Part shown: piece after piece, positions 1 to 64,000 of the stretch
Layout of the letters: the number at the start of each line of letters is the position of its first letter
How positions within the stretch are numbered: the first letter of the stretch is position 1
Origin: a virus
Taxonomy: Duplodnaviria; Caudoviricetes
Virus record (IMG/VR): IMGVR_UViG_3300032030_000035
Coordinates: 37,610 to 101,609 of that record
Length of the DNA: 64,000 nucleotides
Direction: 5' to 3' (one strand)
Made by a program: the position numbers and the translations under genes
The notes under the pieces: generated by a model
The model's database searches: none
Told to the model about the DNA's origin: nothing
The model's input: only the letters and a program-made list of their open reading frames with translations

Positions 1-1654
1 TATTGATGAATTAAAAGCGACTTCTGATAACTTTTCAGAAATAGAAGCTAATGCCGGTATAGTAAGTAGTGAATTACAGACATTAACAATAGATGGTATA
101 ACATATACAATTACAGGTAATGTAACTGCGAATCCTACAGTTACAGCATCAAGCCCTGATTTAACATCTATTGGAATTGGCGGAACTAATTATATAATAG
201 CTGGTGGCGGCGGAGGTTCTTCAAGATTAAGTGGACTTGTTGACGTCTCTATTGATGGTAACTTATCTGATGGACAGGTTCTCATATATAATGCCACTAT
301 GGATATGTGGACTAATGGAGAAGTTATAGCAACAGTAGCAGATATTGGAGATATTGGTAATGTTTCTTTAACATCACTGCAAAATGGACAAATACTTCAA
401 TATGATTCTACAAATCAAGTTTGGGTAAACGTTGATGCTCCTACAGGCGGTGGTGGAGATTTATCTGACCTTGGGGATGTTAATTTAGGAACTCTTGCTG
501 ATAAGCAAGTTTTACAATATGATGCGGCAACTCAGAAATGGATTAACGCAACATCTCCCGCGGGAAGTAGCTCACTTTCTGGTTTAACAGATGTTAATTT
601 ATCATCTTTAACTAATGGGGAAGTTCTTAGCTATGATAATGATACCCAAAAGTGGATAAATAAAGCGATTCCTACTGGTGCCGAAATAGACGATACTGCC
701 ACTGCCGCAAATAAGGTATGGTCAAGCAATAAAACATCAACAGAAATAAGTAATGTTCCTAATACAAATACCTATAACACATTAAACACTTCAGCAAAAA
801 CTCTTATCGGTGCTATTAATGAAGTAGCTAAAGATAAAAATATTGCTAATGAATACGATTCTACTACAATTTATGCTGTTAATGATTATTGTATTTATAA
901 TGGAACTTTGTACAAATGTATTGCGGCGGTTACTACCGCTGAAGCTTTTGACAGTACAAAATGGTCTGCAACAAAAGTAGTAAATGAATTAAATCAAGGT
1001 GGCGGCGGTAGTTCTACGTTAAGCGGTCTTACTGATGTAGATTTAACAACTCCCGCAAATGATGAAGCTCTTATATATGACAGTACAGCGCAAAAATGGG
1101 TAAATAAACCCATTCCCACATCAGTAGAAATTGATGATACAACAACTTCTACAACTAAAGTATGGTCAAGTAATAAGACTTCGACCGAAATAGGCAACGT
1201 ACCGAATACAAACACTTATCAAAATCTTAATACAACATCAAAAACTTTAATTGGAGCTATTAATGAAAATGCTAATGATAAAAATGTTTCAGATGCTTAT
1301 AATAGTAATGCAACTTATTCTGCTGGTGACTATTGTATTTACAATACTACTCTCTATAAGTGCAATACAGATATTGATACTCCAGAAGCTTTTGATAGTA
1401 CACATTGGACTGCTACTACAGTCGCAAAAGAATTAGGGGATAATAAGATAATTTTAACGGAAACTCTTGAAGCGGGTGAAACATCGTTAACATTTACAGA
1501 TGTTCGTATCCAAGATAATAGTTGGTTAACTCTTGCACCAGAGAATGCTATTCTATATCCTATGGGCATGAGTGCTTCCGCAGGTAGTGTAACATACACA
1601 TTTGCCGCACAAGCGGAAGATGTAGTTTTTCAATTAAAAATATTTAACAGATAA
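1..1654 (+). CDS. Repeat-rich tail fibre/adhesin-like protein, 5'-truncated by the window edge
   Basis: The frame of ORF 299..1654 is open back to position 2. It has repeated LSxLxDVxL..L.DGQVL.YD..TQKW.N units, Gly linkers and two copies of a module containing Y.xxDYCIYNxTLYKC (CBM5/12-like aromatic motif). Confidence 0.7.
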   Translation, partial: IDELKATSDNFSEIEANAGIVSSELQTLTIDGITYTITGNVTANPTVTASSPDLTSIGIGGTNYIIAGGGGGSSRLSGLVDVSIDGNLSDGQVLIYNATMDMWTNGEVIATVADIGDIGNVSLTSLQNGQILQYDSTNQVWVNVDAPTGGGGDLSDLGDVNLGTLADKQVLQYDAATQKWINATSPAGSSSLSGLTDVNLSSLTNGEVLSYDNDTQKWINKAIPTGAEIDDTATAANKVWSSNKTSTEISNVPNTNTYNTLNTSAKTLIGAINEVAKDKNIANEYDSTTIYAVNDYCIYNGTLYKCIAAVTTAEAFDSTKWSATKVVNELNQGGGGSSTLSGLTDVDLTTPANDEALIYDSTAQKWVNKPIPTSVEIDDTTTSTTKVWSSNKTSTEIGNVPNTNTYQNLNTTSKTLIGAINENANDKNVSDAYNSNATYSAGDYCIYNTTLYKCNTDIDTPEAFDSTHWTATTVAKELGDNKIILTETLEAGETSLTFTDVRIQDNSWLTLAPENAILYPMGMSASAGSVTYTFAAQAEDVVFQLKIFNR

Positions 1655-1684
1655 GAGGTAAAAATTAAAAAAAGGAGAAATTCT

Positions 1685-2206
1685 ATGGTAACTTTAGCAC
1701 TAGATTTATCGTCTAAATCTTCTGGTTGGGCGATAAAAGTGAACGATAAAATTGAATATGGATGTATTTCTTCTACCTCTACTGATACAAACAAAAGAAT
1801 AATCACCATGAGAGATGGTATTCTTGAAGTAGTAAAGAAATATGGCGTTGAAAAAATAATTGCAGAAGAAGTGAGACCGGACTTACAAAATAGTCATACT
1901 CAAAAAATATTGACTTATGTTCAGGCGGCTATTGTATTAGCGATGTATGAATATAATAAAAAGATTCAGATTGATTTTATTCAACCTAACTCGTGGAGAA
2001 AAAAAATTGGTATAAAAACAGGAGCAGGAGTCAAGAGAGAAGCATTAAAAGCTCAAGACATATTATTCGTAAAAGAAAAATATGGCTTAGAAGTAGAAAA
2101 TGACGATGAAGCAGATGCAATTTGCATTTTAACTTCCTATATAAATCCTGCGGGAAGCAGTATAGATTATTCTAAATTTGAAGATGATTCTTTTAGTTTC
2201 CAATAA
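1685..2206 (+). CDS. RuvC-like Holliday junction resolvase
   Basis: N-terminal LALDLSSKSSGWAI, IIAEE, PNSWRK and C-terminal NDDEADAICI fit the RuvC/RNase H acidic catalytic pattern; AAGGAG RBS. Confidence 0.8.
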   Translation: MVTLALDLSSKSSGWAIKVNDKIEYGCISSTSTDTNKRIITMRDGILEVVKKYGVEKIIAEEVRPDLQNSHTQKILTYVQAAIVLAMYEYNKKIQIDFIQPNSWRKKIGIKTGAGVKREALKAQDILFVKEKYGLEVENDDEADAICILTSYINPAGSSIDYSKFEDDSFSFQ

Positions 2207-2258
2207 AAAAAAATGCCGAGATTAAGTTAATTCTTAATCTCGGCACTATTTTTTTTAC
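2205..2258. terminator. Bidirectional intrinsic terminator between convergent genes
   Basis: A-run, TGCCGAGATTAAG/CTTAATCTCGGCA stem, T-run. Confidence 0.85.
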
Positions 2259-4406
2259 CTAAATTCTTTCCAATGCTCTAGACGCGGAAATTGACATCAT
2301 ACCATTTCCGCCAAGAGGTAAAGTAAATGATTTAATTATAAAATCTCCAGATATCCTTGATTTAATATCATTAACAGTAATTCTACTATTTGCCTCAAGA
2401 TGGTAAATAGGAATACATTGTAATGTAATTTGCTCGTTATATGAAGTATACTGATATAATAAATCTCTCATAACTTCTTGTGCGGTATAGCCAATAGTTC
2501 CTATAGCAATATTTTTATAGATACTATTACTTACCCTTGAGAATGTTTGACCTATTAAAGAACATTTTTTAACATTCTTATCAGCATTATCGTCATCCAT
2601 ATTTATCATAATAACATCCGGAATATCCTCATTATATAATCTTCTAATTTTATCTTGTTGATAGCTCTTTATTCTAGTTCCAATTAAATCAACAGAATAG
2701 TCATAAATTTTATCTGCGGGTTCAATATAGTCAAAGAAATACTTTAATTCATTTGGGTTTGTTGTCAAATCTGCCTTAAAAGACTTGGTTTGAAAATTAT
2801 AAATGTCATCAAATAAATCAAGCAATTCTTGCTCATATACATCAGGTCTTATTTGTTGACTTTGTTTAACTAATCCTTGAAGATATAATTCTGCTCGCCA
2901 ATCTGCGGGCACGTAAAGATTTATATTGGTACCAGTAAGAGTTATGGTTTTTGTTAACTCATTATATGTAGCTCTTTTCATAGTGATAGTATCACCAGAA
3001 GCTATCATAGAGCCATCACTACTAGTAATAGTATTATTGCTATAACGGTAGCCGCCCGCCGCCATTTCTTCTTGCGTTGCAAGTCTCAGTCTACCAGTGT
3101 ATTCCCCCATATCATTCTTCTCAAAAACAACAGGATATGCATTCATCACTGTCGGCTTACGTTTTATCGCTACATGATAATGAATAACCGCATCATCTTT
3201 ATTCTTACCCCATACATGATAATCATTCTTAATATTGGCATAATTAGGTGCATTTGTATAAGATGCAACCAAACCATTACCTTCTCTGAATGAATATTCT
3301 ACTTTACTATTGCTTTTAACATCAAGTAAGTAATTATCATTATTCAATATAGACGCTTCATTATTCGATACCATTTCAACAGGATCATAGGAATTATTTA
3401 AATAATTCTTAATCTCCTGGAAATGAAAATTACCATCTATATCAAAAAAGTATTCATAGTTTCCTAACTCTTGTTTAACTTTATCAAGTACAGTACAGAC
3501 ATTATCACCAATAGAAGAAACTAAAGAACCTGGGAAAACAAAATCTGTATAGACATATCCGCAATCATCATTATATTCAAATGGTGACCATACTCCAGGA
3601 TTACTTGAAGATTTTAACACACTCTTATCCATAGTATATCTCTTATCATCATTATTATGATAAAGAGTACCAGTTCCTGTGAAACGAACAATCTGTTTAA
3701 TCTCTAAAGGAACATCGTCTATAAAAATTTTGCTTATAGGGATTCCGCCATAGTTACAAACTAATGTCTGTATAATATCAAAGAACCTCTGCGGGATGGA
3801 CTCTATCGAACCTACCGCCGCATAACTTGATTCTTCCCAATTAGCACCAGACCACTTATAATATTTACCATTATAATAATAAACCGTATAAGTATTAGGA
3901 TCTTGCGGCAATGCGTCAACTTCCAAATAACCTATTACTTGATCGTAACTATCGAAAGTAATTGATGTAGGTAAATTACCACCTTGAGTACCATTTAACA
4001 GACACATCTTATCTTGACAAGTTATGCTAATATTTAAACCAGAGGTAGAATGGCTATAATTAGTAGATGCAATTACAAAAACCCCTAATTTAAACCAAAT
4101 AATATCAGGTCTATCTGGCAAAAGTCCATCATTAGCAAGTCCCTCATAAATCTTAACTCTTTTGTTTATTGATAATAAATTATCTACATTTTCTATTGAC
4201 TCTGTTTCTTCTGCTACAAAAGTTAATGAGCAGGTTCTTCGTAATGAAGAATCTGCATTAACTTGTAAGCTACCGGTAGTAATTCTACCTTGAATTGAAG
4301 AAATAAGTTCTTCTTTTTCATTTAAAACCTCAATCTTCGCATAATGCTCTTGATTGTGTTCAGTATCTAATATTTTTAACTCTTCTTTTGTTAATTCTCT
4401 CTGCAT
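2259..4406 (-). CDS. Tail tip/baseplate hub-like protein
   Basis: 715 aa at the end of the tail module; SLRRTCSLT, LGVFVI, QDKMCLLNG, YFFDIDGNFHFQ motifs typical of phage hub-like proteins. Confidence 0.6.
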   Translation of the reverse strand: MQRELTKEELKILDTEHNQEHYAKIEVLNEKEELISSIQGRITTGSLQVNADSSLRRTCSLTFVAEETESIENVDNLLSINKRVKIYEGLANDGLLPDRPDIIWFKLGVFVIASTNYSHSTSGLNISITCQDKMCLLNGTQGGNLPTSITFDSYDQVIGYLEVDALPQDPNTYTVYYYNGKYYKWSGANWEESSYAAVGSIESIPQRFFDIIQTLVCNYGGIPISKIFIDDVPLEIKQIVRFTGTGTLYHNNDDKRYTMDKSVLKSSSNPGVWSPFEYNDDCGYVYTDFVFPGSLVSSIGDNVCTVLDKVKQELGNYEYFFDIDGNFHFQEIKNYLNNSYDPVEMVSNNEASILNNDNYLLDVKSNSKVEYSFREGNGLVASYTNAPNYANIKNDYHVWGKNKDDAVIHYHVAIKRKPTVMNAYPVVFEKNDMGEYTGRLRLATQEEMAAGGYRYSNNTITSSDGSMIASGDTITMKRATYNELTKTITLTGTNINLYVPADWRAELYLQGLVKQSQQIRPDVYEQELLDLFDDIYNFQTKSFKADLTTNPNELKYFFDYIEPADKIYDYSVDLIGTRIKSYQQDKIRRLYNEDIPDVIMINMDDDNADKNVKKCSLIGQTFSRVSNSIYKNIAIGTIGYTAQEVMRDLLYQYTSYNEQITLQCIPIYHLEANSRITVNDIKSRISGDFIIKSFTLPLGGNGMMSISASRALERI

Positions 4407-4420
4407 ATAGATACCTCCTA

Positions 4421-6313
4421 TTATAATCTTATAGTATGAGTATCTGCATCTATATGAGTATGCTTACCAATCTCATGAATTGGCGGTGCATTGTTACCAA
4501 CATCCTCTAAAGACGTAATCTTATATTTAAGATAATTTTTAATAGTAGGTTCTCCAATTTCTGTTGCAGTAGCATTGAAATTATATATTAATCTACCTAA
4601 ATTATTTGCAGGAGAACAAGATACATCAGTTAATCGAACTAAAATATTACCTTCCGCAAAAGATTTATAAAGTTTTGGTTTACCATCTGTCAAAAAAGCG
4701 AGAACTTTATTTCGATATTCTCTTTCATGCGTATGATCATATTTACCCATATCTCTATCCGCATATAATTGAGCAATCTCGCTATATTCATATAACTGTT
4801 CATCTTGTAAGAATAATTTGTTCTCGTCAGAGTTGAACGATATTATACCCGAAATAGATAATACATTGTATTTATTATTACCGTTTCGATTAATGAAAGG
4901 ATATACTCCACCAAGAGTAACAGATGTACTATCTGTAACTGTTACTTTATAAGAACTAATCGAATCATTATAAGCTAATCTTAATTGCTGTTCCTTCTGT
5001 CCCACCAAATAAGCATAGCTAAAATCACGAATAGTCTGAACATTATAATTAACAACATCTCCACCTATCCTCATTTTCATAAGTTTTCCGCGGTTTTCGT
5101 CTGAGTCTACTGCTTGTATACCATATCGGTAAAAGACACCACTTTCAACAGTATAATCATAATACAAATCTTCTAACTCTAAAATACCTCCAGATATTCT
5201 ATCTCTGAAATCTAATTTCTTAATATCAACCCATTTAGTAAAATTAGAACGACTATCAGTTCTTCTTACATAATAGATACCTGTCTTAGATGTGTCGATT
5301 TGCTCGTTGCCGCAAAGAAAATAACCTATCCTACCATCTTCGCACTCGTCAAATTCACTTACAACAGAAATGAAATGTGCGGTAACCCTAGGGTCGTAAA
5401 CCTTTCTACCACTATAAACATCATAAGATGTGTCGAGTGTCATAATCTCAATATCAGTAGAATTTTGAGTATTAGCAGTACCTTTTGCATTTATTGTTAA
5501 AGTTTCTGTATAATCATTTATAGTATGATATTCAAAAACTATAGTATAAGTTTTTTCGGCATCGAAATCTTCTATACCACTTATATAATCAATTTTTTGA
5601 TTATCAAAATTTTGGTCTGCATATAAATAACCGCTATCATCTAATAGCGTTATTCCGTCATAAATCTTTATTCTGTAGTTATACAGATTTTCAGTTTTAG
5701 CTTCTTCACACTTATATTCTCCAATAAACTCAGGACCGTAAATAGTATAATCAGAAGATAAATGTCTACTCTGATAACCATTGCCATCTATACCTTTTAT
5801 CGAAGTAAATATAATTTCTGGTTGTCCAATAGGCTTTACAGTACAAATTGTTGACCATTCAGAAAAATCACTACCATGCTCAGTTAACCATGTTGACTGA
5901 CCAACTGAAGAACTTTCTTCTGAAGTGTAAGTAACTTTTGACAATCTTAACTGTATTTTATAAATCCAATCAGGACACCATCCTGAATAACTACCATCAG
6001 TAGTATTCAAGTTTTTATTTTCAATATCTATATAATATAAATTTTCCTCCCCACTAACTGCGGTAAAAGGAACATTTAATAATATCCCAGCCATACGATA
6101 GATTCGAGGAATACTACTTTCCGCATCATCAAAAGATGCCACACATTTTTCTCCCGTCGTCTGTTTTGTAATTGATACTTGTACATTTTCAAAGTCTGCT
6201 TCGGAGTTAAACTTTGATAATGAAAAGTAAACTCTACAATACGAATCATTTCCCGCAACAAAAGAAGGCATGTAACCATCTACTATGGGTGGATAAAGTA
6301 CATATGAAGCCAT
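4421..6313 (-). CDS. Tail tip structural protein (beta-rich, distal-tail-like C-terminus)
   Basis: 630 aa in the tail module; FLTDGKPKLYKS..EGNILVRLTDVS near the C-terminus; GGAGG RBS. Confidence 0.5.
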   Translation of the reverse strand: MASYVLYPPIVDGYMPSFVAGNDSYCRVYFSLSKFNSEADFENVQVSITKQTTGEKCVASFDDAESSIPRIYRMAGILLNVPFTAVSGEENLYYIDIENKNLNTTDGSYSGWCPDWIYKIQLRLSKVTYTSEESSSVGQSTWLTEHGSDFSEWSTICTVKPIGQPEIIFTSIKGIDGNGYQSRHLSSDYTIYGPEFIGEYKCEEAKTENLYNYRIKIYDGITLLDDSGYLYADQNFDNQKIDYISGIEDFDAEKTYTIVFEYHTINDYTETLTINAKGTANTQNSTDIEIMTLDTSYDVYSGRKVYDPRVTAHFISVVSEFDECEDGRIGYFLCGNEQIDTSKTGIYYVRRTDSRSNFTKWVDIKKLDFRDRISGGILELEDLYYDYTVESGVFYRYGIQAVDSDENRGKLMKMRIGGDVVNYNVQTIRDFSYAYLVGQKEQQLRLAYNDSISSYKVTVTDSTSVTLGGVYPFINRNGNNKYNVLSISGIISFNSDENKLFLQDEQLYEYSEIAQLYADRDMGKYDHTHEREYRNKVLAFLTDGKPKLYKSFAEGNILVRLTDVSCSPANNLGRLIYNFNATATEIGEPTIKNYLKYKITSLEDVGNNAPPIHEIGKHTHIDADTHTIRL

Positions 6314-6381
6314 AAAAATCCTCCTTTTTTCTTTAACAAGAGAGTGATATCATTAAAATATCACTCTCTTACATAAAGAAA

Positions 6382-6552
6382 CTACTCCTCTTTCTCTTTA
6401 TTTGCTTGTTCTTGTTGTTCTACCTCTCTTAAATAAGATTGGTAGTCTTCGTATAAGTCTCTGTATACATCTTTAACAATATAGTACACAGCTTCTGCGG
6501 GAAGCTGTGTACTGTTTATTAAATCAATAAGCTGTTTTCTAAATTTTTCCAT
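6382..6552 (-). CDS. Small tail-associated hypothetical protein (56 aa, not in ORF track)
   Basis: MEKFRKQLIDLINSTQLPAEAVYYIVKDVYRDLYEDY... read by hand; AAGGAG upstream; fills the intergenic gap. Confidence 0.7.
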   Translation of the reverse strand: MEKFRKQLIDLINSTQLPAEAVYYIVKDVYRDLYEDYQSYLREVEQQEQANKEKEE

Positions 6553-6569
6553 CCTTTTATCTCCTTTGT

Positions 6570-9500
6570 TTAAAACGCATAATTTTCTGCGGCGGGCAGG
6601 TTTCCGCCACCGCCACCCTGCATAGCGATATAATCTGCTAAACTAACGTATGTAGTTCTTGGATATAACACGCCATCAATTTCTACTGTAGGTGTTGTCT
6701 CATCAGGAATACCGATATAGAAATTCTCTGCCTTAATTTGACAAATAAATCTACCATCGGAACTGTTTGAGTTATCAAGATAAAATGTATCTCCCGCCTC
6801 AAATAAGTGGCTCATAATACAATAATGTTTTGTATTAATAGAACCTCTACCTACAACAGTTTCATATTCCATCTTATAAGGGTCGTTTTCATAAAGAATA
6901 CCATTTCTACCCCAGTAAGGTACACTACCTATAGAACCACCTTCTGCAGTTATAACAGTTTCCGCATCTCTTAATTGAACTGCAGAACGCTCTGATACTG
7001 CAAAGTGTCTTGAAGGTAAGTTACCAATCTCTAGACCACCGGGATCAGTGATATCACTACCGACTCTAGCCTTAAAGATATTACCAATACGAGTACCATC
7101 AGTTCCAACATACGTTGTCATTGATGTTTCTTTGCCTTGAGCATTTAATATAGCATATCTATTACTAGATTTATCATTGCTACTATAATACATAAATGCT
7201 CTTGATTTATCACTACTTGTATTGAATTTCCAGCAAACACTATTAGTTTCAGAATATGTAACATCACCGATTGCAACATTACCATGAATATCTACTCTGA
7301 ACTGATCGGATACTAATAAACCATCACTACCAATATAAATCTTTTTAGGATGAGCTTGAGTTCCCTCTCTATCTAATAGTAAAGCAGTTTTAAGGTCAAA
7401 ATTTGTACGGTCAAGATTTTTTGCTCTTTCTTCACTATAATAGAAGTAAGCAGCTTTATTAGAAGCACCTAAATCCCATCTTCTATTATACTTATGTTCA
7501 CATATGTAAAAACATAAATCTTCTTCTATTGGTTGATATCCAGGAACCACTATGTTATTTCTATAATATGGTGTTATTTCATACCATTCGTCCGCTACCT
7601 TAAAACTAAACAGATAATATCTGTTATATGCTTCGTAAATAGGATCTGAAGCCTTGTCGATACCTAATGAATTTATTTTATAAATTCGATATCTATTTGG
7701 ATCTGAGACATCTAAATTAGGTAATGTTTCAGTTGCAAGAGGTTCTAAGCTACTAACTGATTTAAATACATCTGTATCTCCAATCATATCTGGTTTTACA
7801 GTACCTTTAATAGAACCAAGTTCAATTTTACCATAATTAGTATCATCTACATAAGCCCTAAAGTATTTTTTATTGTTATTACCTAAATAAAATTCATTAT
7901 TATTGGCTCTAACAATTTTTCCTATACTAAGACCTTCATCACCAAGATAAAAACCATTCTTTTCACTTTCAAAAGAACTATGAAGTCTTCTTTCGGATGC
8001 CTCTGTCAAGTCTCCACTATAACCATCACCAGAATAAATTGCTGGAGACTTATTAGGACTATTGTAAGCAGAGTATAATGTCATTTTATGGTTTTCAGAG
8101 AAGATTCTATCTTCGCCGATACGCCATCCACCTAACTCACTGCTCTTAGCTTTAAGATAAGTTTTAATTCCATCGAGATAGTAGAAATACATGTTTGTGT
8201 CAGGCTCGTAATAAACCTTTGACATTAATTCTTCATCCCAATACCAGAATCTCACTTCGGTACTATCATAGAATAGGTATTCCTCTAAATCTCTATCATA
8301 AAAATAATAATGAATAACATCATTATCATCATAGAAATAATAGCAAACAGTATCTTGTAAACTACTAGATGAATCATAAGTTTGAATTGTAGTTCTTCTT
8401 ACGTAAGGACCAATAGAACCAGAATTTACTATATTGCCATTAGAATCTCTTAAGTCATATCCATCTCTACAGAAGTAAACTTGGATATCTTCTCCATTAT
8501 CATCATAATGATAATAACCAGAACTGTCAGTCATTAGTAATGGTGTTAATGTAGATTCAAAACCATGCTTAACTATTGTAGCTTCATAATCTCCATTAGT
8601 CTCTTCCCAATAAAACTTATCATAACCATTATAGTAATAAAGACCTGGATCGTCAATATCTATAGAACCATTTTCTTCAGAGTTACCAGAATCGATGTTA
8701 CCGGTAGCCTCTGTTTTATCAGTTCCTCCGACGTGCATCTGACCATTCTTATCTACCCAAAAGCCGCCATTACCAAAACGAATTTCTGGAGTAGTTAAGT
8801 CAATAAGCATACCCTTGCCGGTTTCTTTATTATAGTTAGCAGTTCCATCTGCATTCCATTCATAAAAATTACCGGAATATAGTCTAGCTACATCATCAGT
8901 AGGATCAAGTGTAATTTGTCCTGCTTTACTTAAACCAAATTGAGCCTTTCCTGTTTTAGCATCTAAAAAGATTGATTGTCTACCAGCACTGAAACCGAAT
9001 AAACCAATTTGACTCTTAGTGCTTTCCGCAGTTTTCTTTACGCCCATCGTAATACCAGTAAAGCGATTTGCTTCATCTTTTGCACCAGCACCAATTTGAG
9101 GTGCTATAATATATTCGCCATTTTCATCAATATATAATTTATTACCATCCCAATCATTTAACCATCCAAACTCGTTAGTATTAAGTCTAAATATAATTGG
9201 TTTTAAATAAACTATATAAGATGGATTAGTTAATGTAACTATTTTCTGTCTTGCTCGGAGTATGTTATATTCTTCTAATAAACTATCTATGTTTTTAATC
9301 AATTCTGAATCATGACTATCTAAATTCATAAAAGGATTTATTTTAATGAACTCTCCTGTTTCGGGGTCCATATTAATAGTTATACTATTATCAGAATAAA
9401 TACAATCATAAAATGAAGATAACAAATCAACAAAATTCTTAATAAGAACACTTTGATAATTTACACTTGAAATAACTTTATTTTGTCTTCCCATCCAAGC

Positions 9501-12500
9501 ACTTTGTAATTCCTCAAGAGTATAAGAATTACTATCTAATAAGTAAAACTTAGATAACAGATTATTTAAACTTTGTTGCCAACTTACAAAATCTCTACCG
9601 GCGGTTTGACAAATATCGGAAAGAATTTGTAAACTACTATATTCTTCCTTATCTGTTAACAAATAAGTTACTTGAGCAATAACATCTGTTTCTAACTTAG
9701 AACGCTCCATTAAGTCAATAGAAGAAACATCATATAAATTAGCAATTTTATCATAAATATTACTTATTGTAATATTTGTTGAACTTACCTGCGGCAAGGC
9801 GATAAAATTTGATATTTTAGAATAGATATTCTTAATAGTATCTTCTTCTTGAGGTGATAACGCTTTTATAGATGCTATTAAAGAACTTATCTCATTAACA
9901 GTATTGTCATAACTATTTATTGTATCAACTACGCTATTAGTAATTGTATTTCCATCGGTATCTGTTATAAATGGTTTTAAGAAATCTTTTGTCCATGCGG
10001 CGGTATGACCTGAGATACCTGTCGATAAAGTTGATAAATTAGTAAGATCATTCTTTGTAAACTTATCACTAATTAAACCGTATACTTTATTCCTTAATTT
10101 GTAAATCTCAAGTTTAGCACTTAAAATATAAGTTAAGAAATCATAACCCGCATCAATAATTTCTGCTTGTGTGGTAGTATCAAATGTAACCTGGAAAAGA
10201 TGTTGATAATTATTTAAAATCTTTTCTATTGTAGATAATTTATTTAATAAATCTGAACGATATGTTAAATATGGATTATCATTATTTACATCCGCTACCC
10301 AGTTAACAATTTCACTGATTCTATTTTTATAACAATCTTTTAATGTTACCTGTAACTGAGCTTTTTCATCTTCAAGATACTGGATACAATTTTCATCTTG
10401 TCCATCTTGATTTGCGCCATTATCAATTATAGATAATGTATTCTCATAATTTTCAGTTAAAATTGTTAAATTAGTGTATTTATCTAAGAAATATTGTAAG
10501 TTAGGTATTGAAGAATTATTTAATAAATATTTATACTCAAATAAATTTATATTATTGTTATAAATATTTTTAACTCTTGTAGATACTTTGTTATAAGTAT
10601 TTAATAATTCTTGCGTTGTATAAGTTCCTAAATCACAATTCTTAATATTAGTTAAATTGTTAATGTCAGACTGTAAAACAAGAGAGATACCATTAACAAC
10701 CTCTTCAGATAACTCAACAACATATGAATTATTCCAATAACTAGTATCGGTATTTGTAATATATGCCGTAATTAAATCTGATAACGGTTTTACATAATTT
10801 GTTAAAATATCTTCTTTTAAGTCTTGACTTGCTTTAGTCCAAGTAGATACTTGTTTTGCGGCAGTCGCATAAGAACTAGTATAGTTATCTAATAAGCTAT
10901 ACCAAGCATTATACCTGTCATCATAATCTACATCTTGCTCATTAAGACCTTCAATCTCATCCGTTATAACGGTAACACCAACCGCCGCATCCGCAGAGTC
11001 TGCAGAAGGTAATAAAGATTCAATTTCTGAATAATCAGTTAAAATATCATAATTATCTATTTGAGCTTTTAATGTAGCAACTTCACTCTCATCAACCGCA
11101 ACCATAAATCTCTTTAAAAGTTCTTGAGCTTCTGCAAGATTGTGTAATGCAGATTGGTAAGAACTTTCTTTTGAAGAATAATTTATATTGTTAATAGTTG
11201 GATTCTGAATTTCAAGTATTTCTTGTAAAGCATTTATATAATCAGTATTTTCAATTAAATTTGCAGTATCTTTATATCTTCCATAAAAACTATTAGTTTT
11301 AAATATCTGAATAAGGATATCGTAAATTTTCTTTTCATAGTCTTTTAACTCTGAAATAATACTATTTATACTTGTAGCATAATTATCATCGCCTCTATCA
11401 TAATAAGTTCTTTCAAGAGCGGTTTGATAATTAGATGTTGCTGTTTCTTTATTATTGTTTTGCTCAGTTATTTTAGCATCTACCGCATTTATTTCAGCAA
11501 TAGTATCTAATTCTTTCTGAGTTGGTTCAATATCAAAAGTAGTAGCTAAATTTTTAAGTTCTTCATACTGAATGACGTTACGAGCTATTTCTGAAGTATC
11601 AATATCTAAACTTGTCTGTATCTCTAAAAGTTTCTCATTAACCTCTTCAGGTGTAAGAGACCCTTCTCCAGAAATATTTGGTGACATAACAACAGAAACA
11701 TAGTTATTAGCCATACCATCATCATATTTACTTACAGGTCTTATATCTGCGGAAGTCTGCTGTATTTTCTCTTTCATTAAGAGCTTTTCACTTAACCGCC
11801 ATTCATAGTTAAAGCAATCTGTATCTCCATTAATTTCCATGCCGGAATTAATATTGAATATTGCTCCACTATTACCTCCATCCCATTGAGGATTTGACCC
11901 ATCCGCCGCATAAGTTACAATACTATATCCTTTTGTTAAAGAAGGGAAATAAGTCATTTTGTCAAATAACTCTTTATCAACCCTTATTAACTCAACAGGA
12001 TAAAAAGCATAAATAACAGTATCAGCTTCTTCTTTACTGCCAGAATTAATAGTTATTTTTGCTTGAATAACTAAAATTTTATTATCACCAATAGCAGTAG
12101 TATTCCAATCACTATTTCTATTTGTCGCAATACAAAGTTTACCATCTGAAGTAATTGTGAAGAATGGCTTTATTGCAGCTTCATCAAAAATACCCCATTC
12201 GATATTGTAATCAAAAGGATTAGCAACTAAAACTCCATCTTTATAAACCTCCACTCCTAAAGGATTTAAACCTGCGGGAGGGAAGTAGTTTACATCGCAG
12301 AAGTTAGCATCTACAAGGTCAGAATTTGTAGGTAAAATATACCAAGGACCATGTGTACTAGTATCATCTGCAATAAACATAAGTTTTAATTTCTGCTCAA
12401 TACCTGTAAAGTCCTTTTTACCATATCCGACTCCATTATAAGTTAATACCGCAGAATACTTAGTACCGTTAGTACCATTATCGCCTTCTTTGATAAACTG

Positions 12501-14525
12501 TATATCCGCAGTACCAGATAATAATAAATCATTATTTACAACATTTAAATAAACTACATTATTATTTTTATTGTAATTATAATTTTTACTAATTGTATAA
12601 TCAATGTCAAACTTACCATATTTACTTACAATATAACTATCATCAGTTTCAGAAAATTGAATATTTTTAGCCTTTTTATAACCATCAATATCAAAATTCA
12701 TCATTGAGTTTTTAGGTAATGTCCAAGTAAATAAGCAAGTATTATAAGTTTCTTCGCTATACTCCTCACCCGCCGCATCGTAAATAGTACAAGATAATGG
12801 ATCTATTGTACTAATTCTTGAACTAAGCGGACCATCATAAAACTCTGACTGAGGTGAGTTACCATAACTATCATACTTATATAATTTATTGCTATTGCTC
12901 ATAGAAAGATAACTTCCATCTACACTATTAATAGCAATAAGTTTTTGTACAGTACCAACAAGTTTATTATTACCGTTAGAATCTGTACGATATACGGTAC
13001 ATACTATAAGGTTCATATCATTTGTAATTAAAGAACCATAAAATTGTATATCTGTTATATATTCTCTTTGACCTGTTGTTTCATCAATAACTGAAACATA
13101 GTTTGTTCTACAGTTATCTCCTTTATTCCAGAAATTATTATCTATATAATCTCCATCAGAGCCATATCTCATCCAAGCATAAGTTAAATGAGAATTATCT
13201 TCACTATAATCTGATAAGGTATTAACTTTACAGGTTAAAGTAATTAAATCATTTTTTAACGCAAAAGCAGGATTAGACTCAAGAGAAATAGAAACTTGAC
13301 TATCTAAATTTTCAATTAGAATAGTTTGTCCTACATTAGTGCCATTATAAATAATTATGCACTTATATTTTGCGGAAGTCTCTATATCACTTTGCTTAAC
13401 TGTAAGTGAATATTCATCAGTATTGAGAATACTTTCAGATACAGTACCATCCGAACTTTCTTGTTCTGAATATGTATTAAGGCATCTCCATCCATAGCCG
13501 CCTAAAGTATTGTAGTTTTGAGAACCATATACTACGCTACTATCTTGTACAAACCAATAACAAGCAAGATTGTTTAACGAAGTTTCAGCTCCGTTGATTA
13601 ATAATGTAGGAGTAATCTTTTTAACAGTTCTAAATCTACTTCCTAAGAAGAAATTACCCTCAGTTGCGGTTAATAATAAATGGTATCCCGCAGTTTCACT
13701 TGAATCTATAACTTCAACGGGATAGAATTGAATATTACTAAGAAAGATATCATAGTAATCATCATATTGACTATCATTACTTACTCCAAAGCCTTTACAG
13801 AAACCTTTAATCTGGATTTCATTTGTTCTTGAATTATCATAAATTAAATCATCTTCAATAGTAACATATAATTTTTGAGTAACATAATCTACAAAGTCAT
13901 ATGGAGAACCATACATTTTTTCAGTATTAAAGTAATATGTCTTTGTAACTTCTTCTGCGGCATCTCCAGTTATACGCTTAAACGGAAGTGTTAATTCTAT
14001 ACCATAGTCACCATTAACCTTCTGGTAGGGGTCTTCTATGGCAGTTTTTACGTCTAAACTTAAACAAAAAGTTTTATTTCTCTCTAAATAATGTGAAAAT
14101 ATTATATTAAAATTGCTTCCCGCAATTGCATTAGCATCTTTCTCTTCTGGACTATGATAAGTACAAAAAGCTAAATCGGTAATAGAATCAAAAATTGACT
14201 CTCCAATTTTCTTATATTGTACCTCAGAAGTTATATCATAAAGACCAACATAAGGATTACTAGAGCCAATAATTGTCAGCGTACTATCTAATGCGCCATC
14301 TTTACTTAATACAAAAACAGAATCACCTTTTGAGTAGTGCGTAGTAATAGTATTAGAATATGCTCTTAACGTCTGTTTTAAATATTCAACTGAATATAAA
14401 CCAATAGACGCATCTACTATATCTACAATAGTACATTCAATAACTTTCACGTTCTTTTGTTTATCAAGAGAACTACCAATGAGAGTTTCTATTGAATCTA
14501 ATATTTCTTGTGCTATTGTACTCAT
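6570..14525 (-). CDS. Giant tail protein (central fibre/spike-like, Ig-like N-half, helical insert)
   Basis: 2651 aa directly downstream of the tape measure; beta-rich domains and APQIGAG..FTGITMG..GLFGF..GRQSIFLDAKTGKAQFG segment typical of phage tail proteins. Confidence 0.65.
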   Translation of the reverse strand: MSTIAQEILDSIETLIGSSLDKQKNVKVIECTIVDIVDASIGLYSVEYLKQTLRAYSNTITTHYSKGDSVFVLSKDGALDSTLTIIGSSNPYVGLYDITSEVQYKKIGESIFDSITDLAFCTYHSPEEKDANAIAGSNFNIIFSHYLERNKTFCLSLDVKTAIEDPYQKVNGDYGIELTLPFKRITGDAAEEVTKTYYFNTEKMYGSPYDFVDYVTQKLYVTIEDDLIYDNSRTNEIQIKGFCKGFGVSNDSQYDDYYDIFLSNIQFYPVEVIDSSETAGYHLLLTATEGNFFLGSRFRTVKKITPTLLINGAETSLNNLACYWFVQDSSVVYGSQNYNTLGGYGWRCLNTYSEQESSDGTVSESILNTDEYSLTVKQSDIETSAKYKCIIIYNGTNVGQTILIENLDSQVSISLESNPAFALKNDLITLTCKVNTLSDYSEDNSHLTYAWMRYGSDGDYIDNNFWNKGDNCRTNYVSVIDETTGQREYITDIQFYGSLITNDMNLIVCTVYRTDSNGNNKLVGTVQKLIAINSVDGSYLSMSNSNKLYKYDSYGNSPQSEFYDGPLSSRISTIDPLSCTIYDAAGEEYSEETYNTCLFTWTLPKNSMMNFDIDGYKKAKNIQFSETDDSYIVSKYGKFDIDYTISKNYNYNKNNNVVYLNVVNNDLLLSGTADIQFIKEGDNGTNGTKYSAVLTYNGVGYGKKDFTGIEQKLKLMFIADDTSTHGPWYILPTNSDLVDANFCDVNYFPPAGLNPLGVEVYKDGVLVANPFDYNIEWGIFDEAAIKPFFTITSDGKLCIATNRNSDWNTTAIGDNKILVIQAKITINSGSKEEADTVIYAFYPVELIRVDKELFDKMTYFPSLTKGYSIVTYAADGSNPQWDGGNSGAIFNINSGMEINGDTDCFNYEWRLSEKLLMKEKIQQTSADIRPVSKYDDGMANNYVSVVMSPNISGEGSLTPEEVNEKLLEIQTSLDIDTSEIARNVIQYEELKNLATTFDIEPTQKELDTIAEINAVDAKITEQNNNKETATSNYQTALERTYYDRGDDNYATSINSIISELKDYEKKIYDILIQIFKTNSFYGRYKDTANLIENTDYINALQEILEIQNPTINNINYSSKESSYQSALHNLAEAQELLKRFMVAVDESEVATLKAQIDNYDILTDYSEIESLLPSADSADAAVGVTVITDEIEGLNEQDVDYDDRYNAWYSLLDNYTSSYATAAKQVSTWTKASQDLKEDILTNYVKPLSDLITAYITNTDTSYWNNSYVVELSEEVVNGISLVLQSDINNLTNIKNCDLGTYTTQELLNTYNKVSTRVKNIYNNNINLFEYKYLLNNSSIPNLQYFLDKYTNLTILTENYENTLSIIDNGANQDGQDENCIQYLEDEKAQLQVTLKDCYKNRISEIVNWVADVNNDNPYLTYRSDLLNKLSTIEKILNNYQHLFQVTFDTTTQAEIIDAGYDFLTYILSAKLEIYKLRNKVYGLISDKFTKNDLTNLSTLSTGISGHTAAWTKDFLKPFITDTDGNTITNSVVDTINSYDNTVNEISSLIASIKALSPQEEDTIKNIYSKISNFIALPQVSSTNITISNIYDKIANLYDVSSIDLMERSKLETDVIAQVTYLLTDKEEYSSLQILSDICQTAGRDFVSWQQSLNNLLSKFYLLDSNSYTLEELQSAWMGRQNKVISSVNYQSVLIKNFVDLLSSFYDCIYSDNSITINMDPETGEFIKINPFMNLDSHDSELIKNIDSLLEEYNILRARQKIVTLTNPSYIVYLKPIIFRLNTNEFGWLNDWDGNKLYIDENGEYIIAPQIGAGAKDEANRFTGITMGVKKTAESTKSQIGLFGFSAGRQSIFLDAKTGKAQFGLSKAGQITLDPTDDVARLYSGNFYEWNADGTANYNKETGKGMLIDLTTPEIRFGNGGFWVDKNGQMHVGGTDKTEATGNIDSGNSEENGSIDIDDPGLYYYNGYDKFYWEETNGDYEATIVKHGFESTLTPLLMTDSSGYYHYDDNGEDIQVYFCRDGYDLRDSNGNIVNSGSIGPYVRRTTIQTYDSSSSLQDTVCYYFYDDNDVIHYYFYDRDLEEYLFYDSTEVRFWYWDEELMSKVYYEPDTNMYFYYLDGIKTYLKAKSSELGGWRIGEDRIFSENHKMTLYSAYNSPNKSPAIYSGDGYSGDLTEASERRLHSSFESEKNGFYLGDEGLSIGKIVRANNNEFYLGNNNKKYFRAYVDDTNYGKIELGSIKGTVKPDMIGDTDVFKSVSSLEPLATETLPNLDVSDPNRYRIYKINSLGIDKASDPIYEAYNRYYLFSFKVADEWYEITPYYRNNIVVPGYQPIEEDLCFYICEHKYNRRWDLGASNKAAYFYYSEERAKNLDRTNFDLKTALLLDREGTQAHPKKIYIGSDGLLVSDQFRVDIHGNVAIGDVTYSETNSVCWKFNTSSDKSRAFMYYSSNDKSSNRYAILNAQGKETSMTTYVGTDGTRIGNIFKARVGSDITDPGGLEIGNLPSRHFAVSERSAVQLRDAETVITAEGGSIGSVPYWGRNGILYENDPYKMEYETVVGRGSINTKHYCIMSHLFEAGDTFYLDNSNSSDGRFICQIKAENFYIGIPDETTPTVEIDGVLYPRTTYVSLADYIAMQGGGGGNLPAAENYAF

Positions 14526-14600
14526 TTATGATTTCCTCCTTTTTTCTCATTTTATATTATATATAAAACTTGGAAATAAAATATTATTTAAAAAAGACCA

Positions 14601-14638
14601 AAAAAAAAGAAGGGGAGCATTTCGCTCCCCTATCTTTT
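14601..14638 (-). terminator. Intrinsic terminator after tape measure gene
   Basis: AGGGGAGC-ATTTC-GCTCCCCT stem with T-run on the minus strand. Confidence 0.7.
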
Positions 14639-17600
14639 AAATAGTTTGTAATCCTGTCCTTTGTGCGGCAAGGTTTGGTAAACTTAATAAAGCTTCTCTG
14701 ATATCATTTACATCATTTGCGGCAGGGAATTCTGCATTAATGTTGTAAACATTATTCGAACCGCTATTATTAGTTATGTTACCAGTTCCACTTACTCCGC
14801 TTATCCTTCCTAATGCAGCAGCTATTGATTCCGCAATAGCAGACTGAATTGAAGAATTAATTCCAGACAATTGTCTTATAATTGAAACTGCTTCAAGCAT
14901 ATTTGCCGTATCATCAGCGTTGAGAACTAATTCCTTCTGATGTAATACTGCAAATTTGCCATCATCATTACTCCAATCTCCAGTATAACCACCGGATGCA
15001 AAATGAGATGCTGTAGTGGTATTTAAAACTGGAAGAGTCATCATCCATTTAAGAATTTCATCATCTGACATAGTTTGTCTTTTTTTCTCTAAATTCTCAT
15101 TTGAAATATAACCATGATCAGCAAGATAATCTAATAAACCGTTATATCCATCAGAACTTGTTCCCGCAATATGCACCCAATTATTTTGTTTAGTATCCCA
15201 AATACCATAGTTTCCACCAAATTGACTTTCAATTTTCCAATCTCTTATGTTGGAACTACTATCGTAAGAAGAACTAGAACCACCGCCACCAGTTCCGCCT
15301 GCTGCAGCTCTTTGGAATTCATACTCCTTCTGGATCGCTTCATCTAAAACTGAAACAAATTCTATCGCAGCCTGTTTAGCAGCACCGAGTTTACTGATAT
15401 AATCCATCATTTCAATTCCGTTTTCATAAACAGAATCTTTAACTCTATACCAAGCGTCCTCTAAGAAACTGAGATAACTCTCATATTCTGCAAGTTCACT
15501 AGTAGCTGTAGCAACTAAATCACTAGTAGCATCCTGTAATTCCTCAGTAGCTTCAACATCTTCATAAATTTGGGCTTCTACATCGGCATAATCTTCACCT
15601 GCGGCAATACATCCTTCTCTTACAGCTTCGCCGTAATCAAGTTGAGCTTGAGTACATATCGTCATAGCTTCAAGCATTGCATTTTTAACACTGTCAGGAT
15701 TGTTAGACCATATATCAGTAATTTCTGATGCAGCAGTAGCAAAGTAATCTATCGTTTCCCGCATAGCCTCATCACCATGCTCAACAATAGCGTCATAAGC
15801 CTCTCCCGCAGAATTATATACATCAGTAGCACTTTCAATAGCAAACTTAGCCATTTCATCAATAGCACGTTTCTGACTATCAATCATAAGATTGTAGTTA
15901 TCTGTATTTACCATGTACTCAGTAGCAAGTAAAGCATTTGTCTCTTCCGCAAGATTTACTTCATGAGCTTTTAATTCATCTGCTTTAGTGTTCATTTGAG
16001 TAGCATAATAATCATTATACCAATCAATCATCATCTGATACTGTGCTTTTTCTTCTTCGGTAGCGCCAATCATTTTAGCTTCAAGGTCTGCAATAGTAGT
16101 AGACCAATCCTCTGCAAGCTTTATCATTTCTTCTTTCAAATCAGAAACATTTTGCTTTACATATTCATAAGCTTCATATTGAGCATCTAAAAGAGCTTGC
16201 TGTTTGTCGTCTAAATCACCCTCATCCGCAACATATTGATAACTCCAGTTTCCTGCAGTATCTCTTGTTACTTTAAGAGCATTTTTATTATTGCGGGCAT
16301 CCTCAAGATCTGCCTCTGCCTGTGCAACAGCTAATCTCTTTTCAGCAAGAGTGATATCGTATTCAGTAAGAGTAGTTCTATCCTCTAAAGATTTAACCTG
16401 ACTCTCGTATAAATCCTGTAACTTTTGCTGAGACTTAGTAGTTGATGCTTTATCAATAGCCTCCTGGTACTTGAGACTTAACTTTTCTAACTGATAAATC
16501 TTTTCCTGGTCATCGTAAACTCCATCAGCGGCTTCTTTCGCAAGATTCCACTGTTCAGATACGAAGTTATAACTTGAACCTTTCATCAGTTTCTTCTCAG
16601 CATCACTAAATGCCTTAGCCACTGTATTAGAATAACTCTTAGCAAGATTCTCTAAATAAGCCTCTTCTGCGGCATGAAGGTCTTTTATAGCATCGTCCCA
16701 TGCCTTTTTAAACTTCTGAGCAGCATCAGAATCTACGCCGTACTCTGCGGCAGCCTTTTCATACTGACTCTGATAGAAAGCATTCTGGTCTCTTAAAGAA
16801 GCTAACTGTGTAAGATAATTCTTTGACTGAGCGTTATATAAGCTATCAAGGAAATCATAAGCCTGTTGACCATAAAGCAACTCTATAATCTTTGATTGAT
16901 GATTTAAGTCTGCGTTGATAGCCTCAATACTATTTTGAACTTCTCCAAATTTATCAATAACTTCATCAATAGCAGAATTGTAATTATCCCAACCATTCTG
17001 ATATAAGTCAAATAATGCTCCTGCATCATCTACAAGCTGATCTTGTAATTCCTTTAACTTATCCTGAGCCTGAGATATTGACTCGAACATAGAGCTATCT
17101 CCGCCGGCTTCCATCTTATCGATTTCCGCCATAACTTCTTTAGCTGCTTTAAGTTCATCATCAATAGTTCCGCCTTCTCCGCCAAGAGAATTGGCATCAA
17201 ATACAGCAGTTCTAAACTGAGTACCGAAATCAGTCCATCTTGACTTAAAGTTATCTTCTATCTTTCCGATAAAGTCATTCCAATCTCTATCTGCTTGATG
17301 AGTATCAAGTTTAAGAGTTAATTCTGTTTCCCAGCCGGTTAAGTTATTCTCTTTAATCTGACGGGTAATATCATCAAGTTTATCTTGAGTATCCACCATT
17401 TTATTATAGAATAACTCGTCATATTTATCAAGAACCTCTTTGAAAGTATTGTAGTCTTTCTCGTAAGCCTCAAAACTTTCATCAGATATATTACCAGCAT
17501 TATAATCTGCAACTACCTGATTATACTGTTCAAGAGAAGCTTTAGTTTGAGCAAGATAATTCTGTATCTGTCCTTCACTATCAAAAATAATTCCATAACC

Positions 17601-20600
17601 TTCAAGCTGTTCTCTTAACTCTGCGGCTTCCTTATGCTGTTCTGCGGCAAGGTCATTGTATTTCTGAGCCTGTATTTCAAGTAACTCATTTTCCGCCTTC
17701 AGAGAAGAAATTAATTCTGTACGAGATAATTTTTCCTGTTCCTTATCGAGTTTTGATAATGCATGAGTAACTTTCTCAATGGCATTATTAATATCCCAAT
17801 AACGATCATACTCATCATCGAAATCTTTTTCTTCTTTATCTTTTGTCTTATTACTACCACTTCCGCTACCAGTTCCTTCGAAATAATCAATGGAACCCAT
17901 TAAACGCAGTTTATTGTATGCGGCTTGGATGGCTTCTTCAGCAGCTTCAGTATTAACACCAAAATCTGAAGCACTTAATCCGGCTAATCTATAAGCATCT
18001 TTACTAAACTGCTCAAGCAATTCTGTACCTGCCGCAACCTTATTAGCAGTCTGTAAAACGGTATCACCAAGTTCAGAATATGTGCTATTATATTTTTCAG
18101 TAGCTTCAGTAGCATTCTCTTCTGTAAGCCTATGGAGATCTGTTATAAGGTCAGCCATTACTTGCTGCCTCATATAAGCCATCTGAACATCCATTAAAGA
18201 TGAATATGCTTCATTATTAATCTTTAACTGACCATTTTCAAGTTCAAGACTAGCCACAAAAGCATTATCCATTTCAACTAACTGTTGAATACTATCTATT
18301 GAAAGCTTACCATTATCATTATAATCTTCAACAACACTTTGTAAAGATGAATATTGAGATTGTAACGTGTCAATAACAGCACCAATATTTTTATATTGCT
18401 TTTCAATTTCTTCATCTGCGGCAGCCGCATCTATAATACCAGCTTGTAGAGCCTCCATCTCGGCTTGAAGCTCATTTGTAGTATTGATTACTTGACGGTT
18501 ATATTTTTCAACAGCTCCTTGAGATGCTAAATAAGAATTTATTTGTTCAGTAAGTTCACTATAATTTTGTTTAGCTTTTTCTAAATTCTCATTTGCTGCT
18601 TTTTGAAGAGTCTCATTACCATTAAGATCCTCATAATCAACTGTAGCTTGAGCTTCTTTTATTTGTTCTTGCGCTTTTGCTAATGCATCTGCAATTTCAT
18701 CATTTCCAATAGCGCGTAAAACTTCTTCATATTTTTCTGCACTAATTTCTTCACTGGTTATTAATTCTTCAATGGCATTAAGTTGATCATCAGTTAACTG
18801 AGAAAAATCTATTGTAGAATATTTTTCTTCAAATAAATCTTCGGCTATATTAGCAGCCTGTCTAAACGTTTCGATATTGCTTTCATCAATATCGAACATA
18901 TCACCAAATTTTATTGAAGTAGGTAAAGTTTCTAATTCACCCTTTAACTCAGCAATAGCTTGTTTAGTAGCTTCCGCATTTTTACTAGTATCAATTAAAC
19001 CTTCAAGTAAAGCTTGACTTGCTACTCTTGTTTGAGTTTCGAAATCGCTATTTTCAAAGGTTTCACGATCCATGATTAAACCAGTTTTAAGTTTAATCTC
19101 AGGTCTTCCATCAGGGAATAAAGCATTTATTTCATCTTCTTCAAATTTACCTTTACCATTGGCAGCTGCGAGTGTGGCAGGTATGGTCATAGCAAATTCA
19201 GAATCAGAAACTAAATTAGCAAGATTACCATATTTCTCTAAGAATTCATCAATATCTTTACCAGTTGTCTTAAAATAATTCTGGAATCTAGCTAAAAATA
19301 CTAATTCAGCCTGGGTATGTTCTGCAAACTCCTCGAAATAACCTTCGGGATCTCCAAAAATAGCTTCCGCAAGATTATAAGCCTGAATATTTTTAAGCCC
19401 TTCCCCAGAAAACTGTGAAAGTATCTTATTGGCTTCATCCTCTGCTTCATCTTGTTTTAAACCAGAATTTATTAATTCACTTATTATATCTTTTCGAGTA
19501 GCCAGAAAATTTGTAGATGCAACATCTGCACTCGTAAGGGTATTTGAAATAGATTCTTTTATTGCGGTTATTGCTTCAGTAGATAAAGTTGTTAATGCAT
19601 CAACTTTATCACCTAACATATCAATATATTCATTCAGCTCTAATGCTACATCATTAGAAGATGAATTTATTAAATCTTTAAATCCTTGGGCATCTTTTGC
19701 TAATAACTCAGCAAAGACTTCTTGATTAAGATAATCTCCTCCAAGGATTCCTCCAGTAATTAAATCTTCTAATCCATATTGACTAGCATATTGATTTAAT
19801 TGCTTTATATAATCGCTTTCACCAAAATCAATTCCTATACCACTTGTTAATGCAATATTATCACCTTCAGCAGAAAAGAACTGAGTTTTACCATGTTCTG
19901 CGCCAGCATAAGCTAACATTGCATTTTCAATACTCTTTTTCTGACTTTCAATAGCTTTTTGAGTAGAATTTTTATATTCTTCACTTCTTAAACCAAGATT
20001 ATCTTCAATAATAGAATTTAATTCATCATAACTTGCGGAAAGTGATTTTACTGCGAGTTCTTCTTCACCATATTGTAAACATAACTTGTAAGTTTCATTT
20101 CTTAAATCTGTAATTGATCTAACATCTTCTGATTCGTTAAGTTCATCATATGCTTGCTTAAGATTTTTAATATTCTCATATTCTTCTTTTTTCTTCTCAG
20201 CAAGTTCCGCATCTTTCCTAGCAGCTTCTTCAGCATTCTTAGCATTCTTTTCAAGGGTATTGTTATAAACTGCAAGGGCTGCTTTTACACCAACAATAGC
20301 GACTCCAGCTATCGCAGCAACAGGTCCTAATGCACCAAGACCAGTATACACTTCTTTAATAGCTTTTAAAAGACCTCCACCTTTCTTAACGATAGCATCT
20401 TTTAAACCTCCGATACCCTTTTTAGTAAGAATTTCAAATCCTTTAAAAAGAGTCTTTTGAGGATCTTTTAAATCTTCAATACTCTTTATAATTTCGGTAA
20501 TACCATTTTCGTCTCTTAATTCGTCTAATTTTTTCTGCTCATTGTCATTTGTTTTTTGAGTTTTATCTTTATCTTTTTGTACTTTTTTCTGCTCTCTATT

Positions 20601-23249
20601 TATCCTATTAACTTCTTTTTTATCGCCAGCCTCTTCTGCTGCTTTTTTAGCCTCTTCTAATTCTTCGTATTTCTTTGTTAAATCATCTATTGCTTTTTTA
20701 TTTTCTTCTATAACTTCTAAAGTTATTCGTATATCATTATTTTCTTGTTCTTTTTGTTCTTGAAGTTTTCTAAGACGCTCAGCTTCTTCATCAGCTGCAT
20801 CTTTAAATGCGCCTGCTATTTTCTTCCATCCCGAACTAACGATAGGAAAATAAAAAACCATATTAGTCATAGTTTGAAGTAATTTTTGTCCTATATCTAA
20901 ATCATTATTACTCCAAATCTGACCAATTTTACTAATACCAATAAGACCTGTAGCTGCTTTACCTATACCAGCACCGACGTCCAGCCAATATTTTGTAGCG
21001 GCTCTATCATCTAACGCCTTCGCAAAAGTTTCCTGAGCTGCAGTCACAGATTTTTGAGCTCCCGTAACGCCATTTATAGCCTGTCTAAGTTGCTCAGCTT
21101 TTTCAATTTCCTGTTGAATAATTGCTAAAGCTTTTTGATGATCGACCATTTTAATACCAGTAGTTTCATCTATACTAAAAGCGTCACCTCTTTTAAATAA
21201 TTTATTAAGATGATCCTGACTAATACTACCTCCAAACTTATCTGAACCTTTAAAAAGAATATCTGTAAGGTTTGCGTCTGGTAAAAAATCTTCATCTGCA
21301 AATGTCTTTTCAACTAAATCACTCAATTGTTTCCAATCATATTGTAATTCAGCCGCACCTTTTACTAATCTATTTTGTGTTTCTTCTAACTTATCGAAAT
21401 TTTTAAAGTCTGCTTTTTTAACACCATTAAGCAGTTCTCCATATTCTTTTTGCATTGATTCTACAATGCTTTTATTCTCTAATAATTTAGTTCCGGCTTG
21501 AGATAACTCATTAAAATGTTCTCTTTCTTCTTTTGTTAAGAGAGATACATTCTCATAAATTCTACGATAAAATTCTTCTTGTTCTGCTAAACCTCTACTA
21601 ACAAGTCCATCATCAGAGGGGTCATAACTACCCACAGAATCTCTAAGACTTTGGAGTTTACTCTCCTCTTCTGCCTTAAGCATTTTCTGGTTAGCATCAT
21701 TCATAGCATTTTGGCTAAAAAACGTTGATAAAGGTCCAGTAGTAGCACCGGCACCAAGAGATAATGCTGCAGGGACTATACCAGCGAGTCCGCCAAAAGA
21801 TTCAACTAAATGGTCAACACCCTTAATAAGGTTAGTTAATAAATCATAAAAATTCTTAATATCTTTATCATCAAATAAACTAGAATATAAATCTTCAGAT
21901 GCAGCTCTTAACTTATTTAAATGAGCCTGCATTGAGTCCATATAGATTTCATTCTGTTTAGTAAGTGTTCCTTCTGCCGTTGCTGCAGTCTTTAAGTTAG
22001 TCTGGAATTTATCCCAGTTACTCATTAAAGCAACTAATTGAGTATACTGTCTTGTACCGGCAACAGTCTGTGCTAAAGCTACCTGAGTATCAGCACTTAA
22101 ACTTTGCCATTTAGAACCCATCTCATCAAGGATATCATCCATATCTTTAAGATTTCCATTGGCATCTTTGATGTTAATTCCAACAGCCTCTAATGCCTGA
22201 GAATATTTACCTAATGTAGTGCCATCTTCAAGAGTATCTCCTAACTCAAGATCCTGGATACGAGCAAACAATGTCTTAAAAGCTGTACCTACGATATCTG
22301 CGGACTGACGAGTTTCAGATACTACTGTAGCAAGAGCAGTCGTAGCATATTCGTAACTTAAACCAACTGTGTCAGAAACTGCCGCGAACTTTTCGAGACC
22401 TTGAGCAATTTCCTCAGAAGAAGATGCGGTTGCCGCACCAAGAGCGGTAATGGTATCACCAAAAGACTCAAGTGACTTAGTACCATCATCGAAGTTATTC
22501 CAAATAGCAGTCATGTATTCAGAAACTTCATCTGCGGAAGTTCCTAAAGCGTTAGCCATTTTAATAGTAACGTTAGTTCTTTCCGCAACCTGCTCATCGT
22601 CCAAACCTTGCTGGTAGTAAATAAGAGAAGCATCAGTATAATCGGTAGTAGTTGTACCTAATGCCTGTGCTGCATTATTTGCCTGCACCGCAAACTCTTT
22701 CATATCTTCCGCAGACTTCTGCGTAACGATACGAATATCATTTAAAGACCTGTCTAAGTCTTTAATATATCCCATAGCCTGAGAAACTGTCTTAGTAGCG
22801 GTATTTAACATAGCGTTAAAGCCTGTATACATTATAGTATTTTTAAAACTACTAAATAATTTCTCGGTAAATTTATTTGTATATTGAACAGCCGTATTTA
22901 ATTGATATACTTGCGAAGTAACTCTTGCAAAAGCAGTAGTACCTTCAGGTCCTAACGTGGCAAGATTAGCTCTAATTTGATTTAAACTCATCCCACTTTT
23001 TTCAATACTCTTTTGGAAAGTATTGAAATTTATACCATTTAAATTTATATCAAAGGCAGAGTCTAAGGCATTTTCAAGAACTCTAACCGATGAAGTTACT
23101 TTTTCAACTTGCTCGGCAGAAAAACCTTGAAGAAAGTCCGTATCAACAGAACCTAAATCTTTTAAAGATTTTTTTAAGGCATTTAATCCGGACATATCGA
23201 CTTGAGTTTTAATACCCAGAGTAAAAACCATATTATTATTATTAGCCAT
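14637..23249 (-). CDS. Tail tape measure protein
   Basis: About 2870 aa, helical and Ala/Glu/Lys-rich; TP901-type core (LDRSLNDIRIVT...ALGTTT..YTDASLIYYQQG); C-terminal FASGGYTG..AVLHQKELVLN. ATG at 23249 follows GGAGG. Confidence 0.9.
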   Translation of the reverse strand: MANNNNMVFTLGIKTQVDMSGLNALKKSLKDLGSVDTDFLQGFSAEQVEKVTSSVRVLENALDSAFDINLNGINFNTFQKSIEKSGMSLNQIRANLATLGPEGTTAFARVTSQVYQLNTAVQYTNKFTEKLFSSFKNTIMYTGFNAMLNTATKTVSQAMGYIKDLDRSLNDIRIVTQKSAEDMKEFAVQANNAAQALGTTTTDYTDASLIYYQQGLDDEQVAERTNVTIKMANALGTSADEVSEYMTAIWNNFDDGTKSLESFGDTITALGAATASSSEEIAQGLEKFAAVSDTVGLSYEYATTALATVVSETRQSADIVGTAFKTLFARIQDLELGDTLEDGTTLGKYSQALEAVGINIKDANGNLKDMDDILDEMGSKWQSLSADTQVALAQTVAGTRQYTQLVALMSNWDKFQTNLKTAATAEGTLTKQNEIYMDSMQAHLNKLRAASEDLYSSLFDDKDIKNFYDLLTNLIKGVDHLVESFGGLAGIVPAALSLGAGATTGPLSTFFSQNAMNDANQKMLKAEEESKLQSLRDSVGSYDPSDDGLVSRGLAEQEEFYRRIYENVSLLTKEEREHFNELSQAGTKLLENKSIVESMQKEYGELLNGVKKADFKNFDKLEETQNRLVKGAAELQYDWKQLSDLVEKTFADEDFLPDANLTDILFKGSDKFGGSISQDHLNKLFKRGDAFSIDETTGIKMVDHQKALAIIQQEIEKAEQLRQAINGVTGAQKSVTAAQETFAKALDDRAATKYWLDVGAGIGKAATGLIGISKIGQIWSNNDLDIGQKLLQTMTNMVFYFPIVSSGWKKIAGAFKDAADEEAERLRKLQEQKEQENNDIRITLEVIEENKKAIDDLTKKYEELEEAKKAAEEAGDKKEVNRINREQKKVQKDKDKTQKTNDNEQKKLDELRDENGITEIIKSIEDLKDPQKTLFKGFEILTKKGIGGLKDAIVKKGGGLLKAIKEVYTGLGALGPVAAIAGVAIVGVKAALAVYNNTLEKNAKNAEEAARKDAELAEKKKEEYENIKNLKQAYDELNESEDVRSITDLRNETYKLCLQYGEEELAVKSLSASYDELNSIIEDNLGLRSEEYKNSTQKAIESQKKSIENAMLAYAGAEHGKTQFFSAEGDNIALTSGIGIDFGESDYIKQLNQYASQYGLEDLITGGILGGDYLNQEVFAELLAKDAQGFKDLINSSSNDVALELNEYIDMLGDKVDALTTLSTEAITAIKESISNTLTSADVASTNFLATRKDIISELINSGLKQDEAEDEANKILSQFSGEGLKNIQAYNLAEAIFGDPEGYFEEFAEHTQAELVFLARFQNYFKTTGKDIDEFLEKYGNLANLVSDSEFAMTIPATLAAANGKGKFEEDEINALFPDGRPEIKLKTGLIMDRETFENSDFETQTRVASQALLEGLIDTSKNAEATKQAIAELKGELETLPTSIKFGDMFDIDESNIETFRQAANIAEDLFEEKYSTIDFSQLTDDQLNAIEELITSEEISAEKYEEVLRAIGNDEIADALAKAQEQIKEAQATVDYEDLNGNETLQKAANENLEKAKQNYSELTEQINSYLASQGAVEKYNRQVINTTNELQAEMEALQAGIIDAAAADEEIEKQYKNIGAVIDTLQSQYSSLQSVVEDYNDNGKLSIDSIQQLVEMDNAFVASLELENGQLKINNEAYSSLMDVQMAYMRQQVMADLITDLHRLTEENATEATEKYNSTYSELGDTVLQTANKVAAGTELLEQFSKDAYRLAGLSASDFGVNTEAAEEAIQAAYNKLRLMGSIDYFEGTGSGSGSNKTKDKEEKDFDDEYDRYWDINNAIEKVTHALSKLDKEQEKLSRTELISSLKAENELLEIQAQKYNDLAAEQHKEAAELREQLEGYGIIFDSEGQIQNYLAQTKASLEQYNQVVADYNAGNISDESFEAYEKDYNTFKEVLDKYDELFYNKMVDTQDKLDDITRQIKENNLTGWETELTLKLDTHQADRDWNDFIGKIEDNFKSRWTDFGTQFRTAVFDANSLGGEGGTIDDELKAAKEVMAEIDKMEAGGDSSMFESISQAQDKLKELQDQLVDDAGALFDLYQNGWDNYNSAIDEVIDKFGEVQNSIEAINADLNHQSKIIELLYGQQAYDFLDSLYNAQSKNYLTQLASLRDQNAFYQSQYEKAAAEYGVDSDAAQKFKKAWDDAIKDLHAAEEAYLENLAKSYSNTVAKAFSDAEKKLMKGSSYNFVSEQWNLAKEAADGVYDDQEKIYQLEKLSLKYQEAIDKASTTKSQQKLQDLYESQVKSLEDRTTLTEYDITLAEKRLAVAQAEADLEDARNNKNALKVTRDTAGNWSYQYVADEGDLDDKQQALLDAQYEAYEYVKQNVSDLKEEMIKLAEDWSTTIADLEAKMIGATEEEKAQYQMMIDWYNDYYATQMNTKADELKAHEVNLAEETNALLATEYMVNTDNYNLMIDSQKRAIDEMAKFAIESATDVYNSAGEAYDAIVEHGDEAMRETIDYFATAASEITDIWSNNPDSVKNAMLEAMTICTQAQLDYGEAVREGCIAAGEDYADVEAQIYEDVEATEELQDATSDLVATATSELAEYESYLSFLEDAWYRVKDSVYENGIEMMDYISKLGAAKQAAIEFVSVLDEAIQKEYEFQRAAAGGTGGGGSSSSYDSSSNIRDWKIESQFGGNYGIWDTKQNNWVHIAGTSSDGYNGLLDYLADHGYISNENLEKKRQTMSDDEILKWMMTLPVLNTTTASHFASGGYTGDWSNDDGKFAVLHQKELVLNADDTANMLEAVSIIRQLSGINSSIQSAIAESIAAALGRISGVSGTGNITNNSGSNNVYNINAEFPAANDVNDIREALLSLPNLAAQRTGLQTI

Positions 23250-23350
23250 CTTCAACCTCCTTATAATCTCTTTTGGTCTAAAAACAAAAAATAGACCTCG
23301 TTATTTAATGTAAATAACGAGGTCTATAGATTAAATCATTTTACCCTATT

Positions 23351-23860
23351 TTATTTAAGACCAGAACTCTTGGCTATTGAAACAACATTTTCCATTTTGT
23401 CTAAATCAAGAGATTCTAAGGCTTTATTAAATTTATCTGTAGCATCAGGCGCAAAAGCAAGGAATTTATCAATAAATCCTCTTGCGGAATTGCGGTAAAC
23501 GGTATAGTCATCAACCATACTAGAAAGTAATTCAAGTAAGTCCGAATAATCTTTTGCGGGCATGGCATCAATTACTGCTTTAATAATACCATCTTTTTCT
23601 AACGAGTCGTATAAAGCAAGGATATCTGCCTTATCCTCATCAGAGATCTCTAAATCAGTATACTTTAATATTAAGTATACTTCAAAAACAGCACTGGTAA
23701 TAAGGTCAGTCATCACAGTACCGCCATCCGCCTTCTGCATTACCATCTCAAGCAGATTCTTTTTTTCTTCTGTTGATAAAAATTGTTTTACCTTAATTTT
23801 AAGTTTCCCAACCTCTATTTCTTTATCGTTAGGAATTGCATTATTTATACTATACTTCAT
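23351..23860 (-). CDS. Hypothetical protein, possible tail assembly chaperone
   Basis: 169 aa immediately upstream of the tape measure; AAGGAGG RBS; own sigmaA promoter. Confidence 0.45.
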   Translation of the reverse strand: MKYSINNAIPNDKEIEVGKLKIKVKQFLSTEEKKNLLEMVMQKADGGTVMTDLITSAVFEVYLILKYTDLEISDEDKADILALYDSLEKDGIIKAVIDAMPAKDYSDLLELLSSMVDDYTVYRNSARGFIDKFLAFAPDATDKFNKALESLDLDKMENVVSIAKSSGLK

Positions 23861-23888
23861 AGAAGTACCTCCTTTTATTTCCTAATAT

Positions 23889-23917
23889 AATTATAACAAA
23901 ATTTTTCTATTTTGTCA
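23889..23917 (-). promoter_or_regulatory. sigmaA-type promoter
   Basis: Minus strand TTGACA-17 bp-TATAAT with TG extension, upstream of 23860. Confidence 0.75.
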
Positions 23918-23921
23918 AGAT

Positions 23922-25196
23922 TTAAGTTACAATCTCTTTACCTCTTTGCTTATAGCCTTCTCTAGAATAATGAATACCTAATTTTAATTTATGTTCTTCA
24001 AAAGGTGCTGTTTTTAGATAGTCTGCTAAAATTTGTCTTATACTATGAACTTGGATATCGGTACTTTGTGGATCATTTATTACAAGAAAATCGGCAGTTT
24101 CATTAATATCGGTTAATATATTTCCTTTTCTTGTACTCTGTATTTGCATCTGTCCAAATCCACTATATCCATATATCATTTTTATTTTATTCATATAACC
24201 TATTACCGTGGGTACATTATTTGGTTTTGCGTGTATTCCTTGTGAATAAATTTTTAAAGCTTCTATTCTATCTACACCTTCCAACGACGTAATTGGACTC
24301 ATAATAGCTCTAAAAGGCACAGTATTATCTATAGTTACACTATTATTTGGTGAAGCATATTGTTTAAGAGAAAAATTTTTAGTATAAATTAATTTTAAAG
24401 CCTTATCTACAAGTGTTGTTCCTCTTATCTCTATTTCTCCTTGCTGTCTTTGAATATCTACTTTTTGACTTTTACCGGTTAATTTACTATTACTATTATC
24501 ATTTTCTTTTTCTTTTTCTTGATCTTTAATAATTGATCCAAGAAGAATCTTTTGAAGTTCAGTTTGTCCATCTTTAGTTATAAGACCCATTAATCCTTTA
24601 AACTCATCATTAGTAACTTCGTAAGTACCATTAGCATTACCACCTTTTATACCTGCTAACACAGTACCAGTCATAAAATTATTTTTAGAAAATTTATAAT
24701 TTGTAGAAATTTCCCTCTCACCCATTTTTATAACTTTTTGATTTTGAATTGCTAAATTTAAAGATTTTGCTATAACTTGAGCAAAACCTTCCTCAAACAA
24801 GAATCCTCCCACTCCTTTAGCTTCTCCTGGTTGACGGAGATGATAAAAGAAATCTGGCTTAATAGCTGAATTTTGCCCTATCTCTTCAATTAAATTTGAA
24901 TAAAATTTATCTTCTAATAATGTTTTAAAATACTTTCCTCCTTTAGCATCATTAAAATAACTTTGAGGAGACCATAGCTTAAAATTTTTCTTTCTATCCG
25001 CCATTCTTAATTTTATTCCATAAAAAAAATCTTCAAGTAATTTAGCATCTTCAATATCTTGTTCTAATTTAATTTTTCCTTGATATTTTTTCCAAATAGC
25101 ATCATGTAAGTTTTTATACACCTGATTTGAATGTATTCGGTCATTTTCATTTGTAGGATGCCATCTGTAATATTGCCCTTCCCAATATGAATGCAT
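23922..25196 (-). CDS. Hypothetical protein, possible PD-(D/E)xK-fold nuclease
   Basis: 424 aa, Lys-rich, inside the tail operon; GFLFEE...KSQKVDI...NFSLKQY pattern. Confidence 0.4.
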   Translation of the reverse strand: MHSYWEGQYYRWHPTNENDRIHSNQVYKNLHDAIWKKYQGKIKLEQDIEDAKLLEDFFYGIKLRMADRKKNFKLWSPQSYFNDAKGGKYFKTLLEDKFYSNLIEEIGQNSAIKPDFFYHLRQPGEAKGVGGFLFEEGFAQVIAKSLNLAIQNQKVIKMGEREISTNYKFSKNNFMTGTVLAGIKGGNANGTYEVTNDEFKGLMGLITKDGQTELQKILLGSIIKDQEKEKENDNSNSKLTGKSQKVDIQRQQGEIEIRGTTLVDKALKLIYTKNFSLKQYASPNNSVTIDNTVPFRAIMSPITSLEGVDRIEALKIYSQGIHAKPNNVPTVIGYMNKIKMIYGYSGFGQMQIQSTRKGNILTDINETADFLVINDPQSTDIQVHSIRQILADYLKTAPFEEHKLKLGIHYSREGYKQRGKEIVT

Positions 25197-25232
25197 TAAT
25201 TACACCCCTTCCCGCAAGTTTTATGTAAAAAA

Positions 25233-25266
25233 AAATAAGGGGTTCATAAAGAACCCCTTATTTATA
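25233..25266 (-). terminator. Intrinsic terminator after tail tube gene
   Basis: AAATAAGGGGTTC/GAACCCCTTATTT inverted repeat with T-run on the minus strand. Confidence 0.75.
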
Positions 25267-25278
25267 ATCTTAATCAGA

Positions 25279-26490
25279 TTAAGCAAGTGTAATTGACTTA
25301 CTATCTGTAGCAGTACCAAGAGTAGCTGTAACTGTAACTTCATCACCTGATGAAAGAGCATTAACATTAACTGAGAATGTGTTACCAGCAAGCATCTCAA
25401 CATCGAGATTTGTAGAATCAGAAACTGCAGTAATTGTAGGTGTATCAGTAGAACCTGTTACTGTATAAGAACCTGTTACAACGCCTGTACCTGCTGTAAG
25501 CTCACGAAGAGTAACTGTAGGAGTAACTACAGGCTCACTAGAGTGAGTATCAGCATCAATATGAGTATGGAACTCTGTATCGTTGATATCACCACCTGTA
25601 ACAATCTGGATATCACAAACTGTCTTCTTACTTCTGTCGAACATTGTGTAAGCAGGCATAGCATCCATTACGAAGTCGAAAGTAGAAGGATCACCAGATG
25701 CAGCCATTGTGAATGTAAATGCTGACTGTACCTTTACTTTAGGGAAGATAATTGATGCAGCAAGATCCTTACCTGTAGCTTCATCTCTGAAAAGTGTATC
25801 TGCTTCAACGTAGAAGAATCCACCAAATGAACTAGGAAGAATGTTAATTGTCTGTACGCCTTCCTTAAATGCGATATAGAAATCTACCTTAGCAGAAAAG
25901 CCTGCTGTTGTATTTGCTATTGTGAACTCTAAAGGATTAGCAGCTGTGATTTCAAGCAGATAATCTTCATCACCAGCAGCACCTGTTACAGTAATATCGC
26001 TATCTTCAATGTAATCTGTAACTGAACCTGAAGAGTTTGTCTTCATACCGAACATCGGTATATCAGAGCAGTAGTAAAGTGTTGTAGCTGTAAGACCAAG
26101 TTCACTATTTAATTCATCAAGAGTAATTTTACCCTTGCCAGAGTTATCAATATTTACATCATAAGATACATGAATATGTGCAATCTTAGAAGGTGTAGCA
26201 TCAATAAGACCTGCACCAGAAAGAACTGCCATACCCATAGGACTCATAAGAGCATCAGTAACAGTGAAAGTCATTGTTTTTTCACCTTCCCAAGAGATGA
26301 GACGGTTATAACCACGACCACCCTGTGCATAAACTACTGTTGTAGCCTGCTCCATATTAGAAGTTGTAGCTGTATCTATGACAAAAACGGGCTGTCCAGC
26401 TTTAAATGTTTTGCTTCCTATCTTTGTACCGTTACTAAGAGCTTTGAAAGTAACATTACAAATTTCACGAACACCAAAACGTCCTTGCAT
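25279..26490 (-). CDS. Major tail (tube) protein with C-terminal Ig-like extension
   Basis: FGVREICNVTF, YAQGGRG..RLISWEGEK, FTFTMAASGDPSTFDF motifs; highly biased codon use; Thr/Val-rich C-terminal domain. Confidence 0.75.
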   Translation of the reverse strand: MQGRFGVREICNVTFKALSNGTKIGSKTFKAGQPVFVIDTATTSNMEQATTVVYAQGGRGYNRLISWEGEKTMTFTVTDALMSPMGMAVLSGAGLIDATPSKIAHIHVSYDVNIDNSGKGKITLDELNSELGLTATTLYYCSDIPMFGMKTNSSGSVTDYIEDSDITVTGAAGDEDYLLEITAANPLEFTIANTTAGFSAKVDFYIAFKEGVQTINILPSSFGGFFYVEADTLFRDEATGKDLAASIIFPKVKVQSAFTFTMAASGDPSTFDFVMDAMPAYTMFDRSKKTVCDIQIVTGGDINDTEFHTHIDADTHSSEPVVTPTVTLRELTAGTGVVTGSYTVTGSTDTPTITAVSDSTNLDVEMLAGNTFSVNVNALSSGDEVTVTATLGTATDSKSITLA

Positions 26491-26550
26491 ATATGTTTTC
26501 CTCCTTTTTTAGTATGCATTAATTATGTAAACGGTACATTTTTGTTACCG

Positions 26551-27285
26551 TTATACTTCTGACATCCAATCTTCTGCCTCGTCTAAACCAGTAGCACCTG
26601 CAAGTTGTGCAGCATAATGAGCATCCCATTTAACTTTAAGAATATATCTTTGAAATTGAGTTTCTATTTGTTCAACAGTATAATTTAAAATAGTGTTTAA
26701 ATCCATCTGTAAACCAATACTTAATATAGATGCATACCTTTTATATACACTAATATCTTTTTCATTTTCAAGTTCCTTATTCTTTTTGTTTTTACCTTCC
26801 ATTAATTTATTCGCTATGGCTTGTGCTCGGCTATCCGCAGGAATATATACATTCTTATCAGAATCGGTACCAGGGAACATTTTAGAAAGAATCTGTTGAA
26901 ACTCAAAAAAATTAGTATCATCTATAAAAGATACTATCCCCTCTTCCGCTTTAACTAACTGTATATCTCTCTCACGAATTTTTATTTCAAAGTTTGGAAA
27001 TAGTAAAAATAATAAAGACATAAAGTTTTGTCTTGCATTAACTTCTTGTTGGTCTTTATTATTTACTATTGCTATAAATATCTCAAAATCACTCTTATTC
27101 GATAAACCAGAATTGTCCTGAGATTTCCTTATAATTTTTGGAATATATAAGATTAAATGAACAGCTATTCTAAAAGTTGTTTCACCTATTAATCCAATTT
27201 CTTTTATAGTTGGATTATGTATTACTATTTTAGCAGAAGTAAACGGTATATCATTATTTGTAAAAAATAATAATTTATTTTCCAT
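26551..27285 (-). CDS. Morphogenesis hypothetical protein
   Basis: 244 aa, abutting the neighbouring gene in the neck/tail cluster. Confidence 0.55.
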   Translation of the reverse strand: MENKLLFFTNNDIPFTSAKIVIHNPTIKEIGLIGETTFRIAVHLILYIPKIIRKSQDNSGLSNKSDFEIFIAIVNNKDQQEVNARQNFMSLLFLLFPNFEIKIRERDIQLVKAEEGIVSFIDDTNFFEFQQILSKMFPGTDSDKNVYIPADSRAQAIANKLMEGKNKKNKELENEKDISVYKRYASILSIGLQMDLNTILNYTVEQIETQFQRYILKVKWDAHYAAQLAGATGLDEAEDWMSEV

Positions 27286-27879
27286 TTATTCTTCCTCAAC
27301 AGGTAAAGCGTCATCAACTCCATGAACGGCACTATATAATAAACAATAGCCGCATAAATCTTCATCAATAACCAATTCGTTACAACTGATAAAATTAAAT
27401 GTTCCAATACCAGATAATCTTGCCCCATTTAAAATTGCATCTATATAACCGGCAATCTTTAAAGGTCTGATTTTATAGTTTCCTATATCCCAATTATCTG
27501 GATGGCATAATATATCAATCATAACAGTACAATCTCTATAATATTCATTACTATTATTAGGGGCGAAATTATCAAAAGTGATAATAATATAAGTTTGACT
27601 CTCTTGATTTTCACCCCTAGCAAGTTTAGGAGTATATCTTACATATCCTTCTTCTATCAGTTTTCCAACTGTAGTTTCCCTTACCTTCTTATTATACTCC
27701 GGATTAGTTCTGTTATCTAAGCAATCTTTAGTATTTATAACAAGTAATCTTTTTAATTCATCACTACAAGGCTGATTATCTACAAATAAGCGTTTAATAA
27801 TCTCCTCTAAATCTTTTTCACAAGAGAGAAATGATGAATTATAATTACCAATATAACCATTGTTTTTTGCTATTCTCAT
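27286..27879 (-). CDS. Tail completion/terminator-like protein
   Basis: 197 aa at the neck position; DILCH..W...RPLKIAGYIDAILN motif. Confidence 0.5.
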   Translation of the reverse strand: MRIAKNNGYIGNYNSSFLSCEKDLEEIIKRLFVDNQPCSDELKRLLVINTKDCLDNRTNPEYNKKVRETTVGKLIEEGYVRYTPKLARGENQESQTYIIITFDNFAPNNSNEYYRDCTVMIDILCHPDNWDIGNYKIRPLKIAGYIDAILNGARLSGIGTFNFISCNELVIDEDLCGYCLLYSAVHGVDDALPVEEE

Positions 27880-27906
27880 AAAAAGCCTCCTTGTAAATCT
27901 CCTTGA

Positions 27907-28806
27907 TTATAGCGATTTTATTACAATAGGCAATTCAGCAATAACATTATCACCATCAGAATATTTTATAACAAAGTCTCCTGACCTACCAGTTACAATA
28001 TCAATAGAACAAGTAGCTTGTGCGGCGGCCGTTATCTTCGCCTTACCGTTAGATACTGACCATGTACCAGTCATATCAGTATTCTGTATTGAATAAGATA
28101 AATCTGTATCATAAGGATAAACCTGTAACGGTCCATCAATATAAGGTACAGTTGTGTCAGGTTCTATTATTTCAGTTTCAGTTTGGGCATCCTGCATTTC
28201 ATTATCAAAATATTCTTCCAGATATACTTCTATAATATCAGGTTGCGTATATCTATCGACAGCCGCAACCCGCCAGTTATGATTATCAAATTTTACTATT
28301 TGGTGCCTTTTGAAGAACTCATTAGTTTCTTCATTTTTAATAATATAAAACATTAAAGAATAATTCATTTCATTATACTCTATGTTATGTTTTTGTTTCC
28401 AAATTAAATCTGTTTCAACCGGTCCCCGCAACCAAATACGATACTTATTTTCTTTTGCCTGTATCTCATAATCACAACGTCTTATTTCGCCTCTGAAATA
28501 AGCTTCTTCTGTATATCTCCTATCTATAACCATCCAATAAGTTTGAGTTCTATCCCAATAAAAAACCTCTCCAGGTTTCATACCAGATTCAAACTCTATC
28601 GAAATTTCCTTTTGATCATAATCCGTAGATAACTTTATTGGATTGATTAAACATCGCCATTTTTCATCCTTAAAGGTAATCCATTCCGCTTGGTAGCTAT
28701 TTTTTTTAGCACTCCTTAAAGACTGTAACTTACCTTTAACTATACGGTCATCATTTGTAGGACCGCCGATAGCGTTCATGCGGGCCTTCATTAATTCTAA
28801 AGACAT
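27907..28806 (-). CDS. Head closure/neck protein with C-terminal Ig-like domain
   Basis: 299 aa, beta-rich; position after the adaptor. Confidence 0.5.
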   Translation of the reverse strand: MSLELMKARMNAIGGPTNDDRIVKGKLQSLRSAKKNSYQAEWITFKDEKWRCLINPIKLSTDYDQKEISIEFESGMKPGEVFYWDRTQTYWMVIDRRYTEEAYFRGEIRRCDYEIQAKENKYRIWLRGPVETDLIWKQKHNIEYNEMNYSLMFYIIKNEETNEFFKRHQIVKFDNHNWRVAAVDRYTQPDIIEVYLEEYFDNEMQDAQTETEIIEPDTTVPYIDGPLQVYPYDTDLSYSIQNTDMTGTWSVSNGKAKITAAAQATCSIDIVTGRSGDFVIKYSDGDNVIAELPIVIKSL

Positions 28807-29105
28807 TCCTTTGCCTTCTCTAACAGGCTAAGGCACTCAAAAATGCCTTTCCTATAATCTAAAAAATCATCCTTTTCGGTTAAAAGTGTTAAAGATTCTA
28901 ACCTACTTAAGAGTCGGAATAAGTCTATCTGACCGTTAAATAAACTGTCCATCCCGCCAATCTCTATAATTAAATTATGTAAGGATGATTGCCAATCTTT
29001 CCCTTCTTCTCTATCGGGTAGCAATTTAAAAATCCTATTGCTAATTCTAATGAAATTACTCTCAATTTCACTATCATTAATCTGAATACCATATTTTAAT
29101 GTCAT
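28797..29105 (-). CDS. Hypothetical neck-region protein
   Basis: 102 aa, overlapping the next gene; AGGAGG RBS. Confidence 0.6.
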   Translation of the reverse strand: MTLKYGIQINDSEIESNFIRISNRIFKLLPDREEGKDWQSSLHNLIIEIGGMDSLFNGQIDLFRLLSRLESLTLLTEKDDFLDYRKGIFECLSLLEKAKECL

Positions 29106-29119
29106 TTTACTACCTCCTT

Positions 29120-29683
29120 TTAGGTTATATTTAACCCATATGAAGGCTTAGTCATTATTAAATTAGCCGTTGAGCGAATTTCTCCATTAACATTAATTCT
29201 TCGTTTATATACTCTCTGTAAGTGAAAGCATTGCCGCGAAAACTCTCGTATCATAACTTGTAACTTAGCCATATGATTAGCTTGAGAGGTCATTTTAAAA
29301 TCAGCTCCGGTATAACGCATTTTGGTATTTTCAGTTATTGCTAACTGACGATTAAACCATTCAATAACCATTGCTAATGATAGTATATTTATTTCCTCCT
29401 GTGTTAAAGAACTATTAAATGCACCATCTCTCCATCCGGAAAGTGGTGCATCTGTATAATTACTTTCATATCCGTTATAGATACCAAGAGAATCATAGTA
29501 ACCAATTTCATAGTCCGTTATATCAAACCTAGGAAATTCGAAAAAGTGCATAGCGTTTAAAAGGATACCCTGTAAGTCTTTATAAACGTCAGATTCCTCC
29601 ATCTCCATGTACATTTCCTCAGTTACTCTTTCAAAAAAACTATCATAAATGGTAGTGAAAGGTGTAGTTTTATTTGCACTCAT
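29120..29683 (-). CDS. Head-tail adaptor-like protein
   Basis: 187 aa; TPFTTIYDSF, LTQEEINILSLAMVIEW, DFKMTSQANH; position downstream of the capsid genes. Confidence 0.55.
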   Translation of the reverse strand: MSANKTTPFTTIYDSFFERVTEEMYMEMEESDVYKDLQGILLNAMHFFEFPRFDITDYEIGYYDSLGIYNGYESNYTDAPLSGWRDGAFNSSLTQEEINILSLAMVIEWFNRQLAITENTKMRYTGADFKMTSQANHMAKLQVMIREFSRQCFHLQRVYKRRINVNGEIRSTANLIMTKPSYGLNIT

Positions 29684-29706
29684 CTTTCACTCTCCTTCAC
29701 GTTTAA

Positions 29707-30276
29707 TTATTCTTCTCGTCTTACGACTCTCCTTTTAGGAGCATCGGCAGTGTTACTAGTAGCGTCATCCGCAACTCGTCTAACTTTTTCAGACTGTTTT
29801 GCAGAAGTATCTTCAGAACCATCATCAAATCTTGTGTTCTGTATCTCTATTGCTTTGGTAACATTAAAATTAAGTTTCTCAAAAATAGCATCTCTTTTTG
29901 CAACGTCATTAAGGGGAAGAGATACTGCGAGACTTTTTACAATATCGAGAATACCTTCTGGTGCAAAGTCAAGTAAATCAAGAAAAGCGGCTTGAGAGCC
30001 ATTTACAAGAATATCTTTTACCTGATCTTCTGTATAGAAATATTCTCTTTCTACATCAAAACCCAATTCTTCAATAGCTGCTTTATCTTTTACAGCAAGT
30101 TTATTTAAAATCAGCGCCCTTCCGCCTTCTGAGTTATATAAAGCAAATAACTCACCAAACGAAATTTCCTTAGTCTCTTTCGGAGTAAAATGTCTTTTAA
30201 TGTGAAGTTCCGGAAGAGTATATCCTAAAGAACCAACTGATATATTTGTTACTTTAATCATTTTATTGTTATCCAT
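29707..30276 (-). CDS. Hypothetical protein downstream of major capsid
   Basis: 189 aa with AAGGAG RBS. Confidence 0.65.
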   Translation of the reverse strand: MDNNKMIKVTNISVGSLGYTLPELHIKRHFTPKETKEISFGELFALYNSEGGRALILNKLAVKDKAAIEELGFDVEREYFYTEDQVKDILVNGSQAAFLDLLDFAPEGILDIVKSLAVSLPLNDVAKRDAIFEKLNFNVTKAIEIQNTRFDDGSEDTSAKQSEKVRRVADDATSNTADAPKRRVVRREE

Positions 30277-30356
30277 ATTTGATTTTCTCCTTTTATCTCT
30301 TGTTAAATAATTAAAATGGGGGAGTAAAATTCTTACTCCCCCTTATTAATTTTTAA

Positions 30357-31451
30357 TTACTGGTTAATAACGCTAAGTGATGTGTTTTCGTATACACAGA
30401 TACCAGGATTTACAAGGTATGCTGCAACACCAACCTTCTGATATGTCTGGATTTCTTCAGACCAATCACGGTTCTCGAAAGACTTAACCTGAGCTGTTCC
30501 CTGGAACGCAATCTTAATAGGCTTCTCTGAACCTGTAGGAATAATATAAGCAAAAGCAGGATTGATAACCTTTACTCTGTTTGTATCATCTTCGAATGAC
30601 TGAGGAAGAATAATAACATTATGTCCCTTGTATGAAGCAAATGTACCATTTGCCCAATACTCATTCTTCATCTCGTTAGACCATCTGTCTGTGCTGACTG
30701 CTGTAGTAGGAGCTGCACCAACAGTAGACATAGCCCAAGCTGTTGTAGGAAGCATTGTTGTAGCAAATTCATATGTACAGTAAATAGTAGATTTACCATA
30801 AACATCTGCTGTCTGGATAAGTCTATCCATTTCTTTTTCGTCGAAAGTTGTATCTGTATGATAGTTAGCAGGTCTACCTGTAGAAATATCTGTTACAGCT
30901 GCTGCAAGAGCATTAGCGATTTCCTTGTAGATAGCCTCGTCAATACCTTCAAGAACGATCTGATAATACTCGTCAAGAGTATATCTACCAGATAAGAGCT
31001 CTTCCCACTCAATTCTAGCAGCACCACCGATAGCTGAAACAGGAACTTCGATTTCATAACCATCGAGTTTGAATGTTTCATATCTACCAGCAAGACCAAC
31101 CTTTGTGATGAACTGCTTTGCTCTCTTCTTTGAAGCCTCTGAAATTCTTACCTTGAATACAGGCTTATCATTGTTACCATATGTCTGAACATCAGCAAAT
31201 ACGCCGTATGCCTGAAGAACTTTAACAGGAACAACTTCTGTAAGACCTACTTCGATAAGTTCGAAAATAAGGTTCTTGTTGTTTCTGTAATCTGCGGCGG
31301 TCTTACCAAGTTCATTAAGTTCTTTATTAAATGTAGTTCTAATAGCCTCTGCAGAAAGGTCACTACCCTGGAAAGAGAACTTCTTAGCAGGATTTAAAGA
31401 TGCTTTAGCATTAGCTTTAGCTAATTCGATAAGTTGTGCTCTATCTAACAT
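30357..31451 (-). CDS. Major capsid protein
   Basis: 364 aa after protease-scaffold and decoration genes; strongly biased codons; followed by hairpin GGGGGAGTAA/TTACTCCCCC. Confidence 0.8.
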   Translation of the reverse strand: MLDRAQLIELAKANAKASLNPAKKFSFQGSDLSAEAIRTTFNKELNELGKTAADYRNNKNLIFELIEVGLTEVVPVKVLQAYGVFADVQTYGNNDKPVFKVRISEASKKRAKQFITKVGLAGRYETFKLDGYEIEVPVSAIGGAARIEWEELLSGRYTLDEYYQIVLEGIDEAIYKEIANALAAAVTDISTGRPANYHTDTTFDEKEMDRLIQTADVYGKSTIYCTYEFATTMLPTTAWAMSTVGAAPTTAVSTDRWSNEMKNEYWANGTFASYKGHNVIILPQSFEDDTNRVKVINPAFAYIIPTGSEKPIKIAFQGTAQVKSFENRDWSEEIQTYQKVGVAAYLVNPGICVYENTSLSVINQ

Positions 31452-31465
31452 TTATCTTTTCCTCC

Positions 31466-32035
31466 TTACTTAATTCTCATTAATTTTACTGCTGGCTGAC
31501 TGTCAGCAAGTGTATAAACTTTAACTACCTGGAACACAGGACCATCATAGGATGCAGGCTGTGTTGCTGTAAGATAACCATTAGCTGCAATATAAAGCGA
31601 TGTTGTAACTACAGGCATTACGGCTGCTGCTTCTGTGCTATCCTTAATTGCATTGATATCAGTTACTACAAAAGCATCCTCATCAATAGCGTTTGTTGTG
31701 AAAATATCTCCAACTTCTGTTGAAATAAGTCTAGGATAAATTTCACCACCAATGTAGTTACTCTTTACCATAGCGAAATCTTTATGATTCTGCTTTCTTT
31801 CATCGGGGAGGTCTTCCTCGTTATAAATAAGCATCCACTCACCGGCTCCGGTAAGATTTACTTTTCCATTAGCATAATCATATTTTGCGAATCTACCATT
31901 CTCGATTACGTCGCCCATTGTAGCTGTATCAACAGGTAACTGAGCAAGGATTTTACCCTCAACGATACCTGCAAGATGATTAGGCTCAACCTGAGCGAAA
32001 CCGATTCTAGTATTTGCTTTAGCAAATCCTGGCAT
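31466..32035 (-). CDS. Capsid decoration/cement-like protein
   Basis: 189 aa between scaffold and capsid; VEPNHL, ENGRF, VGDIFTTN, VVKVYTLADSQPAVK. Confidence 0.6.
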   Translation of the reverse strand: MPGFAKANTRIGFAQVEPNHLAGIVEGKILAQLPVDTATMGDVIENGRFAKYDYANGKVNLTGAGEWMLIYNEEDLPDERKQNHKDFAMVKSNYIGGEIYPRLISTEVGDIFTTNAIDEDAFVVTDINAIKDSTEAAAVMPVVTTSLYIAANGYLTATQPASYDGPVFQVVKVYTLADSQPAVKLMRIK

Positions 32036-32065
32036 TTCTGTATCCTCCTTTGTAAATTTAAAAAC

Positions 32066-33544
32066 TTATAAATTCTTTTCAACTTCTTTAACTGCTTTAA
32101 CCCATTCCGGCATAGCTGAAAGGTCATCTGCCGCAGTAAAGATAATAGGCTCATTGTTGACTGCTTTTTCTTCAACAACTTCTTCTGTAGCCTTCATTTG
32201 TTTTCTAGCAAACAGAATAGAAAGTTTAGATTCTATTTCGTTTAAGCTATATTTATCAATATTCTGAATTACATCAGCTTTATCTGCATCTGTTAACATA
32301 GAGAATGAATTGATTAAGTTATCTTTTTCTTTCCTATCTACATCAGCTTTAAATGCAACTAACTCGTTATATTTAGCTTCTAACTCAGCGTACTGATTCT
32401 TTAATGTGTTATACTCTGATTCTAAAAGAGAGTATTTTTCTTCTTCTTCTTTGTTAGCATCTTTCTTATCATCAGACTTATCGTCATCAGGCTTTTCATC
32501 TTCGTCCTTAGCGAACTCAGCAGCGGCAGGAGCTTCTGGAGCTACCTCTTCAGCAGGTGTAGCAACGGGTTCTTCTGCAACAGGTGTAGCAGCTTCCTCA
32601 GTAGCAGAAAATTCTGCCTCTGGAGCAACTTCTTCACTAGCCTGAGCAACAGGTTCCTCAGCAGTAGATACTTCCTCCGAATTAGCTTCAAGTGTACTTT
32701 CAGCATTTTCAAAAGTATTCTCTACAGTATTTTCAATTTTCTCTTCATTAATTTCAAGAGTTTTGTCCGAATTTTCTGAAAAATTTTCTTGAACTGTAGG
32801 AGCAACTTCTTCTGTCATATTTTCATTGGTAGGCATCTGTACTTCTCCTTTCGGTGTTTCTATTGTTTCTTTTAATTCCTTCATCATAGAGAATAAAGTT
32901 CTATTAAAAGTTTCATCTTTTGTGAACTTTGAACTAACTTCTGGTGCAGTAATAGTAGCACCTTCAAAACAAGGTTCTACATCTTCACCTAAAATGCAAA
33001 GTTTCGAAAAGATTGCGTCATTTATAATGAAAAATTCAACACCTTTATTAGTGTCAGTTGACCAATATCCTTGTAAACTTTCTTCATCAAGTTCCATTGA
33101 TTGATAATTTCCATCTTCAAGGATTCTTTTACATTCTTCGTATTGCTTAACCCACAGATAACCCTCTGTCATTAAGTAATCTCTAATAGTAACATTCCCA
33201 AACTCATCAGTTTCTTGAAATTTCTGGAACCATATTCTAGCATCAGGAGCAACAAAACCATAAGGTACTGTTAAAGTATTAAACTTAACTCCTTCATCAT
33301 CAATAATAATCTGCTCTCCATGGTCTCCAAAATCTTCTTTGTTTTCAATATAATGTCCGACAATAGGTACGCCTGGAAGAGTTTGCGCCATTTCAGACGC
33401 AACCTCTTTTGATATGAAACTTCCGTTTCTATTTCCTCCGACGTATAAAACTTTTATTTCACACTTTGCAATCGTTGGACTTATTGAAGTAATGTGAATG
33501 AACTCGGGAGCGTCAATAGTAGCAACGCTTAATTTTGCTGGCAT
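32066..33544 (-). CDS. Prohead protease-scaffold fusion
   Basis: N-domain NRNGSFI..PIVG..GYLW..QSMEL..LCILG..VEPCFEGA, followed by an acidic Glu/Ala/Pro linker and a coiled coil. Confidence 0.75.
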   Translation of the reverse strand: MPAKLSVATIDAPEFIHITSISPTIAKCEIKVLYVGGNRNGSFISKEVASEMAQTLPGVPIVGHYIENKEDFGDHGEQIIIDDEGVKFNTLTVPYGFVAPDARIWFQKFQETDEFGNVTIRDYLMTEGYLWVKQYEECKRILEDGNYQSMELDEESLQGYWSTDTNKGVEFFIINDAIFSKLCILGEDVEPCFEGATITAPEVSSKFTKDETFNRTLFSMMKELKETIETPKGEVQMPTNENMTEEVAPTVQENFSENSDKTLEINEEKIENTVENTFENAESTLEANSEEVSTAEEPVAQASEEVAPEAEFSATEEAATPVAEEPVATPAEEVAPEAPAAAEFAKDEDEKPDDDKSDDKKDANKEEEEKYSLLESEYNTLKNQYAELEAKYNELVAFKADVDRKEKDNLINSFSMLTDADKADVIQNIDKYSLNEIESKLSILFARKQMKATEEVVEEKAVNNEPIIFTAADDLSAMPEWVKAVKEVEKNL

Positions 33545-33556
33545 AACATCCTCCCA

Positions 33557-35104
33557 TTACATTGATTCTTTATTTGCTATCGTTTTTTCCGATACCATTT
33601 CGCCCTTTTCTTCATTGGTAGGTCGACCCGCACCACTTTCCTCCTTATTTCCGCTTTTATTAGTAACCTGGCTTATTGTATCACCATTCATAACAGAAGA
33701 CATAAGCGGAGGAATAAATACATTAATAAGATCAAGTATATCGTTTTCAAAATAAGCATTTGACAATATACTGCTCTGTGATTCACCAAGAGCAACAGCA
33801 GGAAGCATCTTAGAGAATCCAATTTGCATCTGTTCCTTATACATTTTAGAAAGTTCTTTATAATTATATATTGTTGTACTTAATAATTGAACTCTAAATT
33901 GTATCTTTTTACTTTTATTTAAATTTACTACTAATTCATTTAAAAATTCTTCAAATTGTAGTAATAAATTATACATTGTAGCGGCATCATTCTCAATAGA
34001 ACGATCTAATGCGGCGGAACTGTCGGTATTAAACTGAAGATATGACACACCGGCTTCGTTATAAAGCTGTCTTTCAATCGTTTTAAGGTCATCCGAACTT
34101 GATGTAGCACTTCCTGTCTCAGAAAAACTTTCTACATCAACATCCGCAAATGTTGTTAAAACTTCAGTACCAATCGCATCTCCAAGCATCTGAACTGCAT
34201 TGTTATGCATCTGCTGGATTTCATCTATATCGAAAATCAAATCTCCATTTTTATCAAGTGGAAATTTCTGTACGATAAGTCGCATAATTCTCTGCATTAA
34301 TTTTTTCTTATTTAAATCTTGAGCTTCGTCAAGGTCTATAATAAGTGGAATAACTGATATAAAAGGCGGGAACTCTTCATCATTAAGAGTAAATCTAACT
34401 GTCATAGTAGGGTCTAACAAATACCATCCCGCACTATCTCCGGGGTCTACTTTTAATTTGCCCTTTTTATATAAGTCATATCCTTTTTTAAACTCTTTCG
34501 GGAATAAGGCAACTACACGCTGTCTCATTTCTTCATTACTATACTGGTCATCAAAATACTTCATATTAAACTCAACCGCAGGTTTAGTTCCATATTTATA
34601 ACGACTTCTACAATAATTTAAAGGCAATTCTTGTAAAACATAAGAATTTCCTTTTTCTACTTTATATCCATAGTAAGCTCCAAATCTCATTACCTTTAAT
34701 GCAATTTCTCCTAAAATTTTCTTTACTGAAGCTGCATCTAATACATTAAGACATTTAATAAACTTCTCTATGATATCTTCGCTTTTCATTTTCTTATCAT
34801 TGATATATGGTGTTACAAACCAATCATATCTATACATATATGCCATATATCTCAAAATACGACCATAAATACCGCAAGTTTTAAAATAAAAATTAGAAAT
34901 TTCTCTCATCAATGAAAGGTTACCATCACTGATAGCTTTTAAAACATATTGTTTATCACCAAATTTTGGATTTGCTTTTTTATAACTACCAATATTTATG
35001 ATTGCATCATCTAATTTTTTAATACCAACTTGTATTTTATTAAAGTCCATCGGAGGTCTTACTTGGCTATAATCTGAATATATGTCTGCTAATCTATTAC
35101 GCAA
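33557..35104 (-). CDS. Portal protein
   Basis: 515 aa between terminase and protease; TTG start after GGAGG; size and position fit a portal. Confidence 0.75.
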   Translation of the reverse strand: MRNRLADIYSDYSQVRPPMDFNKIQVGIKKLDDAIINIGSYKKANPKFGDKQYVLKAISDGNLSLMREISNFYFKTCGIYGRILRYMAYMYRYDWFVTPYINDKKMKSEDIIEKFIKCLNVLDAASVKKILGEIALKVMRFGAYYGYKVEKGNSYVLQELPLNYCRSRYKYGTKPAVEFNMKYFDDQYSNEEMRQRVVALFPKEFKKGYDLYKKGKLKVDPGDSAGWYLLDPTMTVRFTLNDEEFPPFISVIPLIIDLDEAQDLNKKKLMQRIMRLIVQKFPLDKNGDLIFDIDEIQQMHNNAVQMLGDAIGTEVLTTFADVDVESFSETGSATSSSDDLKTIERQLYNEAGVSYLQFNTDSSAALDRSIENDAATMYNLLLQFEEFLNELVVNLNKSKKIQFRVQLLSTTIYNYKELSKMYKEQMQIGFSKMLPAVALGESQSSILSNAYFENDILDLINVFIPPLMSSVMNGDTISQVTNKSGNKEESGAGRPTNEEKGEMVSEKTIANKESM

Positions 35105-35140
35105 AAGTATCTTGCACCTCCCTTATCTATTTTAACGGCA

Positions 35141-35497
35141 TCAGTATCCCGCCGCCTTCATAATATAATCATAATTAATAAACTGTTCTTCCCAATAAGG
35201 GATAATTACCAGTGTTAAATTATGCCTTTTACAATATTCCCTTTTCATTTTATCGTTATACTGTTGCTGGTATAAACCCTTTTTGCCGCCAAACTTTGAT
35301 TTAGCTTCATAATGTTGAATACCCTGATATTCGATTAAGAAGTCTATATTGCCGTCATCGTCAAAAACGGCAAAGTCAAAACGTAAGGGCCTTCCGCTAC
35401 TGCTTACTAAATCTGTAAATATATACTCTTCTTGAAAAGGTAAGCCCGCCATCTCTAATATTTCATGGATTTTAATTTCTCCTCGACTTGCTTTCAT
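35141..35497 (-). CDS. Small Vsr/DUF559-like endonuclease-fold protein
   Basis: SRGEIKI..L, LRFDFAV, LIEYQGIQHY, DKMKREYC..LVIIPYW. Likely start is MKASRGE after GGAG. Confidence 0.7.
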   Translation of the reverse strand: MKASRGEIKIHEILEMAGLPFQEEYIFTDLVSSSGRPLRFDFAVFDDDGNIDFLIEYQGIQHYEAKSKFGGKKGLYQQQYNDKMKREYCKRHNLTLVIIPYWEEQFINYDYIMKAAGY

Positions 35498-35583
35498 CTT
35501 TTTTCTCCAAAAATATTTCCTAATAACTAATATAATGTAAAAAATAAGGTTTGGGCATTTATAAAAAATGCCCAAAAATTATT

Positions 35584-37335
35584 TTATCTTCCAAAAAACA
35601 TCATATCCGCAATATTATGAGTTCTTCGTCTCTTCTTTTTATTTTCATCTTCCTTAATATAATATAACGCATATTCAAAAGCAGAAAATTTATCTTTAGG
35701 GATGCCCCTATTATTCTGTTTTAGAATTATATTAACACCGTCATTAGACTCAACGAGATTTAACATTTGTTCCTTTAAAATGCTTGTCTGTTGATATGGC
35801 ATTAAATACTCATTACGCTCATCCGGAGTCATATTTTGACCTACTTTTGTCTGCATCAATTTAGCTTTCGCGGTCTGCTCATCTATCAATAACTTTATCT
35901 TACCGCTGCTTAACTGAGTCTGTACATATGAATGCGCTTCAGTATTGATAGGTGCATTAGCTTTAATTAAGAACATAGCGTTCTTTTCCGCACCTTCGAT
36001 TCTTAACTGCTTATAATCTTGATCAGCGCCTTCATAAGTTCCGCCTTCAACACCAAAAGCAGGAAGTTCAGTACCATCAATAGGATCGATTTGAGCTTTT
36101 GTCATAAAGTCAACGAATCCAACTCCAAGTCCGTTAGCATCGATAATAACTCGTCTAGCTTTAAACTGATAATAAAGTTTTTTAATATAAATTGCTTGTT
36201 CCTCAAAGTGGGTCGCCGCAAAAGAGTAGAGATTAACAAGAGACTTAATAGAATCTCCTTGTGGTTGCGGCGTTACTTTTATAACTGCCACTTCCGAGTT
36301 ACAATCTTTTCTACCTACATCAACACCAAGTATATAATAAGCACTTTTACTTGATTTTCCACTAAATTCTTTTTCAGACAAGAGCAAAACTCTATGTCTA
36401 TCAAAACTAGCACTGGAGAAATATGCATTATCCTGGTCTCCGCTCCAAACGCTACCATATTCTCGGTCAAAAGATGCTTCATTATAAGTACCAGATAATT
36501 TCATTTCATTAACCATATCTTTTTTAACAGCACCCTCTAAGATAGCTAATTCATAGTCTCCGCCAAAAACAAAATATTTATCTGGTTCAAAAATTGATGC
36601 GATTAATAACTCAATTTGTTTATCGTAAGCGAAAGAATTTTTCCATCCCGCAGACGTTATATATACTTGAGATTGGTTAATAACTTCATCAGGATCAGTT
36701 GTTCCATCCGGTAAATTCCTATCAACGTTAGTTGTAGGAATAATAATCTCGTTAAGGGACTTCTCTTCTACAAGGATAACCTCTTCTATCAATCCACCAG
36801 TACGTCTCTGACCACGGGAAGATTCCCTTGCCGCCAGAATATCAAGAACAGAGCCATTTCTAAAAACATACTTTAAGTTATCTTTTGATGTTTTAGATAC
36901 GCCTCTGTCAAAATTTATTTCACGACCAAGTGCGGGAATTAACTTACAAATTTCTTCCACTTTTGACATAGTAATTAACGCTGCCTGCTCTTTTCCGCCC
37001 GTAGTAACGAATAGTTTAGCGCCAGGGAAAAGTATACCTTTTAGCATAAGAGACATTATAGCCAAAAACGATTTACTAAAACCTCGAGTAAAAGTAGCAT
37101 AGACATATTTATGTCTCATGCATGCCCGCAAAAATATTCTCTGAGTGTCCCTAAATTTAAAAGGACAATCATCTCCTTTTATATCATCAACAAAAACATC
37201 TGGATATTCTCTATAATAAGCAATTAGTTTTCTTAAATCTGGCATCACCGCTTCTAATCGTTCTTGAGAGATTTCATCCTTTTTTAAATCGCTAGTATGT
37301 GAAGCAGACATATCTAACAAATTTTGTAAACTCAT
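35584..37335 (-). CDS. terL: Terminase large subunit
   Basis: Walker A-like TRGFSKS, RGQRR..LIEE Walker B, ITSAG, FDREY, nuclease GVDVGR and KDKFSA. Confidence 0.9.
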   Translation of the reverse strand: MSLQNLLDMSASHTSDLKKDEISQERLEAVMPDLRKLIAYYREYPDVFVDDIKGDDCPFKFRDTQRIFLRACMRHKYVYATFTRGFSKSFLAIMSLMLKGILFPGAKLFVTTGGKEQAALITMSKVEEICKLIPALGREINFDRGVSKTSKDNLKYVFRNGSVLDILAARESSRGQRRTGGLIEEVILVEEKSLNEIIIPTTNVDRNLPDGTTDPDEVINQSQVYITSAGWKNSFAYDKQIELLIASIFEPDKYFVFGGDYELAILEGAVKKDMVNEMKLSGTYNEASFDREYGSVWSGDQDNAYFSSASFDRHRVLLLSEKEFSGKSSKSAYYILGVDVGRKDCNSEVAVIKVTPQPQGDSIKSLVNLYSFAATHFEEQAIYIKKLYYQFKARRVIIDANGLGVGFVDFMTKAQIDPIDGTELPAFGVEGGTYEGADQDYKQLRIEGAEKNAMFLIKANAPINTEAHSYVQTQLSSGKIKLLIDEQTAKAKLMQTKVGQNMTPDERNEYLMPYQQTSILKEQMLNLVESNDGVNIILKQNNRGIPKDKFSAFEYALYYIKEDENKKKRRRTHNIADMMFFGR

Positions 37336-38600
37336 TTGTTATTATCATCTCCTTCCTCAAGAGCCTCTTGAACGGTTTGTGTATCTTCTATTTTTCCATT
37401 CTCTATAAAATTACTATACTCAATATAGTCTTCATTTGTATTTTCTATATTATCAAAGCCTTTTGCTCTAACCTCTTGCAACTCTTTCTCTCGCTCTTCC
37501 GCACTTTCGTGTAATTTAATATAATTTTCAATTTGTTGAGCAAGAGCAGTATCTTGAGAGATTAGCTGTCTTTGATATCGTTTAAGATTCTCTATCTTTT
37601 CATCAATAATATCTTTTGTGGTTTCAATATCATGGCGGGGTATCTTGCCGCCAATCTTCTCCGCAAAATATACTAACTGACCGACAGAATCAAATTCACC
37701 GGTCTTTTCTTCTTTTCTCTGAGCCTCTGTAAACTTAGCTGATTTCATAAGGGCATCGTAAACTTTCGCAAACTTCTGGTATGAATCTACATCGCCGCTA
37801 TCAATAGCCTCGTTCATTTTTAACGAGGTCTTACATATCATCTTAAGAGTATCGGTTCTTGCCGCACCTTGTATATCAAAAGAATCCATAAATTCTTTAT
37901 ATAATTCTTCCAGCGATACCCATTGTGCGGGAGTATAGTAAATACCCCATTTCATCGCTAAGTATTGCTTATCCTCTTCGGTTAAGTCTGAACCTACATC
38001 GGGAAGTTCTACAACTTCATATGGATGGTCATTTACAGGGTAAGGACTAGGAGGACCGCCCTGCCCGCCAATTGCCTTTGTAGGGTCAAGAGTCATAACG
38101 GGAGGTGCTTCATGCATCTTCTCATATGTGAGGAATTGAGCCTCACTAATTTCGCCATTCTCATAGGCTTCTTTCATTTTACAGATATCTTCTTCGCTCT
38201 TGGCATGCGGGCTTGCGAGGTTCGCCGCATCCTCTTCCGCCTTCTTCTGAAGCATCTCTGTATCTTTCCAACCATACTTTTGCCAATTCTTAAGTCGCAT
38301 CTTGGAAAGATATTTACCCATAACCGTCATACCAGTCATTTTATATGGGTCTTTTTGGTAAGCCCTATCCCGCAACACATCCCATTCTGATTTTACATAG
38401 GGGACATCAAACTTTTCGAGTATCCATAAGAATGTATCCTCTTGCCAGTTATTGACATGCATTGTAAGACAGGCTTTACATAGCTCGCATTTAGTTCCAT
38501 CTTTATAAGTATAGAACTGTGTTAACGCCATCGTCTTCCCGCATTTAGAACAGTACTGGTGGGCGTTTTCCACAGGTGTAATTTTAGCTATTGCCGCCAT
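37332..38600 (-). CDS. Zn-finger protein, probable terminase small subunit
   Basis: CSKC...CELCKAC N-terminus; overlaps the TerL start; KWG..Y...LE..Y segment. Confidence 0.5.
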   Translation of the reverse strand: MAAIAKITPVENAHQYCSKCGKTMALTQFYTYKDGTKCELCKACLTMHVNNWQEDTFLWILEKFDVPYVKSEWDVLRDRAYQKDPYKMTGMTVMGKYLSKMRLKNWQKYGWKDTEMLQKKAEEDAANLASPHAKSEEDICKMKEAYENGEISEAQFLTYEKMHEAPPVMTLDPTKAIGGQGGPPSPYPVNDHPYEVVELPDVGSDLTEEDKQYLAMKWGIYYTPAQWVSLEELYKEFMDSFDIQGAARTDTLKMICKTSLKMNEAIDSGDVDSYQKFAKVYDALMKSAKFTEAQRKEEKTGEFDSVGQLVYFAEKIGGKIPRHDIETTKDIIDEKIENLKRYQRQLISQDTALAQQIENYIKLHESAEEREKELQEVRAKGFDNIENTNEDYIEYSNFIENGKIEDTQTVQEALEEGDDNNK

Positions 38601-39702
38601 ACCTTATAATTTTAACTCCTTTCCGCGATTCCGCACTTGCTTTGTTGCGGCAGTCTTTGCATATAGAATAGAGTCCATCTTTACTTGATTTATTTTTTGA
38701 GAAGAATCTATTAGTACCTAATTTTATCTTGCCGCATCGAGTGCATTTTTTCCAATAACCCTTTTCTTCTTCTGTATAATGCCATAAGAGCCAATTCTCC
38801 TTAGCCTTTTCCGCAATTAATTTAGGGATACGGTTTTGCCATAAAGAAGATAAATGCTCAACAGAATAAGTGGTGTTGAATTTTGTTTTTAATCGCTCTT
38901 GTATTTCAATATTTGTGAACCCTTTTACTTTACAGTTGATAATTTCTAACATCACAGGATTCTCCGCAAAAGTTTCTAAAACTAGGTTCTTTAAATCTTC
39001 CAAAACCCACTTAACGTCTCCTTGCACATTTGACCAATTTCCTAAATAAAGTTTTTCATAGTTGCAAAGAAGTGCGGAGATATGCTTGGGGTTATAGAAG
39101 GAAATGATACCATCACTTTGTACATCGCCGTCCGCATCAATAGTAACATGCTCAGTAAAATCTATCTTTGAAAAAGATTTTATTACATTGATACAGTTTA
39201 CAGATTGCGGTTTGAACATACTTCTTAAAACGTACTGGTCTTTTTGTAGTTGAGTAAGTTGTTTATGAAGTATTCGTGAACGTTGACCCTTTGCCGCTTT
39301 TGCTTGCGCCTCTACTTGTTTTATATCTTCAACGAGTTGCCGCAAACCAGGTATTTCATCATATTCTTCTTCTGTTATTTTTTTATAGTGATAAAAAATA
39401 ATATTTTTATCATTAGTTATCATGTTGTAGATTGCGTCGCCGCAATTCTCATTATCCTCAAAGTGATTAACTAAGCCTTCAAAAGAGGTTTCCCGCCTAT
39501 TCACAGTTACCATGTGATTTTCGGTAACAATGTAGTGTTTTTTGAAGGTGGGGTCTGCCATAACAATGTATTTACCAAGAGCCTCAAGGTAAAAATTAGT
39601 TAATCGTTCAGGAGGAGTATTTGCAATGATTTCTTTTACTTTTTCAACTCTCTCTTCGCAAGTGGTAAGAGAGTAGTCCATTTTTATATAATCTGTTTCC
39701 AT
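38584..39702 (-). CDS. Putative transcription regulator (sigma region-4-like HTH plus C-terminal Zn finger)
   Basis: KGFTNIEIQERL..YSVEHLSSLW HTH-like segment; CTRC...CKDC. Start METDY follows AAGGAG and a TTGAAA-17-TATAAT promoter (39734-39762). Confidence 0.55.
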   Translation of the reverse strand: METDYIKMDYSLTTCEERVEKVKEIIANTPPERLTNFYLEALGKYIVMADPTFKKHYIVTENHMVTVNRRETSFEGLVNHFEDNENCGDAIYNMITNDKNIIFYHYKKITEEEYDEIPGLRQLVEDIKQVEAQAKAAKGQRSRILHKQLTQLQKDQYVLRSMFKPQSVNCINVIKSFSKIDFTEHVTIDADGDVQSDGIISFYNPKHISALLCNYEKLYLGNWSNVQGDVKWVLEDLKNLVLETFAENPVMLEIINCKVKGFTNIEIQERLKTKFNTTYSVEHLSSLWQNRIPKLIAEKAKENWLLWHYTEEEKGYWKKCTRCGKIKLGTNRFFSKNKSSKDGLYSICKDCRNKASAESRKGVKIIRYGGNS

Positions 39703-40608
39703 TAAAAATTCTCCTTTTTTTAACTCTAATATTATTATAACAAAAATTTTAAAACTTTTCAATAGTTTTTTGGTCAAAAGTTTTGCGGGAAGAGGGTTTT
39801 TTAGGGGAAAGGAGGATAGTGAAAATGTCATAATCGTGTTTGAAAACGAAAAAAATTTTTGGAGCGGGTGTTGTGGAGCAAAACCCATTTTAGCAAATTC
39901 ACCCAGAAAATCCCATAATACTACCCCCACATACCGCAAATCAGAGACCCTATCTTGTCTTTTACACGGGGGAGGGGTAGGAATTAATTCAAAACAGATA
40001 AGGAATCCTCGGTTTGTCAACTCAAGAGACAAACCGAATTTACGTATAATATCACTTTTACGCAAAAATTAGAATGATTTTATCATCACAGAACCAAAGA
40101 AAAAAATCCGAAAAAACACTTTTTTACCTTTTGACATTGATGTCATTTACCAATGGAAAACTGCATTTTTCTCTTGGCGTTTCACATCATCGCAATATGG
40201 TAGAAATCGCAAATCTTTCAAAAAATCCAGGGAAAACGCACGATGGCTACACGCAGCTACACCTATATATTATTCGTCGGTCCGCATCCTACCCGCGCGG
40301 ACCGAATTTTCGCATTATACCACATTTGTCAAATTTTGTCAATAGGAAAATTATACAAAAATATAGCAAAAATCTTCCCGAAATTTATACAGTTTGCCTA
40401 TTGACTTTTTCTTTGCGGCATGGTATAATTGTAGGTTAACGAGGATCCTGCTGCCTTAACTTAATCTTAATGTATCATAACTGAACCAAAATGTCAAGTA
40501 GAAAAAATAAAAAATTTTTTTTTATAAAAAGTATTGACAAGATAAACTTGCAGAGTTATAATGTATTTACAAGGTAAGGAAAAACCAAAACGAAAGGTGG
40601 TAAGCATT

Positions 40609-40896
40609 ATGACAAAGTATTATGAAGCAGAAAGAGTAAATAAAATAACTGGAGAGGTAACAAAGAAAATTGTTTTTCCTCAAGACTATGATATGTTTTA
40701 TCGGGATGAAATGTCATTCCTTAATAATAATGACAACTTCACAACTGTTGTTTACATGATAACAAGTGAAGATGAAAAGATTCTTATAACAAGACTTAAC
40801 AAGTCTGTAAGACTTAATGCAGAACACAATACAGAAAATATAATATATGTAAAACTCACAACATCAATAGAAAGAAGAGCAATAAAAAATTGGTAA
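40609..40896 (+). CDS. Hypothetical early protein
   Basis: TTGACA/TATAAT promoter and GAAAGGTGG RBS before MTKYY. Confidence 0.7.
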   Translation: MTKYYEAERVNKITGEVTKKIVFPQDYDMFYRDEMSFLNNNDNFTTVVYMITSEDEKILITRLNKSVRLNAEHNTENIIYVKLTTSIERRAIKNW

Positions 40897-40966
40897 AAAG
40901 TATTGACAATTTAACTTGTAAATACTATAATGTATTTACAAGTTAAGGAAAGGAAAGGTAATAAAT

Positions 40967-41170
40967 ATGAATTACTTAACAATCAACAATTGGGAGTACA
41001 GTTTAAACAGTTTGGAGTATGGATGCTTAATCGAATACTTTAAAAACCATAAGTGTTCAGATATCATTTATCAGGCAGTAGAAAAATGGTTTGATGAAAA
41101 GGGTATTGATACACTTGAAACAGTAGTTGATGATAATGGAAATATTATCTATCAACAATCTGAAGAGTAA
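40967..41170 (+). CDS. Hypothetical early protein
   Basis: Own promoter and RBS. Confidence 0.7.
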   Translation: MNYLTINNWEYSLNSLEYGCLIEYFKNHKCSDIIYQAVEKWFDEKGIDTLETVVDDNGNIIYQQSEE

Positions 41171-41267
41171 AACAAAAAAAAATGAAACTTTTTTTAAAAA
41201 AGGTGTTGACAAAACAAAAGGTATATGGTAATATATAATTATCAAAGGAAAGGTAAGGTAAAAAGAT

Positions 41268-41387
41268 ATGAAAAGAGTTAGAGTAGAGTTCTGGTGTGAA
41301 GCAATAGAAATTGCAAAAAAGGCTATTGATGCAGTCATCTACGAAGATAGTTACATAGGTTACATAGTAGAGTATGTAGCCATCTAA
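41268..41387 (+). CDS. 39-aa hypothetical protein (not in track)
   Basis: MKRVRVEFWCEAIE...; promoter and AAGGTAAGG RBS. Confidence 0.6.
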   Translation: MKRVRVEFWCEAIEIAKKAIDAVIYEDSYIGYIVEYVAI

Positions 41388-41637
41388 TGCGGCAGGAGCG
41401 GTACGCGGAAACGTGTATCGCTCGGCGCGTTTGCACTTGGGACGCGCCGTTCTATCAGTAGTACCATATCCCACGAATTTTGTCAATAGTAAAAATGCAC
41501 AATAATATTTGTAAAATGCTCCTAAAATTTGTGCATATTACCCTATTGACAAAGATGGCGGCAAGGGGTATAATTAAAGGATGGGTATTATCGGCGGGCC
41601 GCTAGCCAGCGTGCGTTTCGACGCGGCCCGTCCTTCA

Positions 41638-41922
41638 GAACCCAGTGTTTATGCGGGTTTCCGGGCTTCGAAAAGCCTTATTCTATGCGGGTTTCGGGGC
41701 TCCCGAATTGAAACCCTTGTATTTACTGGGCTCGCGGGGCGTCTCGAAACCCGCGCCAGACAAGGGTTTTCAGAAACCCAGTAACCATGCGGCTTTGCGG
41801 GGTGCCCCGAAACGCAGTACTGGCGCGGGTTTTGGCGCGAGCCCTTTATTTATGCGGGTTTCAAAACCCACGCCCAGCAAGGGTTTGCGGGGTGGTCGAA
41901 AAACCTTATTTTATGCGGGTTT
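41638..41922. repeat. Nine AAACCC-N11-GGGTTT palindromic boxes
   Basis: Starts at 41638, 41672, 41711, 41747, 41774, 41810, 41839, 41864 and 41900; the spacer is always 11 bp. Confidence 0.9.
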
Positions 41923-41964
41923 TGAGCGAAAATATCATTTTTGATATATTTTTAAAAAAGGAAA

Positions 41965-42345
41965 AAGTGGCGAAAATATATCATAAATGATATATTGTAT
42001 CAAATATAAAAAATGATTAAGTGGCGAAAATATATCATAAATGATATATTGTATCAAATATAAAAAATGATTAAGTGGCGAAAATATATCATAAATGATA
42101 TATTTTAAAAAATGAAACCGTACGGAAATATATCATAAATGATATATTGTATCAAATATAATTTGGCGCAATTATATTGAATTAAATATAATTTGATACA
42201 ACTATATTGAATTAAATATAATTTGATACAATATAGTTTAACTCAATTATATTGAATAAAATATAATTTGTTATTTTTCACAAAAATTTTTTAAAAATTT
42301 CGTGAAAAGTGACGAAAATTAAAAAATATATCATAAATGATATAA
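41965..42345. repeat. AT-rich tandem and palindromic repeats
   Basis: 54-bp direct repeats at 41965/42019/42073; five ATATATCATAAATGATATA palindromes; 30-bp tandem TATTGAATTAAATATAATTTGATACAA. Confidence 0.9.
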
Positions 42346-42482
42346 CCGCACAAAAATAAAAAATTGCGTTTCTTCTATATATATTTTAAAAAAATTTTTT
42401 TGCATTTTAAAATTTTTTTTTATTCTTTTTTTGATATATTTTTATTTTTCAAAAACAAAAAAGTATTTTTTAACCCTTCTCA

Positions 42483-42587
42483 AAACCCAGGTAAATCAAG
42501 GGATCTGAGGCATCGACCGCTTGAAACCCTTGATCTGCTTGGGTTCCAAAGTTTTTTCGGCTTGAAACCCTTGTGGTTATTGGGTTT
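42483..42587. repeat. Three further AAACCC-N11-GGG(T/A)T(T/C) boxes
   Basis: Starts at 42483, 42524 and 42565. Confidence 0.85.
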
Positions 42588-42780
42588 GAAAATTTTTAAA
42601 AAAAAATTAAAAAAAGTTGTTGACAACCTCAAGGGTATCTGTTACTATAGAATCAAGCCGAGGGGGTAAGGCAAACAACCCCAAACAAAAAAAAATAAAA
42701 AACTACTTGACAAGTAAAATCAAAGTGATATAATCATAAGTGTCAAGTACAAAAACCAAAAGGAAGCGAGGTAAAAAGGT

Positions 42781-42969
42781 ATGGAAGAAAAAAATTTAGT
42801 AGTAGAAATTGAAGAGGTGGCATATGAGGTTATGAAATTACAGGAGCGTTGTCATGACCTTATGCACAAAGTTTATGAGTCTGATGACTCATACAGCGAC
42901 GAGACAGAAGCAAAACTCGTAGATATAGAGCGTCTTATGAATGCCCTTGCAATGCTCAAAAACCTTTAA
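42781..42969 (+). CDS. Small acidic helical protein
   Basis: Promoter TTGACA..TATAAT and GAGGT RBS. Confidence 0.7.
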   Translation: MEEKNLVVEIEEVAYEVMKLQERCHDLMHKVYESDDSYSDETEAKLVDIERLMNALAMLKNL

Positions 42970-43026
42970 GAACACACAAACGGGGGCTATAAGCCCCCAC
43001 CAACTAGGAAAAGGTAGGTAATTATT

Positions 43027-43278
43027 ATGAGAAACGAAGAGAAGATTATCCGCGATACAAGAAAAATGTGCGATGACGCCAGAGATTTAGCATCTGAGGT
43101 AAGCAGTTTAAGAATGTGCATTGAAGATATGCTTTGTGAGTATGGTATGCTGAAAAGAGAATATGCAGAGTTTTCCCCTAATGACTTTAATGAAGAAGTT
43201 GTTAGAGAAGAGGATCTCGCAATTTTACAAGACCTTGAAAACTTATATAACTTTATGGAAACATTAGAGAATGTCTAA
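43027..43278 (+). CDS. Small acidic helical protein
   Basis: RBS AAGGTAGG; 83 aa. Confidence 0.7.
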   Translation: MRNEEKIIRDTRKMCDDARDLASEVSSLRMCIEDMLCEYGMLKREYAEFSPNDFNEEVVREEDLAILQDLENLYNFMETLENV

Positions 43279-43338
43279 ACCACAACGCGAGGGGCGATAA
43301 GCCCCTTGCCCCAAACAAGAGAGGATAAAGGTGATAAT

Positions 43339-43587
43339 ATGATGAAATTAAGACTTACAAAGATGAAAGAAATGGCTTTTAACGATTTTAAAGAGTGGTT
43401 AGAGGAAGAAGGAGTTGAGTATCTTGCCACACCCGATAACGATATAATCCTTAACTTTGAAGATATGCGTATTGAGCAGATATACAATGACGAGGTACGC
43501 ATTTATCTGAATAAGGATAATGATTATAAAATCTTTGAACTTGCTATTGACTATGACTGCACAGAAATTAAGATTTTTTGGGCTTAG
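43339..43587 (+). CDS. Hypothetical protein (paralogue of 43634)
   Basis: AAGGTG RBS before MMKLRL; shares LE..GV.Y...DC..I.I with the next gene. Confidence 0.65.
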   Translation: MMKLRLTKMKEMAFNDFKEWLEEEGVEYLATPDNDIILNFEDMRIEQIYNDEVRIYLNKDNDYKIFELAIDYDCTEIKIFWA

Positions 43588-43633
43588 GGGATAACCCCTA
43601 AGCCACCAATAAAAATAAAAGGAGATTAAGATT

Positions 43634-43921
43634 ATGACAACAACAATTATTTTAACTTTTAATGAAAGATTTTATAACGGCGACGACACATTTGAAAATG
43701 AGGTATATACCTGGATTATTGAGACATTAGAGAAATGGGGTGTGAAATATGAAGTAGATAAAAATATAATAAAAATCGACGCTACTTCCAAAAAAATCTT
43801 TACTAATGCCGAGGGTGGTGTGGTTATATTCTTTTCGAATCGTCATTTTTATAAACATCTTGATTTCAACCCCAATGACTGTTGCGCAAAAATAGAAATC
43901 AAACATGGCAAGGATTTTTAA
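43634..43921 (+). CDS. Hypothetical protein (paralogue of 43339)
   Basis: AAGGAG RBS. Confidence 0.7.
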   Translation: MTTTIILTFNERFYNGDDTFENEVYTWIIETLEKWGVKYEVDKNIIKIDATSKKIFTNAEGGVVIFFSNRHFYKHLDFNPNDCCAKIEIKHGKDF

Positions 43922-44010
43922 TCCTTGTCATGCTAAACAGAGTATTTAAATGTAACGGCTTAGGGGATAATCCCTAAGCCACCAACTAAACGATAAAGGA
44001 GATAAAAATT

Positions 44011-44190
44011 ATGAGATTTTATATACAACTTAATGGACAGATTAAAAATGCACAAAAGATAACTAAACAGATAATGACTAACGCCGATACAGACCATAAT
44101 AAAAACGATTTAGAGCAAATATATGACTTATTAGAGGCGGCAAGGCAGATATCCGCAAAAACAATAAAGAATAAATTTACTACAAATTAA
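44011..44190 (+). CDS. 59-aa hypothetical protein (not in track)
   Basis: MRFYIQLNGQ...; AAGGAG RBS. Confidence 0.6.
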   Translation: MRFYIQLNGQIKNAQKITKQIMTNADTDHNKNDLEQIYDLLEAARQISAKTIKNKFTTN

Positions 44191-44204
44191 GAGGAGATAA
44201 AAAA

Positions 44205-44297
44205 ATGTTTTGTTATATAATCATTACAGTTATGGCAGTCGCTCCCGCGTATCTAATAGAAAAAAGTATAAAAACATTATATGAAAAAATAGCATAA
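44205..44297 (+). CDS. 30-aa hydrophobic peptide
   Basis: MFCYIIITVMAVAPAYLIEK...; GAGGAG RBS. Confidence 0.5.
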   Translation: MFCYIIITVMAVAPAYLIEKSIKTLYEKIA

Positions 44298-44873
44298 ATA
44301 AACTCATAAAAACAAGGTTAAAAAAAATAAACCTTGTTTTTATTTTTAGTTTTCTATAGTCTCGAATCCGTATAGCCCCAAATAACGATACTTCTAGCTT
44401 TTTTTAACAGAAAATTTAGCTTAACCGCATAGCAGTAAAATCCCGAAATTATAGCGATTAAAATACAATACAAAAGAAATAAAGTAATAATACCCCTAAA
44501 AAAGAAACTTACACCCCAAATAAGAATAGCAATTACAAATAAAATATATATGCCCCTAAATAATTAATATGTTAAAATATATAAATTATATACTTTAATA
44601 GCTTTTAAGTCATAAATAAAATATATATACCCCAAATAATTAACATATTAAAAATTTTGCCGGCGCGTTTCCACCCGCTCAATTTCAGAAACGCGGCGTA
44701 TTTCGCATTATACCACGCCCCGAATAAAATGTCAATAGTAAAATTATACAAAGAATATAGCAATTTTATCCCGAAATTTTGTGCATTTTTTCTATTGAAT
44801 TTTAGATACCCCTAATGTATAATGGTTTTACAAGGTAAGGAAAACATACATAGCGGAAAGGTAGGTATCAGAT

Positions 44874-44996
44874 ATGGAATATTTAATGAGCGAGGAACTT
44901 TGCGAGATGGTATTTTATGGAGAGCTGACCATTGACGAGGCTAATGACTTGGTAATAGCATTTACCCCCGAAACAAATAACAATAAGCAGGAGTAA
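44874..44996 (+). CDS. 40-aa acidic peptide
   Basis: MEYLMSEELCEM...; promoter and GAAAGGTAGG RBS. Confidence 0.6.
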   Translation: MEYLMSEELCEMVFYGELTIDEANDLVIAFTPETNNNKQE

Positions 44997-45291
44997 CACC
45001 TCCTGCTACCCCTTTGAATAGAGAATACCCCCAAATAATATATCATAATCTAATCTCCACTTCGAGGGGTGAGTTTTTATAACTCACCCCTCAAAAATTG
45101 CCGCGCCGTGATGGGTTGCCACGGCGCGAGTTTCGCATTATACCCACCCCTAAATAATTTGTCAATAGGCAATTTGCACAAAAAACTACACAAGCTGATC
45201 CCGATATTTGTATAACTTTTTTCTAAAAAGGTGTTGACTTTCTATATAGATATGTTATACTTATATTATCAAAGAAAGAGAGGTAACTAAT

Positions 45292-45522
45292 ATGAATAAT
45301 GAAAAGTTTTGGGATAATATCGGATATGTAATAATGGCACTTTTGCTTATAGGTCAAGTCACTGTTGGCTGGTTATTCATGGTAGGTCAGGGTGCATATT
45401 TACTCGGTAATATCATAAATGTTATCCGTGACTATAGGTTAAACAGACCTCGTGCAGATAAAGTAAAAAATATTTGCTTTACTGCAATAACAGTAGGACT
45501 TATAATTTTATATATTTTTTAA
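45292..45522 (+). CDS. Small membrane protein
   Basis: Three hydrophobic segments; promoter and RBS. Confidence 0.7.
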   Translation: MNNEKFWDNIGYVIMALLLIGQVTVGWLFMVGQGAYLLGNIINVIRDYRLNRPRADKVKNICFTAITVGLIILYIF

Positions 45523-45600
45523 AAAAGTCCTTGACAAATGAAAAAATTTTTATTATAATAAATATATAAGATAAACAAAAGAAAGGTTAGGTACAAAACT

Positions 45601-45816
45601 ATGAGACAGTTAATTTGGGTTAACGCAGACGGAACAGAATCAAAGACATACGTTAAGGGAGCGACTACTAAATTGGTAAATCTCCCCGAGGATAACGGCA
45701 AGTCAAAACTCCTTTTCAAACTTCTCCATCAGCACTACGCAGAGGTTGGCGCAAAGGTGGTTGAAGAACTCAAGAACGGCACTTACAAGGCAGAAAATTA
45801 CGCTTTATATATGTAG
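45601..45816 (+). CDS. Hypothetical protein
   Basis: Promoter and RBS. Confidence 0.7.
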   Translation: MRQLIWVNADGTESKTYVKGATTKLVNLPEDNGKSKLLFKLLHQHYAEVGAKVVEELKNGTYKAENYALYM

Positions 45817-46079
45817 GCGGCAAGGGGTTTAAAACCCCTGCCCGCAAAATAATCTTACCTCCTCCCTATACCTTAAGGCACCCTATTTGCAAGGGTGCCT
45901 TACTTTTTGGGCGTGTCGTCATGGGGCGCGACGACACGAAATTACCATTATACCATACCCTGAATATTTTGTCAATAATAAAAGTGTACAAAAATTCAGC
46001 CCTTTCACTCCCGATATTTGTGCAACTTTTTTACATTTACCTATTGACTTATTCTGTAGTTATGGTATACTTGTATTAT

Positions 46080-46362
46080 CAAAGAGATGAGGAATAAGGA
46101 CCGAGCCTACAGGGTGGGCGAGGATTGCGGCGACCAAGTCCTGGGGGTGTCACCGCACTCGCGAAACTAACAGAGATACCCATTAAATCGGTGGTGCCTA
46201 TCACGAGGCAGTTTCTCCTAAAAGATATCGTGACAGTGACCCTTAACTTTTCCACCACTAAGGCAATGGAAAATGACCTATGTTGTGCTAACGAGCAAGG
46301 TCGGGCAGAAAATTGCATACCGGTAGCAACGGGAGAGGGGGTTTTAATCCCTCTCCTTTTTC
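46080..46362 (+). ncRNA. Candidate structured ncRNA (~280 nt)
   Basis: Promoter TTGACT..TATACT, no RBS-led ORF, GC-rich with several stems, ends at terminator GGAGAGGG/CCCTCTCC-T-run. Confidence 0.5.
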
Positions 46363-46593
46363 TTTTGAGCGTCGCGTCAACTCAAGAGACGCGACGTATT
46401 TTCAATTATGTTACGTATAACATATTTTTGTCAATCAGTAATTTGCACAAAAATGCAACAGGAAAAATCCCGATATTTGTGCATATTTTTTTTAAAAAAT
46501 TTTTCTAAAAAGTGTTGACATACACCCTATAAAATGGTAGTATATATATGTAAGGAAGAGTTAACAACCAAAACGGAAAGGTAGGTAACAGTT

Positions 46594-46902
46594 ATGATAA
46601 ACATTAGAACACTTAGAAACATTAAAAACAACGGTGGCTTAACACTTAAAAATGGCAAGGCTATCACATATAAAACAGGATGGCAGGTTGCTACAGAGGG
46701 CGTACAGACAACCGATATCAACGAAGTCCGTGGACTTATTAAGAAATATAACGGTAACTGCGGACTGTGGCTTGAAAATGGTATATGGTATGTAGATAAA
46801 AGCCATAGGGTAAATACAAAAAAGGAAGCGCTCCGAATCGGCAGAGAGTGTAATCAGATATCTGTTCTAAAATGGTCTAATATGTCTCTTGCCTACTGCT
46901 AA
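46594..46902 (+). CDS. Hypothetical phage protein
   Basis: 102 aa; promoter and RBS; GGLT..GWQVA..GLW..YVD..EA..G..NQ motif pattern. Confidence 0.7.
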   Translation: MINIRTLRNIKNNGGLTLKNGKAITYKTGWQVATEGVQTTDINEVRGLIKKYNGNCGLWLENGIWYVDKSHRVNTKKEALRIGRECNQISVLKWSNMSLAYC

Positions 46903-47010
46903 AAAGTAGGCAAGAAAAAATAAAAAAAATTTTTAAAAAATGCTTGACAAAATAATCGGTATATGGTAATATATAATCATAAGGAAAACAAAGAAAGGTT
47001 GGTAAGAAAT

Positions 47011-47154
47011 ATGTTTATAGTTAAAGGTTTTAAAAATGGCGTTGTAGAATCAATTCACTGCTTTGGAATGTCCGAAGCATATAGAGCATATCATAAGTTG
47101 ATTAACTCAGGGTATACCGGGATCAAAATTTCTGACTCCAATATACTCGTTTAA
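47011..47154 (+). CDS. Hypothetical protein
   Basis: RBS before MFIVK. Confidence 0.6.
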   Translation: MFIVKGFKNGVVESIHCFGMSEAYRAYHKLINSGYTGIKISDSNILV

Positions 47155-47500
47155 CCTCCTACCTTACCTACGGGGCACCAAATTGGTGCCCTCTTTTGTT
47201 TTGGCCGGTCAGCGATGGGTCGCCGCTGACCGTATTTTTAATTATATCACCCTTTGCGATTTTTGTCAATAGGAAAATTGCACAAAATTTTTAACAATTC
47301 CGTCCTAAAATTCTACATATTTTTTCTTGCTGATCTTGGTATAGTTTTGTCAATAGTAAAAATGTACAAAAATTTACAGTAAAAAACTTTATCTTTGTAC
47401 AATTTTCTTTAAATTTCCCCTTGAAATCCATATTTGCTTTTGTTATAATGTATTTACAAGGTAAGGAAAACAATTTAGTTATGAAAGGTAGGTGCTTATT

Positions 47501-47650
47501 ATGTGGTATGTTATGGTTGATTATGGTTGTGGTGATGTTAGATGCGTCGGCGAGTACGACTCTTGCAATGACGCTCTTGAGCGTTCCGAAATGTTCGAGG
47601 ACGCCTGGGTTTGCTCCGATGAGGATGACGAGCCCGGTAGCAGAGAGTAA
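47501..47650 (+). CDS. 49-aa acidic Cys-containing peptide (not in track)
   Basis: MWYVMVDYGCGDVRC...; GAAAGGTAGG RBS; terminator follows. Confidence 0.65.
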   Translation: MWYVMVDYGCGDVRCVGEYDSCNDALERSEMFEDAWVCSDEDDEPGSRE

Positions 47651-47891
47651 AAAAGAAAGACTCCGAAAGGAGTCTTTTTTCTTTGGGCGTGGCGTCAACA
47701 AAAAAGACGCCACGTATTTAGCGTTATACCATGCTCCGAACATTTTGTCAATAGTAAATATGCACAAAAATAATCAGCGGAAGATCCTAAAATTTGTGCA
47801 TCTTTTTCGTTTCTACCTCTTGCAAACTTTTAAAATTTATGTTATTATATCTATACAAGGTAAGGAAAAACATTAAAGCGAGGTATTTAAT

Positions 47892-48116
47892 ATGGCATAC
47901 TACAGATTTAACAACATTATCATTTCAAGAAACGATTTAATTTCTATTGTCTGCACTGAAATTTTTGATAATGGCAGACGCGATGTACTCACAAAAGAGT
48001 TACAGAAAATTAAAACACCCGAGTTACTCAAGCGTAAAGTACAGGCTCGTGCGCACAGAATAGCATTAAAGCTCGGTCTTGATGTTGAGTATATAGGACA
48101 AGGAAGAGAGGTGTAA
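47892..48116 (+). CDS. Hypothetical protein
   Basis: Promoter and GAGGT RBS. Confidence 0.7.
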   Translation: MAYYRFNNIIISRNDLISIVCTEIFDNGRRDVLTKELQKIKTPELLKRKVQARAHRIALKLGLDVEYIGQGREV

Positions 48117-48118
48117 TT

Positions 48119-48271
48119 ATGGGAGATTTATTTTTAGCAATACAAGAGAAAGGGTATAATCCAGAGTTAGCGATATATACACCCGAACCGAACAACGATC
48201 GATATATCATAGTTGCTATCCGTGGTCGGTACGTCGGAAAATATGATACTTTTAAGAGAGAATGGGCTTGA
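48119..48271 (+). CDS. 50-aa hypothetical protein (not in track)
   Basis: MGDLFLAIQEKGY...; GAGGTG RBS; its stop overlaps the next TTGACA. Confidence 0.6.
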   Translation: MGDLFLAIQEKGYNPELAIYTPEPNNDRYIIVAIRGRYVGKYDTFKREWA

Positions 48272-48321
48272 CATTCTCTCTTGAATGTGGTAAGATATAA
48301 TCATCAAAAGAAAGGTAGGTA

Positions 48322-48516
48322 ATGATTATGAGAACACTTTGTTATGCACTTGATTGGGAAAATACGGGAGTTTGTCTTGCACTGACAGTGCTTGAAAGCC
48401 TTTTCCCTTGTTTCGTATCTTATAACGATATCGATGAAGATACATTCGAGGTATCTATCACATGTCGCCAGGAAGATGCGGCGGCTATCGAGAGAAAGTT
48501 GGCGGCTCATATGTAA
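48322..48516 (+). CDS. Hypothetical protein
   Basis: Promoter and RBS. Confidence 0.65.
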   Translation: MIMRTLCYALDWENTGVCLALTVLESLFPCFVSYNDIDEDTFEVSITCRQEDAAAIERKLAAHM

Positions 48517-48752
48517 GCCGCCATCTCTCCAAGGCTTTGAGCGTCGCGTAATCTACCCGCCACGCGACGTATTTTGCGATTATACCATATTCGGGAAAAT
48601 TTGTCAATAGGCAATTTATACAAAATTTTTAACATAATAATCCCGAAATTTGTGCATATTTTTTCTATAAAAATGTTGACATATTTTCTCTATGTGGTAT
48701 ACTAATAATGTAAGGAAGATAAACAACCAAATCGGAAAGGTAGGTAACAGCT

Positions 48753-49025
48753 ATGTTAATAATGTCAGATGTAGCAACAACAGAGAGAGAAACAAGAGAG
48801 GAAACTATTGAGGAAAGAGAGTATCAGGTTCACGATGCCGTAGATAGCATCGAGTACGACCTCATCGACTTAAAGGAAAATATAGAAATTCTCTTAGATA
48901 ATTTTGGCGACTATATGGAAGATATGACCGAAGAAGAGGAAGATAACTTCTGTGCAGATATCTACGAGAAGATCACATTCCTTGAAGAAATGCAGGAACT
49001 CCTCGCAAAAAGACCAATCAGATAG
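48753..49025 (+). CDS. Highly acidic small protein
   Basis: About one third Asp/Glu; promoter and RBS. Confidence 0.7.
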   Translation: MLIMSDVATTERETREETIEEREYQVHDAVDSIEYDLIDLKENIEILLDNFGDYMEDMTEEEEDNFCADIYEKITFLEEMQELLAKRPIR

Positions 49026-49091
49026 TTACAAAATAATAGAGGCGGTGGCAAGGCACACGGGCCGCCGCCAAGAAAGGTAGAGGTAAAAGAT

Positions 49092-49283
49092 ATGATGAAA
49101 AAATTTATAATAAGAGTCTATACAAATAATTTAGAGGTATATAGGTATAACATTTACGCTCTAAACTATACAAACGCAAAGCGAGAAGCACTTGCAAAAT
49201 ACTTGAATAACCACTCTGGAGCCTCCATTTTTATGATTATAGCTGACAGTGTTGATATTGTCGCAGAGGACTACCTCACTTAA
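49092..49283 (+). CDS. Hypothetical protein
   Basis: GAGGT RBS. Confidence 0.6.
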   Translation: MMKKFIIRVYTNNLEVYRYNIYALNYTNAKREALAKYLNNHSGASIFMIIADSVDIVAEDYLT

Positions 49284-49453
49284 AAGGTGTCGCCAATAGC
49301 TTTGGCGGCACGTGATTTGCTGACACGTGCCGCATTTTTTGTCAAGAGGTAAATTGCATAAAATTATAACTGAAAATTTGGTTATTATTACCTATTGATT
49401 ATTCCTAAAATATCATTTATAATGGTATTATCAAAGAAAGAGAGGTAAGTAAA

Positions 49454-49864
49454 ATGTTAAGAGTATTTAAAAGTTTTTATGAGATTATATGGTCAGATGG
49501 AGAAAAAGAAGAGTTATGCTATGATATTAACACTCGTGCTTTACCTATTTTAAGTGAAACAAATCTTGATAATGAAATGTGGAATCTTGAAAATTTTGCA
49601 AATGCTTATGACTTTTTCAATAAACATCCTTATTTTTATGGCTATTGTTCTATGCGTTCATTTTTTAATAAACCTATTATTTATATGCCGGAAGGAGTAT
49701 GTATAACAACAAAAAATTTCATACCTTTTAAGGTTATCAAATCTTATGAGGATGTAACTGATAAGGTATCTATTAAAGATTTAGCCAATGATTTATCGGC
49801 TGATGATTTCTGTAGATTCTTAAAAGATAGGCAGATAAATTTCAATTTAGAGTTGACAAGATAA
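49454..49864 (+). CDS. Hypothetical protein
   Basis: 136 aa; promoter and RBS. Confidence 0.7.
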   Translation: MLRVFKSFYEIIWSDGEKEELCYDINTRALPILSETNLDNEMWNLENFANAYDFFNKHPYFYGYCSMRSFFNKPIIYMPEGVCITTKNFIPFKVIKSYEDVTDKVSIKDLANDLSADDFCRFLKDRQINFNLELTR

Positions 49865-49912
49865 AAATTTTATTATATAATAATATTATCAAAAGAAAGA
49901 GAGGTAACAAAA

Positions 49913-50113
49913 ATGGATAATTTTGTATCAACAATGCTCGGAGCTATCGCAGAAGATATTAAGGTATCAAAAGAGGATATATGGGCAGATTTCAGCAACT
50001 TTAACAAGGCTATCGACGAGAAAATTGCGGAAGGCTATTCCGAAGAGGAAGCCATAAACATCGTTGCATCCTCATGGAACTTTGATTTTGTGGTTCCACA
50101 GGCAGAGGGATAA
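49913..50113 (+). CDS. Small acidic protein
   Basis: Promoter and RBS. Confidence 0.7.
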   Translation: MDNFVSTMLGAIAEDIKVSKEDIWADFSNFNKAIDEKIAEGYSEEEAINIVASSWNFDFVVPQAEG

Positions 50114-50336
50114 ACAAGTAAGCGACGCTCATTAAGTTGGGCGTCGCGTTAGCACTTGTAACGCGACGAATTTTCAATTATACCACACCTTGCAAAATTT
50201 GTCAATAGGCAAAATGCACAAAAATATAACTATGGTGATCCCGAAATTTGTGCAACTTTTTTTCTAAAACCCCTTGCAAAGTTTCAAAATCTATGGTATT
50301 ATATCTTTACAAGATAAGGAAAGCGAGGTATTAAAT

Positions 50337-50546
50337 ATGGCACAGAGAACAGATATGACAGTTGAGGATATGGTTAACTACGAGTGGATAGTGGAAAGTG
50401 GAATCTGTAAAGCCCCTATTCTTAATGCAATAGCAGTTGCTATGAAGAATAGCCCGTGGGCAAAGGTATTCGACGCCGTAATTTTTTACTATAAAGGTTT
50501 TAAAACCTTTGACGAGTATTATATGTATGTTATGGAAAATGAATGA
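50337..50546 (+). CDS. Hypothetical protein
   Basis: GAGGT RBS before MAQRT. Confidence 0.65.
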   Translation: MAQRTDMTVEDMVNYEWIVESGICKAPILNAIAVAMKNSPWAKVFDAVIFYYKGFKTFDEYYMYVMENE

Positions 50547-50556
50547 GGTGGTAACT

Positions 50557-50736
50557 ATGAAAGAGATTAAGTTTGATATCCGTAAAACAATGACCAAAAA
50601 GGCATTTAAGGAAATGCAGAAAAATAGCCGTAATCTTAATGGATTCAATACCGGTACAAGAGATATGAAATCTGCAAAAAGTCCGTCAAGGTCTGCCCGC
50701 AAATCTGAAATGAGAAAAATAGCAAAAGAGTATTGA
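50557..50736 (+). CDS. Small basic protein
   Basis: GAGGTGG RBS before MKEIK. Confidence 0.65.
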   Translation: MKEIKFDIRKTMTKKAFKEMQKNSRNLNGFNTGTRDMKSAKSPSRSARKSEMRKIAKEY

Positions 50737-50794
50737 CAAAAACTGCGGCAAGGTGTATAATATAACTACAGTTAAGGAAAGGTAGGTAATAGTA

Positions 50795-51145
50795 ATGGAA
50801 AAACAAGTTATTATTTGTTGCCCCACTTATGAAAATATGACTAAACAAGATTTGAAAGAAATTAATAATTTACTTAATTTCAAAGAAAGATATAAAAAAT
50901 ATTTAGCAGAGAAAGGTAGGTATAATAATATGAGTGATGTAGTAATTATGAGAGAAGAGATTTTAAGGGATATGAATAACTCAATACTTGCAACAGGAGA
51001 TGAAGATATCTTTGATGTATGGTTTTCAGTAGGTATCCCCGATATGTGTGACGATGAAACATACACCGAAATAGCCGAGGATGAAGAGGAATATAACAGA
51101 ATTAAAAAAGTTTTCAATGACCTTATGAGAGAAAGTGAGGGATAA
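50795..51145 (+). CDS. Hypothetical protein with in-frame internal start at 50930 (paralogue of 62240)
   Basis: Two GAAAGGTAGG RBSs; GDED...W...GIPD.C motif. Confidence 0.65.
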   Translation: MEKQVIICCPTYENMTKQDLKEINNLLNFKERYKKYLAEKGRYNNMSDVVIMREEILRDMNNSILATGDEDIFDVWFSVGIPDMCDDETYTEIAEDEEEYNRIKKVFNDLMRESEG

Positions 51146-51147
51146 AG

Positions 51148-51354
51148 ATGATAGAAGTAATTGTTGACCTTGACAGTATAGAATGGTATCTATTGGCAGG
51201 ATATTGTTGCGGTAAAGGAATTCTATGGAATCTACTTTTCGGTTGGAGAAAAACAGATTTTCACTACAATGTTGCATATTATAAAATTTCTGTTAAAGAT
51301 TGGAAAGAAATAAAAGAAATTGCAGGAACTATAAAAATGAAAAACAAGGAGTAA
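51148..51354 (+). CDS. Hypothetical protein
   Basis: Operonic spacing. Confidence 0.55.
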   Translation: MIEVIVDLDSIEWYLLAGYCCGKGILWNLLFGWRKTDFHYNVAYYKISVKDWKEIKEIAGTIKMKNKE

Positions 51355-51358
51355 AAAT

Positions 51359-51619
51359 ATGACAAAAGAAAAAGCAATAGAATATGGAAATTTTTGGCTT
51401 AAAATGAATGACGATTCTAAAAATAGTATTACATATAAATTTTTTCAAATGGCAATCAAGTCATTAAAGCAGTGGGATATCCTTGACAAAATAAGAGCTG
51501 AAATATCATACAAGCAGGAAATTGAGTTAAAGGGTGAAGATACCTCTGAATGGAATGAATGTATTAAAGAGGTGCTTGAGGTAATTGATAAATACATTGC
51601 GGAAAGAGAGGCGATATAA
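51359..51619 (+). CDS. Hypothetical protein
   Basis: AAGGAG RBS; LDKIRAEI..EVIDKY pattern. Confidence 0.65.
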   Translation: MTKEKAIEYGNFWLKMNDDSKNSITYKFFQMAIKSLKQWDILDKIRAEISYKQEIELKGEDTSEWNECIKEVLEVIDKYIAEREAI

Positions 51620-51871
51620 ATGGAATGTTTTACAGTAATAGGACTTACACTTTGTTTAATTCTTGTGGTTGCAATTATACACACACTAATATCATTTGGC
51701 TTTGCGAAAAACGGACAGGAAGATCCACTAAAGGCATCTTATGTAGTTATAGTTTTACTCCTTTTGATAATAAGTATATTTATAGTAGAAAAGTATCAAG
51801 AGGTAATGTCTGAAAGCGATTATTCTTGTAATTATATTACAGATACTATTGACAAGGCGGAAGGGGTATAG
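51620..51871 (+). CDS. Two-TM membrane protein
   Basis: Two hydrophobic helices; GAGG RBS. Confidence 0.6.
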   Translation: MECFTVIGLTLCLILVVAIIHTLISFGFAKNGQEDPLKASYVVIVLLLLIISIFIVEKYQEVMSESDYSCNYITDTIDKAEGV

Positions 51872-52090
51872 GAAACCTCTTCCCGCAAGGTAAGGTCACC
51901 AGCTCGTGGCCTGCCGCCGCGAGCTGAATTTACCATTATGCCATACTCCATATAATTTTGTCAAGGGGTAATTTTATACAAAAAATTTTTTATAACTTTC
52001 CCGATATTTGTGCAACATTTTCGTTGACTTTTTACTATTGTGGGGTTATAATATATTTACAAGTTAAGAAAAGAAAGTGAGGTAATTATT

Positions 52091-52468
52091 ATGACAAAAC
52101 TTGAAAGAGCAAAAATGGTTGTAAAGGATAATTATAATAATGCAAGGTGTGGTATCTTTGATACTCGTAATACTATCGCAGACCCTATGGAAACTTTATA
52201 TACGGATTCAGAGGTTGTCATTGATATCTGCCGCCCGTATGAGTATTTTGAGGTTTTTGGGCTGTCTGAGGAAGAGTTTTCTGAACTCGAGAAATTCTAT
52301 AATAATCTGCGCCCTACAGATAAATCATTGGATGATATTATAGAGGATAAATTAAGAGAGGTAGAAGAGTCTATTGAAATTCGCAGTATTGATAAACCCT
52401 ATACTATGGAAGAGAAATATAATCTCTGCACCAAGGTAAAGAGAATTCTCGATGTAATTATGGAATAA
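52091..52468 (+). CDS. Hypothetical protein
   Basis: Promoter and RBS. Confidence 0.7.
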   Translation: MTKLERAKMVVKDNYNNARCGIFDTRNTIADPMETLYTDSEVVIDICRPYEYFEVFGLSEEEFSELEKFYNNLRPTDKSLDDIIEDKLREVEESIEIRSIDKPYTMEEKYNLCTKVKRILDVIME

Positions 52469-52779
52469 ATTTATAAAACGGCTCGGCATTTTTACTCGCC
52501 GAGCCGTGCGCATTTCACACGGCTCGTATTTTTGTCAAGATGGCAATTTGTATAAAAATAAAACTGATATTTTGTGCAATATTCCCTATTGCAATTATCC
52601 CATAATGTGTTATACTATAATTACAGAAAGGGAAAGAAATGCAAGTGGATAACCTTTCAAAGAGAAAAATGGCACTGATAATCATAAAAGTAGGGGTTGT
52701 TAAGACTTTAGCAATTTTGAAAAAAGATTATTACCCATTGGAAACTTGCCCGACAATTTTGAAAGAGAGGAAATAAAAA

Positions 52780-52977
52780 ATGAACGACGGAAACAAATAT
52801 ATCAGACCACTTACAATTAATGTACCTCCTGATGTAGAGTATTTTCTTAAGGAGTGTGACGATGATGGATTAGATTTATACAGGATCGTTGATGCAATAT
52901 GTGATGGCCGAATTGAAATAAGTATGGGTGAAATCAATGCCGTTATCGTTTATGAGTCAGTAACACATCTTGATTAA
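52780..52977 (+). CDS. Small acidic protein
   Basis: GAGG RBS; similar to the next ORF. Confidence 0.65.
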   Translation: MNDGNKYIRPLTINVPPDVEYFLKECDDDGLDLYRIVDAICDGRIEISMGEINAVIVYESVTHLD

Positions 52978-52995
52978 AGAAAGGAAATAAGAAAA

Positions 52996-53169
52996 ATGGA
53001 ATTTATTAAGCCTACAGTTATTACAGTACCTAAGAATTTTGCAGAATTTCTCAATAACCTCGATGATTTTGCCAGTAATACAGGAGAAGAATTATGGATG
53101 TTAGTGGATTGTATCGAGGAAAAGAAAACCGATTATGGTCCGTATCTTAAATTTGAATATGAGGAGTAA
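52996..53169 (+). CDS. 57-aa acidic protein (not in track)
   Basis: MEFIKPTVITVPKNFAEFL...; AAGGA RBS; terminator follows. Confidence 0.65.
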   Translation: MEFIKPTVITVPKNFAEFLNNLDDFASNTGEELWMLVDCIEEKKTDYGPYLKFEYEE

Positions 53170-53396
53170 TTAAAAGAGGGTTTAACCCTCTTTTTTTTGT
53201 TCGGCGGCTCGCTTGCATTCGAAGCGAGCCGCAATTTCTATTATGCCACCAGTCACATATTTTGTCAATGGTAAATTTCAACAAAAATAATGCAAGAAAA
53301 ATCCTAAAATTTATATAACTTTTTTCACCATACCTCTTGCAATTTTCAACGTATATGGTATAATTTAATTACAATAAAAGAAAGGAAATAAAAAGT

Positions 53397-53861
53397 ATGG
53401 CAGATAAAATGTTGGTATTTGATATGGATGGCACTATCGCAGACCTTTACGGCGTAGATAATTGGTTAACAGATTTAAGGTCTTACAATCCTCGCCCTTA
53501 TGAAAATGCAAAGCCTATGTACAATATGGATAAACTTAATGAGGTATTAAACACTCTAAAGGGTATGGGTTGGAAAGTAGTTGTAACCTCTTGGTTGGCA
53601 AAACAGAGCCATCCTACCTATGATAATGCCGTAAGAAAAGCGAAACTTGATTGGCTTGAAAAATACAAGTTTCCTTATGACGAGATACACCTTGTAAAAT
53701 ATGGTACAACAAAAGCAAACTGCACTCGTCATCATGGCGGTTACCAGGTTTTGATTGATGACAACGAGAAAGTAAGAAATGGATGGCGGTTAGGTCATAC
53801 CATAGATGCAAACAAAGATATTCTTGAAGATTTAAGGGCTCTCATGGGGGCTACTGCTTAA
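53397..53861 (+). CDS. HAD-superfamily 5'(3')-nucleotidase-like hydrolase
   Basis: VFDMDGTIAD motif I, VVTS, K..WL, LIDDN motif IV. Confidence 0.8.
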   Translation: MADKMLVFDMDGTIADLYGVDNWLTDLRSYNPRPYENAKPMYNMDKLNEVLNTLKGMGWKVVVTSWLAKQSHPTYDNAVRKAKLDWLEKYKFPYDEIHLVKYGTTKANCTRHHGGYQVLIDDNEKVRNGWRLGHTIDANKDILEDLRALMGATA

Positions 53862-54062
53862 AAGAGGAGTTTAAACACTCCTCTTTTTTCTTTGGTCAGG
53901 TCGTGGTTTGCCGCCACGACCTGCATTTTTGTCAAGTAGTAATATTCGATAAATTTTATAACTGAATTTTAGTGATATTTACTACTTGCGTTTATCCCAT
54001 AATTTGCTATAATTATACTTGTAAGGAACAAGGAAATAACAAAGGAAAGGTTGGTAAAAGAA

Positions 54063-55325
54063 ATGGCACTTACAAAGAATGAGAAATTTAAACTTGATAA
54101 TTTTATATGTAGGCATATCAATGATTATCTGGCAACAAAAAATGTCCCTATCTCAACTATTCATTCCGATATGGATAATGATGATGTTGTATTTTCTGCA
54201 CCTTTAAAATTAGTAAGCCTTCAGGCAAGTGGTAAAAGAGTAAATGAAAATCTTATTATAAAAAGAGATGGTGACATTTTAATCTTTACAACAGACAAGA
54301 CTTTAAAATTCAATGGTAGTTATTATGAATGGGGTAAGGTTGTCAAAGAAAAAAATATTTTTCATCTCACAGGTTATACGGGATTGCAGTATGACGTTAT
54401 CACAAAAGAATTTAATATTGATATAAATAACTGTAAAGACTATTCTCGTCATTATGGTGGTTTTGAAAATATCGTTAACAACTATGAATGGATTTTTAAC
54501 TATCAGAATGATTTTTCTGAAATAAGAAACATAGTTGAAATGTGTAGAGGTTTTGGATGCAATACAATGCCTAAAGGGTTGGCTACAGAATTAAATGGTT
54601 GCACTTTAACTGCCGATTTTCTTAAAAAGTACCTTTTAAGAAATTGTAGTGGCAAATATTATAACATAAGTGAAAATTTATGGCATTACCTTGGCTTAAG
54701 TTCACTCAAAATTATATCGTGGGTAAATGAAAATATACCTTTTGAAAGTTTTATGAAAATGATTAAAAACGAAATAGTTTCAGAAACTTATCGTGATAAT
54801 ATGGTTATCAATGGTGACATAAATAGATTCTTTGAATGTGTTGGAGATATGCTTAGAAAATGGGATGATAAAGAGCCGTTTAAATTCAATTTTGAAAGAA
54901 GCATTACCTATAACTGTGACGCAATGAATGATTATACAGATAAAGAAAAGAATAAAAAACTTGCTGCTAAATTACAGGCATTTAACTTTATCAATAATTT
55001 AAAAATCAATGATGATAAGTACATTGTAGTAGTACCACAAACACAAGGTGATAAACGTGAAGAGGGTAGACAACAGAATAATTGTGTTGGCTCTTATTAT
55101 GACGATTATATTTTATCGGGTAAAGGTACTGTTTATTTCATAAGAAAGACAAATAATAAGAATCACTCTTTTATTACTTGCCGTTTTGATTATAAATCAA
55201 ATAGGACTGTTGAAGCAAGATATGTAAATAATAATTCTATCGAGAATGAAGATTACGTAATTATAGATAACCTCGATAAAATAATCAGAGAAAAACTTAA
55301 TGAAAAAAGAAAGGAAGAAAACTAA
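54063..55325 (+). CDS. PcfJ-like domain protein
   Basis: C-terminal VVP....EG..QNNCVGSY......YFIRK pattern. Confidence 0.65.
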   Translation: MALTKNEKFKLDNFICRHINDYLATKNVPISTIHSDMDNDDVVFSAPLKLVSLQASGKRVNENLIIKRDGDILIFTTDKTLKFNGSYYEWGKVVKEKNIFHLTGYTGLQYDVITKEFNIDINNCKDYSRHYGGFENIVNNYEWIFNYQNDFSEIRNIVEMCRGFGCNTMPKGLATELNGCTLTADFLKKYLLRNCSGKYYNISENLWHYLGLSSLKIISWVNENIPFESFMKMIKNEIVSETYRDNMVINGDINRFFECVGDMLRKWDDKEPFKFNFERSITYNCDAMNDYTDKEKNKKLAAKLQAFNFINNLKINDDKYIVVVPQTQGDKREEGRQQNNCVGSYYDDYILSGKGTVYFIRKTNNKNHSFITCRFDYKSNRTVEARYVNNNSIENEDYVIIDNLDKIIREKLNEKRKEEN

Positions 55326-55326
55326 A

Positions 55327-55668
55327 ATGAAGAAAATCACTAACCACATTTACCTTGATGAACAGAACGGCGCTATCGCCATTGACGCAACAACAGAGGG
55401 AGAAGCAAGAGAAATTGCTTTAAGGTTTCTGCGTGATAACGGCATCCCCAACCTTTACGGGATTTCCGTAGGGGATGAAACGGCACTTGCAAGGCTTGAT
55501 ATTCCAAGAGATATGGAAAATACATTACTCCACCATGATGAAAATGGAGAGCAGATGGAAGAATATACAGCCCCTCTTATGCGTCAGACACTCTCACGGC
55601 TTATCGACATGGGACTTATTAGAGAAGATACCCCTCGTCGAAATAATGATGACGATTATCTGTGGTAA
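55327..55668 (+). CDS. Hypothetical protein
   Basis: AAGGA RBS before MKKIT. Confidence 0.6.
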   Translation: MKKITNHIYLDEQNGAIAIDATTEGEAREIALRFLRDNGIPNLYGISVGDETALARLDIPRDMENTLLHHDENGEQMEEYTAPLMRQTLSRLIDMGLIREDTPRRNNDDDYLW

Positions 55669-55842
55669 AAACATGGCACGACTAAGGCTAAAACCTTTGG
55701 TCGTGCCATTTACTGTCGAAATGGCACGAATTTGCTGTCAAGATGTATTTTTACTAATTTTATTTCTCAATTTTTGGTAACATTTACCTATTGTAATTTT
55801 CCCGATATTTGTTATACTAATATTATCAAAGAGGTAAATAAT

Positions 55843-56190
55843 ATGAAATATGCATTAGATAATAATATCAGCTATATAAACATTGATATTAAAACAGATA
55901 AATGGACTATTACAGAATGGTTTACCAAAACAGGATATATGAATAAAGGCTATGGTACAAAGATTTTTAAAATCGGTTTAAACAATGCCTTAAAGGTTTA
56001 TGGCAAGCCACAAAAGATAGTTTATGTTTGGAATAATGAAAACGAGTATGTTTATAAATGGCTTAAAAAATTTGATGCTAAATGCACTTGCCCGATATCC
56101 GTTTTAAAATATAGTAATGAAGATATATGGGAATCACATCTGTATGAATTAAATGTTAAAAAGGTGCTTGATTTTATTCAAGAAAAATAA
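55843..56190 (+). CDS. GNAT-like acetyltransferase-fold protein
   Basis: YMNKGYGTK resembles acetyl-CoA motif A; N...Y.W.KKF; GAGGT RBS. Confidence 0.45.
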   Translation: MKYALDNNISYINIDIKTDKWTITEWFTKTGYMNKGYGTKIFKIGLNNALKVYGKPQKIVYVWNNENEYVYKWLKKFDAKCTCPISVLKYSNEDIWESHLYELNVKKVLDFIQEK

Positions 56191-56258
56191 AAAATTTTAT
56201 TGACAAATAAAAAATTTTCTGTTATAATAAATACATAAGATAAAGAAAGGAAAAAACA

Positions 56259-56618
56259 ATGGAACTTATCACAATTATAGGTAGCATTTTAATATTCCTT
56301 ATAGTTTTCGGTTTTCTCGGTACACTTATTGCAAGATTGATAGTAGAATCAACCTACATACCTGATATTCCTCTTGTTATTGGAACAGTAGTAGGAGTAA
56401 TAATTTTAACCATTATTTGTACTACAATACTTGTAAGTCAGTGCGAGGGAGTTGAAGAACATTTGCGGAATGGTTGTGAGTGCGGCGGTCAGTATAGTCT
56501 TTACGATGTCGAATACAGTGAAAACCGTGGAGATATTTATTACTATAAGTGTGATAAATGTGGAGATATATTTGAAACCTCTTTTAGCATAAAATTAAAC
56601 GAAGAAAATATAAAATAA
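56259..56618 (+). CDS. Two-TM protein with Zn-ribbon
   Basis: Hydrophobic N-half; CECGG and CDKCG. Confidence 0.7.
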   Translation: MELITIIGSILIFLIVFGFLGTLIARLIVESTYIPDIPLVIGTVVGVIILTIICTTILVSQCEGVEEHLRNGCECGGQYSLYDVEYSENRGDIYYYKCDKCGDIFETSFSIKLNEENIK

Positions 56619-56730
56619 GTGTTGACAAAATAAAAATTTTATGATAAAATAAATACATAAGATAAAAAACTGTGACACATAAAAAATATCGAGGGGTTTT
56701 ACGAACAGTTTCCCCTCAAGAAATAAGTAA

Positions 56731-56802
56731 GTGCCCGTAGCTTAGTGGTAAAGCACCCGACTTTTAATCGGGTTACCGGGAGTTCAAATCTCCTCGGGCA
56801 CA
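56731..56802 (+). tRNA. tRNA-Lys(UUU)
   Basis: GTGCCCG/CGGGCAC acceptor, GCTT/AAGC D-stem, CCCGA-CTTTTAA-TCGGG anticodon arm, GGGAG-TTCAAAT-CTCCT T-arm; CCA not encoded. Confidence 0.92.
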
Positions 56803-57187
56803 TCAGCGGTTTTAGCAATGGGTTTCCGCAAACAAAAAAATCTCACGATAGTTTTTAGGGTGTGACACATTTTTTCTATCGTTATCAAAAAATGTTAGCG
56901 AGATGGTTTTTTCTGATTTTTTCCGATAAAATAAATCAGACCATTATTAGACGGACGCGTCGAAAAAAGCCCTCTGACGAGAGGGCATTTTTTTTTGTCG
57001 GCTCGACATGGGTCGCGTCGAGCCGAATTTCTAATTATATCACCTTCCACAAAATTTGTCAATAGGCAATTCCACCAAAAACGCCTTCCCGCAACTCCCA
57101 AAATTTGTGCAATATTACTACTTGTTTTTCTTATTCTATCTGTTATAATATATATATCAGTTAAGAAAAGAAAGGAAAGTAATAAAA

Positions 57188-57877
57188 ATGGATAAAAGAA
57201 TAAGTTATAAACTTGTAATCGACACTGAAACTTGCCCTCTTGACAGAGAACTTAATGAAGTTAGCCCTTATAATATGTTTACCTATGATGTTGGTTGGGC
57301 TATTGTTGATAAAAGAGGTAATGTATATGACACTAAATCTTATATCAATGCCGATATCTTCCTTGACGAAAAGGAACTTATGAAAAGTGCTTACTATTAT
57401 GAGAAAGTACCTAAATATTGGGAAGATATAAAGTCGGGTAAAAGAACTTTAACCTCATTTTACAAGATTCGAAAGTCATTACTTGATGATATCGAAAAGT
57501 ATAATATCAGTGAGGTTTATGCTCACAATATGCGTTTTGATTATGGCACTTTAAATAACACGCAACGTTGGTTAACTAAATCGGCATACAGATACTTTTT
57601 TCCTAAAGATGTAGTTATCTGTGATACCTTAAAAATGGCAAGACAGTTAATTGCTACAATGCCTACCTATAAACAGTTTTGTATCGAAAATGGTTATATG
57701 ACTAAAAATAATCAAGTACAGTTAAAAGCCGAAACGATTTATAAATTTATCTCAGGTGATGACGATTTTATCGAAAGTCATACAGGTCTTGAGGATGTTT
57801 TAATCGAAAAAGAAATCCTTGCATACTGTTACAGAAAACATAAGAAAATGACAAAAGAATTGTGGGAGAGGGGTTGA
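57188..57877 (+). CDS. DEDDh 3'-5' exonuclease
   Basis: IDTET (ExoI), AHNMRFD (ExoII), HTGLED (ExoIII). Confidence 0.85.
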   Translation: MDKRISYKLVIDTETCPLDRELNEVSPYNMFTYDVGWAIVDKRGNVYDTKSYINADIFLDEKELMKSAYYYEKVPKYWEDIKSGKRTLTSFYKIRKSLLDDIEKYNISEVYAHNMRFDYGTLNNTQRWLTKSAYRYFFPKDVVICDTLKMARQLIATMPTYKQFCIENGYMTKNNQVQLKAETIYKFISGDDDFIESHTGLEDVLIEKEILAYCYRKHKKMTKELWERG

Positions 57878-57926
57878 CAAGCCCCTTTCCGCATGGTATA
57901 ATAAAGAAAAACAAGAAAGGTAGGAA

Positions 57927-58406
57927 ATGCTTATGAAACTTTTAATCACATTTATCGTACTATCAATTATCAACGTAGTTTTCTCTACTGTTCGTTCAAT
58001 TACCACTATCAAGAGTGGAAAGACAGTAGCAAGTTTTATCAGTGGTGGGTACTTTGCATTTTACAATGTAATGTTGATTTACACCGTAGCAGATTTTCCG
58101 ATGTGGGAGAAATGCGTTATCACTTTTGTTTGTAACGTAATTGGTGTGTATGTGGTAAAACTTATTGAAGAAAAAATGCGTAAAGATAAATTGTGGAAAG
58201 TTGAGTTAACAGTTGCAAGATACAATTTTGAAAGTTTTGATACAACTTTAAAAGAACTCCATATCCCTCATAATCATATTGATATTGGTGACGGCTATGC
58301 AATCTTCAATGTTTACTGTGCAACGCAAAAAGAAAGTGCATTAGTAAAGGAACTTGCAACTAAGTATAACGCAAAATTCTTCGTATCTGAAACAAAAACA
58401 CTTTAA
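57927..58406 (+). CDS. Membrane protein (DUF5698/DUF2179-like)
   Basis: Three TM segments (NVVFSTVRSI...NVIGVYV) plus a soluble C-domain. Confidence 0.6.
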   Translation: MLMKLLITFIVLSIINVVFSTVRSITTIKSGKTVASFISGGYFAFYNVMLIYTVADFPMWEKCVITFVCNVIGVYVVKLIEEKMRKDKLWKVELTVARYNFESFDTTLKELHIPHNHIDIGDGYAIFNVYCATQKESALVKELATKYNAKFFVSETKTL

Positions 58407-58467
58407 AATAAGGGGGTTGACAAGTTCAACCCCTTATGATATAATTAAGAAAAAGGAGAATAAAAAT

Positions 58468-58653
58468 ATGACAACAGTAAAAATCATACGTGAAATGGAA
58501 ATACCTAAAACTTGTAGCAAATGTGAATATTTTCGTGAACTTGAGCCAGACTTTCCAAATTGTTGTAAAATTACACATAAAGATATCCATTACAAATCAA
58601 ATACAAGAGATAAGAAATGTCCTTTTACACCAAATGGGACTATTTACATTTAA
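58468..58653 (+). CDS. Small Cys-rich protein
   Basis: PKTCSKC..CC..CPF; AAGGAG RBS. Confidence 0.65.
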   Translation: MTTVKIIREMEIPKTCSKCEYFRELEPDFPNCCKITHKDIHYKSNTRDKKCPFTPNGTIYI

Positions 58654-58822
58654 AAAGAGCCGTTGGAGTATTCCGACGGCTCGTTCGCTACTCAAACGAG
58701 CCGTATTTTCATTTATTGTATAATTTGTATAATTTTAAACTGTAAATTTGGTCATTATTACCACTTGTATTTATCCTATAATATGGTATACTTATATTAT
58801 CAAAGAAAGAGAGTAAACAGTT

Positions 58823-58984
58823 ATGGAAAATAAAAATATTATGGATATCATTGAAGAAAAGATTGGCAAAATGTCTTTAAACAGTACAAGAGATTCTGAC
58901 CTTATAGAAATTGGTATGCGTCTTACCTATAGTTTTGTCCTCGATTATCTAACAGAAGAAGAACTACTAAAAATAAGAAAATAG
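58823..58984 (+). CDS. 53-aa hypothetical protein (not in track)
   Basis: MENKNIMDIIEE...; promoter and leader like its neighbours. Confidence 0.55.
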   Translation: MENKNIMDIIEEKIGKMSLNSTRDSDLIEIGMRLTYSFVLDYLTEEELLKIRK

Positions 58985-59023
58985 TAGTTGACAAACAATA
59001 AAAATTATGTTATAATAAATATA

Positions 59024-59109
59024 TAAGAGGTGGCGGAAAGGCAAACGCCGGATGTGGCTCGTTCTCTGAAAAGAGTGTAGAATTGCAGGTTCGAATCCTG
59101 CCCTCTTAA
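59024..59109 (+). ncRNA. tRNA-like RNA with aberrant anticodon arm
   Basis: TAAGAGG/CCTCTTA acceptor, TGGCGGAAAGGCAAACGC D-arm, GCAGG-TTCGAAT-CCTGC T-arm; own promoter and terminator. Confidence 0.7.
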
Positions 59110-59232
59110 TTCTAAATCAATTCATACTTACCTTCCTTTCAAAAGGCACTGTTCAGGTTAAGACTTGAGCAGTGCTTTTTGCTTGACAAATTTTAAAAAT
59201 TATGTTATAATATTATTAGAAAGTGAGAAAGT

Positions 59233-59406
59233 ATGATTTATAAAGTTGACAATATAAACAAAATCGACTATTATCGGCAAGATAAAGATTCTAAAAAACA
59301 AAAGCAAAAAGATAAACGAGAACAAGAGAAGAAGAAACAGACAAGTTTTGAGGATATCTTTGCGGAAGAACTTGATTCTTTATCTAATTTTGATGTGAAA
59401 ATATAA
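59233..59406 (+). CDS. 57-aa hypothetical protein (not in track)
   Basis: MIYKVDNINKID...; promoter upstream. Confidence 0.5.
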   Translation: MIYKVDNINKIDYYRQDKDSKKQKQKDKREQEKKKQTSFEDIFAEELDSLSNFDVKI

Positions 59407-59579
59407 GCTGCGGCAAGGCACTTTGCTCGACCGCGGCGTCATTTAACGCAACGCCGCGGATTTTTTGTCAAGATGTATTTTCACTAAATTTTAATTTCCA
59501 TTTTTGTATAATACTACCTATTGTTTTTGTCCCGAAATAGTGGTATTATTAGTATATCAAAGAAAGAGAGGTAACAGTT

Positions 59580-59792
59580 ATGGAAAAGAAATTTGAAAAT
59601 AAAGATAGAGTTTTAATGGAAAATGCCTTTTTTACTCAGGATGATATAGGTGTATATGGTTGGTATGGATTAGACTATTTTGAAATAGAAAATAAAAAAG
59701 ATTTTATAAGCCTAAATCGAAATGAATTTTTAACCTTATATAATTTAGTAGTAGAAATGAAAAAAGAAATTGACAGATTAGAGAACTTATAG
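59580..59792 (+). CDS. Hypothetical protein
   Basis: Promoter and RBS. Confidence 0.65.
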   Translation: MEKKFENKDRVLMENAFFTQDDIGVYGWYGLDYFEIENKKDFISLNRNEFLTLYNLVVEMKKEIDRLENL

Positions 59793-59829
59793 TATAATAA
59801 AATTAATCAAAGAAAGAGAGGTAAGGAAA

Positions 59830-59997
59830 ATGACAGATTACGAAAGATTAGTTTTAAGAATGAATATTGTTGGTGGTATTTTTCAAGATATTGGTGTTAA
59901 AAATATTACTGAAAATGACCTTGAAAATATCGCTAAACATTCTGATATATATAAAAGAGTTATTAATGATTATGTAACTTACGGTATTGACGAGTAG
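59830..59997 (+). CDS. 55-aa hypothetical protein (not in track)
   Basis: MTDYERLVLRMNIVGG...; promoter and GAGGT RBS. Confidence 0.6.
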   Translation: MTDYERLVLRMNIVGGIFQDIGVKNITENDLENIAKHSDIYKRVINDYVTYGIDE

Positions 59998-60003
59998 GCG
60001 GAT

Positions 60004-60017
60004 CGAACATATGTTCG
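60004..60017. promoter_or_regulatory. Possible Firmicutes LexA (SOS) box
   Basis: CGAACATATGTTCG matches CGAACRNRYGTTCG; lies ~25 bp upstream of a TTGACA. Confidence 0.4.
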
Positions 60018-60101
60018 AACCGCGTCTCCGCAAAATTTCTGCTTGACAAATACCATTAAAGATGATATACTTATATTATCAAAGAAAGAGAGGTAACAGT
60101 T

Positions 60102-60422
60102 ATGGAATTACAGGTAACAATTATTAACCCCACAGGAAAGTATAAGCCTATGTCTTGTATAGTACCTATTCCTATGAAAGAGGTAGTTGCAAAGAATTAT
60201 GAGCCATACAGAAATAAGGGTGTAATCAAGATTTGTCAGAATAGAAATATGACAAGTAAAGACCTTAAAAAGTATGGCTACACACAAGTTAAAATCCGTA
60301 TCTATGATGCAAAGAAAATTGAAGCAGAAAATAAGGAAAGATACGATGCCATTAAGAGAGAAAAATTTGCAAGTGGCGAATGGAAACCATCAAAGAAAGA
60401 TATTGAGAAAGGACTGGTATAA
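60102..60422 (+). CDS. Basic hypothetical protein
   Basis: Promoter and RBS. Confidence 0.7.
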   Translation: MELQVTIINPTGKYKPMSCIVPIPMKEVVAKNYEPYRNKGVIKICQNRNMTSKDLKKYGYTQVKIRIYDAKKIEAENKERYDAIKREKFASGEWKPSKKDIEKGLV

Positions 60423-60425
60423 AAA

Positions 60426-60677
60426 ATGAAAAAGGTAATATATGTATTAAGTTTATATGATTGTAATGGATACGATGATGGTCATGATAGTGATGAAGTT
60501 TTAAGTGCTTATGATACTGAGGAAGATGCCGAAAGAGGGATGCTTGACTATTACAATGGTTATATCTCTCCAAATTATGATGAACCTATTGCTAATACTA
60601 TCGAAGAGGTAGAGGCTTATTTAGACGAACTCAACTTTTATTACGATATTAAAGATATTCACTACTACACAAAATAA
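60426..60677 (+). CDS. Acidic hypothetical protein
   Basis: Operonic; Asp/Glu/Tyr-rich. Confidence 0.65.
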   Translation: MKKVIYVLSLYDCNGYDDGHDSDEVLSAYDTEEDAERGMLDYYNGYISPNYDEPIANTIEEVEAYLDELNFYYDIKDIHYYTK

Positions 60678-60691
60678 AAGGAGAAAATAAA

Positions 60692-60874
60692 ATGAAATTT
60701 GCTGTTAGTAAAACAATAACTATAGACAAGACAGAGCGTGAAATACTTACACGTTTTGAAGCAATGATAGATGAAATGGACTTAGATGCAACACAGTTAG
60801 AACAGTTGCTATTTGATATTTACCGTGGAAAAACGGGTAGTGATGATATTTTCATCAAGTATGAGGATGATTAA
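60692..60874 (+). CDS. Small acidic protein
   Basis: AAGGAG RBS. Confidence 0.65.
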   Translation: MKFAVSKTITIDKTEREILTRFEAMIDEMDLDATQLEQLLFDIYRGKTGSDDIFIKYEDD

Positions 60875-61110
60875 AAAAATAAGCCGCTCAAGTATTGACT
60901 TGGACGGCTCGTTTGCACTTGAAACGAGCCGAACTTTCCATTATACCACCTGCCGCAAAATTTGTCAAGAGAAAAAGTGAAAAAATTTTCACAAAATTTA
61001 ATCCTAAAATTTGTGCAATTTTTTACTCAAAACTACTTGCAATTATTTTAAATAAGAGTATAATTATAATTGTAAGGAAGATAATACACAACAGAAAAGA
61101 GGTAACTGTT

Positions 61111-61632
61111 ATGAGTAAAAAATTAAAGGGTTTAAAAAAATTAAATAAGGTTATCGGAACACCTATTAAAGAGCGTTTCGGTATTAGCAAAGTTTCTATG
61201 ACAAAAGATTTTGAATATAGTTTTGTTAAAGATAGGGTTGGTTGGTCTTTAGTTGAAAACGCATACGCACAGGAAGATTTTATCTCTTTTGTTAAGGATA
61301 GATTTAACTATGAGATAGGTAGATATAACTTTATAGCAAGTCTTTTGCATGAAGTCGGACACGCAAAAAACAATGATGATATCATTGATAGCGTTCAGGA
61401 TTTTTGCATTGACGAGAAAGAAAAAATAGCAAAAGAAATCAATAATGCTACCGATAGAGAAGAAATAAAGAAAATAAACTATAAATATTTCTCTCTCCCC
61501 GATGAAATTATGGCTACATCATGGGCAATAAAATATATGAAAAAACATCCTCGAATAATAGCAAAAATGTGGGATGAAATGTGGTCAGCGATTTTGGACT
61601 TTTATGAAAAAAATCACCTTGAGGAAGATTAA
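61111..61632 (+). CDS. HEXXH zinc metallopeptidase-like protein
   Basis: LLHEVGH and downstream PDE..A; GAGGT RBS before MSKKL. Confidence 0.65.
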   Translation: MSKKLKGLKKLNKVIGTPIKERFGISKVSMTKDFEYSFVKDRVGWSLVENAYAQEDFISFVKDRFNYEIGRYNFIASLLHEVGHAKNNDDIIDSVQDFCIDEKEKIAKEINNATDREEIKKINYKYFSLPDEIMATSWAIKYMKKHPRIIAKMWDEMWSAILDFYEKNHLEED

Positions 61633-61700
61633 ATCTTCCTTAAGGGGTTGACAATAGCAAGTTTAAGTGGTATAATAGTATCAGAAAGGAGATAAAAAGT

Positions 61701-62039
61701 ATGGCTAAAAAGAATATTGATAAAGAAGCATTGATAGATAAGATAATGGCGGAATGTGCCAAAGATGGTGAGCCTGTTACGCGGGAAGAGGCTGAGGAAA
61801 TGGCGGAAATGGAAATTAAAAGTGGTAACATTTCTAATTATGCCATTTCAGAGAAAAAGGAAAAGGTTGCTCGTAAACCTCGTGAAAAAAAGATTGACAA
61901 TGAAAAGGCAAAAATTATAGAAATTATAGGAAAAGCCTTGACAGATAACGGCTATAATGCTATAATAACTAATGTAGACAGAGAGATAACAATTGACAAT
62001 ATGACATTGGTACTTACAAAGCATAAAAAGAAAGGGTGA
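61701..62039 (+). CDS. Hypothetical protein
   Basis: Promoter and AAGGAG RBS. Confidence 0.7.
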   Translation: MAKKNIDKEALIDKIMAECAKDGEPVTREEAEEMAEMEIKSGNISNYAISEKKEKVARKPREKKIDNEKAKIIEIIGKALTDNGYNAIITNVDREITIDNMTLVLTKHKKKG

Positions 62040-62045
62040 TAAAAT

Positions 62046-62237
62046 ATGATTAAAATTGTAAGATATGGTTGTCCTATTCTATATTGTACTTGTAATAACT
62101 GTGGGTCGAAAATAAGTTATAATAAATATGATACAGAATATGAGCATGAAATGACAGAATACTATCTAAAACAATATGAATATTTAGAGTGCCCTGTATG
62201 TGCAAATAAAATTATTGTAGGAGAGGAGAATAAATAA
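62046..62237 (+). CDS. Zn-ribbon protein
   Basis: CNNCG...CPVC. Confidence 0.7.
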   Translation: MIKIVRYGCPILYCTCNNCGSKISYNKYDTEYEHEMTEYYLKQYEYLECPVCANKIIVGEENK

Positions 62238-62239
62238 AT

Positions 62240-62464
62240 ATGAGTGATATTTTAATTTTAAAAGCAAACATTTTAGGTGGTATGAATGAATATATCCATG
62301 AAATCGGAGATGAAGATGTCCTTAATGATTGGTATGCATATGGCATCCCCGATGGATGCACAGAAGAAATGCTTATGGACTTCGCAGGAGATGAAAGAAT
62401 ATTCATGAATATTGTTGATGTATTCAACTCAATATTAGTTGATATCAATGGTGTTAATTATTAA
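62240..62464 (+). CDS. Hypothetical protein (paralogue of 50930-51145)
   Basis: MSD..I...IL..MN..I...GDED....W...GIPD.C. Confidence 0.7.
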   Translation: MSDILILKANILGGMNEYIHEIGDEDVLNDWYAYGIPDGCTEEMLMDFAGDERIFMNIVDVFNSILVDINGVNY

Positions 62465-62985
62465 AGGGTTAGATAATAGCCCTTTTTTATTTTGTGACGG
62501 GAACGGGGAATGGAGGGGTCTGAGAAAATTAAATCTATATTTAATTTCCTCCGACGGGTCGCGATGAACCGCCGCGACCCGAAATTTCCATTATACCACT
62601 TTCCGCATATTTTGTCAAGTGAAAATTTGCACAAAAATTTACACATTTTAATCCTAAAATTATACTTTACTTTTGCTAAAATTTTTGATATAATTATTAT
62701 AGATGGAAAGGAAACAAGTCGGTAACGGCTTTAAGTAATGGGGTTTCCGTGGCTATATGTGAGGGTTTAGGTAGCCATCAAAAAAAATAAAAAATTTTTA
62801 TTGACAAACAAAAAATCTTATGTTATAATAAATATGTAAGATAAAGAAAGAGGAAAAGTCAAGTACCTCTTAAAAAATTTAAAAAAAAATAAAAAAAACA
62901 CTTGACAAACTTAATAAAGAATGTTATAATAATAACATAAAGAACAACAAACAAACAAATTTTTTAAGAAAGGTGGTCATTAACT

Positions 62986-63348
62986 ATGGCAGAGAAGAAA
63001 GTAACTAAGGTAGAGAAATTTAACGCAATTGCAAAGGTACTTGCTGATGCAGGTGTCAGCACACTCTCTATCCGCAACGAAGAGGTCAATGTAGCAGAGT
63101 TCATCGGTAACGAGGTTGCTCTTATCGAGAAGAAAGCATCAAAGGCTACAACCAAGAGAGTAGACAATTCAGAGGGTATTGCAAAGGTACGCGAGGTACT
63201 CGCAGACGGTAAGGCTTACACCCCTACTGAAATCCAGGCTCTCACTGGTCTTGTCAATACGCAGAAAGTCGCTTCAGTCCTCAAGGCTATGGGCGATAGC
63301 GTAAAGAGAGAGACAAAGGGCAAGAAAGTAACTTACAAACTTGCCTAA
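62986..63348 (+). CDS. Winged-helix DNA-binding protein
   Basis: YTPTEIQ...NTQKVASVLK...VKRETKGKKVTYKL wHTH-like; high-expression codon style; tandem promoters upstream. Confidence 0.6.
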   Translation: MAEKKVTKVEKFNAIAKVLADAGVSTLSIRNEEVNVAEFIGNEVALIEKKASKATTKRVDNSEGIAKVREVLADGKAYTPTEIQALTGLVNTQKVASVLKAMGDSVKRETKGKKVTYKLA

Positions 63349-63379
63349 TCGGAAATGGGGCTTTTAATAGCCCCATCCC

Positions 63380-63655
63380 TTAGGGGAAATTGGGTTTCGA
63401 AAGGCTTATCCCGAGTTGCAGACAAAAACTTGCTCCCTATGAAAAGCAGATGAAGTTTTTCCGTTGTGCATTACGATAAATCCCGTAGAAAAAAGGCAGA
63501 TGACGACGTTAGAAATAGGCTGTCCGTATGGTATAACGAGATAATACTACGCTTAAGATTTCCCGTGATACATTCATCTCATAAGGAGATGAAAGAAATC
63601 TCCTAAAAAGCATCCCATTATTACGAGGTCTGCAACTCGTAGGGGTGCTTTTTTT
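63380..63655 (+). ncRNA. Candidate structured RNA
   Basis: No ORF; perfect 12-bp long-range pairing 63412-63423/63628-63639; internal stems; terminator. Confidence 0.45.
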
Positions 63656-64000
63656 GTTTGGTCGGGCAGTTCGCTTCTCAAACTGCCCGAAATTTCCATT
63701 ATATCACATCCCGCAAAATTTGTCAAGAGGAAATTTGCACAAAGATTAAAAAAGTTTTATCCTAAATTTGTTACTTTTTACCTATTGTGTTATTTAAAAA
63801 ATTTTGATATAATCTATATATAAACAAAAGGGAACAAAAAATTTTTTAAACGGGAGTTATAAAAAATTTAAAAAACCCTATTGACAAATTTAAAAAAATT
63901 TGATATAATTATTACATAAGGTTAAGGAAAAACCAAAAAGTTTTAAAAAAAAGTCTTGACAGTTTTCAAAAAATCTGATATAATAAATATATAAGGTTAA

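Follow-up and report, generated by a model that had tools for sequence, protein, structure and literature searches.

The closest known system to the array described here is that of the PeSL (promoter-early stem-loop) cassettes, found in the hyperplastic regions of T4-type phages (Arbiol et al. 2010, PMC2839356; Comeau et al. 2014, PMC4122927). These are dispersed composite units joining an early promoter of host-type consensus to a stem-loop terminator; they stand between small ORFan genes of a variable early region, and where close relatives differ by insertions, deletions or replacements, the breaks fall at these units. The same can be said of the locus studied here, in a stretch of 64,000 nucleotides of a virus of the Caudoviricetes, which we call the window and whose numbering is used throughout. 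From 40 to 64 kb, the window covers the variable early region, that of host takeover, of a large siphovirus-type gut phage with Clostridia-like hosts, a lineage other than that of the PeSLs, and the genes of this region are ORFans. The region is split into about 24 transcription blocks by one repeated composite boundary module: a GC hairpin with a T-run, an optional backward promoter, a TCC box and, usually, a forward early promoter. In some copies from relatives, the stem-loop comes right after the -10 element, as in a described PeSL subclass. Contrary to PeSLs, the hairpin is conserved in structure alone and keeps a fixed 9+9+9 geometry, a perfect-consensus backward promoter is often added, and the TCC box, 70 nt from the hairpin whatever the forward promoter, has no counterpart in the PeSL description (PMC2839356).

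A second comparison comes from synthetic biology. The part of Brophy and Voigt 2016 (PMC4731013) places a constitutive antisense promoter after a unidirectional terminator, and represses the gene in proportion to the strength of that promoter, via polymerase collisions and antisense RNA. In 14 of our 24 modules, likewise, the terminator at the 3' end of a gene has behind it a strong promoter directed back into that gene. However, the module is natural, its backward promoter is optional and begins at a dedicated hairpin's foot, and nothing in the synthetic part corresponds to the TCC box or its spacing rule.

A hairpin conserved in structure

A covariance model trained on 21 window hairpins and run over the whole 101.6-kb contig gives 24 matches, all on the + strand and within 40001-63698 of the window, and zero matches in the remaining 77 kb. 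The complete 165-kb genome of a close relative, G001, likewise has 24 hairpin modules, confined to one region. The initial annotation had proposed 24 bipartite sites of a hairpin and a TCC box: the sites are all recovered, on stronger grounds than claimed, with a box at each of the 24. The 11-nt spacer that it counted in 21 of 24 copies corresponds to the 21 hairpins of 27-nt geometry, read here as effectively 9 bp + 9 nt + 9 bp instead of 8+11+8; the exceptions are a 12-nt spacer at 48542 and two long loops, at 41595-41630 and 44661-44698.

In the covariance alignment, 98.9% of the stem cells are paired, and 55 cells show a double change versus 15.8 in shuffles; 0 of 500 shuffles reach either value, and sliding the partner columns out of register lowers pairing to 21-43%. 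The G001 orthologues differ at 8 of 324 stem positions, 6 of which form three compensated pairs. The stems had been described as variable but complementary: complementarity holds, but they are less free than was thought, with the consensus CG-NNN-CG-Y ... R-CG-NNN-CG and the conserved flanks TTGG and (A/T)ATTT. Predicted folding energies range from -16 to -23 kcal/mol.

GC-rich palindromes placed 3' of genes recall the REP/BIME elements of enterobacteria, which can end or stabilise the upstream mRNA. REPs, however, are conserved in sequence and associated with a RAYT (HUH) transposase, whereas the modules have variable stems and a second motif at a fixed distance, and no Y1 transposase gene was found in the contig or in G001. 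The Rfam model RF03083 (cow-rumen-3) aligns weakly, over its full length, with one module, at 52498-52625 (-), and with the G001 orthologue of that module, mainly through the terminal GC hairpin. Their scores, 29.7 and 26.3 bits, are far under the gathering score of 86.7, no match was obtained for the other 23 window modules, nor any hit in four other related genomes; the modules do not belong to this family.

The strand on which the hairpin acts can be approached through its imperfect pairs. Among 68 distinct stems read on the sense strand, 18 non-Watson-Crick pairs are G.T or T.G versus 5 A.C or C.A (P = 0.011, on 23 events in total); stem positions 1-8 alone give 9 versus 1. Since G.U-type pairs favour the gene-sense strand, the hairpin most likely functions as RNA of that strand. 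This asymmetry, together with the 9-nt loops, speaks against the DNA cruciform suggested earlier.

All copies are followed by a short T-run of 3-5 T. The 9-nt loop is long for a classical intrinsic terminator, and a consensus terminator scan calls just 4 of the GC hairpins + strand terminators. An ordinary short-loop terminator stands immediately upstream in about half of the modules, so that the GC hairpin possibly has another role; in six modules there is no terminator besides it. In 4 of 21 modules, an upstream arm is complementary to the hairpin's own 5' arm (permutation P = 0.0006), and for this reason we take termination as probably modulated.

Promoters and layout of the modules

A near- or full-consensus backward promoter abuts the hairpin in 14 of the 24 window modules; in a non-redundant set of 51 modules the share is about 40%. 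It consists of TTGACA, a spacer of 17-18 nt and TATAAT or CATAAT; 8-9 nt separate the end of the -10 hexamer from the hairpin, and the start is 1-2 nt away from the foot of the hairpin. A scan of 44.5-64 kb finds 13 reverse promoters at 11-12 of 12, ten of them at 12/12, and the fourteenth, at 40342, lies outside the scanned interval. In most modules there is, in addition, a forward early promoter of sigma-A type, at variable distance. The annotated position of the elements, between the terminator of one block and the promoter of the next, is supported by the following layout, all modules being on the + strand.

In a first set of modules we find, in this order, hairpin, reverse promoter, box and forward promoter: module 2 (40278..40429), at 40278-40304, 40342..40314 (-), 40376-40384 (offset 71) and 40401..40429; the irregular module 5 (44661..44823), with a long-loop hairpin at 44661-44698, then 44735..44707, 44769-44777 (offset 70) and 44795..44823; module 6 (45102..45261), at 45102-45128, 45165..45137, 45199-45207 and 45234..45261; module 7 (45912..46071), at 45912-45938, 45975..45947, 46009-46017 and 46044..46071, after an ordinary terminator at 45874-45902; module 8 (46370..46543), at 46370-46396, 46434..46405, 46468-46476 (offset 71) and 46515..46543, after an ordinary terminator at 46331-46357; module 11 (48542..48703), at 48542-48569 with the 12-nt spacer, 48607..48579, 48641-48649 (offset 71) and 48676..48703; module 13 (50142..50302), at 50142-50168, 50205..50177, 50239-50247 and 50274..50302, with an upstream anti-arm at 50122-50131; and module 14 (51900..52052), at 51900-51926 with one T.G pair, 51964..51935, 51999-52007 (offset 72) and 52024..52052.

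The same order is found in module 16 (53205..53364), at 53205-53231, 53268..53240, 53302-53310 and 53337..53364, after a terminator at 53172-53194; module 19 (56999..57149), at 56999-57025, 57062..57034, 57096-57104 and 57122..57149, after a bidirectional terminator at 56969-56986; module 22 (60905..61064), at 60905-60931, 60968..60940, 61002-61010 and 61037..61064; module 23 (62555..62694), at 62555-62581, 62618..62590, 62652-62660 and 62666..62694; and module 24 (63663..63813), at 63663-63689, 63726..63698, 63760-63768 (box TCCTAAATT) and 63785..63813. The contig stops at 64000; in G001 the array extends about 2 kb more. Module 9 (47206..47311) has an ordinary terminator at 47172-47192, a hairpin at 47206-47232, a reverse promoter at 47269..47241 and a box at 47303-47311.

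Module 1 (40010..40115) has a hairpin at 40010-40036 and a degenerate box, TCCGAAAAA, at 40107-40115 (offset 70); strong reverse and forward promoters are absent. Module 3 (41423..41574) has its hairpin at 41423-41449, its box at 41520-41528 (offset 70) and its forward promoter at 41546..41574. The irregular module 4 (41595..41709) combines a 36-nt hairpin at 41595-41630 with the box-like TCCCGAATT at 41701-41709 (offset 70), is without forward promoter, and precedes a block of AAACCC/GGGTTT and AT-rich repeats. In module 10 (47688..47848), a bidirectional terminator at 47656-47677 is followed by the hairpin at 47688-47714, a reverse promoter with a weakened -10, the box at 47785-47793 and the forward promoter at 47820..47848. 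Module 20 (58677..58782) has an anti-arm at 58657-58663, a hairpin at 58677-58703 and the box TCCTATAAT at 58774-58782; in its G001 orthologue a left promoter abuts the hairpin.

In the modules of short type, the box lies within the spacer of the forward promoter. These are module 12 (49306..49423), with its hairpin at 49306-49332, no reverse -10, and its box at 49403-49411 in promoter 49395..49423; module 15 (52500..52616), with an anti-arm at 52478-52487, hairpin at 52500-52526 and box at 52598-52606 in 52589..52616; module 17 (53897..54013), with a terminator at 53860-53887, hairpin at 53897-53923 and box at 53995-54003 in 53986..54013; module 18 (55702..55818), with an anti-arm at about 55671-55680, hairpin at 55702-55728 and box at 55800-55808 in 55791..55818; and module 21 (59432..59549), with its hairpin at 59432-59458 and box at 59530-59538 in 59521..59549.

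The backward promoters lend some weight to the earlier idea of a dispersed RNA gene family, which would now take the form of minus-strand small RNAs with a 5' hairpin, themselves the functional product, acting as antisense regulators of the 3' end of the upstream gene or as decoys. Their start sites fit this idea, as does a bidirectional terminator within 40-75 nt of some of them (47656, 48500, 56969 and the hairpin at 45102 itself). Most copies, however, have no minus-strand terminator, the promoter is present in part of the copies only, G.U-type pairs favour the opposite strand, targets complementary to the loops are not enriched in the genome, and the TCC box, upstream of such an RNA, is left unexplained. 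We consider such a family unlikely.

The distance from hairpin to TCC box

Counting the motif TCCYRAWAT over the genome gives 22 copies on the + strand, of which 19 lie within 40376-62652 of the window, and 3 on the - strand. The box starts about 70 nt (68-72) past the 3' base of the hairpin in 24/24 window modules, including the two irregular hairpins. All 22 standard modules have a box-like site 70-72 nt downstream of the hairpin; full 9/9 matches at that spacing number 17, versus 0.09 expected, but the window copies are homologous to one another, and P values within the genome consequently overstate independence.

Independent support for the spacing rule must thus come from relatives. In G001, with its 24 modules, the offset is again 70 +/- 1. 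In a blind test, a search pattern describing the hairpin only returned 12 viral contigs and six true hairpins in MAG contigs: the box is at 70-71 nt in 18/18 true hairpins from other contigs, and the four chance matches without complementary arms are without box. The anchor of the spacing is the 3' base, also where the hairpin is 36-40 nt long instead of 27. The proposals that hairpin and box form one unit of fixed length, and that this length is independent of the DNA in between, are both borne out, the latter by other viral contigs with unrelated intervening sequence (L091 1611, L153, L154, L162, L170).

Could the spacing be a mere by-product of how the promoters are built? The ancestor of the modules would then be a backward sigma-A promoter with a far-upstream TCC element (about -73) and a start-site hairpin, and copies without backward promoter would be decaying relics, not yet hit by insertions or deletions. 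The strict placement of the backward promoters and their near-perfect or perfect consensus agree with this. So do the homologous stretches common to all module types, among them an A/T tract (offset 25-32, in more than 80% of modules of all types) and a TTGTCAA remnant, together at offset 25-36, and the G002-type modules, which resemble long-type modules of unaltered length whose -10 elements carry point mutations. Given the common descent of all module types, the constant length is possibly inherited in part. Against a by-product stand, besides the unrelated intervening sequences, the 29 of 51 non-redundant modules with no promoter abutting the hairpin, whose boxes score 8-9 out of 9 at the exact offset. 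In the short type, about 24 nt were lost and the ancestral box site decayed, and a replacement box is found at offset 70-71 in new sequence context; in L052 and L050, -10 or -35 remnants have moved by +12 or -22 nt and the offset is still 70-71. We judge this origin of the spacing rather improbable.

The forward promoter is no better anchor. Its position is free: it overlaps the box in some copies and lies up to about 80 nt past it in others (13 to 81 nt from box to forward -10), two units have none, and among + strand consensus promoters without hairpin, 0/22 have a TCC box. The box is coupled to the hairpin rather than to promoters.

A length of 70 nt also evokes replication: one SSB tetramer covers about 65-70 nt, the SSB(65) site size. 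Modules could then be single-stranded DNA signals for priming or helicase loading, a single tetramer over the spacer bringing the box to the exposed hairpin. All copies are on the same strand, and two promoter-less units stand before repeat-rich, origin-like non-coding blocks. Yet the window's origin-like block is missing from G001, the elements are confined to a 24-26-kb early region, exactly at the borders of transcription blocks, the tolerance of +/-1 nt is tighter than SSB wrapping would predict, and the G.U asymmetry indicates RNA. A replication signal is the reading that we find hardest to credit.

Gene blocks and a possible mechanism

Between the window and G001, we count about 12 insertions, deletions or replacements and one swap of neighbouring blocks. 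Among 30 ends of alignment blocks, 12 fall in hairpin modules, which make up 20% of the region (P = 0.011); of the other 18, most coincide with internal promoters or junctions between genes, and the ends within modules spread across the module with no single crossover point. Gene blocks are thus gained, lost and swapped at hairpin modules and at other promoters: the array is cassette-like as first described, but with breaks that are not confined to its elements.

Integron attC sites also separate the genes of a recombination-prone array of small genes, and are more conserved in structure than in sequence. A recombinase of integron or Xer/pdif type would here read the folded hairpin and the TCC box, a pairing that resembles a folded recombination site, and exchange blocks at the 3' base of the hairpin; four window/G001 junctions lie 0-6 nt from such a base (45938, 53233/53237, 55733), and the swap of neighbours is in keeping with such an exchange. 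One RNA-run contig fuses 53346 to 45248, a weak observation for which a circle or a recombinant is possible. However, no Phage_integrase, Resolvase or Y1 HUH transposase (Y1_Tnp) gene was found in the contig or in G001, which leaves the integron-like system first suggested unsupported. There is no intI and there are no R''/L''/L'/R' core sites, each block, in contrast to integron cassettes, is equipped with a promoter of its own, junctions fall at more than one point, and the pairing pattern suggests RNA rather than folded DNA. Site-specific recombination is very unlikely.

We favour a boundary module acting on transcription, an explanation drawn from sequence comparison to which, taken as a whole, we give a little less than an even chance. 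The sense-strand RNA hairpin would act as terminator or insulator and protect the end of the upstream transcript. The backward promoter, if present, would add insulation by head-on interference or roadblock, in the manner of the synthetic part. The TCC box would be the DNA site of one conserved factor, encoded by phage or host, acting over a rigid, AT-rich and probably bent 70-bp spacer on the polymerase or the RNA at the terminator; block borders could then be switched between stop and read-through, as an early-to-delayed-early control. We know of no precedent for a termination point tied to a DNA site at 62-70 bp, and this third step is thus a guess consistent with the geometry. The search for a TCC-binding protein gave no candidate, and the conserved 493-aa gene beside the array has no informative family or structure match. 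Finally, as dispersed repeats, modules and internal promoters would serve as seams for the homologous recombination that shuffles blocks, as with the PeSLs of T4-type phages. The unit as such resembles these known phage cassettes of promoter and stem-loop; what had not been described before is the fixed spacing between hairpin and box.

A covarying hairpin and its strand

The covariance model of the hairpin, R1, matches the contig 24 times, always on the plus strand and between window positions 40001 and 63698, with no match elsewhere in the contig: the initial annotation had counted the same number of palindromic elements. Pairing was tested over a helix of 9 bp in A1, an ungapped alignment of 21 hairpins. 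The complementarity reported for the stems exceeds that of shuffled controls: 98.9% of the cells are paired, and double-sided changes occur in 55 cells versus 15.8 in shuffles, a value reached by 0 of 500 shuffles; sliding the 3' partner by 1-3 columns makes pairing fall to 21-43%. The stems do covary, but they are less free than had been described, since they follow the consensus CG-NNN-CG-Y / R-CG-NNN-CG, in which three central pairs vary. The 9-nt loop is usually closed by a ninth pair, and conservation extends into the flanks, TTGG and (A/T)ATTT; an upstream symmetric partner motif was sought, and conservation there stops at TTGG.

The close relative G001, a complete genome of 165 kb, is ~90-96% identical to the window in the shared parts and carries 24 R1 matches, which share a strand and are confined to 40.4-66.1 kb. 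Between orthologous hairpins of the window and G001, 8 of 324 stem positions have changed, and 6 of these 8 fall within 3 compensated pairs.

Folding energies range from -16 to -23 kcal/mol on either strand, and a first, small count of mismatches gave no strand bias (G.U 3 versus 4). A larger set was gathered through the position of the box only, and is hence blind to the kind of mismatch: its 68 distinct stems contain 18 G.T/T.G versus 5 A.C/C.A (P = 0.011), of which 9 versus 1 are at stem positions 1-8. This excess indicates that G.U is tolerated on the gene-sense strand and not on the other. It argues for a hairpin that acts in sense-strand RNA, and against selection mainly for a cruciform or for an RNA of the minus strand. 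The alternative that the elements form a family of small RNAs read from the minus strand covers part of the data, and is contradicted, among other points, by the G.U bias towards the sense strand.

The stable, covarying hairpin is followed by a short T-run, and a simple terminator scan of the plus strand passes only 4 copies. An upstream arm complementary to the module's own 5' arm exists in 4 of the 21 modules (P = 0.0006), and these four are all modules without an ordinary terminator. Hairpins that exclude one another in this way are a typical sign of regulated termination. Two further readings were rejected: the loops match phage sequences, as antisense or kissing partners would, only at chance level (8-9-mers), and the one Rfam family with a weak hit is RF03083, cow-rumen-3, whose best score is 29.7 bits for a gathering threshold of 86.7, in one module only.

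The assembled contigs of X1, a sheep-gut metatranscriptome, contain 67% of the words of 44600-54000, at an uneven depth of 1-45 along the array. Two of these contigs start on the first base of a hairpin, at 48543 (to 49321) and at 51900 (to 52540), and the end at 52540 lies 14 nt past the next hairpin, just beyond its T-run. This suggests hairpin-bounded RNAs; since contigs reveal neither strand nor true ends, they are not counted as evidence.

A box seventy nucleotides beyond the hairpin

The plus strand of the genome has 22 exact TCCYRAWAT motifs, 19 of which lie within the array; the minus strand has 3. A box or near-box begins 70-72 nt after the 3' base of the hairpin in 24 of 24 cases, and perfect 9/9 matches at this offset number 17 for an expected 0.09, which bears out the fixed distance first reported for every copy. 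The long-type box extends to TCCYRAWATTTGTGCA, and is followed by T-rich sequence.

Copies within one genome are homologous, and the real weight therefore rests on relatives. The hairpin-TCC unit is found in more distant contigs, where a conserved neighbouring protein is 39-55% identical and, in some, TAG is a sense codon. Over ~65 modules the offset varies between 68 and 72 nt, and in nearly all it is 70 or 71. Its anchor is the 3' base of the hairpin: the offset remains 68-70 where the hairpin is 36-40 nt long. A blind test used a pattern of the hairpin and its flanks only to scan public collections. Among viral contigs the box was present in 12 of 12, at 70 nt in 11 and at 71 nt in one; among genome and MAG contigs it stood at 70-71 nt in the 6 matches with complementary arms, and was missing from the 4 chance matches without them. 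The association of hairpin and box is thus genuine, far from random, and common to a phage family.

Both in the window and in relatives, the spacing holds over unrelated intervening DNA, as had been proposed: many modules have a backward promoter there, and others unrelated sequence. The short type of module lacks ~24 nt with respect to the long type, the ancestral position of the box has decayed, and a new box stands at 70-71, within the spacer of the forward promoter. The only further element common to all module types is an A/T tract at offsets 25-32.

The distance from the box to the forward -10 falls in discrete classes, from 13 to 81 nt, without a common helical phase. The box was thus rejected as a class I/II activator site of the forward promoter, the distances of 13-15, 34-35, 48-49, 57-59, 70 and 81 being out of phase; it was also rejected as a general promoter feature, being absent from 22 consensus plus-strand promoters without a hairpin. 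Two units, the one at 41595 in the window and the last of G001, have no forward promoter at all. Pairing of the hairpin 5' flank with the box is no better for cognate than for non-cognate pairs (permutation P = 0.72). Likenesses to CodY, Spo0A, Noc/ParB, dif/Xer half-sites, CIRCE geometry, gyrase sites and DnaA boxes were weighed and set aside, the match being partial or confined to some variants of the box.

One related phage (~3118-3223 of contig L010, ~3341-3446 of L011, and 45427, 47874 and 49551 of L152) has three perfect DnaA-box sequences (TTATCCACA / TGTGGATAA) instead of the TTGTGCA repeats that flank the TCC box. The same phage has convergent consensus promoters on both sides of the hairpin.

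Promoters around the hairpin, and a putative reader

The typical module begins with the upstream stop codon and often an ordinary short-loop terminator, followed by TTGG, the GC hairpin and (A/T)ATTT; then come an opposite-strand promoter, the TCC box, the forward promoter, a ribosome-binding site and a small gene. Predicted forward promoters score 9.5-12.5 in 20 of the 24 modules; the exceptions are modules 1, 4 and 9, where there is no such promoter, and module 20, with only a weak candidate.

The typical backward promoter consists of a perfect TTGACA, a 17-nt spacer, TG and TATAAT, with a -10 that ends 8-9 nt from the hairpin, so that the predicted start is 1-2 nt from the hairpin foot. Such strong promoters are present in 14 of the 24 window modules, and not in the remaining ones; they occur in ~40% of 51 non-redundant modules. 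In another 5 of the 51, a promoter lies on the left and its -10 stops 2-3 nt short of the hairpin; neither kind is present in 29. Abutting promoters are thus frequent accessories, and not part of the core. That the spacing is an architectural by-product of the backward promoter accounts for part of the data, and is contradicted by the modules that keep the offset over intervening sequence of another kind.

Where it exists, this arrangement resembles a terminator and antisense promoter unit, in which a strong promoter, here a predicted one, lies immediately beyond a gene's terminator and fires back into that gene. Synthetic parts of this design have been shown to give repression or insulation through head-on interference (PMC4731013). 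By analogy, the backward promoter should add repression or insulation to a module whose hairpin most likely ends the upstream block and insulates it in RNA.

Three observations, that the box tracks the hairpin and not the promoters, that the distance holds to ±1 nt, and that an A/T tract lies near the midpoint, lead us to infer a conserved factor that binds the box. This putative factor would sit on duplex DNA and act, across a rigid and probably bent spacer, on the polymerase or the RNA at the terminator, and boundaries could thereby be opened or closed together. We know of no precedent for a gap of 60-70 bp between a termination point and a DNA site.

No candidate for the binder was found. 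The neighbouring 493-aa protein (38584-40065, minus strand) is present in all module-bearing relatives, which is uninformative because these relatives are one phage family, and it has no Pfam or PDB match. Its 'sigma factor' label comes from PHROG 5767 (E = 1e-47); it has a short C-terminal zinc motif of the HNH/endonuclease VII kind, and its gene lies two genes upstream of the large terminase. Homologues in G004, G005 and G006, and a second copy in G002, all relatives, contain 3-9 in-frame TAG codons, consistent with the TAG-recoding 'code 15' clade of the gut phage phAss-1; under the standard code, the copy in the window is uninterrupted.

A bolder reading, which we consider unlikely, is that hairpin and box each provide one half of the site recognised by an undescribed, dedicated machine that reads a shape and an exact distance of 70 nt. 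Such a machine would be either a factor that switches all ~24 boundaries at once between termination and read-through, or a nuclease or recombinase guided by structure, which would turn the early region into a programmable cassette array, and the site would be common to a family of large gut/rumen Clostridia phages.

Exchange of gene blocks in the early region

Compared with G001, the array of the window shows about a dozen replacements, insertions and deletions. A block of 3.7 kb (41553-45265), which includes the origin-like block 41640-42400, is missing from G001; two adjacent blocks are swapped; and G001 has a 1-kb cassette inserted between two copies of one module. When five sub-segments per module are mapped separately, switches appear at the junctions between gene and hairpin, hairpin and spacer, spacer and box, and promoter and gene. 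The proposal that rearrangements break at the palindromes is supported in part: 12 of 30 block ends fall inside hairpin modules, which make up 20% of the region (P = 0.011), and four of these 12 are at most 6 nt from a hairpin 3' base, but the remaining 18 lie elsewhere, mostly at internal promoters or gene junctions.

The integron-like cassette system first suggested is not supported. Genes for Phage_integrase (PF00589), Resolvase and Y1 transposase (PF01797) are absent from the contig and from the complete G001, so that the IntI tyrosine recombinase adjacent to integrons is lacking. As had been seen at the outset, the attC core sites RYYYAAC / GTTRRRY are absent too; the stem here is CG-NNN-CG-Y, with flanks TTGG and AATTT. 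Contrary to integron cassettes, which are promoter-less and use a common promoter, nearly every block here has its own consensus promoter. The REP/RAYT pattern combines a conserved palindrome with a Y1 HUH transposase, whereas here the stems vary and PF01797 is missing. A site-specific recombination site would cover part of the data, block ends at modules among them, and is contradicted, among other points, by the same missing genes; a single-strand replication signal likewise covers part of the data, and is contradicted by the G.U bias, among other points.

Dispersed promoter/stem-loop repeats (PeSL) of T4-type phages are a closer parallel: recombination between them shuffles ORFan genes (PMC2839356; PMC4122927). 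The likeness extends to a motif repeated in a variable region of small genes, most without family match (24 copies, in window 40-64 kb only), to a predicted early promoter of host sigma-70-type consensus within the module, and to the indels and replacements at the motifs. The array differs in descent, since this phage, with its siphovirus-type terminase and 2872-aa tape measure protein, is no T4-like myovirus. We therefore file the array as a PeSL-like boundary-module system in a different phage lineage, and not as an integron pattern. The element is a promoter/stem-loop boundary cassette of a new form, with the TCC box as its novel part and a bipartite core of fixed spacing.

In T4-type phages, exchange between nearby PeSLs forms mini-circles. 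The X1 contigs gave a single candidate joint of this sort, in a contig of low depth that joins window 53346 to 45248, with 5 extra letters between them. These are the forward-promoter regions of modules 16 and 6, and the joint could be a recombinant genome or an inter-promoter circle.

The phage and its family

The contig of 101,609 bp, of which the window is the final 64 kb, is rated 66% complete. Late genes, including that of the tape measure protein, occupy the minus strand in the left 40 kb of the window; an ORF of 2651 aa next to the tape measure gene (6570-14525, minus strand) has no Pfam or PHROG match. The large terminase shares 41-44% identity with its counterparts in Geobacillus virus E3 and Enterococcus phage H1, and 41% with that of phAss-1; it is nearest to the terminases of large Firmicutes phages of the siphovirus type. 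Beyond 40 kb, as far as the contig end, the genes are all small and all on the plus strand, most lack a family match, and host-type promoters (TTGACA-17-TATAAT) are very common. Taken together, these features place the phage in a family of large siphovirus-type phages with Firmicutes or Clostridia hosts in animal guts, and window 40-64 kb is its early, variable module. A megablast search for cultured-phage relatives with the module returned none, and a distant search gave just one match of 27 nt, to phAss-1, a phage with two weak copies of the module; the phAss-1 paper makes no mention of promoters, terminators or repeats.

Other features of this region deserve a record. Two tRNA genes lie within the array, at 56731-56802 and 59024-59109 (Rfam tRNA, 75.4 and 38.7 bits). 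The block 41640-42400 has GC-rich AAACCC/GGGTTT boxes followed by an AT-rich direct repeat of ~54 bp in four copies, every copy with a palindrome inside it; the block is origin-like in appearance, and several YCGAAA motifs there resemble the TCC box. Beyond the last module, a non-coding stretch (window 63800-64000; 8380-9560 of contig L139, which is 66.4-67.6 kb of G001) holds several gene-less consensus promoters, GC-rich repeats and a long (AT)n/(TA)n run.

Large uncultured Clostridia phages are abundant in the gut, and their early gene control is, to our knowledge, almost unstudied. With ~24 copies per genome and many related contigs, the module probably has a central part in organising both early expression and the exchange of gene blocks. 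Across diverged phages, a 9-base box stays at 70 ± 1 nt from a hairpin of which only the shape is conserved, and this implies a physical reader. Finding this reader could reveal a new coupling of termination, antisense promoters and downstream initiation, and could yield compact insulator parts for Gram-positive engineering. Should the spacing be an architectural by-product, the array would still stand as a clear Gram-positive equivalent of the shuffling cassettes known as PeSLs.

What the first reader, a model, noticed from the sequence alone, without database searches (positions are those of the whole stretch)
40278..63726. Sixteen leftward sigmaA promoters that start transcription at the base of the hairpin: a dispersed small-RNA family
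Seen: in 16 elements (40278, 41423, ~44660, 45102, 45912, 46370, 47206, 47688, 48542, 50142, 51900, 53205, 56999, 60905, 62555, 63663) the palindrome is followed by ATTATAYCA-like...TGTCAA. On the minus strand this is TTGACA-17-TATAAT, perfect in many copies (e.g. 40314-40342) and degenerate in a few. The predicted +1 falls a few nt before the stem. No ORF follows, and several run into bidirectional terminators (e.g. 47650-47683, 56963-56996), giving roughly 60-90 nt RNAs. Loop-edge bases often pair as G-U only on the minus strand (loops GGCGACCCATC, CGCGACCCATG, TTGAGAAGCGA), extending the stem to ~10 bp with a ~7-nt loop. Loops recur in families (CAAGTGC x3, CGACCCA x2). Inference: multi-copy 5'-hairpin sRNAs acting as protein decoys, antisense regulators, or defence-system mimics conceptually like RNA anti-CRISPRs or ToxI mimics.
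Basis: partly seen in the sequence, partly recalled or inferred. Interest (0 to 1): 0.85.

Follow-up and report, generated by a model that had tools for sequence, protein, structure and literature searches.

The report
Backward-firing promoters in phage gene cassettes
A ruminant-gut phage repeats a small control cassette along its early genes, and 16 copies carry a near-perfect promoter that fires backwards into the stop-signal hairpin of the preceding gene unit; these look like local antisense or insulator devices, not a family of free-acting small RNAs.

Summary
All 16 listed sites have a GC hairpin followed about 8 nt later by a minus-strand TTGACA-17-(TG)TATAAT. Twelve are perfect, three have one mismatch and one (41423) is degenerate. 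The hexamers stay fixed while the spacers drift, in six related ruminant-gut phage lineages, so these are real, selected promoters whose RNA starts at the stem base.

The small-RNA decoy reading is not supported:
- The stems differ at almost every site.
- There is no minus-strand folding or G-U bias.
- All 153 stem pairs tested are strict Watson-Crick.
- Six further hairpins of the same family lack the leftward -10. Five of these have plus-strand anti-terminator arms just after the upstream stop codon.
- Close relatives pair the same hairpin with or without the leftward promoter.
- Only 4-5 sites have a nearby minus-strand terminator.

The promoter is one part of a ~170-bp cassette: hairpin, leftward promoter, inverted repeat with a TCC box 70-73 nt from the hairpin, then a rightward promoter. 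The cassette bounds shufflable gene modules, as T4 PeSL elements do. The first copy faces the phage sigma-factor gene.

Best reading: terminator plus antisense-promoter modules acting in cis. No transcript data could be obtained. Other first-reader notes of this scan cover the same stretch.

The parts
40277..40342 (-). Cassette 1: hairpin 40277-40305 plus a perfect leftward promoter 40314-40342. It points at the phage sigma-factor gene (38584-40065, minus strand). TCC box at 40376.
41423..41486 (-). Hairpin 41423-41449 plus a leftward promoter with a degenerate -10 and -35 TGTCAA at 41481-41486. TCC box at 41520.
44661..44735 (-). Imperfect long-loop hairpin (~44661-44698) plus a perfect leftward promoter 44707-44735. 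TCC box at 44769.
45102..45165 (-). Hairpin 45102-45128, which also has a T-run on the minus strand, plus a perfect leftward promoter 45137-45165. TCC box at 45199.
45912..45975 (-). Hairpin 45912-45938, preceded by the canonical + terminator 45874-45902, plus a perfect leftward promoter 45947-45975. TCC box at 46009.
46370..46434 (-). Hairpin 46370-46396, preceded by the + terminator 46331-46357, plus leftward promoter 46405-46434 (11/12, 18-nt spacer). TCC box at 46468.
47206..47269 (-). Hairpin 47206-47232, preceded by the + terminator 47172-47192, plus a perfect leftward promoter 47241-47269. TCC box at 47303.
47688..47751 (-). Hairpin 47688-47714, preceded by the bidirectional terminator 47656-47677, plus leftward promoter ~47723-47751 (-10 TATAAC). 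TCC box at 47785.
48542..48607 (-). Hairpin 48542-48569 plus a perfect leftward promoter 48579-48607. TCC box at 48641.
50142..50205 (-). Hairpin 50142-50168 plus a perfect leftward promoter 50177-50205. TCC box at 50239.
51900..51964 (-). Hairpin 51900-51926 plus leftward promoter 51935-51964 (11/12). TCC box at 51999.
53204..53268 (-). Hairpin 53204-53232, preceded by the terminator 53172-53194, plus leftward promoter 53240-53268 (11/12). TCC box at 53302. In the close relative the same hairpin is followed by a cassette without the leftward -10.
56998..57062 (-). Hairpin 56998-57026, preceded by the bidirectional terminator 56969-56986, plus a perfect leftward promoter 57034-57062. TCC box at 57096.
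60905..60968 (-). Hairpin 60905-60931 plus a perfect leftward promoter 60940-60968. TCC box at 61002.
62555..62618 (-). Hairpin 62555-62581 plus a perfect leftward promoter 62590-62618. TCC box at 62652.
63662..63726 (-). Hairpin 63662-63690 plus a perfect leftward promoter 63698-63726. TCC-like box at ~63762.
49289..49411 (+). Type B cassette with no leftward -10. Anti-terminator arm 49289-49295, terminator hairpin 49305-49333 with a T-run, TGTCAA 7 nt after the hairpin, TCC box 49403 inside the spacer of the rightward promoter.
52478..52606 (+). Type B cassette. Overlapping alternative hairpins 52478-52507 and 52499-52526. TCC box at 52598.
53897..54003 (+). Type B cassette. Hairpin 53897-53923 with a T-run, preceded by the terminator 53860-53887. 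TCC box at 53995.
55675..55808 (+). Type B cassette. Anti-terminator arm 55675-55682, hairpin 55701-55729, TCC box 55800. In the close relative the same hairpin is followed by a cassette that does carry the leftward promoter.
58658..58782 (+). Degenerate type B cassette. Anti-terminator arm 58658-58664, hairpin 58676-58704, TCC box 58774.
59407..59538 (+). Type B cassette. Anti-terminator arm 59407-59413 directly after the stop codon, hairpin 59431-59459, TCC box 59530.

Best explanation
The 16 leftward promoters are real host-RNA-polymerase (sigmaA/sigma70-type) promoters. Each is one part of a repeated ~170-bp regulatory cassette that separates the early-gene modules of a large ruminant-gut phage.

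A cassette reads, left to right:
1. a strictly Watson-Crick GC hairpin that ends the preceding module;
2. 8 nt later, the leftward promoter;
3. an inverted repeat (TTGCACAAA ... TTTGTGCAA) with a TCC box fixed 70-73 nt from the hairpin;
4. a weaker rightward promoter for the next module.

Proposed mechanism (inferred). The hairpin stops rightward transcription. The consensus promoter directly behind it fires back over the hairpin. Its RNA therefore starts with a protective 5' hairpin and runs antisense into the terminator and 3' end of the preceding module, stopping early only where that terminator is bidirectional. Together they form a terminator/antisense-promoter module that insulates and dampens the upstream unit in cis, by polymerase head-on blockade, collision and antisense pairing, as lambda oop RNA does. 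They are not a family of trans-acting small RNAs.

The first copy serves as the early promoter of the leftward phage sigma-factor gene. This suggests the cassette spread from that divergent control region.

The cassettes also act as recombination linkers for module shuffling, as T4 PeSL elements do.
For: Shown:
- Promoter enrichment: 31 perfect matches against 0.13 expected, and the leftward copies are as good as or better than the cassettes' own rightward promoters.
- In a 40-cassette alignment from six phage lineages, ATTATAcCA and TTTGTCAA are the best-conserved blocks while the 17-nt spacer varies (loci).
- The -10-to-stem distance is fixed, so +1 lies at or inside the stem in every lineage.
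- Stem pairing: 153 of 153 cells paired, 47 double-sided changes, no one-sided change. This is what is expected if the hairpin must fold on both strands.
- The plus-strand terminator role is shown by the T-tract after the hairpin and by own-specific anti-terminator arms in type B copies, which rank 0 of 21 against other elements' arms.
- Synteny breakpoints against a close relative fall within 6 nt of hairpin edges 6 times against 0.85 expected (p = 0.00025).
- A module-order swap has junctions exactly at hairpin bases. A deletion variant has its crossover inside the leftward -10.
- The first copy faces the sigma-factor gene with no other consensus promoter between them.

Published analogues:
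- Terminator-associated antisense initiation in E. coli and B. subtilis, and suppressive terminator/antisense-promoter modules (PMC6978322).
- A strong antisense promoter repressing a convergent sense promoter in B. subtilis (PMC12802891).
- PeSL cassettes in T4-type phages (PMC2839356).
Against: - There are no transcript data.
- About half the leftward-promoter cassettes already have a separate canonical terminator upstream, so extra insulation may be redundant there.
- Six cassettes work without the leftward promoter, and relatives swap the two types freely, so the promoter is dispensable at any single site.
- The fixed 70-73 nt hairpin-to-TCC spacing, kept in both cassette types and in distant relatives, is not explained by this model.
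- Loop sequences are more conserved than stems. This hints at a loop-binding factor that the model does not need.
Confidence: 0.5

Rival explanations
1. One reading: the sites encode a multi-copy family of short 5'-hairpin RNAs that act in trans as protein decoys or as mimics of CRISPR repeats or antitoxin repeats.
For: The promoters are real and start at the hairpin. A few copies would give ~70-nt RNAs ending at bidirectional terminators. Loop sequences recur in families across different stems and lineages.
Against: - At least 17 different stems exist, with only C1, G2 and G7 invariant, so there is no common repeat to mimic.
- There is no minus-strand bias in folding or G-U pairs.
- The hairpin and the promoter belong to different modules and are re-paired by recombination.
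- The same hairpins occur without the promoter.
- Most copies lack a nearby minus-strand terminator.
- No Rfam family reaches threshold.
Confidence: 0.07
2. The leftward promoter exists mainly to help its back-to-back partner. Divergent firing or polymerase recruitment raises local negative supercoiling or polymerase density and boosts the weak rightward promoter. The leftward RNA is a by-product.
For: The cassettes' rightward promoters are sub-consensus (mostly 10-11 of 12, with weak -35) while the leftward ones are perfect. The two sit back-to-back, ~60-70 bp apart, around a shared inverted repeat. Another note of this scan reports a phage gyrase, which I did not check.
Against: Type B cassettes have equally weak rightward promoters yet no leftward partner. 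The model does not explain why the start must abut a hairpin.
Confidence: 0.12
3. The 5' hairpins are nut/put-like loading sites. A phage factor binding the conserved loops makes leftward polymerases termination-resistant. Short transcripts then become long leftward RNAs that silence the early genes and feed the sigma-factor and late operon on the minus strand.
For: Loops are more conserved than stems. All late genes lie leftward on the minus strand, beginning with the sigma-factor gene that the first copy faces.
Against: No antiterminator was identified. The loop families also occur on hairpins without the promoter, for example L013 2857. Sixteen entry points seem excessive. There is no strand bias.
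Confidence: 0.08
4. The primary function is at the DNA level. The perfect palindrome (as hairpin or cruciform) and the TCC box 70-73 nt away form a bipartite site for a structure-specific protein that mobilises or recombines gene cassettes. Transcription from the leftward promoter merely assists, or is incidental.
For: Stems are strictly Watson-Crick with an invariant CG base. The hairpin-to-TCC spacing is fixed in both cassette types and in distant relatives. Recombination junctions fall exactly at hairpin bases where the neighbouring hairpins share no homology.
Against: No tyrosine recombinase, serine recombinase or HUH (Y1) transposase was found in the record, which is only 66% complete. 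One deletion variant arose by ordinary homologous crossover inside the -10. Selection for working junctions could mimic precision.
Confidence: 0.1
5. The leftward promoters are passengers. They are copies of the sigma-gene/early-gene divergent control region carried along when cassettes duplicated, with no function of their own.
For: The first copy has a real downstream gene. The promoter is dispensable at single sites.
Against: Hexamers, the TG extension and the 17-nt spacing are preserved while spacers diverge, in 40 cassettes from six lineages. That is the signature of selection on each copy, not of neutral carry-over.
Confidence: 0.08

Closest known systems
PeSL (promoter-early stem-loop) cassettes of T4-type phages (PMC2839356, PMC4122927)
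   Same: Short repeated intergenic cassettes that combine a strong sigma70-type early promoter with a terminator stem-loop. They are concentrated among small early ORFans. Insertion, deletion and replacement breakpoints between close relatives fall in the cassettes.
   Different: Here the sequence, the phage type (a large tailed phage of ruminant gut with Firmicutes-like promoters) and the architecture all differ. The geometry is fixed. A second, consensus promoter faces backwards into the hairpin. There is an inverted repeat plus a TCC box at a constant 70-73 nt. Two cassette subtypes exist. Mini-circles were not tested.
Terminator/antisense-promoter modules and terminator-coupled antisense initiation (PMC6978322)
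   Same: An intrinsic terminator with a promoter on the opposite strand just behind it. Such modules are known to suppress the upstream sense gene and may be fed by polymerases recycled after termination.
   Different: Natural examples have weak, poorly conserved antisense promoters at variable distance. Here the promoter is full consensus, sits 8 nt from the stem, is repeated 16 times and is conserved across lineages.
Lambda oop RNA and P22 sar RNA (from my own knowledge, not checked here)
   Same: A short leftward RNA from a constitutive promoter inside a rightward early operon, antisense to the end of the upstream gene.
   Different: Those are single copies with defined terminators and targets. 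Here there are 16 copies, mostly without a nearby terminator, and the RNA starts with a hairpin borrowed from the neighbouring module.
Convergent dual-promoter switch of B. subtilis helD (PMC12802891)
   Same: A strong antisense promoter facing a sense promoter at close range. This resembles relatives L010 and L011, where consensus promoters converge on the hairpin from both sides.
   Different: The helD switch has no hairpin between the promoters, senses rifampicin and is chromosomal. In the window itself there is no close upstream sense promoter.
5'-terminal stem-loop RNA stabilisers of Bacillus (aprE and ermC leaders, SP82 early RNA; from my own knowledge)
   Same: A stem within a few nt of the 5' end, the geometry that blocks 5'-end-dependent decay.
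   Different: Those stabilise mRNAs. Here only the first copy has a gene downstream.

Membership tests
PeSL-type mobile regulatory cassette | A strong sigma70-type early promoter with an adjacent stem-loop, repeated in intergenic spaces among small early ORFs | tested here: met
   22 cassettes lie in 24 kb of small ORFs. Promoter enrichment is shown.
PeSL-type mobile regulatory cassette | Differences between close relatives (insertion, deletion, replacement) have their breakpoints in the cassettes | tested here: met
   Six of 36 alignment ends lie within 6 nt of a hairpin edge against 0.85 expected (p = 0.00025). One search shows a module swap and a deletion variant.
PeSL-type mobile regulatory cassette | Sequence relatedness to T4-type PeSLs, and a T4-like phage | tested here: not met
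   The phage family differs: the portal protein's nearest matches are gut, Enterococcus, Brevibacillus and Lactococcus phages. The motifs also differ. This is an analogue, not a member.
PeSL-type mobile regulatory cassette | Excised cassette mini-circles | not testable with these tools
   Needs inverse PCR on infected cells or virions.
Terminator/antisense-promoter module | A sense-strand intrinsic terminator with an opposite-strand promoter close behind it | tested here: met
   The hairpin is followed by a T-tract on the + strand, and the consensus promoter on the - strand lies 8-9 nt away.
Terminator/antisense-promoter module | Antisense RNA 5' ends at the site, and reduced expression of the upstream gene | not testable with these tools
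Trans-acting small-RNA family (RNA anti-CRISPR, ToxI-like mimic) | Copies share a conserved sequence that mimics a defined repeat | tested here: not met
   17 aligned hairpins have 64% mean column identity, and only C1, G2 and G7 and their partners are invariant.
Trans-acting small-RNA family (RNA anti-CRISPR, ToxI-like mimic) | A discrete promoter-to-terminator unit of uniform size | tested here: not met
   Only 4-5 of 16 have a minus-strand terminator within ~80 nt.
Trans-acting small-RNA family (RNA anti-CRISPR, ToxI-like mimic) | Similarity to host CRISPR or antitoxin repeats | not tested
   The host is unknown and no host genome was identified.
Any Rfam family | A score at or above the gathering threshold | tested here: not met
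   Only tRNA passes. cow-rumen-3 scores 29.7 bits against 86.7 at one type B element, and no relative gives a hit.
Integron attC cassette array | An integron-type tyrosine recombinase nearby | tested here: inconclusive
   PF00589, PF00239 and PF01797 gave no match, but the record is only 66% complete.
Integron attC cassette array | An imperfect hairpin with extrahelical bases and a conserved GTTRRRY core | tested here: not met
   The stems are perfect Watson-Crick and the flank is WATTT.

The most novel reading that the evidence does not exclude
The hairpin (strictly Watson-Crick, invariant CG base, conserved loop families) and the TCC box held 70-73 nt away are the two halves of a site read by a dedicated phage factor. 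That factor could be a loop-binding antitermination or loading protein acting on the hairpin-capped leftward RNAs. Alternatively it could be a structure-specific recombination system that moves promoter-bearing gene cassettes, an integron-like device in a lytic phage, with the leftward promoters driving it.
Probability: 0.12. Interest if true: 0.8.

Novelty: new variant of a known kind. Interest (0 to 1): 0.5.

Why it matters
If the leftward promoters work as proposed, this phage clade has turned the loose bacterial habit of antisense initiation behind terminators into a fixed, repeated, portable part. Each early-gene module would then carry its own stop signal, a backward-facing guard promoter and a forward promoter. 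That would explain how dozens of small takeover genes can be shuffled between phages without disturbing their neighbours. It would also give a natural, compact insulator design for Gram-positive synthetic biology. The unexplained 70-73 nt hairpin-to-TCC rule and the conserved loops point to a still-unknown binding factor.

Tried and rejected
One search shows only that a sheep-gut metatranscriptome holds 62% of the sampled words of 44600-51000. That says nothing about strand or ends.
- A megablast of 20 kb against GenBank phages found no match.
- An IMG/VR pattern scan for the leftward promoter plus TCC box gave 31 hits, all chance matches without a hairpin. The window's own lineage is left out of that listing.
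- Contigs carrying the 102-aa protein gave useful variants, but their ends fall in A-rich low-complexity sequence and cannot be read as transcript ends.
- A minus-strand G-U bias was rejected.
- An association between an upstream canonical terminator and the presence of the leftward promoter was not significant (22/3 against 20/9, p = 0.11, on non-independent data).
- By eye I considered the TCC box as a sigmaD-type -10 (CCGATAT), a Spo0A box, a CodY box, an IHF site or the -10 of a plus-strand promoter. None fits all copies or has a consistent -35.
- The phage's own late-promoter candidates do not resemble the TCC box.
- Reading the inverted repeat as DnaA boxes is tempting. L010 has three perfect TTATCCACA, but the window copies match only 7-8 of 9.
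- N4-type hairpin promoters were rejected because the stem and loop sizes differ and sigmaA hexamers are present.

Full report
**Context.** The window is the last 64 kb of a 101.6-kb IMG/VR virus record. CheckV rates the record 66% complete. Its DNA occurs in sheep, goat and bovine gut samples. Up to 40065 the genes run leftward. They include portal, terminase-like and virion proteins and, closest to the finding, a phage sigma factor at 38584-40065. From 40.2 kb to the contig end about 80 small ORFs run rightward. Most sit behind their own consensus promoters. There are also two tRNA genes and several ORF-less units.

**The observation.** The window holds 31 perfect TTGACA-N16-18-TATAAT sites against 0.13 expected. 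Twelve are on the minus strand. One of these (23890-23918) lies outside the region, and the other eleven each sit next to a GC hairpin of the list. The -10 lies 8-9 nt from the stem, so a start on the A-rich discriminator falls 1-4 nt before it. No consistent SD-led ORF follows. Two details do not hold. Only 4-5 sites have a minus-strand terminator nearby. The supposed minus-only G-U pairing is absent: summed folding energies are -370.3 (+) and -372.2 (-), with 11 and 15 G-U pairs.

**The promoter is part of a larger cassette.** Alignment from the hairpin outward shows this order:
- the hairpin;
- WATTT, then ATTATAcCA, a 17-nt spacer and TTTGTCAAtag, which together form the leftward promoter;
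- TTGCACAAAAAT;
- a TCC box (TCCYRAWAT);
- TTTGTGCAA and a T-run;
- a weaker rightward promoter and the next genes.

Six further elements (49305, 52499, 53897, 55701, 58676, 59431), which I call type B, have the hairpin followed directly by ATTTTTTGTCAAG. They have no leftward -10, and their TCC box sits inside the spacer of the rightward promoter. In all 22 elements the TCC box starts 70-73 nt after the hairpin, although TGTCAA sits at +32 in type A and +7 in type B. The same 69-72 nt holds in relatives. This bipartite rule was noted by other first-reader entries on the same stretch. I confirm it but cannot explain it.

**Relatives.** Loci fetched through the sigma factor and a conserved early protein show the same cassette in six lineages, at 41-97% protein identity. 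In a 40-cassette alignment the best-conserved blocks are the leftward -10 with its TG extension, the leftward -35, the TCC box and TTTGTgCA. The promoter spacer drifts. That pattern indicates selection on each promoter copy. In a 100%-complete relative (165 kb) the leftward copies are confined to one ~25-kb early region. In another complete relative with terminal repeats they lie at both genome ends. In L010 and L011 the hairpin is flanked by consensus promoters converging from both sides, and the predicted starts fall inside the stem. Chance matches to the promoter-plus-TCC pattern elsewhere in IMG/VR never carry the hairpin (0 of 31).

**The hairpin.** Seventeen hairpins of equal geometry pair in 153 of 153 cells. 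There are 47 double-sided changes and no one-sided (G-U) change, and C1, G2 and G7 are invariant. Orthologous hairpins show compensatory swaps, for example CGGTCAGCG against CGGGCAGCG. Strict Watson-Crick pairing fits a stem that must fold on both strands, or one that acts as DNA. It gives no support to a minus-only RNA. On the plus strand the hairpin is followed by a T-tract, averaging 4.1 T of 9 nt in type A and 5.9 in type B. Five of the six type B hairpins have an upstream arm complementary to their own left arm, placed 0-9 nt after the stop codon of the preceding ORF. In the four scored cleanly this arm ranks 0 of 21 against other elements' arms. The fifth, 52478/52499, was read by eye. 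These are plus-strand regulated terminators. About half of the type A hairpins are preceded by a separate canonical terminator, and the rest are the only terminator of the upstream unit.

**Modules and shuffling.** Against the close relative the early region is a mosaic. Alignment ends fall within 6 nt of a hairpin edge 6 times against 0.85 expected (p = 0.00025). Two modules (53233-53863 and 53858-55733) are in swapped order, with junctions exactly at the 3' bases of hairpins 53204-53232 and 55701-55729. As a result, a hairpin followed by a type A cassette in one phage is followed by type B in the other. Other junctions lie on the 5' side of the hairpin. A variant contig (L019) has lost one module by a crossover inside the leftward -10. 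So the hairpin belongs to the upstream module and the leftward promoter to the downstream one. The predicted RNA is a chimera whose hairpin sequence changes whenever modules move. No recombinase or HUH enzyme was found in the incomplete record.

**Interpretation.** The promoters are real (about 0.85-0.9 on comparative grounds). Their products would be hairpin-capped leftward RNAs. Five things argue against sequence-specific trans-acting decoys:
- the diversity of the stems;
- the modular uncoupling of hairpin and promoter;
- the existence of promoter-less copies;
- the plus-strand terminator role of the hairpin;
- the heterogeneous predicted lengths.

The arrangement matches a kind already described: an intrinsic terminator with an antisense promoter just behind it. 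Such modules suppress the upstream gene and may be fed by polymerases that stay on the DNA after termination (PMC6978322). A strong antisense promoter repressing a facing sense promoter is also documented in B. subtilis (PMC12802891). The fixed 5' stem is the geometry of Bacillus 5' stabilisers (my own knowledge), so the antisense RNA would be long-lived. The first copy faces the sigma-factor gene with no other consensus promoter between them. That gives the leftward promoter a conventional job there and a plausible origin. As repeated promoter/stem-loop linkers at shuffling breakpoints, the cassettes are functional analogues of T4 PeSLs (PMC2839356), but they are not members of that family.

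**What remains open.**
- No RNA evidence could be obtained.
- The 70-73 nt hairpin-to-TCC rule is unexplained.
- Loops are better conserved than stems.
- The inverted repeat is DnaA-box-like: three perfect TTATCCACA in L010, but only 7-8 of 9 positions in the window.

These features suggest an unidentified binding factor, and they keep alive the DNA-level and nut-like readings listed as rivals.

**Verdict.** I rate it a new variant of a known kind, of moderate interest.

Noticed in passing
window 49289-49333, 52478-52526, 55675-55729, 58658-58704, 59407-59459: Type B hairpins look like translation-sensing attenuators. An arm complementary to the terminator's left arm starts 0-9 nt after the stop codon of the upstream ORF, so a terminating ribosome would mask it and favour termination.
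   Followed up: partly
window 41580-42600: An ORF-less block of AAACCC...GGGTTT boxes flanking very AT-rich tandem and palindromic repeats, just after the second cassette. It looks like a replication origin.
   Followed up: no
window 46080-46330; also 41575-41640, 62700-62770, 63350-63650: Promoter-to-terminator units without an ORF. They are GC-rich and apparently structured RNAs, and no Rfam family matches them.
   Followed up: no
window 52498-52625 (-): A weak match to Rfam cow-rumen-3 (29.7 bits against a gathering score of 86.7), mostly through the terminal hairpin. No relative gives a match at threshold, so it is probably not the same family.
   Followed up: partly
L010 about 3245-3060 and 1570-1440 (read on the - strand); L011: In a ~50%-identity relative the hairpin is flanked by consensus promoters converging from both sides. 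One cassette has three perfect DnaA-box nonamers (TTATCCACA/TGTGGATAA) around its TCC box.
   Followed up: partly
window 42982-42998, 43581-43604, 43957-43980: Intercistronic GC hairpins without T-runs lie inside a multi-gene unit. Two are near-identical (GGCTTAGGGG...CCCCTAAGCC). They may be RNA processing or stabilising sites.
   Followed up: no
window 38584-40065 (-): The phage sigma factor (phrog_5767) has a C-terminal ~50-residue stretch that matches endonuclease VII and Lar-like zinc-ribbon families.
   Followed up: no
window 56731-56802 and 59024-59109: A tRNA-Lys(UUU) and an 86-nt tRNA-like gene called Ala(GGC). The second has its own consensus promoter directly upstream. The first follows a promoter at 56622 after a ~80-nt leader.
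   Followed up: no
L019 1946-2010 compared with window 47206-47760: A natural variant lacks the module between cassettes 47206 and 47688. The crossover lies inside the shared leftward -10 (AATTATACCA), which shows ordinary homologous recombination between cassettes.
   Followed up: yes
G002 (the record that holds L013), both ends: In a complete relative with direct terminal repeats the cassette-bearing early region spans both genome ends, as in phages whose takeover genes lie in or next to the terminal redundancy.
   Followed up: partly
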